Part shown: positions 1-64,000 of the stretch, one piece after another | Layout of the letters: each line of letters begins with the position of its first letter | Numbering within the stretch: position 1 is the first letter of the stretch | DNA from: Takakia lepidozioides | Taxonomy: Eukaryota; Plantae; Bryophyta | NCBI GenBank assembly: GCA_030704615.1 | Contig: CM060734.1 | Location: 62,620,001-62,684,000 of the forward strand | Length of the DNA: 64,000 bases | Direction of reading: 5' to 3' | Notes under the pieces: generated by a model | The model's database searches: none | What the model saw: the letters and a program-made list of their open reading frames with translations, nothing else | What the model was told of the DNA's origin: nothing | Program-made: the position numbers and the translations under genes

Positions 1-628
1 TCTGCTGGGTTTCACTTTTCATGGTTCCTGGTGCAGTTCCAGTGCCACAGATTGTGCAGAAATAAAAATGTGGTGCGCCAGGGTTTTTGTGAAGACTGAA
101 AGGCCACATGACGACAAGGTTTTTATGCAATTGATGATTGAATTTGTCCCAGTCTGTACCTGCCTTCTTGAGTCCAATGTCTACATGGCTCAGGGCAATA
201 AGCTCTCTGTCTCCTTTGTCTGCTTGTAGCTCATGATACAAGCCTGTTCCTATGCTGCGGGTGTGCAAAACATACCTAAGTCACTTGACTGGTTTACATT
301 GTATTTCTGCCTTTTTCATGGAAGTTGGCTAGTTAATATTGGCGAGCACACAGGGAATATGCAACATTGAAAGTATACAGGTAAAAGAACATATGAAAGT
401 GACCTATGTCATTCTAGAAACCTAGGATGGTTGCGGTGGCATAGCATGAAACAGAATCACATCATACCTGATGATGCATGAGTTGGCAGCAAAATGGACA
501 TATGATGACCTGGCTTTCAGGCACTGATCTGTCCTTTATGTAACTTTCAGCTCTTTTGGGTGTTATAAAGCATTAAAAAAATTTAAGCATGTGTGACAGT
601 GATCTCCACATTGTGATGCCTGCTGCAG

Positions 629-3300
629 GAGCTTTTGATGACCCTGAGGTGACCCATGTGGAAGATACCGTTGATCCTATCAGAGATCTGGAAATCATTA
701 CTCAAGAGTTGCGCCTCAAGGTATATGATTGCCATATTATTTTTACACTGTGCCTATATGGTCTATGTTCTTTTGTTGATGGTGTGATGGCGCAACCTTG
801 GCAGGATACTGAGTTTATGGACAGGAAACTTGAGGATCTGGAAAAGGCTTTGAAGCGCAGCAATGACAAGCAGCTCAAATTGGAACTGGAGTGTTGCCAG
901 AAAGTAAGGCACCTTGTGGACTCATGGTTTTCCAATGCATTGGATATGCTGGGAGTTTTGTGGTGGTGAAAGCTGTACTGTGCGGCAGTACATCTGGGCC
1001 ATACTATTGTCGGATCTCATGGTTCAGTGTCATGTCTTGTTGCTTGAGTTGACCATCGGGTTGAACTTACATGAAGCAATGCAGCATTTTTTTTTGCACT
1101 TTTTAATTTTGCCTCCCATTAGTACAGGTTACAAGGCAGTTCATCTCAATGACAGTTACTCCATTTTCCCTGTAAACTGCTTTTTAGCTTTATGGTCTTC
1201 TTTCAGGACTAATCACTTCAGTCCTATGAGCGTGCATGTGTTGGAGATTGGCAGAGAGGAAGCTTAGGTTTCTCATTTAATTTACCCAGTCACTTACTTC
1301 CAGCACTAGTATAAGGAACATACTCCCCCAGAAGCGTATCTTATCGACCTTTATCTTTCCTACTTACAATCAATTCATGTTTATGGGAGATTTAGTGGAA
1401 ATCAACTAATTCTTGCAAAAACAGCCTTCAACATTACTGAACATCTTCATGTTGGACTCAGTAAGGGACTGTGGCGGGCTTTTGATGTGTATGGTCTGGA
1501 GTAGGTGCAAGCTTGGCTGAAAGATGGACACGATGTTCGACTTGGGGAATGGAAGGCTGCTGAGATTGAGATCCTTAACACCTTTCAATTGCTGTCTGCC
1601 AAACCTGTGGTTTACTTGGTATGCTTTGGAACTGGTGAAATTTCCTTGTTGTCGTAGCTGCTTTCTGACTAGCATACTCTAAGAGATCATGAAGGACCCT
1701 ATGTTCTCAGCCTGATCCAAAGTTCACAGGCACGGCAGGTCTCTTATGGACATGCTCGGGTGAGACATTGCAGGCTCGGGGTGAACTTGTTTCGTTGTAA
1801 CCTGCACTTGTGTCATTAGCATCAGTTGTCTGTCATGAGGGATTATGCAAAAGAGAGAGGCAGCAGCCAGGAGTGGAAGTTGTGCACTATTTGCATTGCA
1901 CCTTTGTGTGTGCAGGTGAACATGACAGAGAAGGACTATCAGCGGAAGAAGAATAAGTGGCTGCCCAAAATCCATACCTGGTTGGTCACCTGCATACGTT
2001 TACATGCATGTCTAGATGTAGGGGAGCCAAGGGCTACTTAGAGGGATCAGGAGTTCCAGGGTGTCGAAAGGAGAAAGGAGGGATTTGGAGGCACAAATGA
2101 CCATGATGTGGATTTGTTGTGTAGAATGTGTAACTGACACTGGAAAGGTGAAATTAATGCAAGAAGCAAGTGATGCAGGGTGCAGGAGCATGGAGGGGAA
2201 AGTATTATTCCATTCAGTGGGGTGCTCGAGCAGAAATTGGTTGATATGCCTGCTGATGAAGCTGCTACTTATTGCAAGGAAAACCAAACCATAAGGTAAA
2301 TTGTGGAAGGTTGCCAGGCTTGGTTGTTTGTACAGCAGTATGTATCTTGCAGGATGTCACAAGTTTTGCAGATGTCACTTGATCACAAGGAAAGCTGGAT
2401 GGCATGGGTGGTGGGTGGAATGTGTGCATGACAGTGCTTTGCCTAAGATAATCAAGACAGGATTTGCAGCCATCAACCTCATCTACTTCTTCACTGCAGG
2501 CCCAGATGAGGTGTGTTCTTGTACTGGTGATGCTGTGCCAGACTTGTTCAAATAGTTAGTTATAGCAGATGGTTTCAGTTCTTACTGAGCCTAGTTCAGA
2601 GGACATTTCCCCAAAATAATCTTGTAATGTCTGCTGCAGTCTATTCTCGTGAAGTCTCAACCCTGCATGATCGCTGTAGTCAAGGGATATTTGATCCCCT
2701 AGAGACGGTTAGCATCTTCATGGTGGTAAATGATGCCCAAGTTTAAACTTTGTGGGTGTGACAGGTCAAGTGCTGGCAAATCCGCAAGCAATCCAAGGCG
2801 CCGCAAGCAGCAGGCACCATTCACACTGACTTCGAGCGAGGCTTCATTTGTGCAGAGGTACTGACCACTGACCAATCACAGATCCAACTTAGTGCTGCAG
2901 TGGGCAGCATTCAGCCCTAAGGGGTGGAAGGTGCGCTAGGCTGAAGTGGAGGACTGTTGTGTAACGCTCTGTTGCCTGGTTTTCTGACAGGTGATGAAGT
3001 TTGAGGATCTGAAGGAGCTTGGGACTGAGGGGGCTGTCAAGGTGGGTAGTATGATATAATCTGGCACTGCTTTGATGTTTTGCTCCTCTTGTGTGCATCT
3101 CTTTCCTACCAAAGACTCCTTCCCCTCCTCTTGTTGGGTCCTCGACAAGGTTGTAGCAGATAGTTAAGAATGTTCACTGGATTATTTTTGGGTGACTGCA
3201 GGCGGCAGGTAAATACAAACAAGAAGGGAAGAACTATGTGGTGCAAGATGGTGACATCATTCTTTTCAAATTTAATGTTACTGCATCAGGTAAAAAGTAG
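629..3300 (+). CDS. OLA1: Obg-like ATPase 1 / YchF, 3' part (exons 629-720, 805-903, 1505-1618, 1916-1980, 2179-2296, 2435-2510, 2765-2857, 2991-3041, 3202-3300); 5' exons lie upstream of the window
   Basis: GT-AG exons splice in frame to [23 protein letters not shown]...[18 protein letters not shown]...[84 protein letters not shown]-stop (TAG 3298-3300), the characteristic YchF C-terminal/TGS region. Confidence 0.96.
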
Positions 3301-6300
3301 TCTGATTCAGCAAAATTTCTTTTTTAAGAACACTTCTGAAAACCATTTATACAGGCTAAGTGAAGGTGGACTGTAATGTCAGCTGCCTGCCTTGTGTGTG
3401 CAACTCTGCCAGTTGGGCAAGATAGACAAAGGCGTGGTAGGCAAGCATCACATTCTGATCGTTTTTTCTCCATTGCCTAGCTGTAGGAGATAAGATTGGA
3501 ACAGACTGGACAAATTAGGCATTGAGAGTATTAGAGAAGTTTGTGAAGCCACCTAGCTAGGCATGTGGCGTGTTCAATGGGTTGATGCTGTGGCGGCCTG
3601 TATTTTTTGGGTGAGAGAGGTGGGGCTTATGAAAATTTTCAAGCTCCCACCCTTATATGAAGCAGAGGGACACTCGTATGTCTGGTAAAACCACCACTTT
3701 GGGACCTTTCAGAGGACTTGGAACTCCTTCTGTAACACAGAAGTACTCCCTGTACTACAGTTTTATGGATCAGTTGTCAATACATTTGCAGCATGTATTT
3801 GTCCAAGGTGTTGACCTGTCCCCCATGCACAATTTTGGGTTCCCCAGGCAAACCCTGCTTGGACACCATTGACCAATAATATAATCCCAGCTAATCATTG
3901 GCCACATACTTGACAATGAAAGGGCCTTCAAAGCTCACATGCTTAACTGGTCTGGACTAGTGGCAGGTTCATAGATAACTAAATCTCCCGATCATGTCAA
4001 CTCTCTGAGGCTTCAGTTGGGGAGATTGCAAAAGTGTACCTGGGTTTGAGGAACCATGTAAAAGCAAAAGAAAATTCCACATCTGTTGACTGCTGATAAT
4101 CTATGTGCAGTGATACATTTCATACCTTCTTGCACTTCCAAACTGTACTAGGACTTGAGTGAGGTTGATATTTCCTCACCTCTGATCCAGAATTCTTCTC
4201 AAAGAAATGAATTTGAAGAGAAAGGTACAATTCCTAGGTAGGTGAAGTGTGTTTGATTAGTGTGGGAGTTCACTTCGCCCTATTGAAAGATCTTATTTCG
4301 CAGCCTTGATTCTGTCAGGATGCTTTAGCAACGCTAGAAGGATTGTTTTTTGAAATGTCCCTCTCCGTGTGCAGCTTCTCCTCTTAGCTTTGTGCTCTCT
4401 TCTGTGTCTGCCCAGAGTTTTGTGGTCGTCCTCTTGTCATACACCGGCGCCACCAGGTCTCAACGCAAAAGAGACGGTACATATCTTTAGCTTGGACATT
4501 AGACGGAACACAAGATTAGATTTCAATCGTCTTTGGTAATCCTCAGTGGAAGGGCATTGGAGAACATTTTGTGTAGACCTCCTGTCCTGTTTAGGTTTCA
4601 TTGGAGGGCCCTGGTGAAGGAGCCAGCATAAAAATTAGGGTATGCCACTCTTTGCACCCTGCGCACTGTATTCTTTAGTAAAAGGCGAAAGAATAGTTCG
4701 CTTAGCGCTGAGCACACGGCTTGAGAGTCCAATATGGGGAAGGCAAGGGTTATATACGACTTATCCATCAAGATGTGTGCAATCGATATGGGATAAATAT
4801 CTGGCTATATTTTTCCAACATAAAATGCAAAATCCTACGGCAGGCATCCTGAGGTACTGTTAAAATGTAAAGCGATGATTTTGTGGGCTGCATCGGCCTC
4901 ACAGAGGCGAGGACTGTGAGAATACTGCTTGTTTCCTCTTGCAAGCTTGCCTGGTAACCGCAACCGCCTGTTAGCAAAAAATATAAATAACCGCCCAGTA
5001 CTGGGCTTTTCCCTCGTTGGAGACCCTTGACAAAGGAAAAATTACAAAACCCTTTGAAAATCCCCTTGGGAGCGTTTATCAGAGCAGAACTTGGAGGGAA
5101 AGACCAACAATCCTTTTCTAGCACTTACGTAGAGAAAAGTTGGGGGGAAAGATGTTGGGGATAATGTAGGAGTCCCGTTTGGAGCTTTTTTCGTAGGGGG
5201 AAAGTCAATGGCAGGGGGACATATCAACAAGCTTAGAGAGAAAGGAAGACGCTATATACCACAAATTTCCATCCCCAAATTTCTTGTCCTGAATGTCTGC
5301 AATGATTCATGAATGCTATACACATCACAATCTCTCCTATTGACAGCAGTTGACCAAGGAATTGTACCACCTCCTTCAATTTGCCATGGAAGTTTTGCTT
5401 TGCTCTTGTCTCTTCCAACCTTCATATCACCACAGATTGAAGTTGTCGGAACGCATCCGGATCATTGGTAAGCTAGAATAGTAAAACAAAAGTGACAAAG
5501 TTGGGATAGAAGAAAAGAAGAGGAAGACAAAGAATACACATATAAAGTAGTTGAGCAAAGTAGACAGCAAGTCTAATCATGGCTCCAAGAATCCAGCTCC
5601 ATTGTCTAATTAATTAGATAGGTATATGACAAAAGAAACACGTAATTACCTCCTCCCCAAATATTTCTCACATTCCCAACCCACTAGAGATTCCATCATG
5701 GAAGGGTTTGCTCTGTAGCCGATTGAAAGCATTTGACTACAGTACTCCAATTTCAACTTTTTCAAGAACATTTACAAAATTCTCCATTTTTTATCTTCTT
5801 GTACCGTAGCCTCTTATCCGGTTGGACAGAAATTTGCCCAATAATTTTTTCTTTTTCTTTGAACTGTTGGGCAATATCACATAACTGGGCAATCCAATTA
5901 TGAAGTTTATATTGAACTGGACACATCATGAGTCAAATACATCTATCAATTGCACAGAGTCGATGAATATCAATAAGGTGATAGCTATTTTTGAGGTGAT
6001 TACAATTAACATTACATTATTTGTAACTTAATCAAGTTGACCGATTCATCTATGTATGATTATAAAAGGTTCTCCGTGTGGTCTGATATCTTTCGATATT
6101 GCTTGTTTCTCTCATATCTCTCTACTTATCCCAGTGAGCGGCTTCAAAGCATCCAGCACATCTGCAGTTTGCTTGGGAGCCAATAGAGAAACTGTCCAAC
6201 GAAATCAAGCGAGAAAGCAGGATGTGCGTCGTGCGAGAGCATGCGCAAGAAACGGAATAGCATGTGGAGCCCTGCACCCACATATGACTGTATTTGACAT

Positions 6301-7537
6301 CCTATAGATAGACATACACAACCATACTTCTCTGAATCATCATATGTTGTATTCATTATTTACTTATACTTCATATGGTCCTTGCTTAAAGGTGGCTGAT
6401 TTGATACAATGAAATAGCAAGAGTCAACATCTAAGAAGTAAAATAAGTTGCATAAGTTCTTAAGCTACATAAGTTGCTATTGGTGTATAATAAGTACAAA
6501 CATTTGTAATGTTGTCATCAAGACTTGTTATATAAGATGCAATAGTTGATGTCAGGTGGAGCAACAATACAACTCAATTTTGATATATGTGAAGCTCGAG
6601 GATGATTGAGGAACTATGGAGATGCATGTTGTTGTGTGTCGTATCTATGTAGAAATCCAATTGTCAATGATACAAATAAAATTTCATATATACTGAATGA
6701 TGGTTTAATATTTACTTGTCTAAAAAGTATGCACGATATAAAGTGCAAGACTACTTTCCTAATGTACAAACAAAGAGATAATTGTATATTTAATATATAT
6801 ATATAGAAGTATTCAAAATTAAGTGCTAAAATAAGTTAATTTTAGTTTGGGGTCTAAAGCCATACACTTTTGAACTATTTCAAGTCCTTCCTAAATAGAT
6901 ATCAAAGAGATATAAATACAAATTCTTAGTCTACATGAACTACGTACGTAATTCTTGTTCATTGCTATAGTGTTTGTGACGTCATTCTACTTAAGATTTG
7001 TCGGTAGCTAGAACAAACTATTGTATCTCAAGAAGGGTGCTTTCATAACTATATCACTTATTGTTACTCGCTTTCATGATTGGATAGGTTGGCTCATCTG
7101 ATGCACGATGACAATGAAAACTGGTGGCAACAATTGTAGCAACCTTTGGTATCTGCAATCCATCACATCATTTTCTACATTGTTGTATATACAATTTTGA
7201 TTTATATTGCAAGAAATAATAGAAGTAGAGAATATATTACAGTCTAGCTTATAGACATACAAAGTCAAACTTAGATTTAATGGATATATATGTTGATGAT
7301 GATATAGTGTTTGGAGATGAACAAATGACAGTGGATTGGATGAATGGACAGACAATGCAACATCGTTGTCGTTATATGTGTCACCCATGTGAGTATGAAT
7401 ATATTTACTCTTCAATTAAATAGCTTGAGTTTTATAGCTAAAAAATTGAAGGTTTCTCATTTTTTGTATTTTTCATATTTATCAATAATTCAAATAGTCT
7501 AACAATCTCTGAATTCAAGTGTATTCATATGTTTTAG

Positions 7538-7750
7538 GCCAACCTTGTGGAAAATCATGCGCAACAGGACAGCTGGACATTTTTTAGGATTTCCATATGT
7601 GATAGCATTGTTAATTGCATGTTATGGACCTTTTATGGGCTCCCGTCTATGACATATAATCACATGTTGGTGGTGAGCATCAATAGCGTTGGAAGTTTTC
7701 TCGAGATTATCTACGTCTCCATTTTCTTGTATTACGGCAAAGAAAATAGG
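7538..7750 (+). pseudogene. SWEET: SWEET (MtN3/saliva) sugar transporter exon with a 1-nt frameshift
   Basis: AG acceptor at 7536-37 and GT donor at 7751; translates PTLWKIMRNRTAGHFLGFPYVIAL-(frameshift)-NCMLWTFYGLP...MLVVSINSVGSFLEIIYVSIFLYYG, matching the conserved SWEET third exon; no other exons convincingly found. Confidence 0.8.
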
Positions 7751-8449
7751 GTAATTTCTCAAAACTCGCGTTCTCATATTATTTCGCGTTCACCATTTCG
7801 GTGTTCTATGTTGTTGTCTGTCAATAGCTTACGGTGTCTAGGGCTTACTTATGGTGCTTACGGTGCCTTATGGTGTTAGAGTTAGAGCTAAGAGCTCGAG
7901 TTTACGGTGGTGCTTATAGTGCTTTCTTTGCCTGATGGACAAGGATGGCCAATGCAAGGCCCTCCGCCAACTCTTAAAGGCTAGATGTCCATGTGTGAAT
8001 TTTAGAGGTGATGACATCAAGTAGTTGGTGGATGAGGGATATGATAGAGCAACTCCACTTTGAATTAGCCAATAAGGCCGCCTCCCTCCTGAATGCCCTA
8101 CTCTCCCTCATCATCTCTCTCACTGCCCAAACTAAGAATGCCCCTAAAACTACATGTGGCGCTACAGCTAGAGCTACCGAAAGCAAAATATTGTGTCGAT
8201 TGTCCGCCATGATTTCTGCAACTGTAAGACAGAAAAAAATTTGAAGTGATCCAAGATGGATAATAAACACCACGACACATATTTTATGCTTTTCAAAGAT
8301 GCCAATTTCCTCGACCAACGTCCTTCCAAACCCTTGGGTTTGCGTTTTGAGACAATGACAATAAACCTTTCCAAATGAATCTTCATCTGTCATATAAGTT
8401 GTTCCGTAGTCTTCACCATTAGATTGACATATTTCTTCAATACACACAA

Positions 8450-9960
8450 GAATGTTAAAATGTGCATAACATCATAGTTTACAAGGTCAAGGCAAATATC
8501 AAAGCCGTACAATTGATGCAAGATAACATAGTCCGTTTATGTAACAACATTATCCTCGTCCGTTTATGTGAGGTTTTCTTGTTTCGTAAGTTGAGGTGAC
8601 CTTTTTCCGTGTTATGATTAGTCATTTGGCAAATGTCGCAAGAAACCTTGGTCAACGTGCATTCTAGCGCTAAACTTCCATAGTTTTTGCATAGGTGATA
8701 GTGGATATCGTTTTGTATTATCACTACTTCGTTTGAAAATTGTAGTAATTTGGTACTTTACAACACTTCTTGCAAGAGACCAAATAAATTGGGTCTCATG
8801 TCGTGGCATTGACAACATGAGTAGCCACCGTCTTTTGACCCCTAACCTTGCACCGGGAATGATTTGGAATTGCATATGAAACAACTAGACCATTTACATG
8901 TGTATCTTCCAACACATGAATAGTGGCTCTAAAAATGTTGACAATATGTTTGTGTCCCCTTGTTTAATCATTTTCTTCGAGCTAGCAAGCTTGAAAATTA
9001 CAATAAAGAAGAGTATATCATGACATTACGACCATGATCTCAAAAAGATGTCCTAACCAGGTCATAATTAGCCAGCCCACTGCTTTCCTCATGTAGAACG
9101 CGGACACCATCATAGCAAGAATGAAATTTATTCTGAAAACTCTTAATGTTGGAGGCAGAGACCATTCGGAGCTTCATTTTGGTCTTTGTTAGGAATTCAA
9201 ACCTTCATGTGCTTTTGTTTGTCTTATGTTTTGAGTTGCCCCGTGTTTGCAATACGAGCTAAACCGTCACTAATTAAAAGACGAGCCTGGAGTCTGGTGA
9301 GTGTTGATGGATTGCCTAGTTCAGTCTGAGCGGGTCATGGCAATCCAGGTATTTTTCTTGGCTTTGTTATTTTGTTCATGAGGATTTGATGGCGCAAATT
9401 GTAAGTTTAATTCTGCGGCGACAACACTGTCAGGTTGGCCCGTATAGTAGCGACTCTTTGGATGATATTTAACCCGAGCCTGTCTATTTTTGTGTCTGCA
9501 AGTCTGATGAGGAGGAGGCTCTTTTGGCAGTGTTTCTAATTTGTTTTTTCTTGGGCAGACATATGTACATTTTCTATCCCCTCAAACTTGTTCAAAGGTT
9601 CGGGTTCCCTCTTGTTTTGAAAGTGTCCAATACCATGGTTTCATGCACTAACGAGTTACTTTGTTTCTTAGCCTTCCCTTCCATAGACAATTGGGCAGTT
9701 GATTGTTGAACCCGCTGCAGTTGCTAATTTGTTCAATGATTCGTTCAATGCGTCGCTTGGAGTCAAGTGTTCACAATTTTTTTGGTTCCTTGGTTGCGTT
9801 GTACTGCACTCGGGGTTTCGAAGGACCAGTCTTTCTCATTGGCATCTTATCCCATCTTCTCAGGTGGTGCGGAATGTATCATGGGAAGCCCCTGCTATCT
9901 CTGGTTTCCGTTGGATATCTGTACAATGCTTGGCCCAAGCCTTCCTGGATTTTGTCCCAA
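8450..9960 (-). mobile_element. Degenerate LTR-retrotransposon gag-like fragment
   Basis: Decayed CCHC knuckles on the minus strand (CFICNSK..., YHLCKNYGSLALEC, CDICQMTNHNTEKG); many stops; boundaries approximate. Confidence 0.4.
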
Positions 9961-10114
9961 GGTCATAGAAAACAGATGTGAGAAGAGCTGACACAGTAGA
10001 AGTTTGACCAGATATACACTATAATCTATATTGATATAATTATGTATGGATCTCCATGTGTAATGACAGATTATTTTAGAATTGTGGAACAAAAAAAATT
10101 TAAGTGTAAATTAC

Positions 10115-11597
10115 CCTTTATTTTTTATTTTTTTAAGGGGATGGAAGCCCTTAAACTTTATATTAGGGGGACAAGAAAATACAAAGAGGAAAAAATACCC
10201 TCTGATATAGTGCCATAGAGGCTGATCCAGGAAGTCTCCGCTTCGTAACCAAACTACAGAGAGAAACGAGCCCAAATGGAGCTAGCTTGTGAACATATCG
10301 TAGAAATTGCCTACAGGGAGAGTGCAAAGGATATCGCAAGGTAACAGAGGCAGAGGTGCCGAAGGACTATTGAGAAGAGCTAGTATCTTGAAATCTGAGA
10401 GAAACACCAAGAGAACTATCGTCCCAAGGAACGGAGCCCTCGAGAAGATGAATTAGAAACTCCCACGTTTCCTCTTGGGGGGAACAAATGACAATTGAGT
10501 CCTAGATCTAGTAGTTCTGATGGACCGGCGGTGGCGCCAATTGACCTCAGACACCTCGCCGATTGCAGGTGAACGAAGCGAACTACAGGAGCTCCCAGCT
10601 TGCAGGGATGGCGTCCTTCCATTGAATTTTGTCTGTGGAAGAACCTCTGAAGCAGATGGCTGCACCTTGCCCCAAGTGTTGTCAAAGTGATCGAGAAGTT
10701 GGTCTTGTTTTCTGCTGTCAGCCCTGCAAAGAGCTTCCCTCAACACCCACCACGCCTTACGGGCCTCAGACAACAGGTCTGAGTGAACCAGTCCCAAAAT
10801 TACTCTCACCTTGCTCGGCTTCCCAGCAAAGATATGAGCACATCTTGCCTTCCAGAGCTGCCATAAGATGTGAGCCTTGATCGTGGCCCAGACAGGGCAA
10901 TCAGACCAAAGACTACCTTGGGAAAAATTTTAAAGCAAAATGGAAGGACATGGAAACGATGGTTGTTTCCATTGATTGTAGAAAGTCAAAACATGAGACC
11001 AGACAGCAGTAGCCATAGGGCAATAAAACAAGCAGTGCTCAATTGTCTCTACTGCCTGAAGACCACAAGAAGAGCAACCCATGTGGCCATCCGGGAAGTG
11101 AGCCTTGACAGGAAGGATCCTATTAGCTATTTTCCATAAGAATCCACTGATTTTAGCAGCTCTCTCTTTCCTCCACACATCTTTCCAAATGCATCTCCAA
11201 GAAGAAGGGCAATCCGCCAGGTGAGACCACTTGGCTGACCATTTGGCATCCATAGAATTGGCGGGTTTGAGCAGCGAGGCCCCAAGCTTGACTGAGTACT
11301 TGAAGCAGGGGCTCCGTTTTCTATCTTTCCAAACCCATTCGCCTGGGTCAAACTGCAAAAGAGTGATTGGCGCACGAAGGAACCAATGAAGATGAGGGTT
11401 TGAGTGTCTTCCTTGATCCAGCGAAGGGTTCACTTCACTAGTAGCCATACAAATAACCCAAATGGGAAAGCAAAGGTCTTCATCTATGTCTCCTGGAATA
11501 GGGGAGAAGAGGCCCCGAGTCCTAACTTGGAAAATCCAGCCCTGGAGGAGATTATCCGATCTGGATATGGCATAGAAGGCCAAAAACACAATTTTAA
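10115..11597 (-). mobile_element. L1-type LINE, 3' half (zf-RVT domain, 3' UTR, poly-A tail)
   Basis: ORF 10930-11589: WKDVWRKERAAKISGFLWKIANRILPV...CSSCGLQAVETIEHCLFYCPMATAVW; T-rich tract at about 10115-10135 is the poly-A on the minus strand. Confidence 0.85.
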
Positions 11598-12144
11598 GTA
11601 AATCTGGACTAAAGTTTGGTCCAGAAATAAGGAGAAATATCTGAATATGTATTTTTAAATCATTTAAATAAATTTAAATGGATCATTTTAAATATAAATA
11701 TATAAATAATTGTTTGTCTATTAATATATAATATGAGCAATAAAAAATATTATTCTAGCGACGACCGAAGGTCGAGAGCTAGTTTAGCGTAGAGGAGGAA
11801 TAGCCACATCATCGTCGCCACGTTTCGTAGCCACCTGTCGTTGCCACGTTTTGTACGTCGTCAATTTCTTTGGGCCCTGCCCAGTCTGCCCGAAAATAAC
11901 TGGGAAAAAAACCCGGATAGATGATGCCCCCGCGTCCTTGATCGCGTTTACAAGGTTCTTGGAAGAGTCAGCTTGGTCTTACGTTGTGTTTCAATCTCTT
12001 TCTGCTCAACGGCACCGTGGTGGTTCTCACAGACCAATCTGGCATTACCTGACTACAGACACAAGCAGCACACAGAATGTGAGACCTTTGACCAATGGTA
12101 CGTGAAGGGGTGACGCTCACCAAGGTCACGTTCGTTTCTGCTCT

Positions 12145-12530
12145 CAGCGGCGTGTGCCAGCATAGGTGCCCTGGAAAAGGGAAAACATGTCCAAGCTGAC
12201 ATTATGAAAGCTAGAATTGCACCAGATATCATTCTAGAGGCTGCCCTTGTTGCCATCTATGCCAAGTGCGGGAGCATGAAGGAGGCCCGTCGAGTTTTCG
12301 TCAATATGGCTGGACGAGATGTGGTTTCATGGAGTGCGATGATTGATGGATATGCTCAGCAAGGGTGTGGTCAGGAGGCCTTGGAGACCTATGAGCAAAT
12401 GATATGGGAAGGGTGGGTACCTGACAAAGTCACATTCACTTCCGTTCTTGATGCATGTGTCAGCCTAGCAGACCTGGAAAAGGGCAAAAAGATCCATGCT
12501 GATATTATCAAAGCCAGAATTGAGCCACCC
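12145..12530 (+). pseudogene. PLS-class PPR fragment
   Basis: ALVAIYAKCGSMKEARRVFVNMAGRDVVSWSAMIDGYAQQGCGQEALETYEQM...PDKVTFTSVLDAC; truncated on both sides. Confidence 0.85.
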
Positions 12531-13187
12531 GGCATCCTTGAGCGCGGAGGGGTTTCACGCAATGTGGTGATGGCACCCTCTTCTTCGACCTATTTCAGCC
12601 TGTTTTTTCCTCTCATCAGACTCGGCCCTGAGATGCCTGTTATCATAATCAGCCCTAAATTTTCATGTTGAATTCTGCAAGTTAGCTAGTTGACTAAACC
12701 TTTGATAGTTTGGAGTGACTGACATGATACTGCCAATGTGACAACAGGAAAGTATCCAGAAACAGGTAACAGAGACGAGAAGCTGTGGAATGAATACTTT
12801 TATGACCCCTATTAATGGTGGGACAATCGAGGTAAAAAGGTAAATGCCTGTTGGATTATAGAGAGTAGCAGATGCAATTGAGCATAGGAACTAGTGTGAT
12901 AAGTTGAGTTGGGTGTTTCCTAGAACAAATCTAGGCTGTCATTGTCAGCTGCTAGCAGCAAAGCAAGGATGTATGCATGATTTGTACATAGGCATGGATA
13001 GTTGAAGGAGCAGGGATAGAGTGTGGGTCCAAACTCATCCAACAGGGCCGGACTTCAAGCTCCAGATGACCTATGACTGTGGATCAATAGCTACATCAAC
13101 TAACTAGCGCAACATAGAGAGTGGAGTCTTAACATTCAGTGACAAGCTGCCATCACACCCCAACGATTCATCAGCTCCTGACAGCGG

Positions 13188-16100
13188 GTGTTGCACATAT
13201 ATTACATGAAAGGTCTGGAAGCTGGAAAGCAGGTGCACACTCACATTATCCAAAGTGGATTCACGCCAAGTGTTTTTCTCCTTAACACCCTTGTCAACAT
13301 GTATGTGTTAAGTGCGGGACCATCATGGATGCTCACCAAGTGTTCAACCGAATGCCTACACAATCGATTTTTGATCACGTGGCAGGATTACCAAGCATGG
13401 GTGTGGTATGAATGCTTTGGAGACCTATGAGCAAATGCTGCACGAAAGGATGAAGCCCAACCACATCACATTTGTTTGTGTTTGCAATGTGTGTGCAAGC
13501 CTGGGAGCTCTGGAAAAGGGGAAAGAGGTCCGTGGTGACATCGTCAAAGTTGGAATTGTACTAGATGTCATTCTGAACACTGCCCTGGTGGACATGTATG
13601 CCAAATGTGGGTGCATTGAGGATGCGAAGGGAGTTTTCAACGCTATGGCTGAACAAGATGTGGTGTCGTGGCACACGATGCTTGCAGGATATGCACAGCA
13701 GGGACGTCGGATTGTGGCTTTGGAGACCTATGATCAAATGATGTGGGCAGGGGTGAAGGCCAACCACATCACGTTTGTGTGCATTTGCAATGCGTGTGCA
13801 AGCCTTGCAGCCCTTGAAAAGGGCAAAGAGGTCCATGGTTGCATCGCGAAAGCTGCAATTGTACCAGATGCAAAGGGAGTTTTCAACAATATGGCTTAAC
13901 AAGATGTTGTATCGTGGCACGCGATGCTTGCAGGGTATGCACAACAGGGACATGGGATGGTGGCTTTGGAGACCTATGATCAAATGATGGGGGAAGGGGT
14001 GAAGCCCAAACACATCATGTTTGTGTGTGATTGCAATGCATGTGCAAGCCTGGCGGCCCTGGAAAAGGGCAAAGAGGTCCATGGTTGCATCGCGAAAGCT
14101 AGAATTGTACCAGATGTCATTCTGACCGATACCCTCGTGGACATGTCTGCCAAATGTGGGAGGCATTTCAGCAGATTCAGATACGTTTGTCTATCTCTTG
14201 CTTAAGTGCATCAAGATGAAAGGTCTGGAAGCTGGAAAGCAGGTGCACATTCCCATTATCCGAACAAGGATGCGAAGGGAGTTTTCAACACTATGGCTGA
14301 ACAAGATGTGGTGTCATGGCATGCAATGCTTGCAGGGTAAGCACAACAGGGACGTGGGTTGGTGGCTTTGGAGACCTAGCTATGATCAAATGATGGGGGA
14401 AGGGGTGAAGCCTAACCACATCACGTTTGTGTGTGATTGCAATGCTTGTGCAAGTCTGGCAGCCCTGGAAAAGGGCAAAGAGGTCCATGGTGACATCGTC
14501 AAATCTGGAATTGTACCAGATGTCATTCTGAACTCTTCCCTCGTGGACATGTATGCAAATGTGGGAGGCATTTCAGCAGATTCAGATACGTTTGTCTGTC
14601 TCTTGCTTAAGTGTATCAAGATGAAAGGTCTGGAAGCTGGAAAGCAGGTGCATGCGAAGGGAGTTTTTGACACTATGGCTGAACAAGATGTGGTGTCGTG
14701 GCACGCGATGCTTGCAGGGTATGCACAGCAGGGACGTGGGATGGTGGCTTTGGAGACCTATGATCAAATGATGGGGGAAGGGATGAAGCCCAACCACATC
14801 ACGTTTGTGTGCATTTGCAATGCATGTGCAAGCCTGGCAGCCCTGGAAAAGGGCAAAGAGGTGCATGGCTGCATCGTGAAAGCTGGAATTGTACCACATG
14901 TCATTCTGAACTCTACCCTCGTGGACATGTATACCAAATGTGGGAGGCATTTCAGCAGATTCAGACACGTTTGTTTGTCTCTTGCTTAAGTGCATCAAGA
15001 TGAAAGGTCTGGAAACTGGAAAGCAGGTGAACACACACATTATCCAAAGTGGATTCATGCCAAGGATGCGAAGGGACTTCTCAACACTATGGCTGAACAA
15101 GATGTGGTGTCATGGCACGCGATGCTTGCAGGGTATGCACAACAGGGACGTGGGTTGGTGGCTTTGGAGACCTATGATCAAATGATGGGGGAAGGGATGA
15201 AGCCTAACCACATCACGTTTGTGTGTGATTGCAATGTTTGTGCAAGTCTGGCAGCCCTGGAAAATGGCAAAGAGGTCCATGGTGACATTGTCAAATCTGG
15301 AATTGTACCAGATGTCATTCTGAACTCTTCCCTCGTGGACATGTATGCCAAATGTGGGAGGCATTTCAGCAAATTCAGATACGTTTGTCTGTCTCTTGCT
15401 TAAGTGTATCAAGATGAAAGGTCTGGAAGCTGGAAAGCAGGTGCACACTCACATTATCCAAAGTGGATTCACGTAGTTTGCACAATTAACACGGTTTGCA
15501 AACTTGAGTGGAAGGGGTGATGCCCGACCACATCACGTCTCTGTGCATTTGCAATGCGTCTACAAGCCTGGTAGCTATGGAAAAGGGCGAAGAGGTGCAT
15601 GGCGACATTGTCAGAGCTGCAATTGTACCAAATGTCATTATTGTGGACATGTATGAAGAGAGTGTTCGACAGTATGGCTGAACGAGATGTGGTGTCGTGG
15701 AGTGCGATGATTGCAGGATATGCACAGCAAGGGCGCGGCATAGAGGCTTTGGAGACCTATGAGCAAATGATGTGCGAAGGGGTGAAGCCCAACCACATAA
15801 CGTTTGTTTGCATTTGCAATGTGTGTGCAAGCCTGGCAGCTCTGGAAAAGTGCAAAGAGGTCCATGGTAGCATCATCAAATCTGGAATTGTACCCGATGT
15901 CATTCTGAACACTGCTCTGGTGAATGCATGCATCGTGGATCCAAAGGGACAGTATGGCTGAACGAGATGTTCGTGGAACGCGATGCTTGCAGGGTATGCA
16001 TAGCAGGGGCGCGGGATGGAGGCTTTGGAGACCTATGAGCAGATGATGGGGGAAGGGGTGAAGCCCGACCACATCACGTTTGTGTGCGTTTGCAGTGCAT

Positions 16101-16566
16101 GTGCAAGCCTAGTAGCCCTGGAAGGGCAAAGAGGTGCATGGTTGCATCGCCAAAGCTAGAATTGTACCAGATGTGGTTCTGAACAATACCCTTGTGGACA
16201 TATATGCCAAATGTGGGAGCATTGAGGATGCGGAGGGGGTGTTCCATAGTATGGCTGAACGAGATTTGGTGTCATGGAACGCCATGCTTGCAGGATATGC
16301 ACAGCAAGGGCGCGGGATGAGCATTGCAGACCTATGAGCAAATGATGGGGGAAGGGGTGAAGCCCGACCACATCACCTTTATATGTGTTCTCTCTACATG
16401 CAGCCACACTGGCCTACTGAATGAAGGAAGACGCTACTTCGATTCCTTGAGTCAAGATCATGGTGTCACTCCGACAGTAAAGCACTTTGGCTGCATGGTG
16501 GAACTTCTTGGACGTGTGGGACAACTGGATGAGGCAGTGGACTTGATTAATAAAATGCGACACAAG
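13188..16566 (+). pseudogene. PLS-class PPR (RNA-editing-factor type) pseudogene with internal tandem duplications
   Basis: Repeated P-L-S motifs (LVDMYAKCG.IEDA..VF..MAE.DVVSW), frameshifts and stops; ends with the L2-S2 region FICVLSTCSHTGLLNEGRRYFDSLSQDHGVTPTVKHFGCMVELLGRVGQLDEAVDLINKM. Confidence 0.9.
14161..15470 (+). repeat. About 400-bp tandem duplication (three full units plus a partial one) within the PPR pseudogene
   Basis: The junction tgggaggcatttcagcagattcagatacgtttgtc recurs at about 14157, 14562, 14941 and 15355. Confidence 0.85.
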
Positions 16567-16949
16567 TGCCCATGTGGACTGGTACAGTGACCTGCACCAC
16601 ATTATAACGGGCCGGAGGTGGCCCTTTGTCCCTTATCTCTATTCCGTAAAACTTCCTGTCACAATTACATGAGGTTCTTCTTGAGAGTTTCCTTGTGGAG
16701 AGTATCCTTCTGAGCCGGTTTGCTTTCAAGCAAATCTTTTTCCTCACTCTCCTTCTTGATACTCTCCATTGGCTTCCATAAGCTCTAGTTGGAAAAGCTC
16801 AGACCCCAACTTACCATGACAAACCCTCAATATGCTATTAACTTAAAGAGCAGTGACCATGGGAACTCCCATTATACTGGGAAGCTGTAGAGCATACATA
16901 ATAGATTCTGTATGGTTGAACAAACAGGCAGGACACAGAAAAATGACAG

Positions 16950-17252
16950 CATGGATTTCCTTAATTCTGGGATGCAACTTGTCATCTACAACGAAGGTGT
17001 GCACACCCTGTTGCCGACCCCAATGCAGCAGCGACTTGGCTCCTTTCTAACCCCTTTGACCTTCATCATTCTTCTCACCTTTGCAGTATCATCCCACCTG
17101 TCAGCTGCAGCATAGATGTTTGATAACAACACTTAAGTAGTGGCGTTCTATTCATCCCACTTGAGGATGGATGTTCTCGCACGTTCAGCCATCCCCACTT
17201 TGAAATGGATTCTGCAGGCACCTAGCAAGGCCTTCCACACCACAACATCTGG
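16950..17252 (-). pseudogene. PPR E1/E2/E+ extension, inverted relative to its PLS array
   Basis: Minus strand reads PDVVVWKALLGACRIHFKVGMAERA...VLLSNIYAAADRWDDTAKVRRMMKVKGVRKEP...VHTFVVDDKLHPRIKEIHA with stops and a frameshift; no DYW domain seen. Confidence 0.88.
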
Positions 17253-18139
17253 ATTTAGTTAGGTGAAGTAAGATTTCCAGAGATTATTACACCCATTCTT
17301 CAGAAAGTTTGTCAGTACTTTTGTCGGTCCTAATAGCTGATGAAATTAGTGAAGAGGTCTAGCTGCTAGTTATGTCTCTTCAAGATGTTGAGAGTCCAAA
17401 TTTGGTGACACTCCTTACATGTGCTCTTTTATTCATACTTTCCACTTTAGACTTTGCTGGCATTGCAGTGGTAAGCAGACTGAATTTCATGTTGAACCTA
17501 AAATTCTGCTGGAACTTAATGATGGCAGCCAGTGATTGTTGTATGGTCTTTCTACAACAAAAATTATTGGGTCATGGGGATGTGTAGTGACCTGTGCAGC
17601 ACTCCACTGTACAAAATGCTAATGTCCAGCATAAAACAAAAAAAACATGTGTATAATTTCAAATAATATGGAAAAACAAAATGTTAATGCGGACAGACAG
17701 AATCCAGATAAAATATAAACCAAGTGAAAATAAAGATGAAAAAGATACCATATAAACAACATTTATAAACAAAATCTACTTGTTGTATCAAAACATGTCA
17801 GAGTCATTACATGTCAGACTCATTACACTGGTCAAATTATAATCCGATGAAACAAGCCTCGAATTGCAATGGGCTCTCTTGCTTTGGCAAAACGTAAGAG
17901 GATGGGAAACTACGACCACATTTTCTCCCTTGACTTCAACGTGATGCGTAGTCTATCTCATAAAACTTGAATATAGCCCATCTATCTGGACGTTGTTCTC
18001 AGAAGTCGTTGCTAGTAGTGCGGAGCAACGCGAAGCCCTAGTGTATAAACTTCAGGAGAAAAAGCAGTTTCTATTTGGCTCATAAAGCAAGTTCCACTAT
18101 TCACTCGACGTTTAGTAAGAGTTGAATGAGATACCAACA

Positions 18140-18355
18140 GTCAGTAGCTTAGTTGGTGAAGTGCACTGAGTGCCACCCAGATGATTATGGGGTCAAATCT
18201 TGCTACTGACGAGTGTGGTATGTTCCTGGGTGGTGTCCCATTCCAACGCCACATGGCGGGGTTACTGTGAAAGAGGTTATACTATTAAGGGGGCCTGATT
18301 TGTGAGCTATCGCTCCCAGGTGTTTCCATTACATTAAAAAATAAATTAAAAAAAC
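18140..18355 (+). mobile_element. tRNA-derived SINE
   Basis: A-box TAGCTTAGTTGG, B-box-like GGTCAAATC, pairing ends gtcagtag...ctactgac, A-rich tail at about 18336-18354. Confidence 0.55.
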
Positions 18356-18662
18356 GGGTGTCGGGTGAAAAACTCGCTTCATGATCCGTGGCCTGATGGA
18401 TGATTGGAGCACCAGTCATATTCATAACCGCGACTGAGCTTGTGAAGGTCGTTACTATGTAACATACAAGACAACTCAATCAAATATGTGAGCAAAACAT
18501 GGCACAATGACACAATACCATGAAATGAAATGAAAGACAATGGGGAGACATTGATGATAAACAACCAGGTTTTATTTCAGAACCATGTCAATTTGAGTAA
18601 GTCTCGCTCCATGCGGCATGGACCAATACAAGTAACGTAAACCATGTCAATGAGAGTATCAA

Positions 18663-18965
18663 CTTCTAGAAGGAGGGCTGAACTCCGTTAATACAAGACG
18701 ATGTCGGCCGACGTACTTATGATGAAAATATTTTGAGGAAAGTCATTTCCAAAAATCACGATATTTTAACAAGGTTGGAGGGACCATTTTCAAATCTGTA
18801 TTCTTCCGTTGTTCCGAAGGTTTTCGTCAGCAGAAGATGGAAGAAGTCCCTGAAATGTTGTCTCGAGAATCATTGATATGGTGATGACCTCACAAAAAAT
18901 ATCCTACAATATTACGCCAACCAACAATGTCTTGTGCGACCGAAGTTCAGCTGTACTTCTCGAAG
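18663..18965. ncRNA. Long imperfect hairpin (candidate hpRNA/miRNA-like precursor)
   Basis: cttctagaaggagggctgaactccgttaatacaagac pairs with gtcttgtgcgaccgaagttcagctgtacttctcgaag, and pairing continues inward. Confidence 0.5.
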
Positions 18966-19207
18966 AATTGGTGATCTTGCAGACTTTCAGTGAATCGCGA
19001 AGATGATGAATTACTCGTATGTTCTTCAAAGCATAATGTCCAAGTAACTGACCCTGGAGTAAGATGCTGAAAGTATCCAATTGGGGAGTAAGTATGTTGC
19101 TCGTATGCTTCTGGAGAGTGGCTCGATGGCGAGTACGTTGATGGAGAGAGTGACGTTTTCTGCGAAATCTTCAAGGAAATAGTGTCGGGTGACCAGTCGA
19201 GGTTCAT
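18947..19207 (-). CDS. Exon of unknown TE cargo protein with YSP repeats and the YSPI.YF...PGS motif
   Basis: STYSPSSHSPEAYEQHTYSPIGYFQHLTPGSVTWTLCFEEH resembles the motif found twice at about 46.05-46.42 kb. Confidence 0.45.
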   Translation of the reverse strand: MNLDWSPDTISLKISQKTSLSPSTYSPSSHSPEAYEQHTYSPIGYFQHLTPGSVTWTLCFEEHTSNSSSSRFTESLQDHQFFEKYS

Positions 19208-19316
19208 CAGTGACGGGCTGTGGTACTTCTAACGATTTACTGTAAAGCACTCGTAAACCGATCACCAACTAAATAATCTCCAACTAACTAACCACCAACT
19301 AACTGATTGGAGCTGT

Positions 19317-19810
19317 CACAAGCAATGTCAAAAATCCTATTTACTGCTAGGTATTTGATGCTATTGTTGTTCCTGTAGGTGAATTGTATAGTAGTTATTT
19401 TGTTATTTCCATGGGAATAGTATCAGGTCCCCAGAGATTGTCATGTTCAGATTCTCGTATCAGCCACGGCCCACCATCATTGACCAATATAAAACCATCA
19501 GCTGCATGTCAGCTGAGAACTAGATCTTCGATTCATTGTATGCGACTCCAGAGAAACACCCTAGCCCACAAGTAGTTGGCCAGCAGCTTGAGATATTTCT
19601 CCGGGCTGTGATTGAATGAACTGGAGATTTCATTCTTAGCTGATGGTTTCATGTAGGTGATGCCTGATTCCGATTTCAGAATATGGCAGTCTCAGTGAAC
19701 CTGATGTTGTTGGAATGGGAATAGCAAAAAGACTCTTATAGAAATCAGCTACATGAACATACGCAGTATCAAGCACCTTGAAGTACATATGATTGTTGAG
19801 ATTGTTTGCA
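19317..19810. ncRNA. Long imperfect hairpin (about 145-nt arms) homologous to 26615-26992
   Basis: Arm 19317-19467 aligns collinearly with the reverse complement of about 19660-19810; an inner stem (tcagctgagaa / ttcttagctga) continues it. Confidence 0.6.
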
Positions 19811-21077
19811 CAGATTGTTAGCGACGGTGTTCCTCCTTTGGCGTCCAGTCCACATGAAAATGACGAGAATGTCGCTGGAGATTGACGTTCAATTGCTGAC
19901 ATTCTGCCTCCTCACTATGCCTGCAGAATCATCACATCTTCAAATGACAGCATTTTCGTTGCTGAATGCGTGAGCATAGAAAAAACATCACTCCGACCAA
20001 TCACATGTGGCACTGTTGAGGTAATATAACACTTTGGCAATCGGTTGGAGAACCAGGATGATGCTGAATTCCACTTTTCGAACCACGAGTGATCGCGCGA
20101 CAGATCTCTGCCTCTACCACCATTGAGAACCCCAAAGAGCCGAGTGCATCCAGATTTCAATCAACCACAATGGTGCCATCAGTTCGTCAGGGAAGGAATT
20201 TCGAAGCCGCCAAAATTACTTCAATCCATTTGAAGAGAGATTTTAACAGAGGTTCATAATCCGCTCAGGAACAAAGGAGACGACCATCGTGGGAGCTTGA
20301 ATTACGAGTTAGGAACCCGAATTGAGTCATAGACGATGATCGTGTCACTTGTTCCCCATCGTAATATGAAAACAACGGAAAAATTCTTCTCCTCCTACCT
20401 CCTCCAGCCTCCAGCCTGATCTGTTATTGCTTAAACTGACAATGAAGTCAACTTGTTTTGATAACATCTGATGGCACTGCTGATCCATGCTAGCTCCACA
20501 AGAGGATATATGAAGGAACCACGCGCGATCGCACGTGATTTCTCTCAAACTTCGATGACTAACATTATAGCCGAAAGGATCTGGCATAACATTGACAGAG
20601 TTAAATAACGTATGTGTGTAATGAACAGCCCGACAATAGTTTAATTCATCAATAACACAGAGTTGCTTCCCAAACAGCTCACACTCAACCCATATGTTCG
20701 AGATCGCCGTCGGTTACCACTGATGGCGGAATTTTGTGCACCCGAGGAGATGGATACAGTGGGAGATTGATGTAAGATATGACCAGACACCTCACTGGTA
20801 GCTGTACTTGATGACCTTAACAAACGTAAAGCCTCGCGGTCTCTCCGCTCAGCCTTACGCTGCCATTCCTCTTTCTTCTCCTGTCGAATTTGATTCTAAA
20901 CTTGACACTGGAATATAACTGTGTGGAGGCAGCACAGAAGGGAATTGTTAAAGAAATACAAAGATCATTGAAATATCATTGATCTCACAAAAGTCATGTG
21001 AAGTCAACATACGTATAAGTACAAATGGAGGTTGAAGTAAAGCTGATGGACTACACACAAAATAGGGCAATGTTAAA

Positions 21078-21870
21078 CTACGTACCCAGATAATCGGGAT
21101 TTTTTTTAGGGGGGTGCCAAACAGAAGCATCCATAAATCTTCCAAACCAGGACCAGTAGACGTGATTTCGATCTATCGGAGGGCCGGAAGATTTGCAGGA
21201 GTTCTTGCCGACGTAATCAACAACGGACTGGGCTCCAATCAAGCTAGAGAGAAAAGACCACAAAGCTTTGGTGAGGTCAACCAAATCCTCCAAATTGCTT
21301 GATTCCTTGAATGTGATGGGGAAGACTCCAGTATTCACTAGGTTTTCGGTTGCCTTGGATGGGTCATCGTCGACCAATAGAATTTGCCCCTGCCTAGCAA
21401 ATTCTTTCCTACTAAATTTTACGAGAATACTCTTAATATCTTTAATAAGATATTTCATTCCAGGCTTAATACGTCCAGCTGTATCTGTGCAATGCTCGGC
21501 AGACCATATGAAACGAAATTGTTTCATAATTTTCGGAGGAACGAAACACCCCATCATCTTGAATACAGTATCCCTCTCAGAGCAAGACCAAATCGCTACA
21601 TAAAAATGAGTCAATGCAAGTCGAAAAAACTCCAGCGCTCCAGGTCTTGGAACCACAAATGGTCTTGCGGGCACCCGAAATTGTTACTTTCCTCAAGTGG
21701 AACCTCTGTTTAAATAACTCACCTCCGGTAGGAGGTGGACTGTAGCAAAGAAGTCCATTGACACTCAGTACCAACAACATGCGTTTGTGTTTCCGGACAC
21801 CACACAGTTCTTGAGTAACAACGTTCTGAACCATCCAAAAGAGCCCATTAGTTTCTGTTATCTGACCCAA
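21078..21870 (-). pseudogene. FCP1-homology / NIF-family HAD (CTD-phosphatase-like) domain; probably part of a spliced gene with upstream exons at about 22.2-23.1 kb
   Basis: LLVLSVNGLL...(frameshift)...VVPRPGALEFFRLALTHFYVAIWSCS...FIWSAEHC...YLIKDI...ILLVDDDPSKATEN..NTGVFP. Confidence 0.8.
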
Positions 21871-23554
21871 AAATTAGATATTTCCCATACATTTTGCAAC
21901 TCAAAAAATGCCACGACATACTTGCGTTTTGTGATTTACCTAGTTTCTATACACTGATTTTCAAATGGAATATTTTGCGAAGGTAATATTTTCAGCATTA
22001 CGACACCCAATTGAGACTTGAGACAAAAAATCACAATCGGGAGTCTATGAGTTTCCTGCAACCATGCGCGATCGCGCGAGGTTACTCTGTGTAAAGTTGT
22101 GTCGACAATGTAAATGATATATGTAATGATTACTAGGAAGCCAGAACCAATAAGACAGAGGACCAAGTGAAGGAGATACTTATTACCTTTGCTAGATTTA
22201 CCCTTCGATTCTGAGGCGGGTTACCACTGGAGGCAGGTGAATGTTAAAGGGATAAGAGAACGCCAGATGCTGTTTTTTCATCGTCGGACACGACCGCTGC
22301 TGATTGCTGTGATCTGTGACGTTTCCTTGACACAGGACCATTCGGAATTATGGGGGGTTTGGATATATGTCGGTCTTGTCGGTGTGCTGACCTCAGTCGA
22401 CGAATGAGTGAGTTCAATAACCTTCTCGCTGACGGTTGGCAGTGGAATTCGGTTTCTTTCTTTCTGCACATCCTAAACCGAATTCAAACGGAAAAAAAGG
22501 GATTACCTTGGAATACAACCCCACAGAAGTTGCCGCTTCACAAGAAGGTCATACGTTGCAGCTTTTCTGGCCTAGAGTAAAGAGAGAAAATTAGAGGATG
22601 AACAGAAACACGGTAACAATAAAACGCATGGATGAAATAGAATTAAATCACCTGACTTCTCAGCAGCTGAGGTGTCCAGCCTCGTGATCCGGGCAGTTCA
22701 GCGATAGTTGCAATCAATTGTTCGGTAGGCTCATGTAGATGCCCCGTGACGGCGTCTGGTGGAAAGTGTTGGGATAAGGACGGAGTTCCAAAGAGGATTC
22801 CCCAAGATAGTGAGAGTCATTTTTCACTATGCATCCAACCTCAGTTAAATCATCGACCCTGCTAACGGTGGATTCACCTTTTGACATTTTGAGCCTCGAA
22901 ACAACATCCGAAACACTGATGGGATCACTCTCCATAACAACAATGGATACTTGAGTAGACAACAAGTTGTCAGGTCCTTGGAAAGCTTCTGGCCTGATCA
23001 TTTCTACATCGTCAACAATATCAGACGATATTGTTTCGCCAATTGGAGATGCATTTGTGGCATGGAGAACATATTGATATGGGCATACCTGCAAATGACA
23101 TATATGTCAACAAAGTTAAGTTGGAAGAACGCGTGACCACGCGAGGTTCCGAAAAGAAATCGATGGACATAAAGGAACAACGAATCCATTGACCGTTACA
23201 TATGGTTTGGCAATATAACAATTTCCATGCAAAGCAAAAGAATATCAGAAGAAAACTGAAACTCCATGGTCTTCACAATCAATTATAAATAGTAAACTGT
23301 GTCCACAGTAGGACGCGAATATTTACTTATCATTTACTCGGAAACCTAGTTATCATTCCTGACGTGATGTGGCGCTGACACGTCGGCCGTCACGTCCGAC
23401 GTGCGTCATGTCACGTCGAATCCGGACGTTTATCCACGTAATTTTTTTTATATTTAACTTTTACGATTTACTTCTACCCTTTGTAATGACATGGCAGCCA
23501 CGGTGTAAAACAGACGTGGCCAATTATTAATATTTATTAATTCTTTTTAAAAAA

Positions 23555-23832
23555 ATGAGTCCGCCTTTATTGGCAGTCGCTTGTACTTTAATATTTTATT
23601 AAATTAAGCGACTGCCAGTATTGGCGGTCGCCCGTAATTTTATTTTTTTAAATGAAGCGACCGCCGAAATTGACGGTCGCCCGTAATTTATTTATTTTTA
23701 AATGAAGCGACCGCCCATATTGGCGGTCGCCCGTAATTTATTTATTTTTAAATGAAGCGACCGCCCAAATTGGCGGTCGTCCGTAATTTATTTATTTATA
23801 AATGAAACGACCGCCCATATTGGCGGTCGCTT
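23555..23832. repeat. Left array of GCGACCGCC-N5/6-GGCGGTCGC palindromes
   Basis: About six units of roughly 50 bp separated by AT-only linkers. Confidence 0.9.
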
Positions 23833-24454
23833 GTATTTTATTACATTTTAAAATAAGTAGTCGCGTGTTTTTTTGTTCTTAGAAATCCAGAGACCCGCCG
23901 TGTGGCATTTTTTATTTATTTTTAATCATGAAGCGGCGCCTCGGCCAGCCACGTGGCGAGGTGCCACAGGTCAGGAAAAACGAAACAAATGGGATAGGGG
24001 GAGGTGGTTTTGAACCCTTGACCTCTCCCATGTGGATGCGCGTGGCGAGGCGCCACTGGCCTGTCGCGCCTTTTCAAGCATAATGCCATTTTATTTTATT
24101 TTTGGGAGGGGGGGTTGGGCGCCTGTATAAACCATTCCCCCCTCCTTTTCTAATCACTTTTGCCCCTCTTGTGGTATGGTTCTTTGGCATCCTGTAGTCC
24201 TTTCGGACTTCGTTGCTTGGCACTGCCAACGGGAGGTGCAAAGGTGATTATTTGGGGGGGGGGAAGGTTTTGTCGGTCTTCTATTGGTCAGTCCCACACA
24301 CTTGTTCACGGTACAATCATCGTATCACCATTTTGCCGTTTCCGGATCTCCGGCGGCCTGTTTTTTTTGCAGAAAACTACGAAGACACCATCCACACGCG
24401 TTCATTGTCATTTTTCTGAGGTTTTGGACCCTGTAGTGGGCAAAGGTTTATACA

Positions 24455-25931
24455 ATGTCGGGGGTTGTGAATTCAAGTTCTGGGGCGGGATCGTCTGGGG
24501 GGCGGAAGAAGAGAAAACGTGCCCACGAGCGGGATAGCCAGGTCAACAAGCCAGACTACCCGGGACTGGATGCCTTGGATAGGGTGAAAGAAGTGGTAGC
24601 GGATTATTTCAAGGGTAGGGACATGATGAGGCTGGAGAGTGCTTATGTTAGGCATGGATGGGAGGGGTTTCAGATTTTCCAGCAAAATATGAAGAGAACA
24701 ATGACAAACGCTTTGGCGGGGGCTAAGTGGACGGCGGACAGGGACAAGCCGAAGTTCAATCGGTGGATCCAAAGTAGGGCGAAAGACGCCACGTGGAATT
24801 TGAGGCAGCTAATGAAGACATGGAAGGGTAGAACATCAACCAAGGATCGAGTGCCTTCTGCCGAAGCCGAGTTAATGCGGCGTGTTGAGTATTGGGTTTG
24901 CTCGGCAAGTCAGAATTCACATCGCCGGACTAGGGTTGTCCCTTGGAAGGCGGGGTCATCGGGCGGGGGAGGCACAACTGGTCTTTATTACCTGAACTCT
25001 AGTGCGAAGGTGGTAGAGATTGGCCCTTACAAAGAATGAGGGTATGCTAAGGTCCGTCACTGTAGGATTATTGGCGATTCTAGAATACCGGAGCGTTAGG
25101 AGCTAACAGGAAAAAAACCCCAAGTCCAAAAATCCAGAAAAAACGTTGAGACAACATAACGACGAGTGTTTGATAGTGAAGTTCCAGCATCCGGGTGTTA
25201 TATCGTATTTTGCTGTGAATGCACGTGAGGTAGAGGGTTACACTCGCAGGTGGAATGGGGGGACAATACGCGACATAATGAAGCTTGATAGAAAATGGGG
25301 CAACGATTCGGACAACAGGGTGATTTTGGAACAAAGGGGAACGAAAGCAGAGTTCCAGGAATGCGATCGCTTGCTTCGTTTCCGAAAAGTGCGCAGTAAA
25401 CTTCCATAGGCACTGGTGTGCATCATGGATGTTGTCCACAAGAACGGTGTCCTGCACAACGACTTGTCCCCCGACAACATCTTGTTGCATTTTCCAGATG
25501 GCACCGAGGAGATCAAGATTGGGGTGTGTGATTGGGGCTTAGCCACCCCATTGGGCATACGCAAAGTCTCGCCGTACCAGTTTGAAAACCAAGACAAGCT
25601 GGACCGGGAACTCGCGAAAAGATGGTGGGAGGAAAAAGATATTGCATCGGTTTTCAATGCGAATGCCACCCCCCCCCCCCCCCCCCTCCCCCAGAACATG
25701 ACGTCGGAGGCCTTTGCCGTTGGGAAGATAGCGGTACGAATAAATGGCGGCGTTCATTATGATCAAAATATGTCCCAGGACCAATTTACGAGATGTTGTT
25801 GGCATTCAATGCTACAAAGGTTGTACGACAACAACAAGAATGAGAGAGTGACATTAGCCCATGTAGTACTTCGGTTCATGGGCAAGCCATTCAATTGGCC
25901 TGAGCCGAAAGACGTATATAGGACGGAGTAG
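24455..25931 (+). pseudogene. Protein kinase (hAT cargo), disrupted
   Basis: G-loop region IGPYKE*GYAKVRHC, QHPGVI, catalytic loop LHNDLSPDNILL, DWG in place of DFG; stops at 25037-39 and 25407-09 plus a frameshift near 25.1 kb; basic N-terminus (GRKKRKR). Confidence 0.85.
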
Positions 25932-26014
25932 ACCATAGTCTCGTAGATATGACATTTTTTGCGGTACAATGGTTCTTTTATGAAGACATAACTCAATTTT
26001 GATCGTGCATGTAA

Positions 26015-26546
26015 TAAATAAAGTCTCATTGTAAATACTACATTGCATAAGCTCGACCCTGGCACCTGTTATCGCAACATAAATGGTTTGTGTACTAGCT
26101 CACTGTTTATATTTGTAATGTTCCAAGGTTTCGGATAGGGTTATGAGAAAACAATGTATTAGTTCCGTAGGAGTTAGACAACAAACGTCTCCTCTCATTC
26201 AACTGTGCGACACTACCATGAGAGGCATGGATCGGAAAGTTATAGGTGCATATGCGACCTTCGAACGTTTGATACTAGGTCTCTACTTAAATGTGCGGAG
26301 GTCGCATGTACACCTATTACTTTTTTATCCATGCCACTCATGCTAGTATCGCACAGTTGAATGAGATATGGAACGTTTGTTGTCCAACTCCTATGGATCC
26401 AATATATCATTTTCTCATTACCCTGTCAGAAACATTGAAACATTCGCAGTTACAAACAGTGCCACAATACACTGCCAGTTTTGTTGAAATAACATTTGTG
26501 AGGTTCGAGCGTATGCAATTTATTATTTACAATGGAATTTTATTTA
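26015..26546. ncRNA. About 530-nt imperfect hairpin
   Basis: For example ctcattcaactgtgcgacactaccatgagaggcatggat pairs with atccatgccactcatgctagtatcgcacagttgaatgag; pairing extends over arms of about 260 nt. Confidence 0.75.
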
Positions 26547-26614
26547 CTCGGGGGACCGGTACTGCTGTTGAAGCGCAACTGATGGTGCGAGTTCTCTATT
26601 GATTAGAACTGTCA

Positions 26615-26992
26615 CAACCAATGTCAACAATCATATTTACGGTAAGGTGTTTCATGCTATTGTTGTTCCTCTAGCTGAATTCTGTAGTACTCTTTTTGCT
26701 ATTCCCATGCCAACGTCCTCTGAGACTGTTATGTTCAAACGGACGTATCAGCCACCCCGGCCAACTTGCAGGTTGCAGCCATGGCCCACCATAAATTGAA
26801 TGAATTGGAGATTTTGTGCGAAGTTCCTGGTTTCATTTCCGTGGTGGCTCATACGGAATTCGGAATATGGCAGTCGTAGTGGACCTGATGTTGTTGGTAT
26901 GGGAGTATCAAAACGATTCCTAAATAATTCTGCTACATGAACATCGGCAATATGAAACACCTTGCAGTACATATGATTCTTGATATTGTTTG
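26615..26992. ncRNA. Imperfect hairpin with a 100-nt ungapped stem, homologue of 19317-19810
   Basis: 26615-26714 versus reverse complement of 26893-26992: no gaps, about 23 differences, about 7 of them G-U compatible on the + strand. Confidence 0.7.
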
Positions 26993-27287
26993 CACGGATT
27001 ATTTGTGTTTGTGCTTTCAAGTGGCGAACATTTCCGCCATGGTGCGGAAGACGTGCATTGGTCACATTAAACGGTTAATGTGATACCATTTCATAAATGT
27101 ATCACATCGCATTTGTGAAAATGGATCACATGAACCGTTCTATGTGGCCTACGGGAGTCTTCGATGGGTACGAGATCAATGTGGCCTACGAGATCTGCTT
27201 CCACCAACAAACATGTGATCATTTCAGAAGCGCTAGAACTTTGAAGCGACGATGGGCAAGGTTCTTCATCCATATGTTCAACATGCT

Positions 27288-27585
27288 GAGTCTTCTGTAA
27301 TGTCTCTTACTTCGTAATGAGGTACTTCTCCAACTCTTATTTTTCCAATGTTAATATCTTCCATCTGGAACATATCCACACATGCGTATATAACTTAAAA
27401 AACCATATGACCATCAAAACTGGAAGCTGGGGATGAGGCTTATAAAAGTTGAGATGGTCATTTGTTTTTTAAGGATTTCTGCACACATATGTGGATCTGT
27501 TCCAGGTGGAAAATATTAACATATTGGATAAAGTGGACATGGAGAAGCACCGCATTACGAGGCAGAAGACACTACAAAAAGAGCT
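27288..27585. ncRNA. About 300-nt imperfect hairpin
   Basis: atgttaatatcttccatctggaacatatccacacatg pairs with catatgtggatctgttccaggtggaaaatattaacat; outer and inner stems extend it. Confidence 0.72.
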
Positions 27586-27603
27586 TCAAATGACATACCA
27601 TAA

Positions 27604-29975
27604 CAGGTCCCAGTATAATCGAAGACGAAACCCCATTCATTCAATGGGCGATTGAATGGTTGCCCATCCAAATGATTTTCGTTTGCTTTCAATCTTTGCC
27701 ACTATGTTCAACATACCATGTATCAGGTCCCGGACTAATATCAGATCAATCGAAATTCATTCGATGGCTCAACGGATGGTTGGCCATCAAAATGATTTTG
27801 GTTCGCTTTGAGACTTGGCCACTATGTTCAATGTGCCATGTAAGAGGCCCCAGAGTAATATGAGATCAATCGAAATTCGTTCAATGGGCCAACGAATGGT
27901 TGCCCATCCAAATGATTTTCGTTCGCTTTGAAACTTGGCCAGTGTGTTCAATGTATCCTCTGATACGTCCCAGTGTAATACGAGATCAATCGAAAATCGT
28001 TCGATTGTCCAATGAGGCGTTCACTTGTCATCTGGTTTTTGTTCAATGCGAAAAAAAAATCCTGCAATGCGTGCACGGTTATTGCACCCATTGAACGGAT
28101 GTGGTTGAAGCCCCTCTTTTGCCCACATGTGCTTGAACATGTGTGCAACACATGTGCGGAGACACAACAGACGAATAAATCATTTGCCTCCCCATCGACG
28201 CGCTCCCCCCTCAAGCCATTCCACAATTTAATTGAATTTAAATTTATTTTAAGCCAATAAATAGGTTTGCACTGCCTTTCAGTGGGGATTTCTGGCACGT
28301 ATCGATTTTTTTTATTGGCTCAATTTTGTTGTGCGGCTTCCAGCATCCCACAGTTACTCCCCCGCCAAAATTTGGACCAATAAAAAATGCCCCAAAAAAA
28401 AAGTGTTCTCTTCGCTCACTATTGCAGAACTCTCTATGAAGAGTGCATGAAATTGAACACAAATCAAGTTTGGAGTGCAAAACAGCGAAGAAACTGTGGT
28501 TTTGGATCCAAATGAATTTCAATCGCTCCCAAATTTGGCAAAAAATCGTGAGCACGTGAAACACAGTCCTACAGGTCCCAAAGCAATAGCAGCTCCAACA
28601 GAATACATTCAACGGGTGAACGGATGGTTGCCCATCCAAATCATTTTTGTTAGCTTCCAAATTTTGCCAGCACGTTCCAGACACCCTCTCACAGGTCCCG
28701 GACTAATATCAGATCAATCGAAATTCATTCAATGGCTCAACGGATGGTTGGCCATCGAAATGATTTTGGTTCGCTTTGAGACTTGGCCACTATGTTCAAT
28801 GTGCCATGTAAGAGACCCCAGAGTAATATGAGATCAATCGAAATTCGTTCAATGGGCCAACGGATGGTTGCCCATCCAAATGATTTTCGTTCGCTTTGAA
28901 ACTTGGCCAGTGTGTTCAATGTACCCTCTGATACGTCCCAGTGTAATACGAGATCAATCGAAAATCGTTCGATTGTCCAATGAGGCGTTCACTTGTCATC
29001 TGGTTTTTGTTCAATGCGAAAAAAAATTCCTGCAATGCGTGCACGGCTATTGCACCCATTGAACGGATGTGGTTGAAGCCCCTCTTTTGCCCGCATGTGC
29101 TTGAACATTGAAACATGTGCGGAGACACAACAGACGAATAAATCATTTGCCTCCCCATCGACGCGCTCCCCCCTCAAGCCATTCCACAATTTAATTGAAT
29201 TTAAATTTATTTTAAGCCAATAAATAGGTTTGCACTACCTGTCAGTGGGGATTTCTGGCACGTATCGATTTTGTTTTTGGCTCAATTTTGTTGTGCGGCT
29301 TCCAACATCCCGTGGCTACTTCCCCGCCAAAATTTGGACCAATATAAAATGCCCCAAAATTTTTATTTATTTTTGCTCACTATTGCAGAACTCTCTATGA
29401 AGAGTGCATGAAGTAGAACACAAATCAAATTTGGAGTGCAAAACAGCAAAAAGAAACTGTGGTTTTGGGTCCAAATGAATTTTGATCGCTCCCAAATTTG
29501 GCACGCACGTTGCATATGGCTACATTACACGCCCCATTCAAAAATGGAATGAAAAAAAAATCGCGAGCACGCGAAACACAGTCCTACAGGTCCCAAAGCA
29601 ATAGCAGCTCCAACAGAATACATTCAACGGGTGAACGGATGGTTGCCCAACCAAATCATTTTTGTTAGCTTCCAAACTTTGCCAGCACGTTCCAGACACC
29701 CTCTCACAGGTCCCGAACTAATATCAGATCAATCGAAATTCATTCGATGGCTCAACGGATGGTTGGCCATCGAAATGATTTTGGTTCGCTTTGAGACTTG
29801 GCCACTATGTTCAATGTGCCATGTAAGAGGCCCTAGAGTAATATGAGATCAATCAAAATTCGTTCAATGGGCCAACGGATGGTTGCCCATCCAAATGATT
29901 TTCGTTCGCTTTGAAATTTGGCCAGTGTGTTCAATGTACTCTGTGATACGTCCCAGTGTAATATGAGATCAATTG
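27604..29975. repeat. Higher-order tandem repeat: 120-bp monomers within about 970-1015-bp units (about 2.4 copies)
   Basis: Monomer starts at about 27604, 27724, 27844 and 27964; the block recurs at about 28572 and 29587. Confidence 0.9.
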
Positions 29976-30413
29976 AAATTATTTTGTGCTTTGTGTTCGT
30001 AGAAAGATCATAGATTTTGCGAAATGATTATGAAATACGCAGGGACCAGGCGAAATTTGTTTGGAAGAGGACCGTTCGTAACTCGTTATAATTTATTTGT
30101 TAACATCAATTTTCCTTGTTCTACAGCTTTCGGAGTTCATTGCAAATACCCATATACACGTCATGACCAAATATGACACCATTGTAAATTTGTTTACAGG
30201 GTGAACTACTTCTTCCCCATCACACGAGTGTAAATGTGAAGAAAACGCTGCTCATGCAATTGAAATTGGCAGGTGCCGCACATGTGCATTGTGTATTAAC
30301 AAAATTGGTGATATACAAACTTGGCGGAATGCCATCACTGTGTTTTCCAACAATATTCAAGGTACAACAAAAATGCATATTGTATATGTACTATGTTGCT
30401 AGTCATTCAAAGC

Positions 30414-32645
30414 CTAGTCGTCACTGTCCGAGGATGTGGAATTGGATGTTGTGGCCTGATTTGCACTGCCAATTGCCAGAGCTTGCGTCCGTGATCTCGT
30501 GGTCAATGAGGGGCTCAATGGCATGTGATCAATTATGGCCTGCATCCGCCTACTTCGCGACGAAAGTTGATTTTCTTCTTCACTCTCACGACGTGACGGA
30601 GGTGGATCGAGAACAAGTGCTCGGGCTGCTTGCAAATCGGCAACGAGGCCGTCCACATCCGCCAATACAGCCCCCGAAACACGATGATAACGGTCTGTCC
30701 ATAATCGTCTCCATTTCTCTACAACTGCCTTGATGGTACTTTTGAAACTTTCCAACTGCCTCTTGCGCGGCCCTGTCCCTAATCATTGTGTCGTTTCGAT
30801 GATAAGCCGCTCCGTACACATCATTCATTCGGCGTTGACATATTATAGCATCTTCCAGTTCGGACAGCAACAAATGTCTCCCAATCGGTTGTCGGTTATA
30901 CAATTCGTTCTCCTCCGGCACCCATGGAACCTGTGGGAGCCGGATAAACCTGGACCTTCTTTGACTCCAATGCCCTCCCAGATTGCGGCAAAACTGCTCT
31001 CTCTCCCACCAATCTCGAATACCTCCCGCACGTATGGTTATCTCCCAATCAGATGTGACCCAGAAATACTGGGGATCTTTGATGTATGCCGGGTTTCCGG
31101 CATGTATGCCATGCATCTCTCTGTCTGCATCCCATACCAAGTTCTTGCCCCAATGCACACAATTCAAAAATGTGTATGGTAGCCAGGTTGTGTCGATTGT
31201 GTTCAAAACCTATGGGCATCCGATCCTCCAAGCCCATCAGCTCATAGAAACGGCGATGGATTAGTGTACGGCATTCTGGGCAAGCGCTCGTCCGCAAGGC
31301 TTGCGGGATAAGACATGTGAGATGGAACATATGTCCATATGATCCAAGCACATGACATCCCTCTGGGCCGTATGGATTCCTACACATCGAACAAACTGTG
31401 CCATCTGATATCCATGATGGCAAAACGCCTTGTGGTATCTCCTCCCTCTGGGCCGGTTTGATGTGGCTGGTCATCTTGGTGTCCCACTCTTCCTCTATCT
31501 CTAATTCCCAGTTTATGCTTCTGTTGGACCCCAAAATTCTGTGTTCACATCGATCGAACATAGAATCCACATCTGCCCCAATTGGTATACCCGACGAACA
31601 CGCTTGATGCGATGCGGAGATCGTTATACCTTTGCATGTTGGTATAAATGCTATACACGCTACGGTTCGACAAGCGTGCGACACGTTGCAAGCCTGACAG
31701 TGTCCGCTCTACCGGTGCTTCTCTGGAGGCCAAATGGGTCGCCCATTATACCCAATTCTCCCAATCATCATTCAATGGGACCCATGCCTGAATCTCCAGC
31801 GTTTTGGACAAGCGCCATGCAGTTGCCATGGCAATGTCTCGCTCCTTTGTAACGCGGTCGATATCTAATATCGGGTTCATCTCCGATTGAATGGCGATCC
31901 TCGAGCATTCCCCAGTTTCCAGTACTGGTTCTTTTCTTTTCCTCCTTCTCTCATCCGCAATTCGTTGTTCCTCAACCACGGTTTCATTGGCCACAAGGTC
32001 AAGAACGTCCGTAACTTCCTGAATGATAAGGTCAATACTGCGATCGGGCATCGCAAACTCCGCGTCCATATCCACGACATTTGTTCGATCCTCATTGTGG
32101 ACAACAGTGCCTTCATTGTTTGGAGACATGTCTTGCAATGTAGCTTCCAACTCGGCTATGCGCAGTGGTTGCCAGTCTAGTCGGTCCTGCAGGGTCCTGA
32201 TTCGTTGGTCTCTTTCCGCCAGTTGTTCCTCTAACGTTGCAGCCGGTTGTATTCCGAACGTGTCCGGGATGTACTCCAAATCGTATAGCAACCTTGCGTT
32301 CCTCCTACTAGCAGTTTGTCAATTCACTGGACGCAAGAGTATGACATCCACGTACAACATGGCTGCCAAGGTATACGAGATTTGACCCTTTAAGAGAGGT
32401 TGACCCCACAATGTGCAATGCACCTCATTCGCCCTATGCTGGAAATGATCGTTCGTGCAAGACCTGGACTCTGCGTAATTGTTTCGGGTTTGCACGTCAT
32501 GCATATCCAAAGGCCACAATCGATTGATGTGGTACCATTTCACGAATTTTTTGTATCTCGCCATCGGCCACCATAACTTTTCCGGAACATTCTGCCAGCC
32601 CTCTTCTGTTAGTATGCTAGGGTCACCAAATACTTCCCAATTCAA
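30414..32645 (-). pseudogene. RING-H2 finger protein (candidate E3 ligase; hAT cargo), frameshifted
   Basis: CSMCRNPYGPEGCHVLGSYGHMFHLTCLIPQALRTSACPEC (third ligand C>Y); overlapping collinear ORF pieces include a coiled-coil and an ERRRKRK basic patch. Confidence 0.7.
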
Positions 32646-33092
32646 AGTCTTGCCTTGACCCTTTGATTTTCTTAGGTGGGGTCATCTCTTCCATGATGGT
32701 CATTGTACTGGCCCTCTGCCATTCTACAACAATCGGAGCAACACTAAACGAGGTTTTCTAAAAAGACGTAACTCTAAACCCTTCCCCTGTTAAATAGGTT
32801 TGAGTAGGTGTCAAAATACTTCTTAAAAGCTAATTTTGTAGAATAAAATGATCCTGGAAGCCAGAGGAGGGCCTATGGGAGCATTCTGCAACGAACTCAC
32901 AGAAATCGCGGCAAAAAATACCCCCCACCCAACCAATGGCCTCCTTCTCCACGTGACTACGTGTCGTGGAATAATAAAATGCCACGCACACAGAAGTTGT
33001 GTGGAGAGGAAGTGAGGGGAGAATAAGCCTCCCTTGGCTTATATCCCCCTCCTCCCCTCATTTCTCAGGCCACGTGCATGGCGAATCTTCTA

Positions 33093-34692
33093 GAAGCGAC
33101 TTCCAATTTGGCGGTCGCTCCATTTTCTGGGAAAAAAAGAAAAACGACCGTAACAACAAGCGGTCGCTCCATTTTCCGGAAATAAAAAAAATAAGCGACC
33201 GCCAACATAGGCGGTCGCTTCATTTTTTTTAAAATAAAAAAAATAAGCGACCGCCAACATTGGCGGTCGCTTCATTTTCAAAACAATTAAAAAAAATAAG
33301 CGACCGCCAGCATTGGCGGTCGCTTCATTTTCAAAAACATTTAGAATAAATAAGCGACTGCCAACATAGGCGGTCGCTTCATTTAAATTTTAAAAAAAAA
33401 AAACAAAAACGACCACTGGCATAGGCGGTCGCTTCATTTAAAAAAAATTAAAAAAAATTAGCAACCGCCAGCTTTGGCGGTCGCTTCATTTTCAAAATAT
33501 TTAGAATAAATAAGCGACCGCCAACATAGGCCGTCGCTTCATTTTCAAAAACTTTAAAAAAAATAAACGACCGCCAACATAGGCGGTCGCTTCATTTAAT
33601 TTTTTTTAAAAAAAAAGCGACCACCAACATAGGCGGTCGCTTCATTTTTAAAAAATTTAAAAATAATAATCGACCGCCAACATAGGCGGTCGCTTCATTT
33701 TCAAAACATTTAAAATATATAAGCGACCGCCAACATAGGCGGTCGCTTCATTTTCAAAAACTTTAAAAGAAATAAGCGACCGCCAACATAGGCAGTCGCT
33801 TCATTTTAAAAAATTTAAAAATTTTTAAAAAAAATAAGCGACCGCCAACATTGGCGGTCGCTTCATTTTTAAAAAATTAAAAAATTAGCGACCGCCAGCA
33901 TTGGCGGTCGCTTCATTTTCAAAACATTTAGAATAAATAAGCGACCGCCAACATAGGCGGTCGCTTCATTTTCAAAACTTTAAAAAAAAATAAACGACCG
34001 CCAACATAGGCGATCGCTTCATTTAAATTTAAAAAAAAAAAATAAGCAACCACCAACATAGGCGGTCGCTTCATTTAATTAAAAAATTAAAAAAAATAAA
34101 ACGACCGCCAACATAGGCGGGCGCTTCATCTTAAAAAAATTAAAAAAACTAAGCGACCACCAGCATAGGTGGTGGCTTCATTTTCAAAACATTTAAAATA
34201 AATAAGCGAGCGCGAGCATAGGCGGTCGCCTCATTAATTTTTTTTAAAAATAAATAAACGACTGCCAGCAGAGGCGGTCGCTTTATTTTCAAAACGTTTT
34301 AAAAAAATAAGCGACAGCCAACATAGGCAGTCGCTTCATTTTCAAAAACTTAAAAAAAAATAAGCGACCGCCAACATAGACGAGCGTTTCATTAAAAAAA
34401 AATAAAAAAAAATAAGCGACCGCCAGCATAGGCGGTCGCTTCATTTTCAAAACTTTTAAAATAAATTAGCGACCGCCAACATAGGCGGTCGCTTCATTTC
34501 CAAAATAATTAAAATAAAAGCGACCACCAGTAATGGCGGTCGTTGCATCTTAAAAAATAACCATCACAGCGACCGCTATAAATGGCGGTCGCTGCATTTT
34601 GTAAAAACAAAAACCGCCAGTAATGGAAGTTCACTCCTTGCTCCATGCGCAGGTCACACTTAGTAGAAGCGACCGCCACTTTGGCGGTCGCT
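33093..34692. repeat. Internal array of about 30 AAGCGACCGCCAACATAGGCGGTCGCTTCATTT palindromes with poly-A/T linkers
   Basis: Directly visible, period about 49 bp. Confidence 0.95.
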
Positions 34693-35476
34693 CCATTTAA
34701 ATAAAAATGAATGCACAGTTGGAAGCATGACACAATTGTTCTCCATTCCACAAGCAAATTACCGAACACAAACATGAGCAAGTGACGGTGCCTTTGGCCG
34801 ACATTTTGGCTGGTATATACATGGGCAACATCTTTTATTTTCCAACACATACACAACAACAATACAAATACTCATAGTGACAATGATCACATTGGTATTA
34901 TTTCAGTACAGAAATATAAACATGTGTACTAAAAAGTGCGGATGCATGCCTACAACTGTTTTGCTTCAATTTATTCTTCTGCTTCGACGGCGGGACGAAG
35001 AAGATCCTAATCATAATGCTCCGATGGGTTGAAAATCCGGGACACCCTCGACTTCACCACCGTTGTCATGATGAGTGCTGGAATCGTCCTCCCTATCCGA
35101 CCTCATATGTCTAGGCCTTTGAATCTGCAAGCGACCTCGAACCACATTTAGTTCTCTCTGAGGTCGACTCCCGCTCCAGTCTTGAATACCATCCACGGTA
35201 TCTGGCCTGTTTGTGGGCCGATCGCCTACAAAAGGTTGGACTGTTCTCTGTCGTTTATGGACTTGGGACGCAATCGAAGGTGGTCTCGAGGGAGGTATCG
35301 GAGGGGGGACTGCCCGAGATGGATCGGCATTAGATGGTCCGGCATGTGAGGAACTACGGGTCTGCTGCGCAACACGTCGGTTAAGGTGGAATTGTAGTGG
35401 CAGGTTGTCATCATCCGAGGCTTCAACTTCCGCCCGGTCCAATGCAGCATAATGATGCATGCGTATGGAAAATAGA

Positions 35477-37969
35477 TCAACCCTGTTGCTTCTTAATGCC
35501 CGCTGTGTTGATGGGGAGCTGGATCGGTTTTGGCATTGTGGTGGTGCTGGTCGTATTGGTGAGGTTTGATCCCGTCCCCGTCGACTGTACAATGGGTTCG
35601 ACACCATCGTTGATATGAACAGAGTTGCGTACGTCGATCGGTCCTGGCAGTACATCACCCCTAAGCTCCATTGGGGCACTACCGGTGGCTTCAGCGTATA
35701 GTGGGGGGCAAAGGTCGACCCCAACTTCATTTTGAGGACCATGTTCTGGGGATGACACAATTGCAGCTTCACCTTCATCTGCGATACGCACTTCTTCAAG
35801 AAGGTCATCAAAGGTCGGCTGGATATAAGCATCATCCTCTGTGAATGTAAACGGGTCATACGCATTTTCGGGAGCATCATCGGATCCATCTACACTATCG
35901 GAGGCAGATGATTCCCTCTGAGATGATTCTCTCTGAGGCTCAATATCGTTACTCATCGAATCAGCCTCAGAAGCAAAGTCTTCGGAATGCAAATTCCTCT
36001 CATACCATGCTGCAGCATCATCCGCTGCCCTCTCACGTAGCAGTCGGCAATTGGTATACACATACGCCAATTTATCAGCCCTCGCGAGATTCAACCTGTT
36101 GCGAATCTTGTTGTGAACAAGTGAGTAACTGCTCCAATTGCGTTCGTAAGATGAGGCAGAGCACACTTGAGCAAGAATACGCTTCGCAATGGGAGCCAAT
36201 GTTCTTGCTCCAGCTCCAATCAAATCCCACCATTCATGTGGCAACATATTGAGCTCTTTGGGATCCGACATGTCCTCAAAAGGGTCGCGGCGATCTGAGA
36301 AGCATTGGTACTCGGATATAGCTCTCTCTGCATGGGTCGGCGGAGCCAGTCGCATGAGCACTCGCACGAGGCCGGCCTTGGCATCAGCGTTGTCTCGGAG
36401 CATGGTATTGTCGAGCAAAAATGGATTGAGCAAAGCCCCCGCATAATGCAAGTCCGTTCGAACCATCGAACGACGGTCGTAAAATGCATCCTCAACACTG
36501 TCCGCAAGTTCAAGTTGCAAGGAGAAGGGAGGATGCCTCAAGGATTGGACGTGCTTCTCAAGATTTTGCATTAATAACCATGTCTTGCCCATTACTGGTT
36601 GCTTTCCATCAAACTCCCGCAAGACGATTAATACCGGCTCAACCATATAAACAAAGTTTTCACATTTCTTCCAGAAATCATCGCTGCGAATGCTATTTCA
36701 AACTTTTCGATTTTTGCCCAATGACTTGGCTTTTCTGGAGTCCCGCAATGTCCGTGTGTACGCATCCCATTGAGGATCGATGATGGTGTGCTCCAGACTG
36801 CTCTTCACCGTCACCAACCGATCTACCATCAAGAAGTTAGTGGCAAAACGAGTTTCACCTGGATTGCAGAGGTTGTATTTGGGTTCGTGCCTCCTATATA
36901 TTGAAAAAGGGATGTGGTGTGTGCGGATGAACGACACAATAGTCTTCGCTCGCTTGACAAGTTGTTTCACCCATTGTTCTTTTCCCCAATCTTTCAAAAG
37001 GAGGTCAACGATATGAGCAGCACAACCGTGATAGTACATATGAGGATAACGTGCCAACAACATGTCTGCAGTGTTTCTCATGTTAGCGGCATTGTCTGTG
37101 CATATTTGCACGATTCTATCACTTCCGACCTGTTCGATGAAGTCCGTAAATAGTTGACATTGATAATGTCCATCTTTCTTCTCGCCGCTAGTGTCCACCG
37201 ATCCCAAGAATTGTTCCCTAGCTGGACATACAAGCATGACATTGAACAACGGTCTGTTTGTGACAGAACTCCAACCATCGGCACATATAGTGCTTCCATA
37301 TTTTCTGATACACTCGTCCGTCCTATCGTTGACATTTTAGGTAAGCTCGGTCATGACGTCTTCTAGCAATCATGTACGGAGATTGTGATAAGTCGGAGAC
37401 ACGTACGTGGATCTGGACTCCGAGGTTGCTCTAACAACATAAACAAATGCCGGAAGCCTTGCCACATTAAATGATATATTGGCCTCGAAGAAAAACTGCG
37501 TCCATTTTTTATTCAACTGTCTTTTCGCAGACAAGTTAAGACCTTCTTGCATGGATTGCTGCCGTAATCCTCTACTCTGTTGAAATGTAGGGGTACAAAG
37601 AGGTGTTGAAGCAGGTGTTGCTCCGGCACAACCCACTTGTCCAAGGACATCCGAAGCTCCACAAGAGTCGCCCTGGGTACTAATCGGGGCATCCTGATGG
37701 GAAGATGGAGTGTTCTGCTCAGAGGTCATGTCCAGATCCAAAGACATTGGAATATTGCCTCCACAATAGGCAAAGTGGCTTTTTACCCGTATGAATGCTT
37801 TGGGGCATAAACCTACCCCAGCGCTCTTCACACCTTTATAGCCGAGGTTAGCGAACAATCGATCTTTACGATAAAAAAGCTTTAATCCACATAGGTTGCA
37901 CTCAACACTACCAGTGACACTGACAGTGTTCATGATTGTTGTATACCAAGGGCTTCATTCCTCCCTCAT
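35477..37969 (-). pseudogene. hAT transposase (BED-like finger, DUF659 region, C-terminal dimerisation domain), disrupted
   Basis: CNLCGLKLFYRKDRLFANL; IVQICTDNAANM; HGCAAHIVDLLLKDWGK; PGETRFATNF; EWWDLIG...LAPIAKRILAQVCSASSYERNWS; several stops and frameshifts. Confidence 0.93.
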
Positions 37970-38414
37970 CTTCACCCAACATCCACTCCCCTGGGACCTA
38001 GCGATGCAAGCAACAAAAAACAGTCACCTATAAATGAACGTGTTGTGAATGTAGAGTGCAATGCGATAGCCCAACACTTCTACACCTGTTAGCAACCCAA
38101 GTGGTTCGATGTGGGTTTGTAGTGTTGAGCTTATACACAATTTGCTGAAGTGGCTTTAGTGGAAGCCACAACGGTAAAAGGTGCGCACCCTCCTCTTGGG
38201 CTACACTCTCGTTCAATGGAAGAGAACATCTAAAGAAACCTCAAGTGTTTGGGCCAAAAGAACTGATGAGCTTGGTGACCCTCCTCCCTTATATATGATC
38301 CAAGAAGGATGAAAGTGAAATGAAAGTGAAATGAAAGTGAAATGAATAAATGACGAACCAATAGCGCCCACCCAAAAAAGGTTGTACAACCATATTTGTT
38401 TGTAATTTTGAAAT

Positions 38415-40062
38415 TAAGCGATCGCTAATACTACGGTCCGTATTTTTATTTTTTTATGAAAAACAAGCAACCGCCACTACTGTGGTCGCTTTTATTTCCT
38501 TTCATTTTGTGCAATATTGCGGTCACTTCTCTTTTGTATATTTTTAAATTTAAACGACCGCCAAGATAGCGGTCGCTATTTCTTTTTTTAATTCGAAAAA
38601 TAAAGCGACCGCCAGTGCGACCGCCAATCTTGCTTTTATTAAAAACAAATTTGAAGCGACCGCCAATCTGGCGGACGCTATTTCTTTTTCTATTTCGAAA
38701 AATAAAGCGACCGCCAGTGCGACTGCCAATCTTGCTTTAAGAAAAAAACAATTGAAGCGACCGCCAATACGGCGGTCGCTATTTCTTTTTAATTTCGAAA
38801 AGCAAAGCGACCGCCATAATTGGCGGTCGCGTTTATTTTGTTAATTTTCAAAAATGTATTTGCCACCGTGCGACCATCAATACGGCAGTTGCTTGTTTTC
38901 TTTTTTAAATTAGGCGACCACCAATACGACCGCCAATCTTGTTTTTTTAAAACAATAAATTGAAGCGACCGCCAGCATCGCGGTTGCTATTTATTTTTAA
39001 ATTCGAAAAATAAGGCGATCGCCAGTGCGACCGCCACTCTTGCTTTAAAAAAAAAAACATTTGAAGCGACTGCCAATATGGCGGTCGCTATTTCTTTTTC
39101 TATTTCAAAAAAAAAGGCGACCGCCAGTGCGACCGCCAATCTTGCTTTATAAATAAAAAAATTGAAGCGACCGCCAATATGGCGGTCGCTATTTATTTTT
39201 TAATTTTGAAAAACAAAGCGACCGTCATAATTGGCGGTCGCGTTTATTTTGTTAATTTTCAAAAATGTATTCTCCACCGTGCGACCGCCAATATGGCAGT
39301 CGTTTGTTTTCTTTTTTAAATTAGGCGACCGCCAATACGACCGCAATCTTGTTTTTTTTAAACAATAAACTGATCTTTAAAAAAAAATTGAAGCGACTGC
39401 CAGCATAGCGGTCGCTATTTATTTTTTAAATTTGAAGAATAAGGCGACCGCCAGTGCGACCGCCAATCTTGCTTTAAAAAGAAAAACATTTGAAGCGACC
39501 ACCAATATGGCGGTCGCTATTTCTTTTTCTATTTCGAAAAATAAGGCGACCGTCAGTGCGACCGCCAATCTTGCTTTTTAAAAAAATAAATTGAAGCGAC
39601 CGCCAATACGGCGGTCGCTATTTATTTTCTAATTTTGAAAAACAAAGCGACCGCCATAATTGGTGGTCGCGTTCATTTTGTTAATTTTTAAAAATATATT
39701 TGCCACCGCGCGACCGCCAATACGGCAGTCGCTTGTTTTTAAAAAAAAATTAGGCGACCGCCAATACGATCGCCAATCTTGTTTTTTTAAAACAATAAAT
39801 TGAAGCTACCGCCAGCATAGCGGTCGCTATTTGTTTTTTTAATTCGAAAAATAAGGCGACCGCCAGTGCGACCGCCAATCTTGCTTTTAAAAAAAAAACA
39901 TTTGAAGTGACCGCCAATATGGCGGTCGCTATTTTTTTTTCTATTTCGAAAAATAAGGCGACCACCAATCTTGCTTTAAAAAAAATAAAAATTGAAGCGA
40001 CCGCCAATACGGCGGTCGCTATTTCTTTTTTAATTTCGAAAAACAAAGCGAATTGGCGGTCG
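38415..40062. repeat. Right subterminal GCGACCGCC palindrome/dimer array with higher-order units of about 420 bp
   Basis: Alternating gcgaccgcc..ggcggtcgc palindromes and gcgaccgccagtgcgaccgcc dimers. Confidence 0.92.
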
Positions 40063-40305
40063 TGTTCATTTTGTTAATTTTGAAAATGTATTTGCCACCG
40101 CCACCGTGTCGGCGACGTGGCTGCTTAAGTGGCAGTATTTTACCTAGTATTATTTTTACCATAATATTCCCCGAACCTGACGTGACTTGACACTGACTGA
40201 CGGACGTGACGCTGATAACCGGGCTCGGAAATCACGATATTGTGAATTGTCAATATAGTCAAGAAGAGGCTTGAACTGTGGATCGTTAACTTTGAAAGGT
40301 GGAAA

Positions 40306-40800
40306 TCATATTCTCCTTGCTTTCAAGAAGCTTGAGACGTTCTCAAATTTCAAGAAGCTAAGCAAGAAATCTCTAAGTTTGAGAAGGAAGAAATCGTCGA
40401 CGTCGATGTTCTCAAAAGACTTGAGAAGAAGACAAGATTCAGGAGGGTTTAGCAAACACTTCAAAGCCGTATCATCAATCAGCCGAGTGTTACTCTGATT
40501 GTAAAAACCTTCAGAACTCTGCCATACTTTAAGGAGTGGTTTCAAGAACACATGAGGTTGATCTTGTCCCGTTCGGTAATTTCGGTGCAGATTGCTTGGG
40601 CAAATGATACAATCGTCCTGCGACATGATGAACGTCGGCCGTGGAAGACCACGTAGGAGCAAATCCAGAACTGCATTTAAGTTTTTAGGCACCATGCAAC
40701 TCCAAATACCTAAAATGAAGTGCTTGTGTAACTCTTGCCAAACTTCCCGGTACATCTTCCGTCTAAAGATTTGGCGATACCCAACAATAGCAGAAATGAT
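40306..40800 (-). pseudogene. Second FCP1/NIF-like HAD domain (C-terminal part)
   Basis: LHKHFILGIWSCM...FIMSQDDC...VFLKPLLKVW...YNQSNTRLIDDTALKCLLNP. Confidence 0.75.
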
Positions 40801-41065
40801 GTAATCTTGATTTACTTAAGTGTCTTTATCACTCCTTCACAGATCTGACAGCCGGGATCTCCTCCTGTGAGGGGACCCCGCTTGATAATTTTGACGTTAA
40901 TGGAGTGCTATGCAAAATAACGAAGCACCAGAGCCCACATTTTTCGGACAATAACTAATCACTTTAATATCCCATGTTCCACTTCCAGGGCCTCTAGGTA
41001 CTTTAGATGTGCATCTCATTCCTCCTTGTTCCTAGGCCATGGAAAGTCCCAGCGATTAATGAATT

Positions 41066-41575
41066 TCACTCTAGCATCCTGAAAGTAGATATCCTTAGGT
41101 ATTCCAAAAGGGTTCTGCTCATTGAAGGCCCAAGTGTCCATTTTTGAATGCTCAACTTCTCCAGGTGGGGCTTCAAATGACCCATCAAAAAATCATCCTT
41201 GTATGGATCTACAAATGCTTCGTATTTAGGTAGGAAGATGACCAGTCTCAGAGGATTGAGGAAAGACTTGTACATGTTCCCAACGACGTCGATAAGCAGG
41301 GTATTAGACCTGTAGGCTTTAGAGTCGGGGTCTACGAACAAGTCGTAAAGTCGTTTGAAGTAGATTGGGGCCTTAGGTAGCATAGGCCAATATGTGTTGA
41401 AAGTAAGTCTATGTTCCACACATTGGTCGGAACTGTAATGCATGACCTCGTGGGCGTTCCTCCCGAACAAGGCTGATTTGAAATCCACGATAGTCTCTTC
41501 TTTGCCAGTGTTCCATATCATGACCCAAAACTTTTTGACGACCCATTTGAGGAAGTCTCCCACCTCATGTCGCAT
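41066..41575 (-). pseudogene. Third FCP1/NIF-like HAD domain
   Basis: MRHEVGDFLKWVVKKFWVMIWNTG...SSDQC...IYFKRLYDLF...SNTLLID...KSFLNP. Confidence 0.7.
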
Positions 41576-41579
41576 TGCT

Positions 41580-43061
41580 AACTTAAACGATGCGGCAGCG
41601 AAGGGGACAAAGGGTAAAGGTAAACGGAAGTCAACGGCGGGATCCTCTCAGACTGAGAATGAGGAGGAGCAGCCAGCCGGGAAAAAGAAAAAGAAAGAAG
41701 AGCTGGATATTGTATATATGAATGACAACAAGAAACCAAAAGCTGGCGAGATTTTCGACAAGGTGAAGTGCGAAGCGATGAATCAAAGTCTGAAGAATGA
41801 CTACCAAGACATGTTTCCTTTTGGGTTCAACCGCATAATCTTAATTGACATCTCAAGGATGGAACTTGCTCCAAGAAGCATGGTGTATCGTCCGCTGAAT
41901 ATTAATCACAAAGATGAAGTAAAAGCCCGTCTGTACCAGTTGCGGGTTCTAGATACGAAACATCCTGTCTATCTGGCGCCGAGGAATGAACAAGTGCCAA
42001 CCCAGGTGTCTGCGATGAAACCAAGGCATCAGAAGGATATTAACAATTCAAAATTCTTCGTCATTGGAGGCCAGCACACAATTATGGCTGCAAAGGTATA
42101 GTACATCAACGTTTACCTCGCGCGATCGCGCGGGCTTCTATATTCTTCTTAGGTTCTATGATAATCATCTTTCGGATATTTCTTTGCGTTGTCTCATTAT
42201 CATTCTCGCGCGATCGCGCGTGCTTCTATTAGATCGATTATATCATATGCATCGACGACTTGTTTATAAGAGATGCATAGCATGATAAACAAGCACGTGC
42301 GATCGCGCGTGCTCCTTTCTAGTTCAATTCCATGCCGATGTAACATTTTCCAAATCATGAACTTGTGGAGGAGATTACTGACCAGGAGCAGATGCGCCGA
42401 ATGGCCATCAATTATCCTCTGGTCAGATAGCAATAATCGATTACTGAAGATTTATAAGCTCCTGAACGACCTCCAAGTGAAGAAGAGGTACAAGTTCAAC
42501 AAGTCGGAGTTCGAGACATTCCGATCGAAACTGGGGGCCAAATACATGAAAAGCAAAGTGAACATGAATATGAAGACCGAGAAAGTGAGTGACGCTTTCA
42601 TCAAATATGCGCTTTCATGTAAGAAAAGGGTTGAAGACATGGAGAAGGAAATAGGCAACCTCAAGGATACCTTCAAGTCACATTACCAGTGCATAGGAGG
42701 GAAGCGGAGGTTCACGGATGCCAAAACACAGTTGAAAATTGTGCGAAAGAGGGATTTCAATAACATCGCAATGGTGTTCGTCAACACAGTCTGTGATGAT
42801 GACTCAACTGTTTTCATGCAAAGAAATTACAAGAATATTTTTGATGCGTTCTTCGAACAACAGCTGAGCCCTAATGCATTTGTCTTCTTCTCGACGCAGA
42901 GGTCCTCTTCCAATCTGGTTTCGTACATAAGGTTTGGCGAGGGGCAGGACAAGTATATTCTGCTTCAGGGGTTGTATCTTCCTGGAGAGTTCAACAATCC
43001 TTACATGGGCCGTGACATCCATTTGGACCCATTGGAAGAGCAAAGAAATATGAGGGATTGA
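41580..43061 (+). pseudogene. ParB/Srx-like domain protein fragment, intron at about 42097-42350
   Basis: YRPLNINHKDEVKARL...HPVYLAP...FFVIGGQHTIMAAK resembles the ParB N-terminal G-G-Q/N-H motif; 5' end missing. Confidence 0.5.
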
Positions 43062-43543
43062 CAGCTTAGGAATAGTCGTGTGGTGGATAGATCATATCAT
43101 CCTGCCCATTAGGAAATAATTATTAATTCATTGGAAGTTTTTCGCAATGGAATGCAGAAAGGAAAACAGAAGGCGGAGAATGAAGTACCAGCTTTGGCGG
43201 CACTTGCTCCAAGCCGGATGAGGTTTCGCCACCAATTCCCCCGGCGATGGGTCTTTCGCCGTCCGGTATGTTTTTGTCGACCCCTCCTATAAGTAACCTC
43301 GCGCGATCGCCCGTGGTTTTTGAAGCTGCCACCTTGGGCGACGATATCCTCACTCTCTCAAGTCATATTGTTTCTTCATTGTACGCTGTTGTGTGTCGTT
43401 TGTTCTGGTATGTGTCACTTCCTCCGTATTGAGCTCACAGATCTACAAAAAATGTGGGTGATTAGACTTCCGTATAAATTTCGATTGATTTACGAGACTA
43501 TCACAGAGCAATAGGTTATTAGTTCCATTGGTAAAAGATTCTG

Positions 43544-44268
43544 TGTCGCGGCCCTTTACCTTGAGGGCAGGGGGTCGGGACACATGAGGGGCTGCCCCTG
43601 TGGTGGGGGCAGTGGCAGCGATAGGTATGGGGGGCTGAAGCACCCTTGAGTGCCCAAGGCGCTCAAGGAGGCGGAGGCGCTCACTAGGTGGAGCCCCGCA
43701 CACCGGGTTGCGGTGGGGGTGGCTCCACAAGGGGTGGTGTAGCTTAGCGGGACTTAGTGGGGGTGGCATAGGACTCACCATGGGGCGGAGACCTCGTGGT
43801 GGGAGTCGTGGGGAGTCTTGGGACTCATCACGGTCCATAGGGGCCGTGGTGAGCGGGCCAAGACTCACCGCGACTCATCACCGGGAGTCGAGGGTTTTCG
43901 TGGTGGTTCGCCATAAAATGGCATGGCTGGTTGTGAAACCCCCGCGGACAGCTACAGAAGTATATATAGGGAGTAGTAACCCCGAGAACGGTGCAAGCCC
44001 GTTGGTGACCAAAAACTAGTGAGTAAGCGAGCGAGCCGGAAAGTGACCAAAGAGTGGGGAGCTGTTCCGGACTGCCATCTACCAAAGGGAATTCCACTAG
44101 TCCCAATTAGGTGGAGGGTTTAGTGGGAAGCGAAGGGAGGGACCGTTATGTCCCGGTGAGCAGCCGAAGCTCCAAGTTGGCCCGGCGGCCAGGTTGGGAG
44201 TCAGGCGCGCGCATCAAAGCGAGTAACTATGACGTGAAGGGGAGCTTACCGAAGGGAGGTGCGCGACA
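43544..44268. mobile_element. Solo LTR (725 bp)
   Basis: TGTCGCG...CGCGACA termini, 5-bp TSD TTCTG (43539-43543 and 44269-44273), internal TATATATA at about 43961, GC-rich relative to flanks. Confidence 0.88.
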
Positions 44269-44313
44269 TTCTGATGTTATATCAAGTTTGTTATAAATTG
44301 GGTTTTACAAGTG

Positions 44314-45484
44314 TCAGGACAGCTCATAATCTGCAATACTCACGTCAACAGAGTTTTGATCGCCGACCAATGCCCTAGATGCTTGACCATCAACGATGTC
44401 TCTAACTCGTTGGCTTAAACCTTGATATGGTGACATCCGTAATGACATATCCCCCTCCACAGGACTGAATTCCACCCCTGAGTCTATTTCTGAAATCTCC
44501 TTATCGAAGACATCTCTAGAATCAGCGTTATCCTTTACATTGTCTCCCCCCACTTCTTCAGTGGAGGAAGACAGCACAGTTGTCTCGAGATTGTCTCCTT
44601 CACCGGTATTTGTCAGGGCCTGTGAATGGTGGCTTTCTTCTGGTACTACCCTCCCTGCTTGTTCAGCTGGTGGATTTCTGCCTTACTCAATTTGTTCTGT
44701 CTCCTCTTGCAAGTAATTGTTGACGGCATCATCGTGTTGGTAGTCACCATTGTCTTCCTCACCTCCCTCAAGTTCTTCATTTTTGTCCAACGTTTCGTTT
44801 CCGTCACCTTCTTCCTGGTTTTGCTTTGTCTCCAGATCTCTTTGTCCGTCATCTTCATCGTCATCGTTATCGTCATCGTCGTCGTCATTTCCTTCACCAT
44901 TGAGTCTGTGGGTCTCCTGCCCTCCCAATGTGTCATCACCAACCTCGGTTCCGTCCTCGTTCTCCGTATGGATGAGTGTGTAGTTAGCGGCAACCTTATT
45001 CGCGCAGAATTTCTTTTTCAGGTTGTGATTAATATCAAGGACTCGGACGTTCCTAGCCTGCAAAAGATGCCAACCATTGAGTGAATCCCATCTTTACAGC
45101 TGGTTTCATCATTGCCTTGCGAACGCGACGAGATTCCAGAGAAAAGCCAAACGTCTTTTTCGCTCTACCATCCTCCAAGATGAAAACCACCATCATTGGA
45201 TTCTCCACGTCCGACTCCATCTCAACATCTTTAACGTAGCCATAATTAAGCTCCTTCACCTCCGCTCCAATCTTGAAGGAAAACTTCAGTTGGTGGTCAG
45301 GAGGTACACCCACAGGATTTATTCCCCACTCGGAGATCGCCTGGTTAAGAGTATACAAAGCTACGTGGTCTATGCTGAAGTTTGGCGATTTTGTTGAGAT
45401 GAACTCCCCACATATCTCCATGCATACGCCAACCAGGCAATCCGCTGATATGTTTGACTGACCACTGAACATGAAACACAACAT
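44314..45484 (-). pseudogene. Unknown TE cargo protein with a long Asp/Glu-rich tract
   Basis: Collinear ORF pieces 45053-45484, 44683-45063 (GNDDDDDNDDDEDDG...) and 44314-44577. Confidence 0.45.
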
Positions 45485-45959
45485 TATGTTATCTGGATTA
45501 GATATCTCATGGCATTATTTCAAGATTGAGAGGAAAGGCCGAAGTTTGAAACAAATCATAATGTTACGGATATCAGGCCAATATACAAATGGGAATCCCA
45601 CTGGGAAGAAATGGAATTGAAAGAAACTAACTTACAATTAAGCTGGAATATGGTACATTTAATTGTGACTACAATATGGAATAAATGGAATGGAATAAAT
45701 CAAATTCACAATTAAACTGGAAATCTCAAAAAGTGCAGATCATTTAATTGGTTTCAAAAATCATGAAGAATACTTTATTATTCAATAGTGAAGAGTAAAA
45801 ACGGAGACATCGTTGGCGTTTAAATGTACTAACTGAGATGAAGGACTATATCATGGTGATTCAGCACACCCCCAGTGAATCTCTTGAAAACTTCTCGAGT
45901 ACCCAGAAACTGATCCTACTGATTATTGTGGATATTCGGTGGAACCACATGGAGATTCT

Positions 45960-46631
45960 GAACTGGTTCAAGTACACTCCAGTGTGCCCGTGAAGAATCT
46001 TTCCATTTTTGATGATTCCGAATGGTCGGAATTTACAGTTGACGTAGGTGTGTATTGTGCCAAAAATGAGGCCAATGCAGCCGACCCGGGTCTGAGGTGG
46101 CTAAAGTATCATATTGATGAGTATTATGGGGATCCCGGAGTATACCCTGGCGATGAGGGTGTATACTTTGGGGATGCCGGAGTGTACTCTGGGGTTGAGG
46201 GAGTGTACTCTGGTGATACGGGAGTATACTTCCGGGGATCCAGGTGTATAATCTTGAGTATTTGGTGTATACGCAGGGTACATAGCGCAAAAATCATTTG
46301 ATTCCACCGATACTTCAGCTACAGGATCTCCGGAAGACCCTCCACAGTATTGTTCTAGAAAAGAACTTAAAGCTGCTGATCCGGGGGGAACGTCGCAAAA
46401 ATATTCTATTGGTGAATAATTGTCCTGATCGTTTGATTCAGGGGAGTAGGTGTCAGGCTCCTCTGTGGATGGAATTGTAGAAACTGGAGATGATATGACG
46501 TGAACTCCTTTAGAAGGTCCCGTCATAATAACTGCAGCTCCGCATTCACCTTGTGAGGAGGGTGAAAGTGTTGCCTTGTGTCCGGTATGTTCCATCTCCT
46601 TCTTCTCCTTCATCGAACACGAATCCACCAC
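45960..46631 (-). pseudogene. Protein with seven RNA Pol II CTD-like heptads
   Basis: After correcting one extra base near 46229: [48 protein letters not shown]; 21-bp DNA periodicity at about 46124-46271. Confidence 0.7.
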
Positions 46632-48882
46632 ACTGGAAGAATCATCAAGAACTCGTGCTCAGTTACAGACTGTACAGAAGGAGACACGCGAAGAACGCAT
46701 GATTGCGCGTATTTGGTTCACAATTTTCCCTCCAATAACGTAAAATCCGATTGTAAGCAACAACGACGTTGCTAAGCATAGCGAACAGAATCCATATACA
46801 TGACTTTGTTCTTTCAGTCATATAAGAGTATCCTAACATCTATTATCCCAAGAAAACTCTTCTGAGCTGTAGGAACATCAGAACCACGCACGAGTGAGTT
46901 GAGGCACAGATGAACTAATTTCATCCCACTGCGAGAAGTCTACCGGAAGGACTATTAAAGTACATTGAGAACATTGAGGATTATCTAGGTGGGAGTCGTT
47001 TTTATTTATATTTAGAATAAGACTGAAACAAAGAAGTCAAATTTGCGCTATTGCGTAAGGTTTAATAATTGCATAATCCATAAAATTGAAAACGATGAGT
47101 TTACTGACGTACTAATGAATGATTTTTCGACCCCGTACAGTTTGGTATTAGCTACTATTCGTTAGTTCTTCTGTAGGTGACGACTTGCACTGAATGATGC
47201 ACGCGCAATCGCGCGCGCACCTTTAAACCATTCTTGGACATCACATCTTCACTGTCTAATCTGAAACAGTGGTCGACATAATCGATGAACAACCTAAGCG
47301 ATGTTGACGACAAGTAATATTTCAAACTGCCCTGGACTTTTACTATTGTATACTATTGTGTCCACACTGAACACCTCCGCCCATCATACATAAGAGTGAC
47401 CATATAGGAATTATCATATTCTGTGTGCATGAAAAGACAGATAAAGTGCAACGGAAGATTTTAGTTGACATTGTATAATGTGACCTAATGTCTTTTGAAA
47501 CACTTTACAATTTTGAGTATGCACTCAGACATATCATCATATGTGTCATCTAATCATCTGGGTATCAATAGTGTTGTTGTTGGTCGCTAGAATACAAGTA
47601 CCAACCAAATGAAGCACGCGCGATCGCGCGTGCTTCTTCAGGGCATTCTTTCGCATCACATCTTCAATTTCTCATCCAATGCAGTAAACTACGAAGTCAA
47701 ATTAGCATGATTGTGCAAGGTTCAATAATTGCATAATCCTTAAAATTGAAAACACTGAGTTTATTGTCCTACTATTCGTTAGTGCTCCTATAGGTGACGA
47801 CTTTTACTGAAATAAGCACGCGCGATCGCGCGTGTTTCTTCAGACCATTCCCTTGCTGAAAGTGCTTGCTGGCCTCGCTCCAAGTCCTAACCAAACCATG
47901 TTTCGCAATACTATCACTGAAATAAACACGGGCGATCGCGCGAGGTTTCTCTACGGCTTACGAAATCACTAGGAATCCCTATTTCGAGAGGCACGTAATG
48001 CAGATCATGGAAATAATGTGCATAACCGAATCGAGCCAAAAACACAGTTTGGTATCCAGAACTCTACATGGTAAAATGAGTTCACGCGCGATCGCGTGTG
48101 AATGGACTGTGTCATGGTACCTATACTGAGGCCTACACCATAGGCTGCAAAACCTAAATAGTTGCCAGCTGTACCTACGAACCCTATGAAATCGGAATTT
48201 CTCATGTCTCGAATCCGGAGTCGTTCCTCAAGGAAAGCGTACATATCCCGAAATCTTTCACAATTCCCAATCCTTCTATCGACCATCCTACCTCTTTAAC
48301 CCTGGAATCAATCCAAAAATCAAAACAAGTAATCAAAACAATGAAAACAAACAATAATTCGAACAAACAATAATTCGCTCAAACAAGCAAACAATCAAGC
48401 AAACAATGAATCAAGCATGCAACTTCTACCTTCCTGCAATCTCTGCAGCCCACGGAAGAATCCTCATTGCATGCACGAAGAAGACGGGAAAATTTTTTAC
48501 CTGCTTGATGCCATTTCAGGCAAGGAACCTCCCTGCAGGGCTGGATGAGCTCTCTCGCTCGGGTGCGCACAACAGCTTCCGGGATAGCGTACTCTTTTGT
48601 TTTGCCCTCCTTTCACTCTGTCACACTCCCCCGCACACAGTGAATTGCTCAAACCCACACTCACTCCAACTCACGCTCCCTCGATCTCTCACTCTCTCGC
48701 TTCCTCGATCTCCACCTCTCTACCTCTTTCGCTAAGTCACTCTCTCTCGCACCTCTTCCTTGAGTCCAAAATTGAACAGTGCTTCCGCATGTATCAAATG
48801 AATGCAAAAGGAGACTCCTCCTTATATGTCTTACCACGTGTGATCTCAACTGTTGGCGTTATGTCGCATCCGACGGTTTGTG

Positions 48883-49305
48883 GTCTCATGGAATGCACTG
48901 ACTGCAGGATATGCTCAGCATGGGTGTGGTAGGGAGGCTTTGGAGACTTACGAGCAAATGATACATGAAGAGTTGATTCCCAACCAGGTCACGTTTGTCT
49001 GTGTTCTCAATGCTTGTGCCAGCCTGGCAGCCCTGAAAAAGGGTAAAGAGGTCCATGCTCACCTTGTAAACTCCGGAATTGTGCCAAATATCATCCTCGA
49101 CACTGCCTTGGTTGACATTTATGCTAAATGTGGGAGCATAAAGGATGCACGTCGAGTGTTTGACAATATGGCTCAACGAAATGTGGTCTCATGGAATGCA
49201 ATGATCGCATGATTTGCTCAACATGGGTGTGGTAGGGAGGCTTTGGAGACCTACGAAGTAATGGTACAGGATGGTGTGACACCCGACCGGGTCACATTCC
49301 TCTCT
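48883..49305 (+). pseudogene. PLS-class PPR fragment inside the element
   Basis: VVSWNALTAGYAQHGCGREALETYEQM...ALVDIYAKCGSIKDARRVFDNMAQRNVVSWNAMIA*. Confidence 0.85.
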
Positions 49306-50786
49306 TATGGATGAATGAAAGGCGGGATGTTTCCCAACGGTTCGCTGAGGACCCCTAAATTTATGCAGGTACAATCAATGATGCGACATGACTGTCAGTA
49401 ATGAATGGACTCCACTAGTTTGTCCAGAGCGTTACGGCGCGGCAATCCGACGCCTTCATAAAGCGAACACCCTGGAATTATTGCGGGTTCCCATGACGGC
49501 GCTTATCCATGAGGGGAGTTGAATCATCCACTATTGCAGTCATCTCATCCAGTATACGTCTGTTTCATCCGCGAAGGCTCTTATTTCATCCAATGATAAA
49601 ATATTATTCATAGGTTCAATAATGAGGCATTGGGACGTGCATCTGGGATTTGATTGGTCTCACGTTTTCTCTACCTATACCTCATCTACGGCTCCACGTT
49701 CATTGCGGCTACTTAATGTCACCTTGCCATAGATGGCCGCCGGCTCATCACAATGGCCTTAAGAGGCGGTCACTTTCGTCGCCGACTATTCTTTCTCTTG
49801 TATCATTAATTCAACATTGGATTTGCTGCTTCTCTGGTGCTTTGGATGTCAGATTCCAGATCTCGAATCAGTTAGTTATTCGCATTAGCCGCAATAACTT
49901 ATGGACCCATTAATGTTCGGAGGATTTCAGACTCCTACTTGAATTTATGCTCTGGATGACACATAATAGCCACTAGATTACACGAAAGAGCATATCTAGG
50001 GCGACAATTTGTCGATCCATGACACTCCAAACACACCTCTATAATGTGAACACGTCGACCTCATACTGTTTGACAATCCGTATAAGCGCCTGCCATTTTT
50101 TCCCTCTCAGTTGCTCTGGCTCGCTAATCTTCAGGACTGTCTGTTTTACGTTCATTCTTCCTTTTGTACTCCTGTCAATATTGAGAACCTCTCCACTTCA
50201 TCTGGGTTTCTCTTCTGTCTCTCTACTCCTCTGTTCTCATCCACTGTCTGCAAAGATCTTACATACACACCCGACCGTTTTATGTACTTCGAATGATCAC
50301 TCGCACTACAGCTGTTTCGTTCATCCATGTTTTTATTTATTCATCCATTTTCTTACTTGTCATCCGAAACTCGTCTACCATTATTCATTCGTCCTTCATT
50401 TCCTCCATTTGAACCACGCACGAACGCCCGTCGATGTGGTTCTATTTCTGTTATGGAGTCGTAGACAATGTTGTGCATTCGGGTCGTAGCTTTAGCAGAT
50501 CCTATAATTTTCTACAAATTTCTGTTTCGACCAATAGAGACCTACGTTCTACATTCTAATACATAATCCGAGAGTCCGAGTTCTATTTTCAATTTCCAAA
50601 TCATTATAACCCTAAACGCGGGCGATCGCTCGAGGTTCTTTTTCATCTTCATCCTCAGTTTTTTTAAACAACCTTCAGTAACTTATTGTCTCATTCTTTC
50701 TTAGTGTCCATCGATATAGTGCCGAATCATTAATCACCAGAATCTCTACTGTAGGATACACGCGCGATCGCGCGAGGTTCGTGGAA

Positions 50787-53700
50787 ATGTCGTTGTTCCA
50801 AACTGGTCAACAAGTTTTCCTCACTCTTCAGGGTTGGAACTCTATCGTCGCAACAACATAATGTCTCAACGTCACTGGTTGCGGAAGTTGCCATGGACGA
50901 CAGCTAAACGGGTCCACAATATCTGTTGTTATAGTGTCTTGCGATCCGACACATTCTTCTGTGTCGTTGCCATATCCGCACATGGATGCGGACTCTTTGG
51001 GAGAAGCAATTGGAACACCTGTCGTTTGGGATGTGGTGCAAATTCAAAAAGATACTGGGACTGACACCAACACCAACAATGAGGTTCCTTAGTTCTCGGA
51101 GGTCGCATTGACATCTGCGGCTGATTACCATCCAAAATTCAATGAACAAATTGAATCTGGCATGTCAAGGCTGTCTCCGAATAACGATGTTGCTATGGGT
51201 AGAGACAGTTGGAGAAATAAACTGTGTATTTCTCCTTGGAGATGAACAAAGTGCTTTGTACGAGGGCAGAATTCAAGCATGTCATCCTGACGAGGTGATA
51301 CTTTGTGAGAAAGTTGGAGAACATCACGTCGGGGTGCTCGTTACAAGGATTTTGAATGGCGGTTCGACCAATCTCATGTGTCTCGTGAACTGGCCATTGA
51401 CGCAGACTCGGTTCATTGATAGTGGCAGGACATTGTCACATGAGCTTCATAGATTCATCAATAGTCGGGAACAAACAGATATTGGTCATAACGAGAAAGG
51501 TGTGAAAAAAGCAGCATACCGGCATTTCAACAGACCAAAAAAAGATCCGAAAAAAGACGATTCCAAAAAGATAAATACTCGCCTCTCTATGCAGGCAGTT
51601 CGAGAAGTCAACTACAAACAATGTTGCAATTTACAGTGTTGCCAATATTTCGATTGGAGAAAAACACTCGCTATCCAGACCGCTTATTGGGGATCCTCTT
51701 ACGACGAACGGAGAGAGCTCGGTTTTGATGTTCCCAAAAGACTTCATCAAATCGACGGGGTTTCGACAAAGGCCTATATAACCATTGAGGGCGTTGATGT
51801 GTGTGAGACAGCTTGGTGGACAATTCACGGAATCGGTCGTTCAACCTACATGGAATACAAAAAACTAAGCAGAGAGGGTGTGGTTACACCGTTGCACGGG
51901 AATTCCGGAGTGAAACGGCCTCGTCCACAAACACGACAAGCTGAAGGAAACTTAATGTCAATTATAAACGGAAATTCCGATCTCATGCCTCATAAGACCC
52001 GTTGTATTGGAGACGGATGGAGAGATACTCTTCGAGTTCTCCCACCTGAATTGAACTGGAAAAAACTTCGCGAAGAGTGTAATGAGGTCAATTTTTTTTT
52101 TTTTTACCACTTTTCGAATTCTATATTTTTGGGGACCTTCCCTGTTTTGCTTCCACGCAATGTATCAGACCTCTCACTATTAAAGCTCGGGTGATCGCGC
52201 GAGGTTCATATCCCCCTGTCTGTCTTGCAGGCGAATAAAATATGTGGATTGAAGCCTATCTCCCAGGCAGCCGTCAGCAGAATCAGACAACGGATTTTTC
52301 CCAATGTCGAGGTTAGAAAAAATGGTAGCACGTTTGTCAAATGCACAGACTGTGAGATGCTCAAAGAACTAATCAAGAAGTCGGTCAAACGTAGCGATGA
52401 GCAGGCCTCGCACAAGAAAGCACTTGATAAGCACCTCAGGCTTCAGGAGTCTTGCAGGAGACTCTATCACAGCTGGAGGAATGAATTAGCTATGATGTCG
52501 TCCGAGTTCCTCTGCATCATTCATGACAAGGTGGATCATCGGAAAACAGCTATTCCAAGGTTGCAGACGACGAACAAGATGGTCTCTGGCTTAGGTCAGC
52601 TTCCAATCTTGCTAACCGGAATGGTCACACATGGCCACAGGGACGGAGCCTACGGACAGTACTCTCTGGACTTCTGGCCGGGAGACCCGAACTTCACGAT
52701 TGGCTCTCTAGCAAGATGCCTCCGCTAACTAGAGAAGCCCTCTTGCCGCGAAAGTCGTAACATCTTTGACCACCCACCTCAGAATTCCTTTTTCGAATCT
52801 CTCATGAAGGGTAAATCGAGGTGTCTTGACGTCCTGAAACCTTTCGGCGATAAGGAGAAGAAAAAAAGAAAAGTCACACTTCCGCGAAGACTCTACCTGC
52901 AGTTGGACAACTGCGTGAAGGAAAACAAAAATAGGTGGATGCTGGCTTTTCTGTCGCTCCTAACTGCAAGAGGAGTGTTTGAGGAGATTCAGATGGGATT
53001 TCTCATGGTTGGCCATACCCATGAGGACATCGACGGATTCTTCAATTATTTATCGAAAAAGCTGAAGAAAAACAACACCTACGTTCTCTCCGATCTTATG
53101 AGGTTTTTTATAATATCTCAAGATCTGCAATTTATTCCTCAAATCATTCAAGAGGTGCCAGATTTCAAGGCGTATGTGGACGGTTGCATTCTCGATGGAA
53201 AAGATGCTTTAGTTGGGCAAACATAAATGCATGTATTTCGATTCTATGTAGATGAAGATGGTTGGCCTGTCATGAAGTTTAAGAAGTTTGCTACTGATTC
53301 TGAGTGGCTCCCCAAAAAAAAGTGCGGTGAAGATGTAGAAGTCGAATCCCGATGGATCTCCAAAGTTCCCTATGGCAGTACAACCCAGGGCTGTAAAAAA
53401 AACACCAATTTGGGGTGTGGGAGATGACTTATCCGAAAAACAGTCTTTTATCAAAACTGAAATTAAAAAATACTGGGAGTTCTGGAAGAAGGGGATGATG
53501 CTTGACGATCATTATCGTGACATCATGATACAGTATGATCAATACTGGGAAGCAATCCTTGCAGAACTTGATCTTCCCATTCCTGGAGAATCACGACATT
53601 CAATCGCGCTTAAAGGGGGTTTTTGGCCCTCAACCAAATGGGCTGTCAACCACCACAGAGCCGGAATCCATACACCCGCAGAGGATGATCTGTCGGAAGA

Positions 53701-54170
53701 AGATAAAGTCATGGAGCCGTAGCCCCCGATGTGATAGACCGAAGCAGCCTCTAAATCCGTTCAAGGACATTGAGAACGGATTCTTCGTCTTGGCTCGACC
53801 AGTAGATACTGCGACGTTTCCAGTTTGGATGGGGATGGCAATAACGGATGTGGTCCGCGACAGAGGATCCAGGAATTTTAAGAAGGTTCACGTCCAATAA
53901 TGGAGACCCAAGAAAGGAGGAAGCCCTTCCGATTTGGACAGGTACAAATATTGTTCATCCAAAGTTTGGGAGTTCAATCCAGATGATCCCCCTCAATGGA
54001 TTCACATTAACTCTGTCGTTTGGACAATGTCCGTCAGAAAAAACACGACACGTAATAGCTCCAAGAAAATTACCGCAGTGGAAGCGGAGAAAGCACGAGC
54101 AAATTTGGATGAGGCCAATCAACAGTCAGACAATGAAAACAATGCAACCTCGGGCAGAGAACAAGGTTGA
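50787..54170 (+). pseudogene. Sola1-like DDD transposase, intron 52087-52230, disrupted
   Basis: Cys clusters (CCNLQCC; CTDC...H), CIIHDKVD, LYLQLDNCVKENKN, FLMVGHTHEDIDGFF; TAA stops at 52726 and 53224 plus frameshifts; superfamily assigned from motif recall only. Confidence 0.75.
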
Positions 54171-54889
54171 CAAGGACATATTGTGGAGGTTCACTTCTCG
54201 GCATGTTTTCAAGAATAAAACTAATGTTTTACCTCCACTCTCCATTTGTTTCTCTTCACGTGTTCAAATATTAATCTACCTTCTTTGCCAGCCATCAGTT
54301 TTTTTCCGGACCTCATCTCTGTAATGTTTCAGGAACCTCGAGTGATCATCCGGAGTTCCTAGTTTTTCTGATGTCACTGCTTGCTTCTCTTTGCAGTTCC
54401 TCTCTCACATTACACCCATTTCTTTTGGTTCTCTGGTTCTCACCAAAGTGTCTTCTCCTCAAAAGATTCGCACATCTCCTTCATTCTCGGTCCACATGGT
54501 CGTATTGTTGGGCTCAATATGATTGGTCTAAAAAATGTCCTGAGTATAAACCGCGTGACAATTTGTGAAAGTTGTTGCTTCAATGGATAAGCTTACTCGC
54601 GGTTTACTGCTTATGAATATTGTGAATATTGTGAATCTTCTCCCATTACTCGTCAGTAGCTTTCTGTAAGTCTGGCTTCAAGTACAGAGTTACATTTCCT
54701 TTACTGCCTTTTCGGACTATCTTAAGATTCTTCTCAATTTTCTTTGTCACTAATCAGTCCTGAACCTCGCTTTGCCACCCGTTATTCCGTGTCATCTCAG
54801 GTCAATTTATCTTGGGTCTGTTTATCTTATTAGGACCTTCTAAAGACAATACTTCTGGGGCTTTCAGTCCTTACATTGTCCTCACCTTA

Positions 54890-55775
54890 AACCATATACC
54901 CTAAACCTAATTCGAATGTTTGATGCGCATTCTTCAAGGGTTACAAGGTTGGGCATAATAGAATGGCCCTTGGGATATTTAATTCAAGTCTAATTTCTTA
55001 GGTGACAAGTCACTTGTACACTTTCCCAGTTTTTTTGGTCCATTCATACCCAGTAGTATGTTTACTACACTACTCAACTCCGTACCCTAAAACCTAATTC
55101 CAATGTCTGATGCCTATTTAATTTATTGCTTCCAGTTTTGGGTGCGGTTGAAGTGGAGGGGATATTTCCTGAATTGTTGTACGACCTCCACATAAAGACT
55201 CACATTCCATAATTGTTTGTCCATTTATAGTTCTCTAAACCCTAAACCCTAAGCCCTTAAATGTAACTCCATTGTTTGATGCGCATTCTTCATAGATTAG
55301 ATACAATCTGTGGTTGGGAAATTTTATTCCCTAAACCCTAAATCATAGGTGACAAGTCATCTGTACCCTTCCCAATATTTTCTTTTCCATTCATACCAAG
55401 TACTATGGTTAGTACCCTCGCAAACTATATACCCTAAAACCTAATTTCAATGTTTGATGCTTATTTATTTATTACTTCCAATTTTGGGTACGGTCGAAGT
55501 GGCGGGGATAATATTTCATGAATTGTTCTACGTATGGGTAAAGACTCAAACTCCAGTTTTTCTAAATTCCTAAACCCTAAACCAAACTCCACTGTTTGAT
55601 TCACATTCCTCATAGAAATTTGGATACAATCTGTGGTTGGGATATTTCATTAACAAATTTTCATAGGTGCCAAGTCATCTGTACACTTTCCCATATTTTA
55701 TTTTCCATTCATACCAAATACTATGTTTCAATGTACCCTAGCAAACTCTATAACCTAAAACCTAATTCCAGCTTG
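54890..55775. repeat. Subterminal tandem repeat (about 345-bp A+B dimers, roughly 2.5 copies) headed by telomere-like CCCTAAA motifs
   Basis: accctaaa(a)cctaatt..aatgtttgatgc recurs at about 54898, 55084, 55240, 55431, 55570 and 55755. Confidence 0.8.
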
Positions 55776-56256
55776 GTTCAATGACTTTATAGCTTAATCT
55801 ATATGACACTCTTCCACAATATTTGGTTGTCATTTGAACCTTTTGGAATGATCCCTAAATATTTTGAAACATAATTCACATGTTTCATTGAAATCCAACC
55901 TTATTAAAATTCAACGTTTTAATCCATCAATTGAAAACTCGCAATACATTGGTTTATGGTACTACTATACTGTAAGCATGGTATGGATGTTTACTTTTCA
56001 TTTGTATATTATCTTTTTGAATCATCTGATTATGTCATACATCTGTCAATTTATTAATAACTTCATTCAATCGATCTTATCTTTATAATTTTCTGATGCA
56101 AAGTACGTCATTGGACTTACCATTCGATGTTACATGAATGGGATTGTGTAACTTCACAAGTTAAATGACTCAATATTCCACGATATTATTATTATTACCT
56201 GAATTAATTTTATATATTAAGTTTGGTCCGGATTTAAGCCAAAAGTCCGGAATTAC

Positions 56257-58430
56257 TTAAAATAGGGTTCAAAGAGCCCGTCAATGAATTAGATCCCATC
56301 CAGGTTGGCTCTAACAGTCTGAGATTTGCAGGGTAGGATGCCAGAGAGATCCAATATGTGGGCAGACCACTGGTAAGCAAATCCCAGCCAGCCACAGACC
56401 TTCTATTAGAGAGGTTGGAGGTGGGCGAAATCCTGGGGATGAGAGCACCGTTTTCCCATAAGTGAGAGAAGTGGCTAATGTTAGCTGCCTCCCAGTGAGC
56501 CCAACGGCCGGAACATTTGAGCAACAATTCAGATTCACCGTTGGAGTTGCCAAATAGTGGCTGTCTGTGGGCTTGAGCTGTAAAAGATGAGGACGCATTC
56601 TAACCCATGCAGCCCAGATTGTTTTCCAGGCCTCAGAGCCAGCATTGGGTACTCTATTGGAAGAGCCACCTTGTACTATCCATTTCAGCAAGGGAGGCCA
56701 CAGAGGTGAAGAAGAAGGCCTGGCGTTCAAGATATGGTGCCTAACCAAGATACTCCAAGGAGCTTTGAGGTTGGAGAACAACCGAGGCACCTATTTTGCC
56801 AACAACGCACAGATTTGTGTATCCGGATCAAAGATGCCAAGTCCCCCTAGCTTTTTCTTTTGCGTGATCTGATCCCAATTCACAAAAGCTCTTCTATTTG
56901 GTCTGGTTTGAGATCCCCCCCAGATGAAGTTACGAATGAGAGACTTCGCTTTCTTAATCATAATCGATCTAGGTGACCAGACTGCTGAACCGAACCAGCA
57001 AGAATTGGAGAGGATCTGGTTTGCTACCAGAGCTCTACCCACAATAGATAGCTCCAATAAGCAAACTTTCTCTTTAGCATAGCAAGGGTAGGCTCCCATC
57101 TTTGGAGATCACTTAAACCGTGCCCGATTTGGTAACCTAAAAGCACATGTGCTTCCCCCTACTGCAGCCATCGAAGATTGTCTTCCTCTCCCCAAGGCTG
57201 ACGATGAGAATCAGCAGCTTCAGCCGAAAGCTCGGATAGCAACCCCACAGATTTACCCCAGTTCACCCTAAGACCAGAGGCCTCAAAAGGTGGATAACGA
57301 TCTAAGAGTACAGGCCACATTTTCAGAAGAGCTGTTGTCAATAAGCAGCACGGTGTCGTCTGCATACATGAAGGATTTTACACTGTAATCGGAGAGGGGG
57401 GGTGAGGTACCCTGAGGCCCACTATATCATCACGGTCCTGCAGGAGATGACCCAATCCGTCCGCAGCAATAAGGAAGAGAAAAGGGGAGAGGGGACAACC
57501 TTGCCTAACAGAATGAAAGAGGCGAAAAGGTTTAGATAAGGCTCCATTAATCATAATCTTACTACTAGCGGAAATGAGGAGGATTTTGACCCAATCTAAA
57601 AACCCTCCAGAAATGTCACACCTCTCAATTGCAGCGAACAGATAGTCCCAGCCAATGTTGTCAAAAGCTTTTTCGAAATCGAGCATAAGGAGTGCCAGAG
57701 GTTGACTAGCTACTTTCGCATGGTGCAAGGCTTCATTCACTAGGAGAATGTTGTCGAGTATCATTCTCTTCTTAATAAAGCCAGATTGCTCAGGGCAAAT
57801 GAGCTTGTTCAACAAAGGCTGGAGGCGAATGGACAACGCTTTGGCAATAATCTTGTACACCGAGTTCAAGAGAGTAATAGGCCTATAGGTGCGGCTGTCA
57901 TCTCTATTGCCTTTTTTAAAGATCAGGGTAATGACCCCTTGAGATAGTTGGGAGGGCATAATGCCCTTTGCCAAAATATCGTGCGTCGTGGCCAATAAAT
58001 CCCCACTCATTTCAGCCCAAAGGGCCTTGAAAAGTTCCACCGGCAAGCCATCTAAACCTGGAGACTTGAAAGAAGAAAGCATTTCTAGGGCATCCCCCAG
58101 CTCTATCTCAGAGAAGGGGGCCGAAAGAGATTGCAGCTCCTCAGTCGAGATGATGGAAGGAATAGGGTCCAAGACCGCATTCTTAGAGGCCGTATGCTAC
58201 TAGCTGACTTTGGATCTGCTGAACAGGTTAGCGAAGTAAGAGGCCGCATAGGATGTCATAGCTTTTGGGTCAGAGAGAGGCACACCCTGGTGATCCGCGA
58301 AGGAGCTGATTGTCGTTGCATCTCTGTGTTGTTTAGCCTTTTGGAAGAAGTACTGCGACATTTTTTCCCCCCTTTAAAGTCCAGTTGATACCAGCCTTTC
58401 TACGGACGGCATCCTCCTTGGACTGAAGTA
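56257..58430 (-). mobile_element. L1-type LINE, reverse-transcriptase half
   Basis: KSPGLDGLP, YRPITLLNSVYKIIAKAL, LDFEKAFD, VRQGCPLSPFLF, MYADD (about 57355), KKLGGLGI. Confidence 0.92.
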
Positions 58431-60299
58431 GCCCTTGATACATAATATATATAATATATTAAACTATTAATGCATATCATGATGCATTTGTTGATTTGTT
58501 TGCGTAGATATGATTATGTGTGTTAGTTCTTGACTAGGGAGGGCGAAATGATGCCCATTAAGGAATGGAGGGGGTGCGTCAATATGCTGTGGAGGGAGGC
58601 CTTAGAAACACACACTTGGAATGTATGGCATTTAGAAATACATTTCATTTTGATTCCTTTCAAGATGACAACAAGAATGTATCCATCGCTTACGTGGGTA
58701 ATAATCCATATCCATAACAAATGTGTCTACCAATTGGAAGTTTCATCATACGTCTTTCTCATAAATGAAGCAATACAATTTTGCTCCCTTTTGTAGCCTT
58801 TCATTTTGATTCCAACAAAAGGGGACGGAGGCCTTGCATGTCATATCAAACAGCAAGCTATGAACTATGAACCTTGTCACCAAAACTACAACTACAATTT
58901 AAAACTACTAGGAAGATCCAGCTCGCTTTCTAAGTCAAAGAGAAAAGCAGGAAATCTTCGAAACATCTGAAAGCATTCAATCTTCTAAAGAACTAGAAAG
59001 AGTAGAAGAAAGAAAGAGGAAAGAGGAAGAGGATTTCCCTGTAGGTTAACGGGGGGTACATTGTTTTGATCAGTAGGTTTCGTGGACCAGTTTTTTCATA
59101 TCCTGTTTGAGAAGAATGTTGTCAGGGACCTATTACCTTCAGTGTGGTTGGGTATGGCAGGTGTAAGGGAGCCATTAGTTCTGTTTTACCTGGATTGATA
59201 AACATCCTGCATATGTTGAAGTGGGCCCTCAGAGTCTTGGAGGATGTTTGGGTGATGTTCCAATATGTCAGCTGACAGTCTGGGACAATAACACATTGGT
59301 AGATGGGAAAGATACAGAACAAGCACACTTGAAATTGGTTGGCAAACTCGTGGATGAGTTCACAGATGGTTTGTCCACAGATGGATCGGAACTACAGAGG
59401 AAACTAAAACGCCGAGGAACTGCTGATGAAGAAGAGGCTCTGACAGACAAGTACTTCTTATGTAAGTATTAAGAAGATGACAACCTATGACCTCACGCAA
59501 GTTACACCTTCAAGAAATCCTTGAATCTTGCACTGAAAATTCTGTTGAGAATCTGTTTTGACATTCAGCCACGAAAGATACCAGCAAGTTACACCACTTT
59601 TGCCAATGGGTCAAACCAACTCGGCAACTTCCTTTACTGATAGAACAGAGCACAGAAGAAAATCACGACAACTAAATCCTTATTACTGTGGATGTGAATC
59701 TCAATTGTTGTGGGTCTCTGGACCCCCAAATTAGCTTCCTTCATCGACACAACTTGGGATTGACCATTTCTTCTCCTGTCTGTGAGCAATGTAGCAATGT
59801 TTCGAGAGGGGGACGCATATGATCGCTCTATTCTAACTCCTTCACGGTCGCAGGTATGGATCCGTGTTGCGGGCACTTCTGAGCGCGGATGCAGAAGCTT
59901 TGCCCAAGGCCCTGTATTCTTCTTGATCGGATGGACCCACATCATGCAGCGGGTTGAAGGGCGGGGCTGTGGAGCTGAAGTCTGGTTCGAGACCCTTGCA
60001 ATTGATGGCTACGAGCCCCTTCCAGTTTGCAGAGCAGGCGACGAAAGGTATGGACATGTATTTCCTGATGTGTTCTGTTTTCAATGTTTTCTGAAGGTTT
60101 TGGTATCTCCATTCCAGAGAGAGAGTGTGTGTGTTACAAAGTATGTCAAAGCTAGACAAGGAAACACTAAACACTATGTGTCGGGCAAGGGTGCGCCTCC
60201 TGCCATGGCATGGCCCTTCTTAGCCTCAATAGGTTTGACGGGTTTCTACCACCCTTGGCAAACACCTCAGCTACGGTGGTAAGCTCCGCAAACATCGGG

Positions 60300-63000
60300 G
60301 CGGTCTAGTATCTCTTTTTAATGACATCAGACAACCTGATTTAGGCACCATCGAACTGCCTCTACTCGGATCTGCCTCCATCCTTCCCTTAACATATCCT
60401 TACTAGAAAACCAGATGGACAAAGGTTAGACAAGCTGCAACCTATCCCATCACAATTCTGTGAGAAGAATGTACTCATAAGAGATTCTTTGCCATAGCCT
60501 TGGGCCATAAGACAGGGAATAGGCACTACCTTTGTGGCGGGCTCACTTCGGTAGTGGGACTTACCTTATATAAACAATTCGTTGGGGCTTACAGATTTCC
60601 TGTATAAAGCCTTTACACTAGCATCAATCTGCTGTGTGTGAGCTGCCCAGCTTGGCCTCGAGATTTTCAAAGTTGGTGAAAAGAGAACAATGTTCTTGAT
60701 GTTCCTGAAGAGGGACTCTCTGGTGAGAATATCCTGGACAATGTATCAGGAAATTATGGACATTGTCTTGAGGCTGCCTGGACATCAGACAGTCACAATC
60801 TCCTTTTCCTCTCTGCATTTATTTTTGTTTCAAAGGTAGGCTCCCCACCCTGGGTTTGAATTTCAGTCTAGTGCCACGGGTAGGTAGGCCCTTGAGATCA
60901 TCCTTAAGGTCCTTGCCCATGTCACAGCCTGGAAACAAGTTCAGGAAAGTCTTTTCCTAACTTCATTGTCCTCGGACAGTCTAGTGATCTGATTATGGCT
61001 TTAGACACTACAGCCTTCAGGTCAGCTTCATCTAGCAAGGTCAATGACTAAAGACTTCCAAATCTCTTATACCCTTTTCTGCCAGGACTCAGCCTGTTTA
61101 ACAGGATGGTCTTGCATCCAAGAAATGGAGTCAATTATCTTAGGGTTTCTGGTATTAGACATCCGATTCAACTGACCCCACCATCTGACCTTGAACTGAT
61201 CATGTCGAGAGCTTCGTCGAGGTGCAAGGACCGGCATATGAGCAAGGATATGTCATGCACTGGTTGAATTCATTGCTGATATTGGCGAAAGCCTGGGATA
61301 TATGAGGTAGATTAATCCTGCTGCAGAGTATACTCTTGAGTTGCACTCACGCGTATACCCGCTGGGTGCAAATTACTGTCAAGTGACAGTGAAGTGCAAG
61401 TGCAGTGGAAATGCCCACCAATGAATTTTTGTCCACTCTTCACTCTAGCAAGATTTTCAGTTTGAAAAGTGATTGCTTTCTTCCATCCCCAGTTTGGTGT
61501 TTGGCACTGGAAGTGACTGTCTTGATCGTTCCTTTCCAGTCCTAAATGTGCAAGCTGTTGCAGTGATGCAATAACCAATCTTGCCAGCAGATTCGGGGGA
61601 ACGGAATGGTGACAAGGGCATCAGATTTTGTTCCCAGGGTTTTGGAGTTCGCCTTTTCCACTTCTCACTCCACGAATCCTCAAGTTGGTGATTCAAAAGC
61701 AAGTTGAGTTCTTCCACACTTGCACTCTGCGTGTCAGGGGCTTTTTTGGTGTACCACTAGCTTCCATCTGATGTTCCATTTTGGCTCCATGTGCTCTATG
61801 GAGTTGAAGTCTTATTAAGGGCTGCCATTTCGTGTCCTATTATATTATCTGTAGCTCATCATACCTTCGATTATTTCGAAGGAATCCTATCTGTATAGGT
61901 CTTATCCGTACTGATTGTCAATGTAAGCCTGCAGTGTCGGCAAAACCCCTTGTCTTTTCTTCTCTTTAGTGGACCAACATTCCTACTCTATCTGTGTGAG
62001 GCAGATAGCAGTCAACAAACCGATGGGCCTACAGCTGCTTCCTGGGGATCTTCTTCAGCGGACCATCCACACACAGTTACAATGGCCAACTGCTGTTCAA
62101 GAGAAGAAGAGTCACGATCTTGCAGCCCTCCACCCACTTTGTCAACTGAAAGACCTTTGGAAACCCCCTCCGTTCCATCGGCTTGGAAGAGGCCCCTTGG
62201 GTACGGGACCCCATAATCCACATTGGACTTTATTCAACTGTCAAACTAAGTTGTTGCCGAACCCAAAGTATTAAATGGCGTGAAGAGATTTTGTCCATCA
62301 TTAAGTTCTTGGGCTTCTTGTATTCCAAATTTTTCTTATGGTTCTTGGCAGAGTGGTTGTCTGTGCAAACTTACGGCTGCCAAGTCTTGACTTGATACTG
62401 AACTGGCTGCTGGAACATCTGCAAGCACTGGCCATAGTATGCTTGATGAGTGGTGGTCTGATGAGCTGTATATCAACATTTAACGAAGCAGGCTATTTAG
62501 TGTACATGTGCTGTTAGCCCATCACATGTTACTACAGAAAAATCCCCATGTCTTGATGTGATCATGCAGGTGCTGGAGGGAAACCAGCTCGAAGAGAGGT
62601 CACTGTTACTTGGTGGAACACAGTTGATAATCAAAGTCTAGTCAAGGTATTCTCATCACTGCAGTCATGCACTTTGTTGGTCTTTATCTCGTGAGACTTC
62701 TCTCCCTGGCATAGTTGGAACCTCCTGTTCTTTAGTCTTCTGTGATTTTCAGCTTAACGTCTTCTGATTTGATAAGGGGCAGGTGTACTCTTCTGTCAAG
62801 AAATGGAAGATGGTTGTGAGGTAGTGATATCCAGCAACGACTTTACGATCGACACAATAATGCAAAGCCTGCTTCTCGAGTGCCTCACTGCCAGTGGAAC
62901 TTCCAGGTTCATGTACACCTAAAAATTAAGTCCCACATTTATCTTCAAAGATTCCTCAGAACTGGGTTCTCAAGCTTTAGGCAAGAATATAGTTCATGTT
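60300..63000 (-). mobile_element. Heavily decayed non-LTR retrotransposon
   Basis: Endonuclease-like remnants (LGVHE..., SSDHH) at about 62.4-62.9 kb and a CCHC-like CDC...HNFLIHCPGY at about 60.7 kb; boundaries approximate. Confidence 0.4.
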
Positions 63001-63513
63001 CTCTTTTAAGTGCAGCCTGAACACAGGTTGGTTCTGCTTCTTAGTCAGCGAAGCTCAACATACCAAGTGGGTTGTGGAAGATATATGTGTGGCTTAAATA
63101 TGTTCTCACACCATCCAGTGTACTAGTGTGCTGGTGTGCAGGTGCAATCCTTCATAGGGCAGCCACATCAGATACATATACACCTGGCGGCACTTGTGCA
63201 TCCCCTAGTGGGTGGGTGTACTTACTTGGTATCTCATTCTATAAGAGATGGTCATGACCTGTCCAGTGATTGCGATCTTGGGTTGTGGATTCGTCGTATC
63301 CGTTTTTGAATGTGGCATCTTAATGATCCTTTCTGAAACCAGTAGGGGGTGGACATTGAGCCCAGTGTTTGTACATCCGGTACCGTTGATATATGGTGGA
63401 TGCATTTAAGGTGATATATTCAACAGTACAAGGGGTACATTACACTAAACAAACTTTGCGCTAACAAATGAGGATGGTTCACTGTAAACAGGTGACCCTC
63501 TATATGTTGTCAG

Positions 63514-64000
63514 GGGCAGATGGCGAGCAGATTTTACAACTGGGGTCAGCAGCCTTCAGAAGGAGCTAGATCCTGCCGTTTCTGGCACTGGTGGGGATGT
63601 GAGGACATTATGTAAGGCAGGACAACTAAAAGAGGCGATTCAGATTTTAAACCAACAAGGCATTTGGTCAGACTCCAATACTTGTGTCTTTATCTTGCAG
63701 CAGTGCGTCAACATGAAAGCCCTAGCAGAGGGAAAGCAGGTGCATGCCCACATTGTCCAGAGTGACGGCAAGAAGGTCCATGGTGACCTCATTCAAGCTG
63801 GAATACTGCCAGATATCATTCTGGAAACCGTCCTTGTGGACATGTATGCGAAATGCAGAAGCATGAAGAATGCCCGTGAAGTGTTTGATAACATGGCTAA
63901 ACGAGATGTAGTCTCATGGAATTGTATGATCACAGGATATGCTCAGCATGGATGCAGTAGGAAGGCTTTTGACATCTATGAGCAAATGATGCGGGAAGGG
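63514..64000 (+). CDS. PLS-class PPR protein, N-terminal part, runs off the window
   Basis: Open frame DVRTLCKAGQLKEAIQIL...SDSNTCVFILQQCVNMKALAEGKQVHAHI...LVDMYAKCRSMKNAREVFDNMAKRDVVSWNCMITGYAQHG; start codon not established. Confidence 0.8.

Follow-up and report, generated by a model that had tools for sequence, protein, structure and literature searches.

A large Sola-superfamily transposon with an accessory cassette and nested elements splits a LINE in the moss Takakia lepidozioides

Background

Here we describe a locus of the moss Takakia lepidozioides at which the evidence supports the splitting of one LINE by one Sola-type insertion. The window analysed is a stretch of 64,000 nucleotides (assembly GCA_030704615.1, contig CM060734.1, positions 62,620,001 to 62,684,000 of the forward strand), and the insertion occupies positions 11585 to 56269 of it (44,685 bp, nested elements included). 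It duplicated the target sequence CAAA and contains NIF domains, RNA polymerase II CTD-like heptads, a dispersed core palindrome and a hAT element. The locus is very probably the product of a single cut-and-paste insertion, into ORF2 of an L1-like LINE, of a Sola element with a large core and an accessory cassette, which holds nested elements and has decayed throughout.

Sola1 of Physcomitrella was reportedly treated by Bao et al. in 2009. According to later accounts, Sola1 of Physcomitrella belongs to a moss host, encodes a DDD transposase, produces a 4-bp target-site duplication (TSD) and includes some elements longer than 15 kb (PMC10741241, PMC9033089). A giant member, Sola1-1_Ec32, was published in 2025 from Ectocarpus; it is 21,549 bp long with AACCG-CGGTT termini, inverted ends of 282 bp and a 4-bp TSD biased towards sequences ending in A, and its best match is Sola1-1_PPa of Physcomitrella (PMC12477816). 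Its accessory gene, which combines ParB with an N4C/N6A methyltransferase, is described there as lying opposite to the transposase, and the giant elements of Ectocarpus as containing nested transposable elements (PMC12477816). The Plavaka giant transposons of Bostrychia, 17-19 kb long and members of the EnSpm/CACTA superfamily, carry a ParB-like accessory gene, for which adjacent inverted repeats have been proposed as binding sites (bioRxiv 10.1101/2025.02.11.637652).

Results

Ends of the element and target-site duplication

The element begins with a 26-bp terminal inverted repeat that starts AACAC (11585 to 11610, plus strand) and ends with its counterpart (56244 to 56269, minus strand), which terminates in GGGTT; the two repeats agree at 22 of 26 positions. 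Directly outside them stand two copies of CAAA (11581 to 11584 and 56270 to 56273, both plus strand), forming a 4-bp duplication that is exact, non-palindromic and extendable in neither direction. An unconstrained local alignment of both ends began precisely at 11585/56269 with a score of 53.5, the best of 200 shuffles reaching 47.5.

Public contigs were also compared with the left end. In a contig holding another copy of the LINE, the match halted at 11584 and 24 letters beyond it were unmatched, and in a single-copy contig whose 1.7-kb flank was a different one (runs X1/X2) the match extended from 11584 to 11740 and then diverged. Summed contig depth, which is not a measure of copy number, rose in the bin containing 11584 from 65-220 to 1,500-5,700, and this step marks the left end as a repeat; the end recurs beside another flank and at high depth.

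The ends had been placed at 11598 and 56256 in an earlier note on this DNA, which proposed GT...AC termini and a palindromic target site whose duplication could be TTAA, TA or absent. Although the 11/13 inverted match at those positions and the second GGAC motif at each end are present in the sequence, the inverted match continues out to 11585 and 56269, so that these ends were misplaced by 13 bp per side and the termini are AACAC...GGGTT. The supposed palindromic target, ATTTTAAG, belongs to the inverted end and not to the target, and TTAA likewise falls within the inverted end. Being self-complementary in that position, TTAA mimicked a TSD, as any palindrome there would; CAAA, which is not self-complementary, cannot be such a mimic. 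A preference for TTAA targets is known from Sola3, piggyBac and Kolobok, and the insertion lacks the duplication of TTAA that would place it with them.

Boundaries at 11598-56256, with TTAA, and at 11604-56250, with an AWWT target (AAAT/AATT), were both rejected on the grounds of the score of the inverted ends, the reading frame and the points at which contigs break. Metagenomes scanned for the motif that the ends share gave 22 matches, none of which extended past the pattern, and these were attributed to chance.

The interrupted LINE

Both flanks belong to a LINE on the minus strand. The 5' part (56274 to 58196) comprises the reverse transcriptase domain and downstream ORF2, with an RVT_1 profile match at 57381-58196 (E 6e-25), and the 3' part (10110 to 11584) comprises the zf-RVT domain just left of 11.6 kb (E 2e-8) and an A-rich tail near 10110-10140. 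The strand, the domain order and the tail thus agree with the earlier note, which had read the two flanks as halves of one LINE. In tblastx comparisons with three unrelated LINEs, the offsets on either side of the junction differed little (30, 106 and 30 nt), which indicates that both halves are one LINE with no real gap or overlap between them.

Joined LINE sequences were assembled in scripts and then compared with fetched LINE loci. When the flanks were joined at the corrected ends, the open LINE frame extended over 110 codons upstream and about 218 codons downstream, and of the joins tested only this one gave an alignment to a LINE locus, L025, that crosses the junction (query 109-319, junction at about 121). 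The support from L025 is modest, as the upstream LINE piece alone scored no higher than shuffles against distant relatives. The join first proposed is indeed in frame with the zf-RVT ORF, but a stop codon closes that frame 15 codons upstream of AFYAIS, and the alignment of this join to L025 starts at 194.

An element running from 11598 to 56256 with a TTAA duplication at a palindromic, Sola3-, piggyBac- or Kolobok-like target would explain the TTAA on either side, the 11 inverted matches in the next 13 bases and the in-frame join, but it is scarcely credible in view of the stop, the alignment that stays off the junction, the farther reach of the inverted match (22/26 from 11585/56269 against 13/26 from those ends), the contigs that change partner at 11584 and not at 11597, and a transposase with motifs of the Sola1-1_Ec32 type.

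A word-index homolog search with the zf-RVT and ParB-like pieces returned no match and was uninformative given its length limits. Rfam detected a U5 snRNA only, located outside the element.

Transposase and family placement

The transposase and accessory-gene pieces were searched against databases as separate pieces. A match to the DUF7869 profile (E 2e-34) confirmed the Sola-type transposase suspected previously; it is of the Sola1 DDD type and extends from 51142 to 54130 on the plus strand, with an intron near 52090-52231. The gene is broken by stops at 52726 and 53224 and by frameshifts near 53340 and 53720. Its motifs comprise a CCxxxCC cluster, CxxC, IHDK, LQLDNCVKENKN and GHTHEDID. When compared by eye, three acidic motifs (IHDK, QLDN and HEDID) align with those of Sola1-1_Ec32, and the transposase motifs resemble those of this element and not those of Sola2-1_Ec32, which favours assignment to Sola1 as judged from motifs. 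A search of viral contigs for the transposase gave no match. On its right side, the element has a subterminal tandem of units of about 350 bp, rich in telomere-like AACCCTA (54884 to 55860, plus strand).

The DDD transposase, the 4-bp TSD and the 26-bp terminal inverted repeats are those of the Sola superfamily, for which repeats of 11-1124 bp have been reported. A preference for AWWT targets has been cited as a hallmark of Sola1, and the TSD here, CAAA/TTTG, departs from it; for Sola1-1_Ec32, which is classed as Sola-1, the published account gives only a bias towards TSDs ending in A. The element was therefore placed in the Sola superfamily and is called Sola1-like, of an AAC-ended lineage; it shares with the lineage of Sola1-1_Ec32 the AAC...GTT termini and a TSD ending in A (AACAC...GGGTT, CAAA).

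Accessory cassette

Three NIF/FCP1-like phosphatase domains with degenerate catalytic motifs were found on the minus strand, two to the right of the hAT element and one to its left. Domain 1 (41069 to 41575, E 0.001) is devoid of the N-terminal motif, domain 2 (40309 to 40815) matched with E 9e-8, and domain 3 (21081 to 21873, E 2e-8) is frameshifted, its DxD motif reading LSVN. The same strand carries about seven Pol II CTD-like heptads of the YTPxSP type (46050 to 46275). In a related locus, L031, a homolog of domain 2 was detected 7 kb upstream of the transposase and in the same orientation (E 2e-12).

Inspection of motifs in the interval from 41580 to 43420 pointed to two exons, one ParB-like and bearing a GGQH motif, the other methyltransferase-like, separated by an intron that holds three palindromes, and to a candidate for the N-terminal motif of NIF. 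This piece is read from the plus strand, opposite to the other accessory gene parts and in common with the transposase. Searches of Pfam, PHROGs, PADLOC, NCBIfam and PDB and single-sequence folding gave no significant match for a ParB or methyltransferase identity, and an Atlas search of the ParB-like piece gave weak ParB-like leads only. Single-sequence AlphaFold models of the two pieces had pLDDT values of 34-42, and their weak Foldseek rows were regarded as noise. The ParB and methyltransferase labels are thus putative, being taken from the motifs together with the published algal layout.

The interval 41580-43420 was probably inverted in place, because NIF domain 1, which lacks its first motif, abuts it head to head, and a look-alike of that motif stands at the far end of the piece. 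Alternatively, the plus-strand piece could be a separate gene in its native orientation, and not an inverted part of the minus-strand gene. The presumed breakpoints show no inverted repeat or palindrome and the candidate NIF N-terminal motif was not significant in Pfam, both of which would suit a separate gene; yet near 41580 the two frames meet head to head and leave no space for promoters, the missing motif of domain 1 has its look-alike at the far end of the piece, and the accessory gene of Ectocarpus is opposite to the transposase (PMC12477816). A separate gene is therefore possible but unlikely, and inversion in place is preferred.

Nested hAT element and size of the core

The presence of a nested hAT element, already claimed in the earlier note, was borne out. 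It measures 16,879 bp (23345 to 40223, minus strand) and has an 8-bp TSD, CTCGGAAA, short inverted ends agreeing at 9 of 11 positions, and a transposase (35.5-37.9 kb) with DUF659 and hAT dimerisation domains; kinase and RING-like fragments and 50-53-bp arrays make up other contents. A fold-back of 500 nt (19300 to 19830, z = -10) is 76-80% like hairpins internal to the hAT element.

Removal of the hAT element alone leaves 27,798 bp, so the 27.8 kb given previously is arithmetically right but still counts a probable second nested element, the PPR block described below. When both are removed the core amounts to 21,532 bp, or about 17.4 kb if two more doubtful stretches of 2 kb are also taken out. 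A GC-rich, unclassified stretch with an acidic ORF may be another insert (43450 to 45500), and a second PPR fragment lies at 48844 to 49300 (plus strand); around these two, no convincing end pair with a TSD was found. The element's own core is thus about 17-21.5 kb, and its length comes mainly from nesting, the hAT element and the probable 6.3-kb PPR block amounting to half of the total. The description of the element as far larger than typical Sola elements was overstated, since Sola elements above 15 kb are known and Sola1-1_Ec32 has 21.5 kb.

The block of PPR fragments

A block of 6.3 kb (11755 to 18020) is filled with PPR fragments, comprising PLS-type pieces that are tandemly re-duplicated at 12.1-16.5 kb and 75-92% alike, together with a piece of an E domain in inverted orientation at 16.95-17.26 kb. 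The PLS-type fragments fit a window that comes from an early-diverging land plant. Its right end, at 18020, is of the CACTAC type, and TCGTYGCYA motifs occur at both edges. The inner 11 bases of the 18020 terminus recur in inverted orientation at 11755, and the short edge motif is found three further times at 11812-11855. The observed/expected ratio of CpG is 0.46 in the block, about 0.8 in the core and 0.41 in the flanks, the hAT element also being undepleted. Contig depth over the block, again not a copy number, exceeded the depth at the Sola end by a factor of up to 25.

Pack-CACTA and Pack-MULE elements carry gene fragments, and the scrambled, re-duplicated and inverted host-gene pieces near CACTA-like end motifs resemble them. 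The block differs from them at the left edge, where a search found no CACTA, no TSD and no convincing end pair; a Pack-CACTA element has CACTA at both ends and a TSD of 2-3 bp, and here CACTAC occurs on the right only. From its sequence features the block is probably a nested Pack-CACTA remnant, an assignment that is provisional because the left CACTA and the TSD are missing.

The whole 27.8 or 44.7 kb might instead have been mobile as one unit, with PPR cargo captured by the Sola element and the hAT element already aboard. This would be in keeping with a block that has no complete end pair or TSD, and giant Ectocarpus elements with fixed nested insertions are reported to be still mobile (PMC12477816). 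We consider it rather improbable, since the block has its own CACTAC-type right end with matching edge motifs, a host-like CpG depletion, none of the palindromes described below and a contig depth far above that of the Sola end; moreover, the related left end is common only over 11584-11740 and then differs. Separate nesting of the PPR block and the hAT element is accordingly retained.

A palindrome dispersed in the core

An 18-bp palindrome, CACG-N3-GATC-N3-CGTG, is dispersed between 20084 and 52203 in the core only; 18 sites were counted when as many as five mismatches were allowed, and 12 when the limit was three. The sites are limited to 20084-23128 and 42117-52186, on both sides of the hAT element, which shows that the two core halves are one element; none was found in the hAT element, the PPR block, the flanks or any of the shuffles. 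The palindromes are unlike the termini and are located in introns and between genes.

Loci with related transposases were examined in another sample. Two of them, L002 and L031, contain another 18-mer centred on GATC, in 15 and 7 copies, respectively, where shuffled sequence gave no more than one. In the loci L029, L030, L032 and L035, neither of the two palindromes tested was present.

Discussion

Comparison with known elements

Sola1-1_Ec32 shares with the Takakia element a 4-bp TSD ending in A, termini of the AACC-to-GGTT type, a length of 21.5 kb (here that of the core once the hAT element and the PPR block are removed), the transposase motifs QxDNxxxENKN and GHTH, and nested transposable elements. 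The inverted ends are 26 bp long here and 282 bp there, and the Takakia copy, unlike Sola1-1_Ec32 as described, is entirely broken. To the features described for Sola1-1_Ec32 in the text available, the Takakia element adds the three NIF/FCP1-like domains, the CTD-like heptads and the dispersed GATC palindrome. Sola1 of Physcomitrella, compared through the available published description only, is likewise a moss element with a DDD transposase and a 4-bp TSD, and differs in the AWWT target preference given for Sola1. Plavaka resembles the Takakia element as a giant DNA transposon with a ParB-like accessory gene, here assigned by motif, and with candidate repeat sites. It differs in transposase superfamily, in having tandem arrays where the Takakia palindromes are dispersed, and in the partners of the ParB-like gene, which are 2OG-oxygenase, SET and adenine-methylase in Plavaka and NIF domains here.

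Proposed history and function

The transposon, a large member of the Sola superfamily and of its AAC-ended lineage, entered ORF2 of the LINE through a 4-bp staggered cut. In its core, the plus strand encodes the transposase, and an accessory cassette points away from this gene; the cassette consists of CTD-like heptads, three degenerate FCP1/NIF domains and putative domains resembling ParB and a methyltransferase. The 16.9-kb hAT element and, probably, a 6.3-kb PPR-carrying CACTA derivative lie inside the core, and all genes of the element have decayed, leaving every part broken.

While the family was active, the ParB-like domain may have bound to the family palindrome at promoters and within introns, thereby tethering the CTD-like and phosphatase-like modules there; these could have kept the element transcribed and shielded it from silencing. 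We would give about even weight for and against this picture of the cassette as a palindrome-bound tether. Self-binding and self-modification have been predicted for algal elements (PMC12477816; bioRxiv 10.1101/2025.02.11.637652). CpG is less depleted in the core (0.8) than in the flanks (0.41), which would agree with protection from methylation and equally with a younger age; as the hAT element is likewise undepleted, age may account for the difference.

The accessory ORFs and palindromes may, on the other hand, be inert, the palindromes being transposase-binding sites or remnants of small repeats and the phosphatase-like domains captured host fragments. Every ORF is broken in the copy examined, the NIF catalytic motifs are degenerate, and searches and folding confirmed no ParB fold, all of which would be expected of inert cargo. 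It is nevertheless a fairly improbable explanation, because a related element of another organism (L031) has a NIF homolog at the corresponding position and in the same orientation, the palindromes differ from the termini and are located within introns or in intergenic stretches, and relatives retain the 18-bp GATC-centred design with different arms. The tether is thus kept as the working proposal. A bolder version, in which giant Solas of land plants encode a self-addressing anti-silencing protein (a ParB-like palindrome reader with a mimic of the Pol II CTD and decoys resembling CTD phosphatases) and the present copy moved as a 28-45-kb composite with pieces of PPR editing factors and silencing hairpins, seems doubtful.

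Significance

The locus is a land-plant version of the giant-Sola design already published for Sola1 of Ectocarpus. Its size of 44.7 kb is in itself of little import, as this is a dead copy consisting mostly of nested material. What the locus adds, besides showing that its length is mostly due to nesting, comes from the clean LINE junction, which yields exact ends and TSD (AAC...GTT, CAAA) and through the AAC-ended lineage links a land-plant family to the giant Sola1 of brown algae. These ends and the CAAA TSD can be used for annotation of the family across the genome. If the accessory protein does read the element's own palindrome, the family would possess a sequence-specific anti-silencing system that is encoded by the transposon and assembled from parts of bacterial type and parts related to the Pol II CTD.

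Repeats and gene fragments in the nested hAT

The nested hAT (23345-40223, minus strand), which lies inside the Sola1-like element (11585-56269), was found to carry 50-53-bp arrays with the CpG-rich inverted motif GCGACCGCC/GGCGGTCGC at 23561-23854, 33160-34558 and 38546-40051, three copies of a unit of about 1 kb made of 120-bp repeats (27.6-30.0 kb), and kinase-like and RING-like fragments at 24437-25928 and 30589-32681. The hairpins of this hAT (26015-27003) were 76-80% alike to a 500-nt fold-back (19300-19830, z = -10) in the Sola core, and Rfam returned no match for either region.

Accessory cassette and telomere-like motifs

The accessory cassette of NIF/FCP1-like and ParB-/methyltransferase-like pieces and Pol II CTD-like heptads has, at its far end, a short Ser/Pro/Tyr-rich ORF (18950-19228, minus strand) with a single heptad-like YSPSS motif. 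Broken frames at 19950-20700 (minus strand) held motifs that, by eye only, were reminiscent of the Ulp1/C48 SUMO protease; the single piece scanned from these frames had no match in Pfam. Telomere-like AACCCTA motifs were clustered in the right subterminal tandem (54884-55860), with 18 motif matches in 2 kb, and a run resembling this cluster was located upstream of the Sola-type transposase of L002, a locus from another sample, at approximately 5.9-6.1 kb. Two further comparison loci, L029 and L030, each hold two different, adjoining Sola-type transposases, which in L030 are arranged tail to tail.

Flanking genes and captured PPR pieces

A U5 snRNA gene (4605-4721, minus strand; Rfam, 73.8 bits) apparently sits within an intron of a host gene. 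Beyond the element, the start of a PLS-type PPR gene (63488-64000, plus strand) was 70-78% alike to the captured PPR pieces. Within these pieces, a PPR E domain is split across 16540-17260: the plus strand carries its first half and the minus strand carries the part that follows; this strand switch is a second in-place inversion, in addition to the putative one of the ParB/methyltransferase-like piece.

Follow-up and report, generated by a model that had tools for sequence, protein, structure and literature searches.

The window analysed here, a 64,000-nucleotide stretch of the Takakia lepidozioides genome, contains a hAT transposon at positions 23345 to 40223. It is bounded by an 8-bp target duplication (CTCGGAAA), its termini are CCTAGTTATCA and TGATAACCGGG, and its terminal repeats follow the pattern CCYRGTTATCA. 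Open reading frames (ORFs) on the minus strand at about 35.0 to 37.9 kb encode a transposase with a DUF659 domain (E = 2e-27) and the hAT dimerisation domain PF05699 (Dimer_Tnp_hAT; E = 2.6e-5, above the cut-off). The 8-bp duplication, the short inverted repeats at the termini, and the dimerisation domain of the transposase are together the features by which the hAT superfamily is recognised, and the host element is an autonomous-type hAT.

Two further genes of the element face each other. A kinase-like gene on the plus strand (24455 to 25931) consists of an N-terminal ORF (24455 to 25039) and a second ORF for the catalytic loop and C-lobe (25416 to 25931); it has a partial Pkinase match below the cut-off (E = 1e-6) and a catalytic-loop motif, and its relatives carry PF00069. 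Convergent to it lies a RING-like ORF on the minus strand (31049 to 31684). The block of hairpins that is the subject of this analysis sits in the noncoding spacer between the two, directly 3' of the kinase-like gene as a preliminary description had it: the stop codon is at 25931, 84 nt before the first hairpin. Within the kinase ORF, a run of about 26 C residues interrupted by one T (25667 to 25693) encodes a proline tract, and the contig depth in an independent plant-metagenome run (X5) has a tenfold spike in the bin that holds this run, which is probably due to low-complexity cross-matching.

Arrays of the palindrome GCGACCGCC-N5-6-GGCGGTCGC, with periods of 50 to 53 and 102 nt, are found at 23561 to 23854, 33160 to 34558, and 38546 to 40051. 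They occupy both subterminal regions of the element and one internal region, each upstream of one of the three genes, and may represent transposase-binding or promoter-proximal repeats. Elsewhere in the window there are tandemly duplicated PPR-repeat gene fragments (12000 to 16400, 48800 to 49300, and 63600 to 64000), which are strongly depleted of CpG (observed/expected ratio of 0.44 versus 0.72 for the window).

The block itself (26015 to 27585) is composed of four clustered imperfect fold-backs of 90 to 530 nt each within about 1.6 kb. The first, H1 (26015 to 26546), is a single continuous hairpin of 532 nt with a loop of 18 nt and a folding energy of -281 kcal/mol, compared with -119 ± 6 for dinucleotide shuffles (z = -26.6). 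H2 is a unit of 409 nt (about 26597 to 27005) with a centre of about 180 nt; its inverted repeat extends by eye to about 26609 to 26997, and folding of 26615 to 26992 gives z = -10.2. H3 (27288 to 27585; 298 nt) has z = -13.6. These three long fold-backs, with 113 to 220 predicted pairs and z scores of -10 to -27, bear out by comparison with shuffled sequences what had been described at these places. A fourth, weaker hairpin had been placed at 27108 to 27233, where 34 of 200 shuffles fold equally well (z = -0.9); the actual hairpin, Hw, is a small one of 90 nt at 27060 to 27149 (z = -10.1).

A repeat finder reports arms of 72 to 100 nt with a complementarity of 77 to 88%, and global alignments give arm identities of 80, 73, and 80% for H1, H2, and H3, respectively, with few gaps, so that the description of the stems as mismatched with few gaps stands. 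So does the statement that the hairpins are mutually unrelated: in a self-BLAST of 25500 to 28100 against the window, each hairpin matches its own other arm, and no similarity between hairpins was found. The spacers that separate the units are 50 to 140 nt long and fold no better than chance (z = -0.9 and +1.1). A scan of the whole window found no further long hairpins except those in the arrays of palindromic units at 33.1 to 34.6 and 38.5 to 40 kb; since the other long inverted repeats in the 64 kb are confined to these tandem arrays, the clustering is real and nonrandom. CpG depletion does not set the block apart (observed/expected ratio of 0.80 versus 0.85 to 0.88 in the genes of the element). 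AATAAA motifs resembling poly(A) signals are present at both ends of H1.

Directly after the hairpins come three blocks of a 120-nt tandem repeat (27593 to 30005), which occupy what remains of the spacer as far as the RING-like gene. The blocks are about 1 kb apart, and each has approximately three copies of the repeat followed by about 600 nt of common sequence. In contigs assembled from DNA of the species, the repeat reaches a summed depth of 1 to 2.8 million, versus about 40,000 for the hairpins, and in contigs of two putative RNA runs, its depth is 30 to 230. It resembles a separate, very abundant family of the satellite or MITE-like type.

The hairpins are shared by the family. From one DNA run of the species (X1), 16,426 contig pieces align to positions 24400 to 28000 at a likeness of at least 80%, mostly 90 to 99%. 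The summed depth of these contigs is 22,000 to 56,000 over the kinase, 17,000 to 40,000 over H1, and 41,000 to 46,000 over H3; over H2 and Hw it is higher, at 54,000 to 87,000, or about 1.5 to 2 times the kinase level, although summed depth in such a layout, made of assembled contigs only with a cut at 80% likeness, is not equal to copy number. The depth over the 120-nt repeat is 20 to 60 times higher than that over the kinase and hairpins. Thus, the whole kinase-hairpin stretch is highly repeated, and no hairpin rises far above its neighbours in depth. Among the 15 of 48 joints listed, none removes a whole hairpin and hence none represents an empty site. Because the contigs cover the kinase and the hairpins alike, the hairpins were inherited with the element, as had been proposed when they were described as part of a transposon; the same family-wide cover rules out that the hairpins are nested insertions acquired independently by this copy alone.

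Comparison of the two levels of divergence dates the mismatches. The arms of the hairpins have diverged by 20 to 27%, versus 1 to 10% between most family contigs and this copy, which indicates that most arm mismatches predate the amplification of the family. Run X1 has 165 variable places, and at 79 of them this copy has A where the family majority has G or T where it has C. Among the 40 of 227 variants listed, there are six stem differences at which the letter of the family would give a new or stronger pair and two at which it would disrupt one. This excess of A for G and T for C, together with the stem differences, is the private, deamination-type decay of a silenced copy. A similar share of such changes is seen in run X5. 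Searches of metagenome contigs for exact matches to the H2 core and to a 22-mer from an H3 arm found none.

A protein search with the kinase ORF found distant relatives only (31 to 44% identity). One of the relatives lies on a 68.7-kb contig in ENA (L001), where the N-terminal ORF has 29% identity (E = 1e-15) and the gene is split into the same two ORFs, and no inverted repeat was found within 4 kb downstream of it. Since this relative lacks hairpins, a conserved association between them and the kinase gene is rejected. The region in question (6472 to 8075) is on a plant-like metagenome contig with a legume-lectin gene nearby, and the ORF is broken just before the catalytic loop, which suggests a conserved intron or a common gene structure outside this genome.

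H2 occurs a second time in the window. The second copy, H2B (19303 to 19823), is more decayed, has 112 extra nt in its centre, and lies in a different repeat. Homology between the two copies stops on both sides within about 10 nt of the inverted-repeat ends, and the flanks are unrelated. H2 is thus a self-contained unit found again in an unrelated context, and the statement in the preliminary description that the hairpins are not MITE debris fails for it. The repeat that carries H2B also contains a minus-strand ORF (21078 to 21674) with a domain like that of NLI-interacting factor (CTD phosphatase family; E = 2e-8).

The two copies also permit a test of selection on pairing, the scope of which is H2 versus H2B only. 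H2B still folds (z = -8.6). Left arms are 78% identical between the copies and right arms 81%, and left-right complementarity is 71 and 64% within the copies and 68 and 66% across them. The aligned arm columns comprise 85 conserved pairs, 15 mismatches common to both copies, and 36 one-sided changes that break a pair. Strict covariation is limited to one column, in which G:C is exchanged for C:G, and RNAalifold finds the same exchange. Since complementarity is no better within copies than across them, and since there are 36 breaking changes to 1 compensatory change, pairing was not maintained. The arms of H2 and H2B have undergone neutral decay since the copies parted, with no detectable selection on pairing.

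Other traits of MITEs are found unevenly among the units. All are short (90 to 532 nt) and noncoding, and their inverted repeats reach the unit ends. Dispersal in unrelated contexts applies to H2 by way of H2B; H1, H3, and Hw have been seen in this element only. The hairpins had also been said to lack target-site duplications. This holds for H1 and Hw, for which a scan of 12 nt to either side of the ends found none, although a TA duplication might be concealed in the outermost T-A pair of H1; it does not hold for H2 and H3, which have weak 5-nt candidates. H2 is edged by GATTA on both sides and H2B by GATTG on both sides, so that the edges are alike within each copy and differ between the copies, as expected of a duplication; with four of the five letters in common, however, this repeat may be part of the H2 unit itself rather than a duplication. 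H3 has TTCAA on both sides, but on the left about 7 nt separate it from where the inverted repeat ends.

Evidence for a function as RNA was sought in pairing, family membership, targets, and transcription. With respect to pairing, RNA-level selection on one plus-strand precursor would be expected to leave more G:U than A:C oppositions on that strand in every hairpin. The counts are 14 and 12 in H1, 14 and 4 in H2, and 5 and 9 in H3, with 34 and 26 for the whole cluster, so that H1 shows no bias and H3 a bias in the opposite direction. The bias in H2 has an estimated nominal P of about 0.03, and it recurs in the same direction in H2B (18 and 6), with which it is common and is hence counted once; it is the one hint of an RNA role. 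Transversions, which are beyond rescue by wobble pairing, account for 68 of the 128 arm mismatches. The folding energies of the plus and minus strands are -281 and -277 kcal/mol for H1, -156 and -126 for H2, and -129 and -141 for H3, in line with the wobble counts: the two strands of H1 are equivalent, whereas the plus strand is favoured in H2 and the minus strand in H3.

With respect to architecture, H1, H2, and H3 are inverted repeats with stems of more than 100 bp, as in hairpin RNA (hpRNA) loci, and the earlier likening of the long imperfect stems to such loci was correct. MicroRNA genes are another matter. The plant criteria of 2018 reportedly call for a fold-back of up to about 300 nt with one well-paired duplex of 21 to 22 nt; H1 (532 nt) and H2 (409 nt) are too long, H3 (298 nt) is borderline, and only Hw (90 nt) is of a suitable size. 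At Rfam gathering thresholds, no match was found in the hairpins. At permissive thresholds, long MIRNA models match at 18 to 68 bits versus gathering scores of 50 to 230, equally on both strands; the best of these is MIR7533 (68 bits versus a gathering score of 230, again equal on both strands), and the others reach 20 to 41 bits versus gathering scores of 65 to 150. These matches are a generic likeness to hairpins and not family membership. The only Rfam match at gathering thresholds in the window is a full-length gene for the U5 spliceosomal RNA on the minus strand (4605 to 4721; RF00020, 73.8 bits versus a gathering score of 40).

The search for targets within the window was negative: no 21-mer of the block matches at 19 or more of 21 positions outside the block itself and H2B. 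It follows that small RNAs from the block would have no target in the genes of the element or in the neighbouring PPR genes. Self-targeting of the kind known from Mu killer was rejected on the same ground, there being no such match to any of the kinase, RING, transposase, and PPR genes. The proto-microRNA model, in which the arms derive from coding sequence by inverted gene duplication, found no support either: Pfam matches are absent from the ORFs within the hairpins, and a search of 1.84 billion representative proteins gave no relative of a 105-amino-acid ORF in an arm of H2.

The stretch is contained in no run recorded as RNA. In the two putative RNA assemblies, only short pieces of the block appear, at 26164 to 26269 (about 84% likeness) and 26774 to 26887 (95 to 100%), and all of them run into unlike sequence. 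No contig in these assemblies spans any hairpin and the kinase is almost absent, although assemblies do not prove absence and precursors that are diced would not assemble. The scarcity of kinase and hairpins is compatible with a silenced family. The piece at 26774 to 26887 comes from the mostly unpaired centre of H2, and matching contigs break off at 26789, 26818, and 26887 in both runs; apparently, a sequence related to this centre is expressed in another context. Overall, the polycistron of microRNA precursors that had been proposed for the block is not supported: the stems, at 130 to 265 bp, are too long, the Rfam matches are generic and 60 to 160 bits short of the gathering scores, H2 lacks compensatory evolution, the wobble bias is inconsistent between hairpins, and no spanning transcript is seen in the two putative RNA assemblies.

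The reading that we place first, with about as much doubt as confidence, is that the block consists of old, decaying, MITE-like fold-back modules in the spacer of a high-copy-number hAT family and that it is a possible source of hairpin small interfering RNAs (siRNAs). The four unrelated, old palindromic units are a fixed internal part of a transposase-encoding hAT family that also carries the kinase and RING genes. Under this reading, H2 at least is a self-contained, MITE-like module that inserted into a second repeat as well, and H1, Hw, and H3 probably had the same origin or arose by fold-back copying during repair. The units were already imperfect when the family amplified and would have decayed since then as DNA passengers, with no repair of pairing. 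Transcription reading through from the kinase would give long, mismatched double-stranded RNA, which Dicer-like enzymes could cut into a mixture of 21- to 24-nt siRNAs. Such siRNAs would match only the spacer in the family's own copies and would thereby assist the host in silencing it; the products would not include discrete microRNAs directed at host genes.

Several observations sit less easily with MITE-like modules. No unit is surrounded by a convincing target-site duplication. H1 and H3 are unseen outside the element, and the contig cover over them is not above that of the kinase, although this is a poor measure, in that the 80% cut would exclude solo copies of the age of the arms. The packing of four hairpins into 1.6 kb immediately 3' of a stop codon could be due to selection on an active master element, and a comparison of dead copies cannot reveal selection at that level. 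H2 and H2B, in addition, both have more G:U than A:C oppositions on the plus strand (14:4 and 18:6).

An unlikely alternative is that the units are local inverted duplications, formed in the ancestral element when the gap left by hAT excision was repaired by fold-back or template-switch synthesis that made an adjacent reverse copy of part of the spacer, with H2 reaching the other repeat by recombination or capture. The lack of clear target-site duplications speaks for such an origin, as do the very short loop of H1 (18 nt), the tight packing of the units with spacers of 50 to 140 nt, and the fact that H1 and H3 are known from this context only. A preprint on the hAT element Ac/Ds describes inverted duplications produced by alternative transposition (bioRxiv 10.1101/2020.01.07.897926), which also counts for this origin. 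However, the arms match no other part of the element, and the homology of H2 to H2B does not reach more than about 10 nt from the inverted-repeat ends on either side, as it would in a mobile unit, so that random capture is unlikely.

We think it improbable that the block is under selection as a hairpin-RNA locus encoded by the transposon, that is, a polycistron or a double-stranded RNA decoy for Dicer and Argonaute that serves the element. Its transcript would be the 3' portion of the kinase mRNA or would start at a separate promoter, and the locus could act to limit the element's own copy number or as a decoy. The start of the block 84 nt after the stop codon, the AATAAA motif at the base of H1, the wobble bias of H2 on the plus strand (14:4), and stems that were already mismatched in the amplifying element are in keeping with it. 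Inverted repeats with mismatches reportedly avoid the self-methylation by which perfect hairpin transgenes become silenced (PMC9263138), and this escape would provide a rationale for a selected design with mismatched stems. Against selection stand the single compensatory change versus 36 pair-breaking ones in H2, the wobble bias, which H1 lacks and H3 shows in reverse, the half of arm mismatches that are transversions, and the lack of a target in the window. The two putative RNA assemblies contain no spanning contig, although the kinase is hardly present there either, and retention of the block in the copies is explained by common descent alone. The fullest version of such selection, in which the block is hAT cargo cotranscribed with the kinase, the mismatched stems evade methylation, and the resulting small RNAs or double-stranded RNA sink tune the silencing of the element, is in our view quite improbable. 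That the palindromes and the satellite form a terminator or barrier, at the level of DNA or of transcription, against collision of kinase and RING transcription is scarcely credible, since AATAAA motifs such as those at both ends of H1 are common in AT-rich sequence and the decay of H2 argues against constraint on pairing, even though the position exactly between the convergent plus-strand kinase and minus-strand RING genes would suit such a function.

Among known systems, MITE-like modules have their closest counterparts in MITEs and fold-back elements, including nested MITEs and the hairpin or MIRNA loci derived from them (PMC9641971; PMC10004981). These share with the units described here a noncoding nature and near-full-length palindromes, and like them H2 is discrete in two unrelated contexts; MITE-derived units can also be transcribed into hairpins that feed small-RNA pathways (PMC9641971; PMC10004981). 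Unlike typical MITEs, the units have no clear target-site duplications, H1, H3, and Hw are known from one context, and all four are coinherited with an autonomous hAT. Palindromes in the long terminal repeats (LTRs) of maize Sireviruses (Bousios et al. 2016, PMC4728375) and microRNA-like structures in maize transposons (PMC10760457) have been proposed to be templates for small RNAs that aid host silencing. The palindrome region of Sireviruses is, like the block, a family-wide cluster of hairpin-forming sequence inside a transposon. However, its palindromes are short, form part of the cis-regulatory region of an LTR retrotransposon, and are demonstrated siRNA hotspots, whereas the block has stems of 40 to 265 bp and lies in a 3' intergenic spacer of a DNA transposon.

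As with Mu killer and other long inverted-repeat hpRNA loci (PMC3440606; LIRBase, PMC8728187), read-through of the block could give a hairpin RNA that is processed to siRNAs. Mu killer, however, is an inverted duplication of a transposase gene and a terminal repeat and so targets essential parts of its family, whereas the arms here match nothing else in the element and would target only the spacer. Plant polycistronic MIRNA clusters likewise have several hairpins in a row, here within an orientation-neutral block, but the stems here are far too long for such a cluster, with no family match and no conservation of pairing.

If the ordinary reading as MITE-like modules is true, the block is another case of palindromic modules of this kind inside a larger transposon. 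For annotation, it recurs wherever this hAT family lies and should not be called a set of MIRNA genes, and it offers a handy marker of the age structure of the family. If the block were the main siRNA hotspot of the family, it would provide a DNA-transposon model for the idea raised by Sireviruses, in which built-in hairpins set the speed of silencing. If it were selected cargo, it would be, in a plant unlike an angiosperm in appearance, a DNA-transposon-encoded counterpart of the Sirevirus palindrome region.

What the first reader, a model, noticed from the sequence alone, without database searches (positions are those of the whole stretch)
45960..46631. Transposon-encoded RNA Pol II CTD mimic in the same element as CTD-phosphatase-like domains
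Seen: a 21-bp repeat hidden by a 1-nt frameshift encodes seven tandem heptads ([48 protein letters not shown]). Y1 and P3 are invariant and S/T5-P6 is kept in six of seven, while the DNA units differ at synonymous sites and at positions 4 and 7, which points to protein-level selection. Known: the Pol II CTD consensus is YSPTSPS and FCP1/SCP-type HAD phosphatases act on it. Inference: the element pairs a CTD decoy with FCP1-like domains to recruit or titrate CTD-binding factors (capping, splicing, chromatin), possibly as a way to escape silencing. I know of no described transposon with this pairing.
Basis: partly seen in the sequence, partly recalled or inferred. Interest (0 to 1): 0.92.

Follow-up and report, generated by a model that had tools for sequence, protein, structure and literature searches.

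The report
Decayed CTD-like heptad array in repeat
A plant repeat element carries a real run of seven YTPxSPx heptads that resembles the tail of RNA polymerase II and lies upstream of three phosphatase-like domains, but this copy is a broken pseudogene and a decoy role is untested.

Summary
On the minus strand, 46271-46127 encodes seven YTPx(S/T)Px heptads split by one extra base at 46229. Variation sits mostly at third codon positions. The five in-frame heptads just pass Pfam's Rpb1 C-terminal-repeat threshold.

The array is not a C-terminal end. The TAA after heptad 7 and a TGA 15 nt further on lie in frame inside a second copy of the module that precedes the array. This copy is therefore a pseudogene: one frameshift and two in-frame stops in the ORF, plus a 730-bp insert and a 16.9-kb hAT in the unit downstream.

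Three NIF-like domains lie on the same strand. The third appears only once the hAT insertion (8-bp target duplication) is discounted. Its catalytic DxDxT motif reads S-V-N-G-L.

The unit is multi-copy in DNA runs of the organism. The ORF flank has no relative among 1.84 billion proteins, so capture from RPB1 or SPT5 is not supported.

Linkage to the DUF7869 transposase-like ORF rests only on a shared palindrome. A PPR fragment lies between them and no termini were found.

The scan noted such heptads 21 times on other DNA of this genome. I could not read those copies. The CTD-decoy function remains speculative.

The parts
46127..46271 (-). Seven YTPx(S/T)Px heptads (21-nt units), with one extra base at 46229 that shifts the frame after unit 2
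   Evidence: PF05001 E 5.3e-4, 20.6 bits against a cutoff of 20.3 for the five in-frame units
46272..46658 (-). Upstream part of the same open frame: Ser/Pro-rich with YSP motifs. Module 1 (YSPIxYF...PGSAALxSFLxQY) lies at 46418-46341
   Evidence: no homologue in 1.84 billion representatives
45971..46126 (-). Continuation in the heptad frame: TAA at 46126-46124, TGA at 46111-46109, and module 2 (46123-46046), a diverged copy of module 1
   Evidence: 16 of 26 residues identical, 9 synonymous codon changes, 62% nucleotide identity
43538..44267 (.). Nested insertion of a very high-copy repeat that other copies lack
   Evidence: summed depth about 2e6 against about 2e3 beside it; a joint 43537>44268 appears in X1 and X5 contigs
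41069..41647 (-). NIF-like domain a (weak)
   Evidence: PF03031 E 1.2e-3, 19.0 bits, below the cutoff of 21.8
40309..40815 (-). NIF-like domain b, with the motif IV DD pair kept
   Evidence: PF03031 E 8.6e-8; weak, non-significant match to UBLCP1 chain 3shq_A, E 0.03
23345..40223 (.). Nested hAT transposon that splits the unit
   Evidence: 8-bp target duplication CTCGGAAA at 23337-23344 and 40224-40231; hAT dimerisation domain and DUF659
21081..21873 (-). NIF-like domain c, in two frames. Motif I reads S-V-N-G-L (codons AGT and AAT at 21765 and 21759)
   Evidence: PF03031 E 2e-8; the motif I alignment is by eye
18950..19228 (-). Diverged third copy of the YSPIxYF...PGS module, with no heptads after it
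   Evidence: tblastn E 8e-9; tblastx 54 bits in the minus frame with no DNA-level match
51112..53223 (+). Transposase-like frame with two in-frame stops (52192-52194 and 52726-52728); DUF7869 and a DDE-like signature
   Evidence: PF25273 E 2.2e-34
47612..48104 (.). Cluster of the roughly 24-bp palindrome built on CGCGATCGCG. Further instances lie at 20.1-22.1, 42.1-43.3 and 50.6-52.2 kb
   Evidence: 12 matches against 0.37 expected; 14 extended instances, all confined to these blocks

Best explanation
The segment is a decayed copy of an orphan protein-coding gene carried by a lineage-specific, multi-copy, transposon-like unit of a plant genome. The ancestral minus-strand ORF encoded a Ser/Pro-rich, probably disordered protein. 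It comprised a roughly 25-residue module, then six to seven YTPx(S/T)Px heptads, then the module again. Three divergent NIF-like (FCP1/SCP/UBLCP1-type HAD fold) domains lie downstream on the same strand. The heptads diversified under selection on the peptide. Shown: the array, the modules, the constraint, the NIF hits, the multi-copy status and the breaks in this copy. Inferred: in intact copies the array acts as a row of proline-directed phosphorylation or docking motifs with the geometry of the Pol II CTD. It would be open to CTD-type kinases and readers, and possibly to the neighbouring NIF-like domains, which look like non-catalytic binders rather than enzymes. Here the gene is dead, through a frameshift and two in-frame stops in the ORF and two nested insertions in the unit downstream.
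For: Array and frames. Third-position excess. Minus frame favoured: tblastx 54.2 against 38.2 bits to the in-window paralogue with no nucleotide-level similarity, and module 1 against module 2 gives 16/26 against 12/25 identical residues with 9 synonymous codon changes, including CTA/TTG. Rpb1-repeat profile passed. NIF-like domains. The hAT target duplication shows the unit was continuous. Multi-copy: X1 contigs cover all of 40700-46699, with up to 15 distinct contigs at single variant sites. No homologue. Other notes on this genome report the same combination, unverified.
Against: No sister copy could be read, so family-wide conservation of the open frame is unverified. The heptad ORF has no coverage in the two runs guessed to be RNA. 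Whether the heptad ORF and the NIF domains share one transcript is unknown. No terminal inverted repeats or target duplication were found for the unit. A PPR fragment separates it from the transposase-like ORF. The PF05001 score exceeds the threshold by only 0.3 bits. YTPxSPx-type runs occur in unrelated proteins.
Confidence: 0.55

Rival explanations
1. Intact family members express a Pol II CTD decoy. Together with the NIF-like domains it recruits or titrates CTD-binding factors to help the element's transcription or its escape from silencing.
For: The heptads pass the Rpb1 repeat profile. Y1, P3 and S/T5-P6 are kept under constraint. Three NIF-like domains lie on the same strand. The combination recurs in the genome according to other notes.
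Against: There are only seven units. T2 replaces S2, position 4 is free, and position 7 is mostly acidic. NIF-c lacks both catalytic aspartates. NIF-family members have many non-CTD substrates. There is no expression, binding or phosphorylation evidence. This copy is dead.
Confidence: 0.15
2. The array is a 21-bp minisatellite in dead repeat DNA. The heptad reading is incidental and has no protein-level meaning.
For: This copy is a pseudogene. Tandem Repeats Finder reports only 75-80% matches. No RNA contigs lie on it.
Against: There is a third-position excess. The flanking modules are conserved at the protein level but not the DNA level. Unit length is kept at exactly 21 nt in all seven units.
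Confidence: 0.1
3. The heptads and flanks are a passively captured fragment of a host gene: RPB1, SPT5 or another host protein with Ser/Pro heptads.
For: Plant transposons often capture gene fragments. A PPR fragment lies at 48879-49299. Unrelated plant-like proteins with EYTPxTP runs exist (L001).
Against: A 143-residue query containing the flank and two heptads found nothing at E<=1e-3 in 1.84 billion representatives. There is no similarity to L001 or to the 50 other heptad-bearing loci. The module is triplicated within the unit.
Confidence: 0.1
4. The plus strand is the coding strand, reading GDxGVYx heptads in the open frame 45888-46298.
For: This 137-residue frame is open across the array. 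It shares the wobble positions, so it is equally periodic.
Against: It scores lower against the paralogue (38 against 54 bits) and has lower module identity (12/25 against 16/26). S/T exchanges on the minus strand become D/V on the plus strand. It matches no Pfam family. It is hit by the same frameshift. The neighbouring NIF domains are on the minus strand.
Confidence: 0.07

Closest known systems
RNA polymerase II largest-subunit C-terminal domain (YSPTSPS repeats, Pfam PF05001)
   Same: Heptad period, invariant Tyr1 and Pro3, Ser/Thr5-Pro6, two potential proline-directed phosphosites per unit, and a profile match just above the curated cutoff.
   Different: Seven units rather than 26-52. Thr at position 2, a free position 4 and mostly Glu at position 7. 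It is not attached to a polymerase, has no flanking homology, and lies between two copies of an unrelated module.
FCP1/SCP/UBLCP1-type NIF phosphatases (PF03031, HAD superfamily)
   Same: Three domains match the NIF profile. Motif II Ser (IWS) and motif IV DD are kept in two of them.
   Different: They are very divergent, with no significant match to a solved chain. Three occur in tandem. Motif I of the readable domain has Ser and Asn in place of the two aspartates, which suggests a non-catalytic fold, like TIM50 among NIF relatives (from general knowledge).
Accessory or captured genes of plant DNA transposons (for example ULP1 protease genes in MULE and CACTA elements; general knowledge)
   Same: A host-like domain set travels in a multi-copy repeat beside a DDE-like transposase ORF.
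   Different: The content (CTD-like heptads plus NIF-like domains) was not found in the literature searched. The boundaries of the element are not defined.
Short-motif mimicry of host proteins by viruses (general knowledge)
   Same: A selfish element carries a short repeated host-like peptide motif.
   Different: Those cases have shown binding partners. Here no interaction has been tested.

Membership tests
Rpb1 C-terminal repeat (PF05001) | Score at or above Pfam's gathering cutoff | tested here: met
   20.6 bits against 20.3, E 5.3e-4, 3 stretches, for 46127-46318 on the minus strand. The margin is very small.
Rpb1 C-terminal repeat (PF05001) | Consensus Y-S-P-T-S-P-S | tested here: not met
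   Position 2 is Thr in all seven units. Position 4 is N/G/V/S/A/S/G. Position 7 is D/E/E/E/K/G/stop.
Rpb1 C-terminal repeat (PF05001) | Lies at the C-terminus of the polymerase large subunit, with flanks homologous to RPB1 | tested here: not met
   No hit at all for the flank plus two heptads in 1.84 billion representatives. No Pfam family on the flank.
NIF / FCP1-SCP phosphatases (PF03031) | Profile match above the gathering cutoff | tested here: met
   NIF-b 32.5 bits and NIF-c 34.5 bits against 21.8. NIF-a at 19.0 bits is below it.
NIF / FCP1-SCP phosphatases (PF03031) | Catalytic motif I, DxDx(T/V) | tested here: not met
   NIF-c: a hydrophobic strand followed by S-V-N-G-L, codons AGT and AAT. 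The alignment is by eye and from one decayed copy. Motif I was not located for NIF-a or NIF-b.
NIF / FCP1-SCP phosphatases (PF03031) | Phosphatase activity on CTD Ser2 or Ser5 | not testable with these tools
   This needs an enzyme assay.
Cut-and-paste DNA transposon | Transposase ORF inside the unit | tested here: inconclusive
   A DUF7869 ORF with a DDE-like signature lies 4.5 kb away on the other strand. It shares the palindrome motif, but a PPR fragment lies between.
Cut-and-paste DNA transposon | Terminal inverted repeats and target-site duplication | tested here: inconclusive
   None found between 16.4-19.0 kb and 54-57 kb. Sister copies are needed.
Cut-and-paste DNA transposon | Multiple dispersed copies | tested here: met
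   X1 contigs at 90-99% identity cover all of 40700-46699, with many variants per site. Dispersal is known only from other readers' notes.

The most novel reading that the evidence does not exclude
A plant transposon family encodes its own Pol II CTD-like phospho-peptide array together with three catalytically dead NIF-like reader domains. Intact copies use the pair to engage the host CTD kinase, phosphatase or reader machinery at the element. This would be a form of CTD mimicry not described for any mobile element.
Probability: 0.15. Interest if true: 0.85.

Novelty: new variant of a known kind. Interest (0 to 1): 0.55.

Why it matters
If intact copies make this protein, it would be a mobile element carrying a mimic of the Pol II tail next to domains from the family that reads or erases CTD marks. 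That would give a direct handle on how a transposon might tap the host transcription cycle or evade silencing. Even without that function, the family is an orphan protein with no relative in 1.84 billion sequences, and it shows heptad arrays arising and being maintained outside RPB1. This particular copy is only a fossil, so its value is as a pointer to the family.

Tried and rejected
- Representative-library search with the heptad ORF flank: 0 hits.
- Word-index searches with the transposase N-terminal part and with NIF-c: 0 hits. The length window limits what these can find.
- Two metagenome scans for sister copies. None were found. The 51 loci with three YTPx[ST]Px units are unrelated, mostly RPB1-like tails, and show no similarity to the flank or the NIF pieces.
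- Earlier-findings lookup by sequence: blank.
- Search for a ParB-like domain reported in a sister copy: not found among the ORF pieces scanned.
- AlphaFold on ORF 45056-45514 gave pLDDT 45, and the Atlas lookup was uninformative, so no fold search was run.
- PDB sequence search: no significant match for NIF-c, and only a weak, non-significant UBLCP1 match for NIF-b.
- Terminal repeats of the unit: none found.
- Complex prediction was not run. The NIF pieces lack motif I and the insertion domain that forms the peptide groove, so neither outcome could be interpreted.

Full report
**What is there**

The window is plant DNA: it holds PPR repeats and a hAT transposase with DUF659.

On the minus strand, seven 21-nt units start at 46271, 46250, 46228, 46207, 46186, 46165 and 46144.
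- They read YTPx(S/T)Px.
- One extra base at 46229 shifts the frame after unit 2.
- Tandem Repeats Finder sees period 21.
- The array is the only one of its kind in the window: six Y[ST]Px[ST]P hexapeptides against 0.24 per shuffle.

**Is it coding, and on which strand**

Differences between units fall mainly on third codon positions.
- All positions: 80 of 144 pairwise differences, P about 0.01.
- The five conserved codons: 60 of 76, P about 0.002. This subset was chosen post hoc.

The plus-strand mirror frame (GDxGVYx, open frame 45888-46298) shares the same wobble positions. The codon pattern therefore does not by itself pick the strand. The flanks do, and they favour minus.
- A diverged paralogue of the upstream region at 19228-18950 matches by tblastx at 54 bits in the minus frame and 38 bits in the mirror frame. 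blastn finds nothing there.
- A 26-codon module before the array (46418-46341) recurs right after it (46123-46046). The two copies share 16/26 identical residues and 9 synonymous codon changes at 62% nucleotide identity. The mirror frame gives 12/25.
- The plus-strand ORF hits no Pfam family.

**State of this copy**

The TAA after heptad 7 (46126-46124) and a TGA at 46111-46109 are in-frame stops inside module 2. The array was therefore internal to a longer ORF and not a C-terminal tail.

Damage in the ORF itself:
- the frameshift at 46229;
- the two in-frame stops.

Damage in the unit downstream of the ORF:
- a 730-bp very high-copy insert at 43538-44267, which other copies lack;
- a 16.9-kb hAT element.

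This copy is a pseudogene.

**Neighbours**

NIF (PF03031) matches lie on the minus strand.

| Domain | Coordinates | E-value | Against the Pfam cutoff |
|---|---|---|---|
| NIF-a | 41647-41069 | 1.2e-3 | below |
| NIF-b | 40815-40309 | 8.6e-8 | above |
| NIF-c | 21683-21081 | 2e-8 | above |

- The hAT element at 23345-40223, noted by another reader, is confirmed. It has an exact 8-bp duplication CTCGGAAA on both sides.
- Before that insertion the three NIF domains and the heptad ORF formed one continuous stretch of about 8-10 kb. This fits a 9.7-kb sister unit described in note s1-447691.
- NIF-b and NIF-c keep the motif IV DD pair.
- The exon-like piece upstream of NIF-c reads a hydrophobic strand followed by S-V-N-G-L where DxDxT is expected. 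This alignment is by eye.
- Asp to Ser needs two substitutions, which suggests a long-standing non-catalytic form rather than recent decay.
- The NIF family also includes UBLCP1, Dullard and TIM50, so a NIF hit does not mean CTD specificity (general knowledge).
- The only weak PDB match is UBLCP1, at a non-significant E 0.03.

**Is it a transposon**

- DNA contigs of the organism (run X1) cover all of 40700-46699 at 90-99% identity, with many variants per site. The unit is therefore repeated.
- On the plus strand, 51112-53223 is one frame with two in-frame stops. It carries DUF7869 (E 2e-34) and a DDE-like signature.
- A palindrome of about 24 bp built on CGCGATCGCG occurs 14 times, only within 20.1-22.1, 42.1-43.3, 47.6-48.1 and 50.6-52.2 kb. 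It ties the two halves of the split unit to the transposase block.
- A PPR fragment (48879-49299) sits between the two blocks, and no termini were found. "Same element as the transposase" is therefore plausible but not shown.

**Relatives and origin**

- The flank plus two heptads found no protein at E<=1e-3 among 1.84 billion representatives.
- The NIF-c and transposase pieces also found nothing.
- Capture from RPB1 or SPT5 is therefore unsupported.
- The five in-frame heptads score 20.6 bits on the Rpb1 repeat profile, against a cutoff of 20.3. This is a formal but marginal match.
- Metagenome scans returned only unrelated heptad-bearing loci. One is a grass-like protein with EYTPxTP runs (L001), which scores below the cutoff. 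Such runs are therefore not unique to polymerase tails.

**Expression**

Two runs guessed to be RNA have contigs on 44268-45057 and 45365-45852 but none on 45900-46699. Contigs cannot show strand or splicing.

**Reading**

The best-supported account is a fossil copy of an orphan accessory gene of a lineage-specific repeat family. Its heptads were kept by selection on the peptide. Their likely role is as proline-directed phosphorylation or docking motifs.

The CTD-decoy idea fits the anatomy but has no functional evidence, and I give it about 0.15.

Twenty-one notes on other DNA of this genome describe similar arrays, some as intact ORFs. I could not read those copies, so they count as leads only.

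No literature on a transposon with this content was found.

Noticed in passing
window 20089-22075, 42115-43321, 47611-48104, 50614-52210: A palindrome of about 24 bp centred on CGCGATCGCG occurs 14 times, only inside the heptad/NIF unit and the transposase block (12 core matches against 0.37 expected). One instance lies inside the transposase frame. It is a candidate binding site for an element protein.
   Followed up: partly
window 23345-40223: A 16.9-kb hAT element with an exact 8-bp target duplication, CTCGGAAA, and imperfect TTATCA-containing termini, inserted between NIF-b and NIF-c.
   Followed up: yes
window 43538-44267: A 730-bp nested repeat with a summed k-mer depth about a thousand times that of the surrounding unit. 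Empty-site joints appear in two DNA runs. It is probably one of the most abundant repeats of this genome.
   Followed up: partly
window 52192-52194: The in-frame TGA of the transposase-like ORF sits in a CpG-rich palindrome where CGA is expected, which fits methylation-driven C-to-T decay.
   Followed up: no
window 12094-16587, 48879-49299, 63774-64000: PPR gene(s) with large internal tandem duplications (periods 246, 414 and 276), plus PPR fragments about 75% identical further along. The repeats seem to be inserted in a PPR cluster.
   Followed up: no
L001 71-952 (minus): A GC-rich, grass-like metagenome contig encodes a 294-residue protein with a transit-peptide-like start and many (S/T)P(E/D)YTPx(S/T)P runs. 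It is unrelated to the window's ORF outside the motif.
   Followed up: partly
window 44700-44900 (minus): An acidic Asp/Glu-rich ORF piece (44686-45093) and a 153-residue ORF (45056-45514) lie between the heptads and the NIF domains and match no family. Contigs from a run guessed to be RNA lie on them.
   Followed up: partly
window 57378-58172 and 10930-11589 (minus): Fragments of non-LTR retrotransposons: a reverse transcriptase domain and a zf-RVT domain.
   Followed up: no
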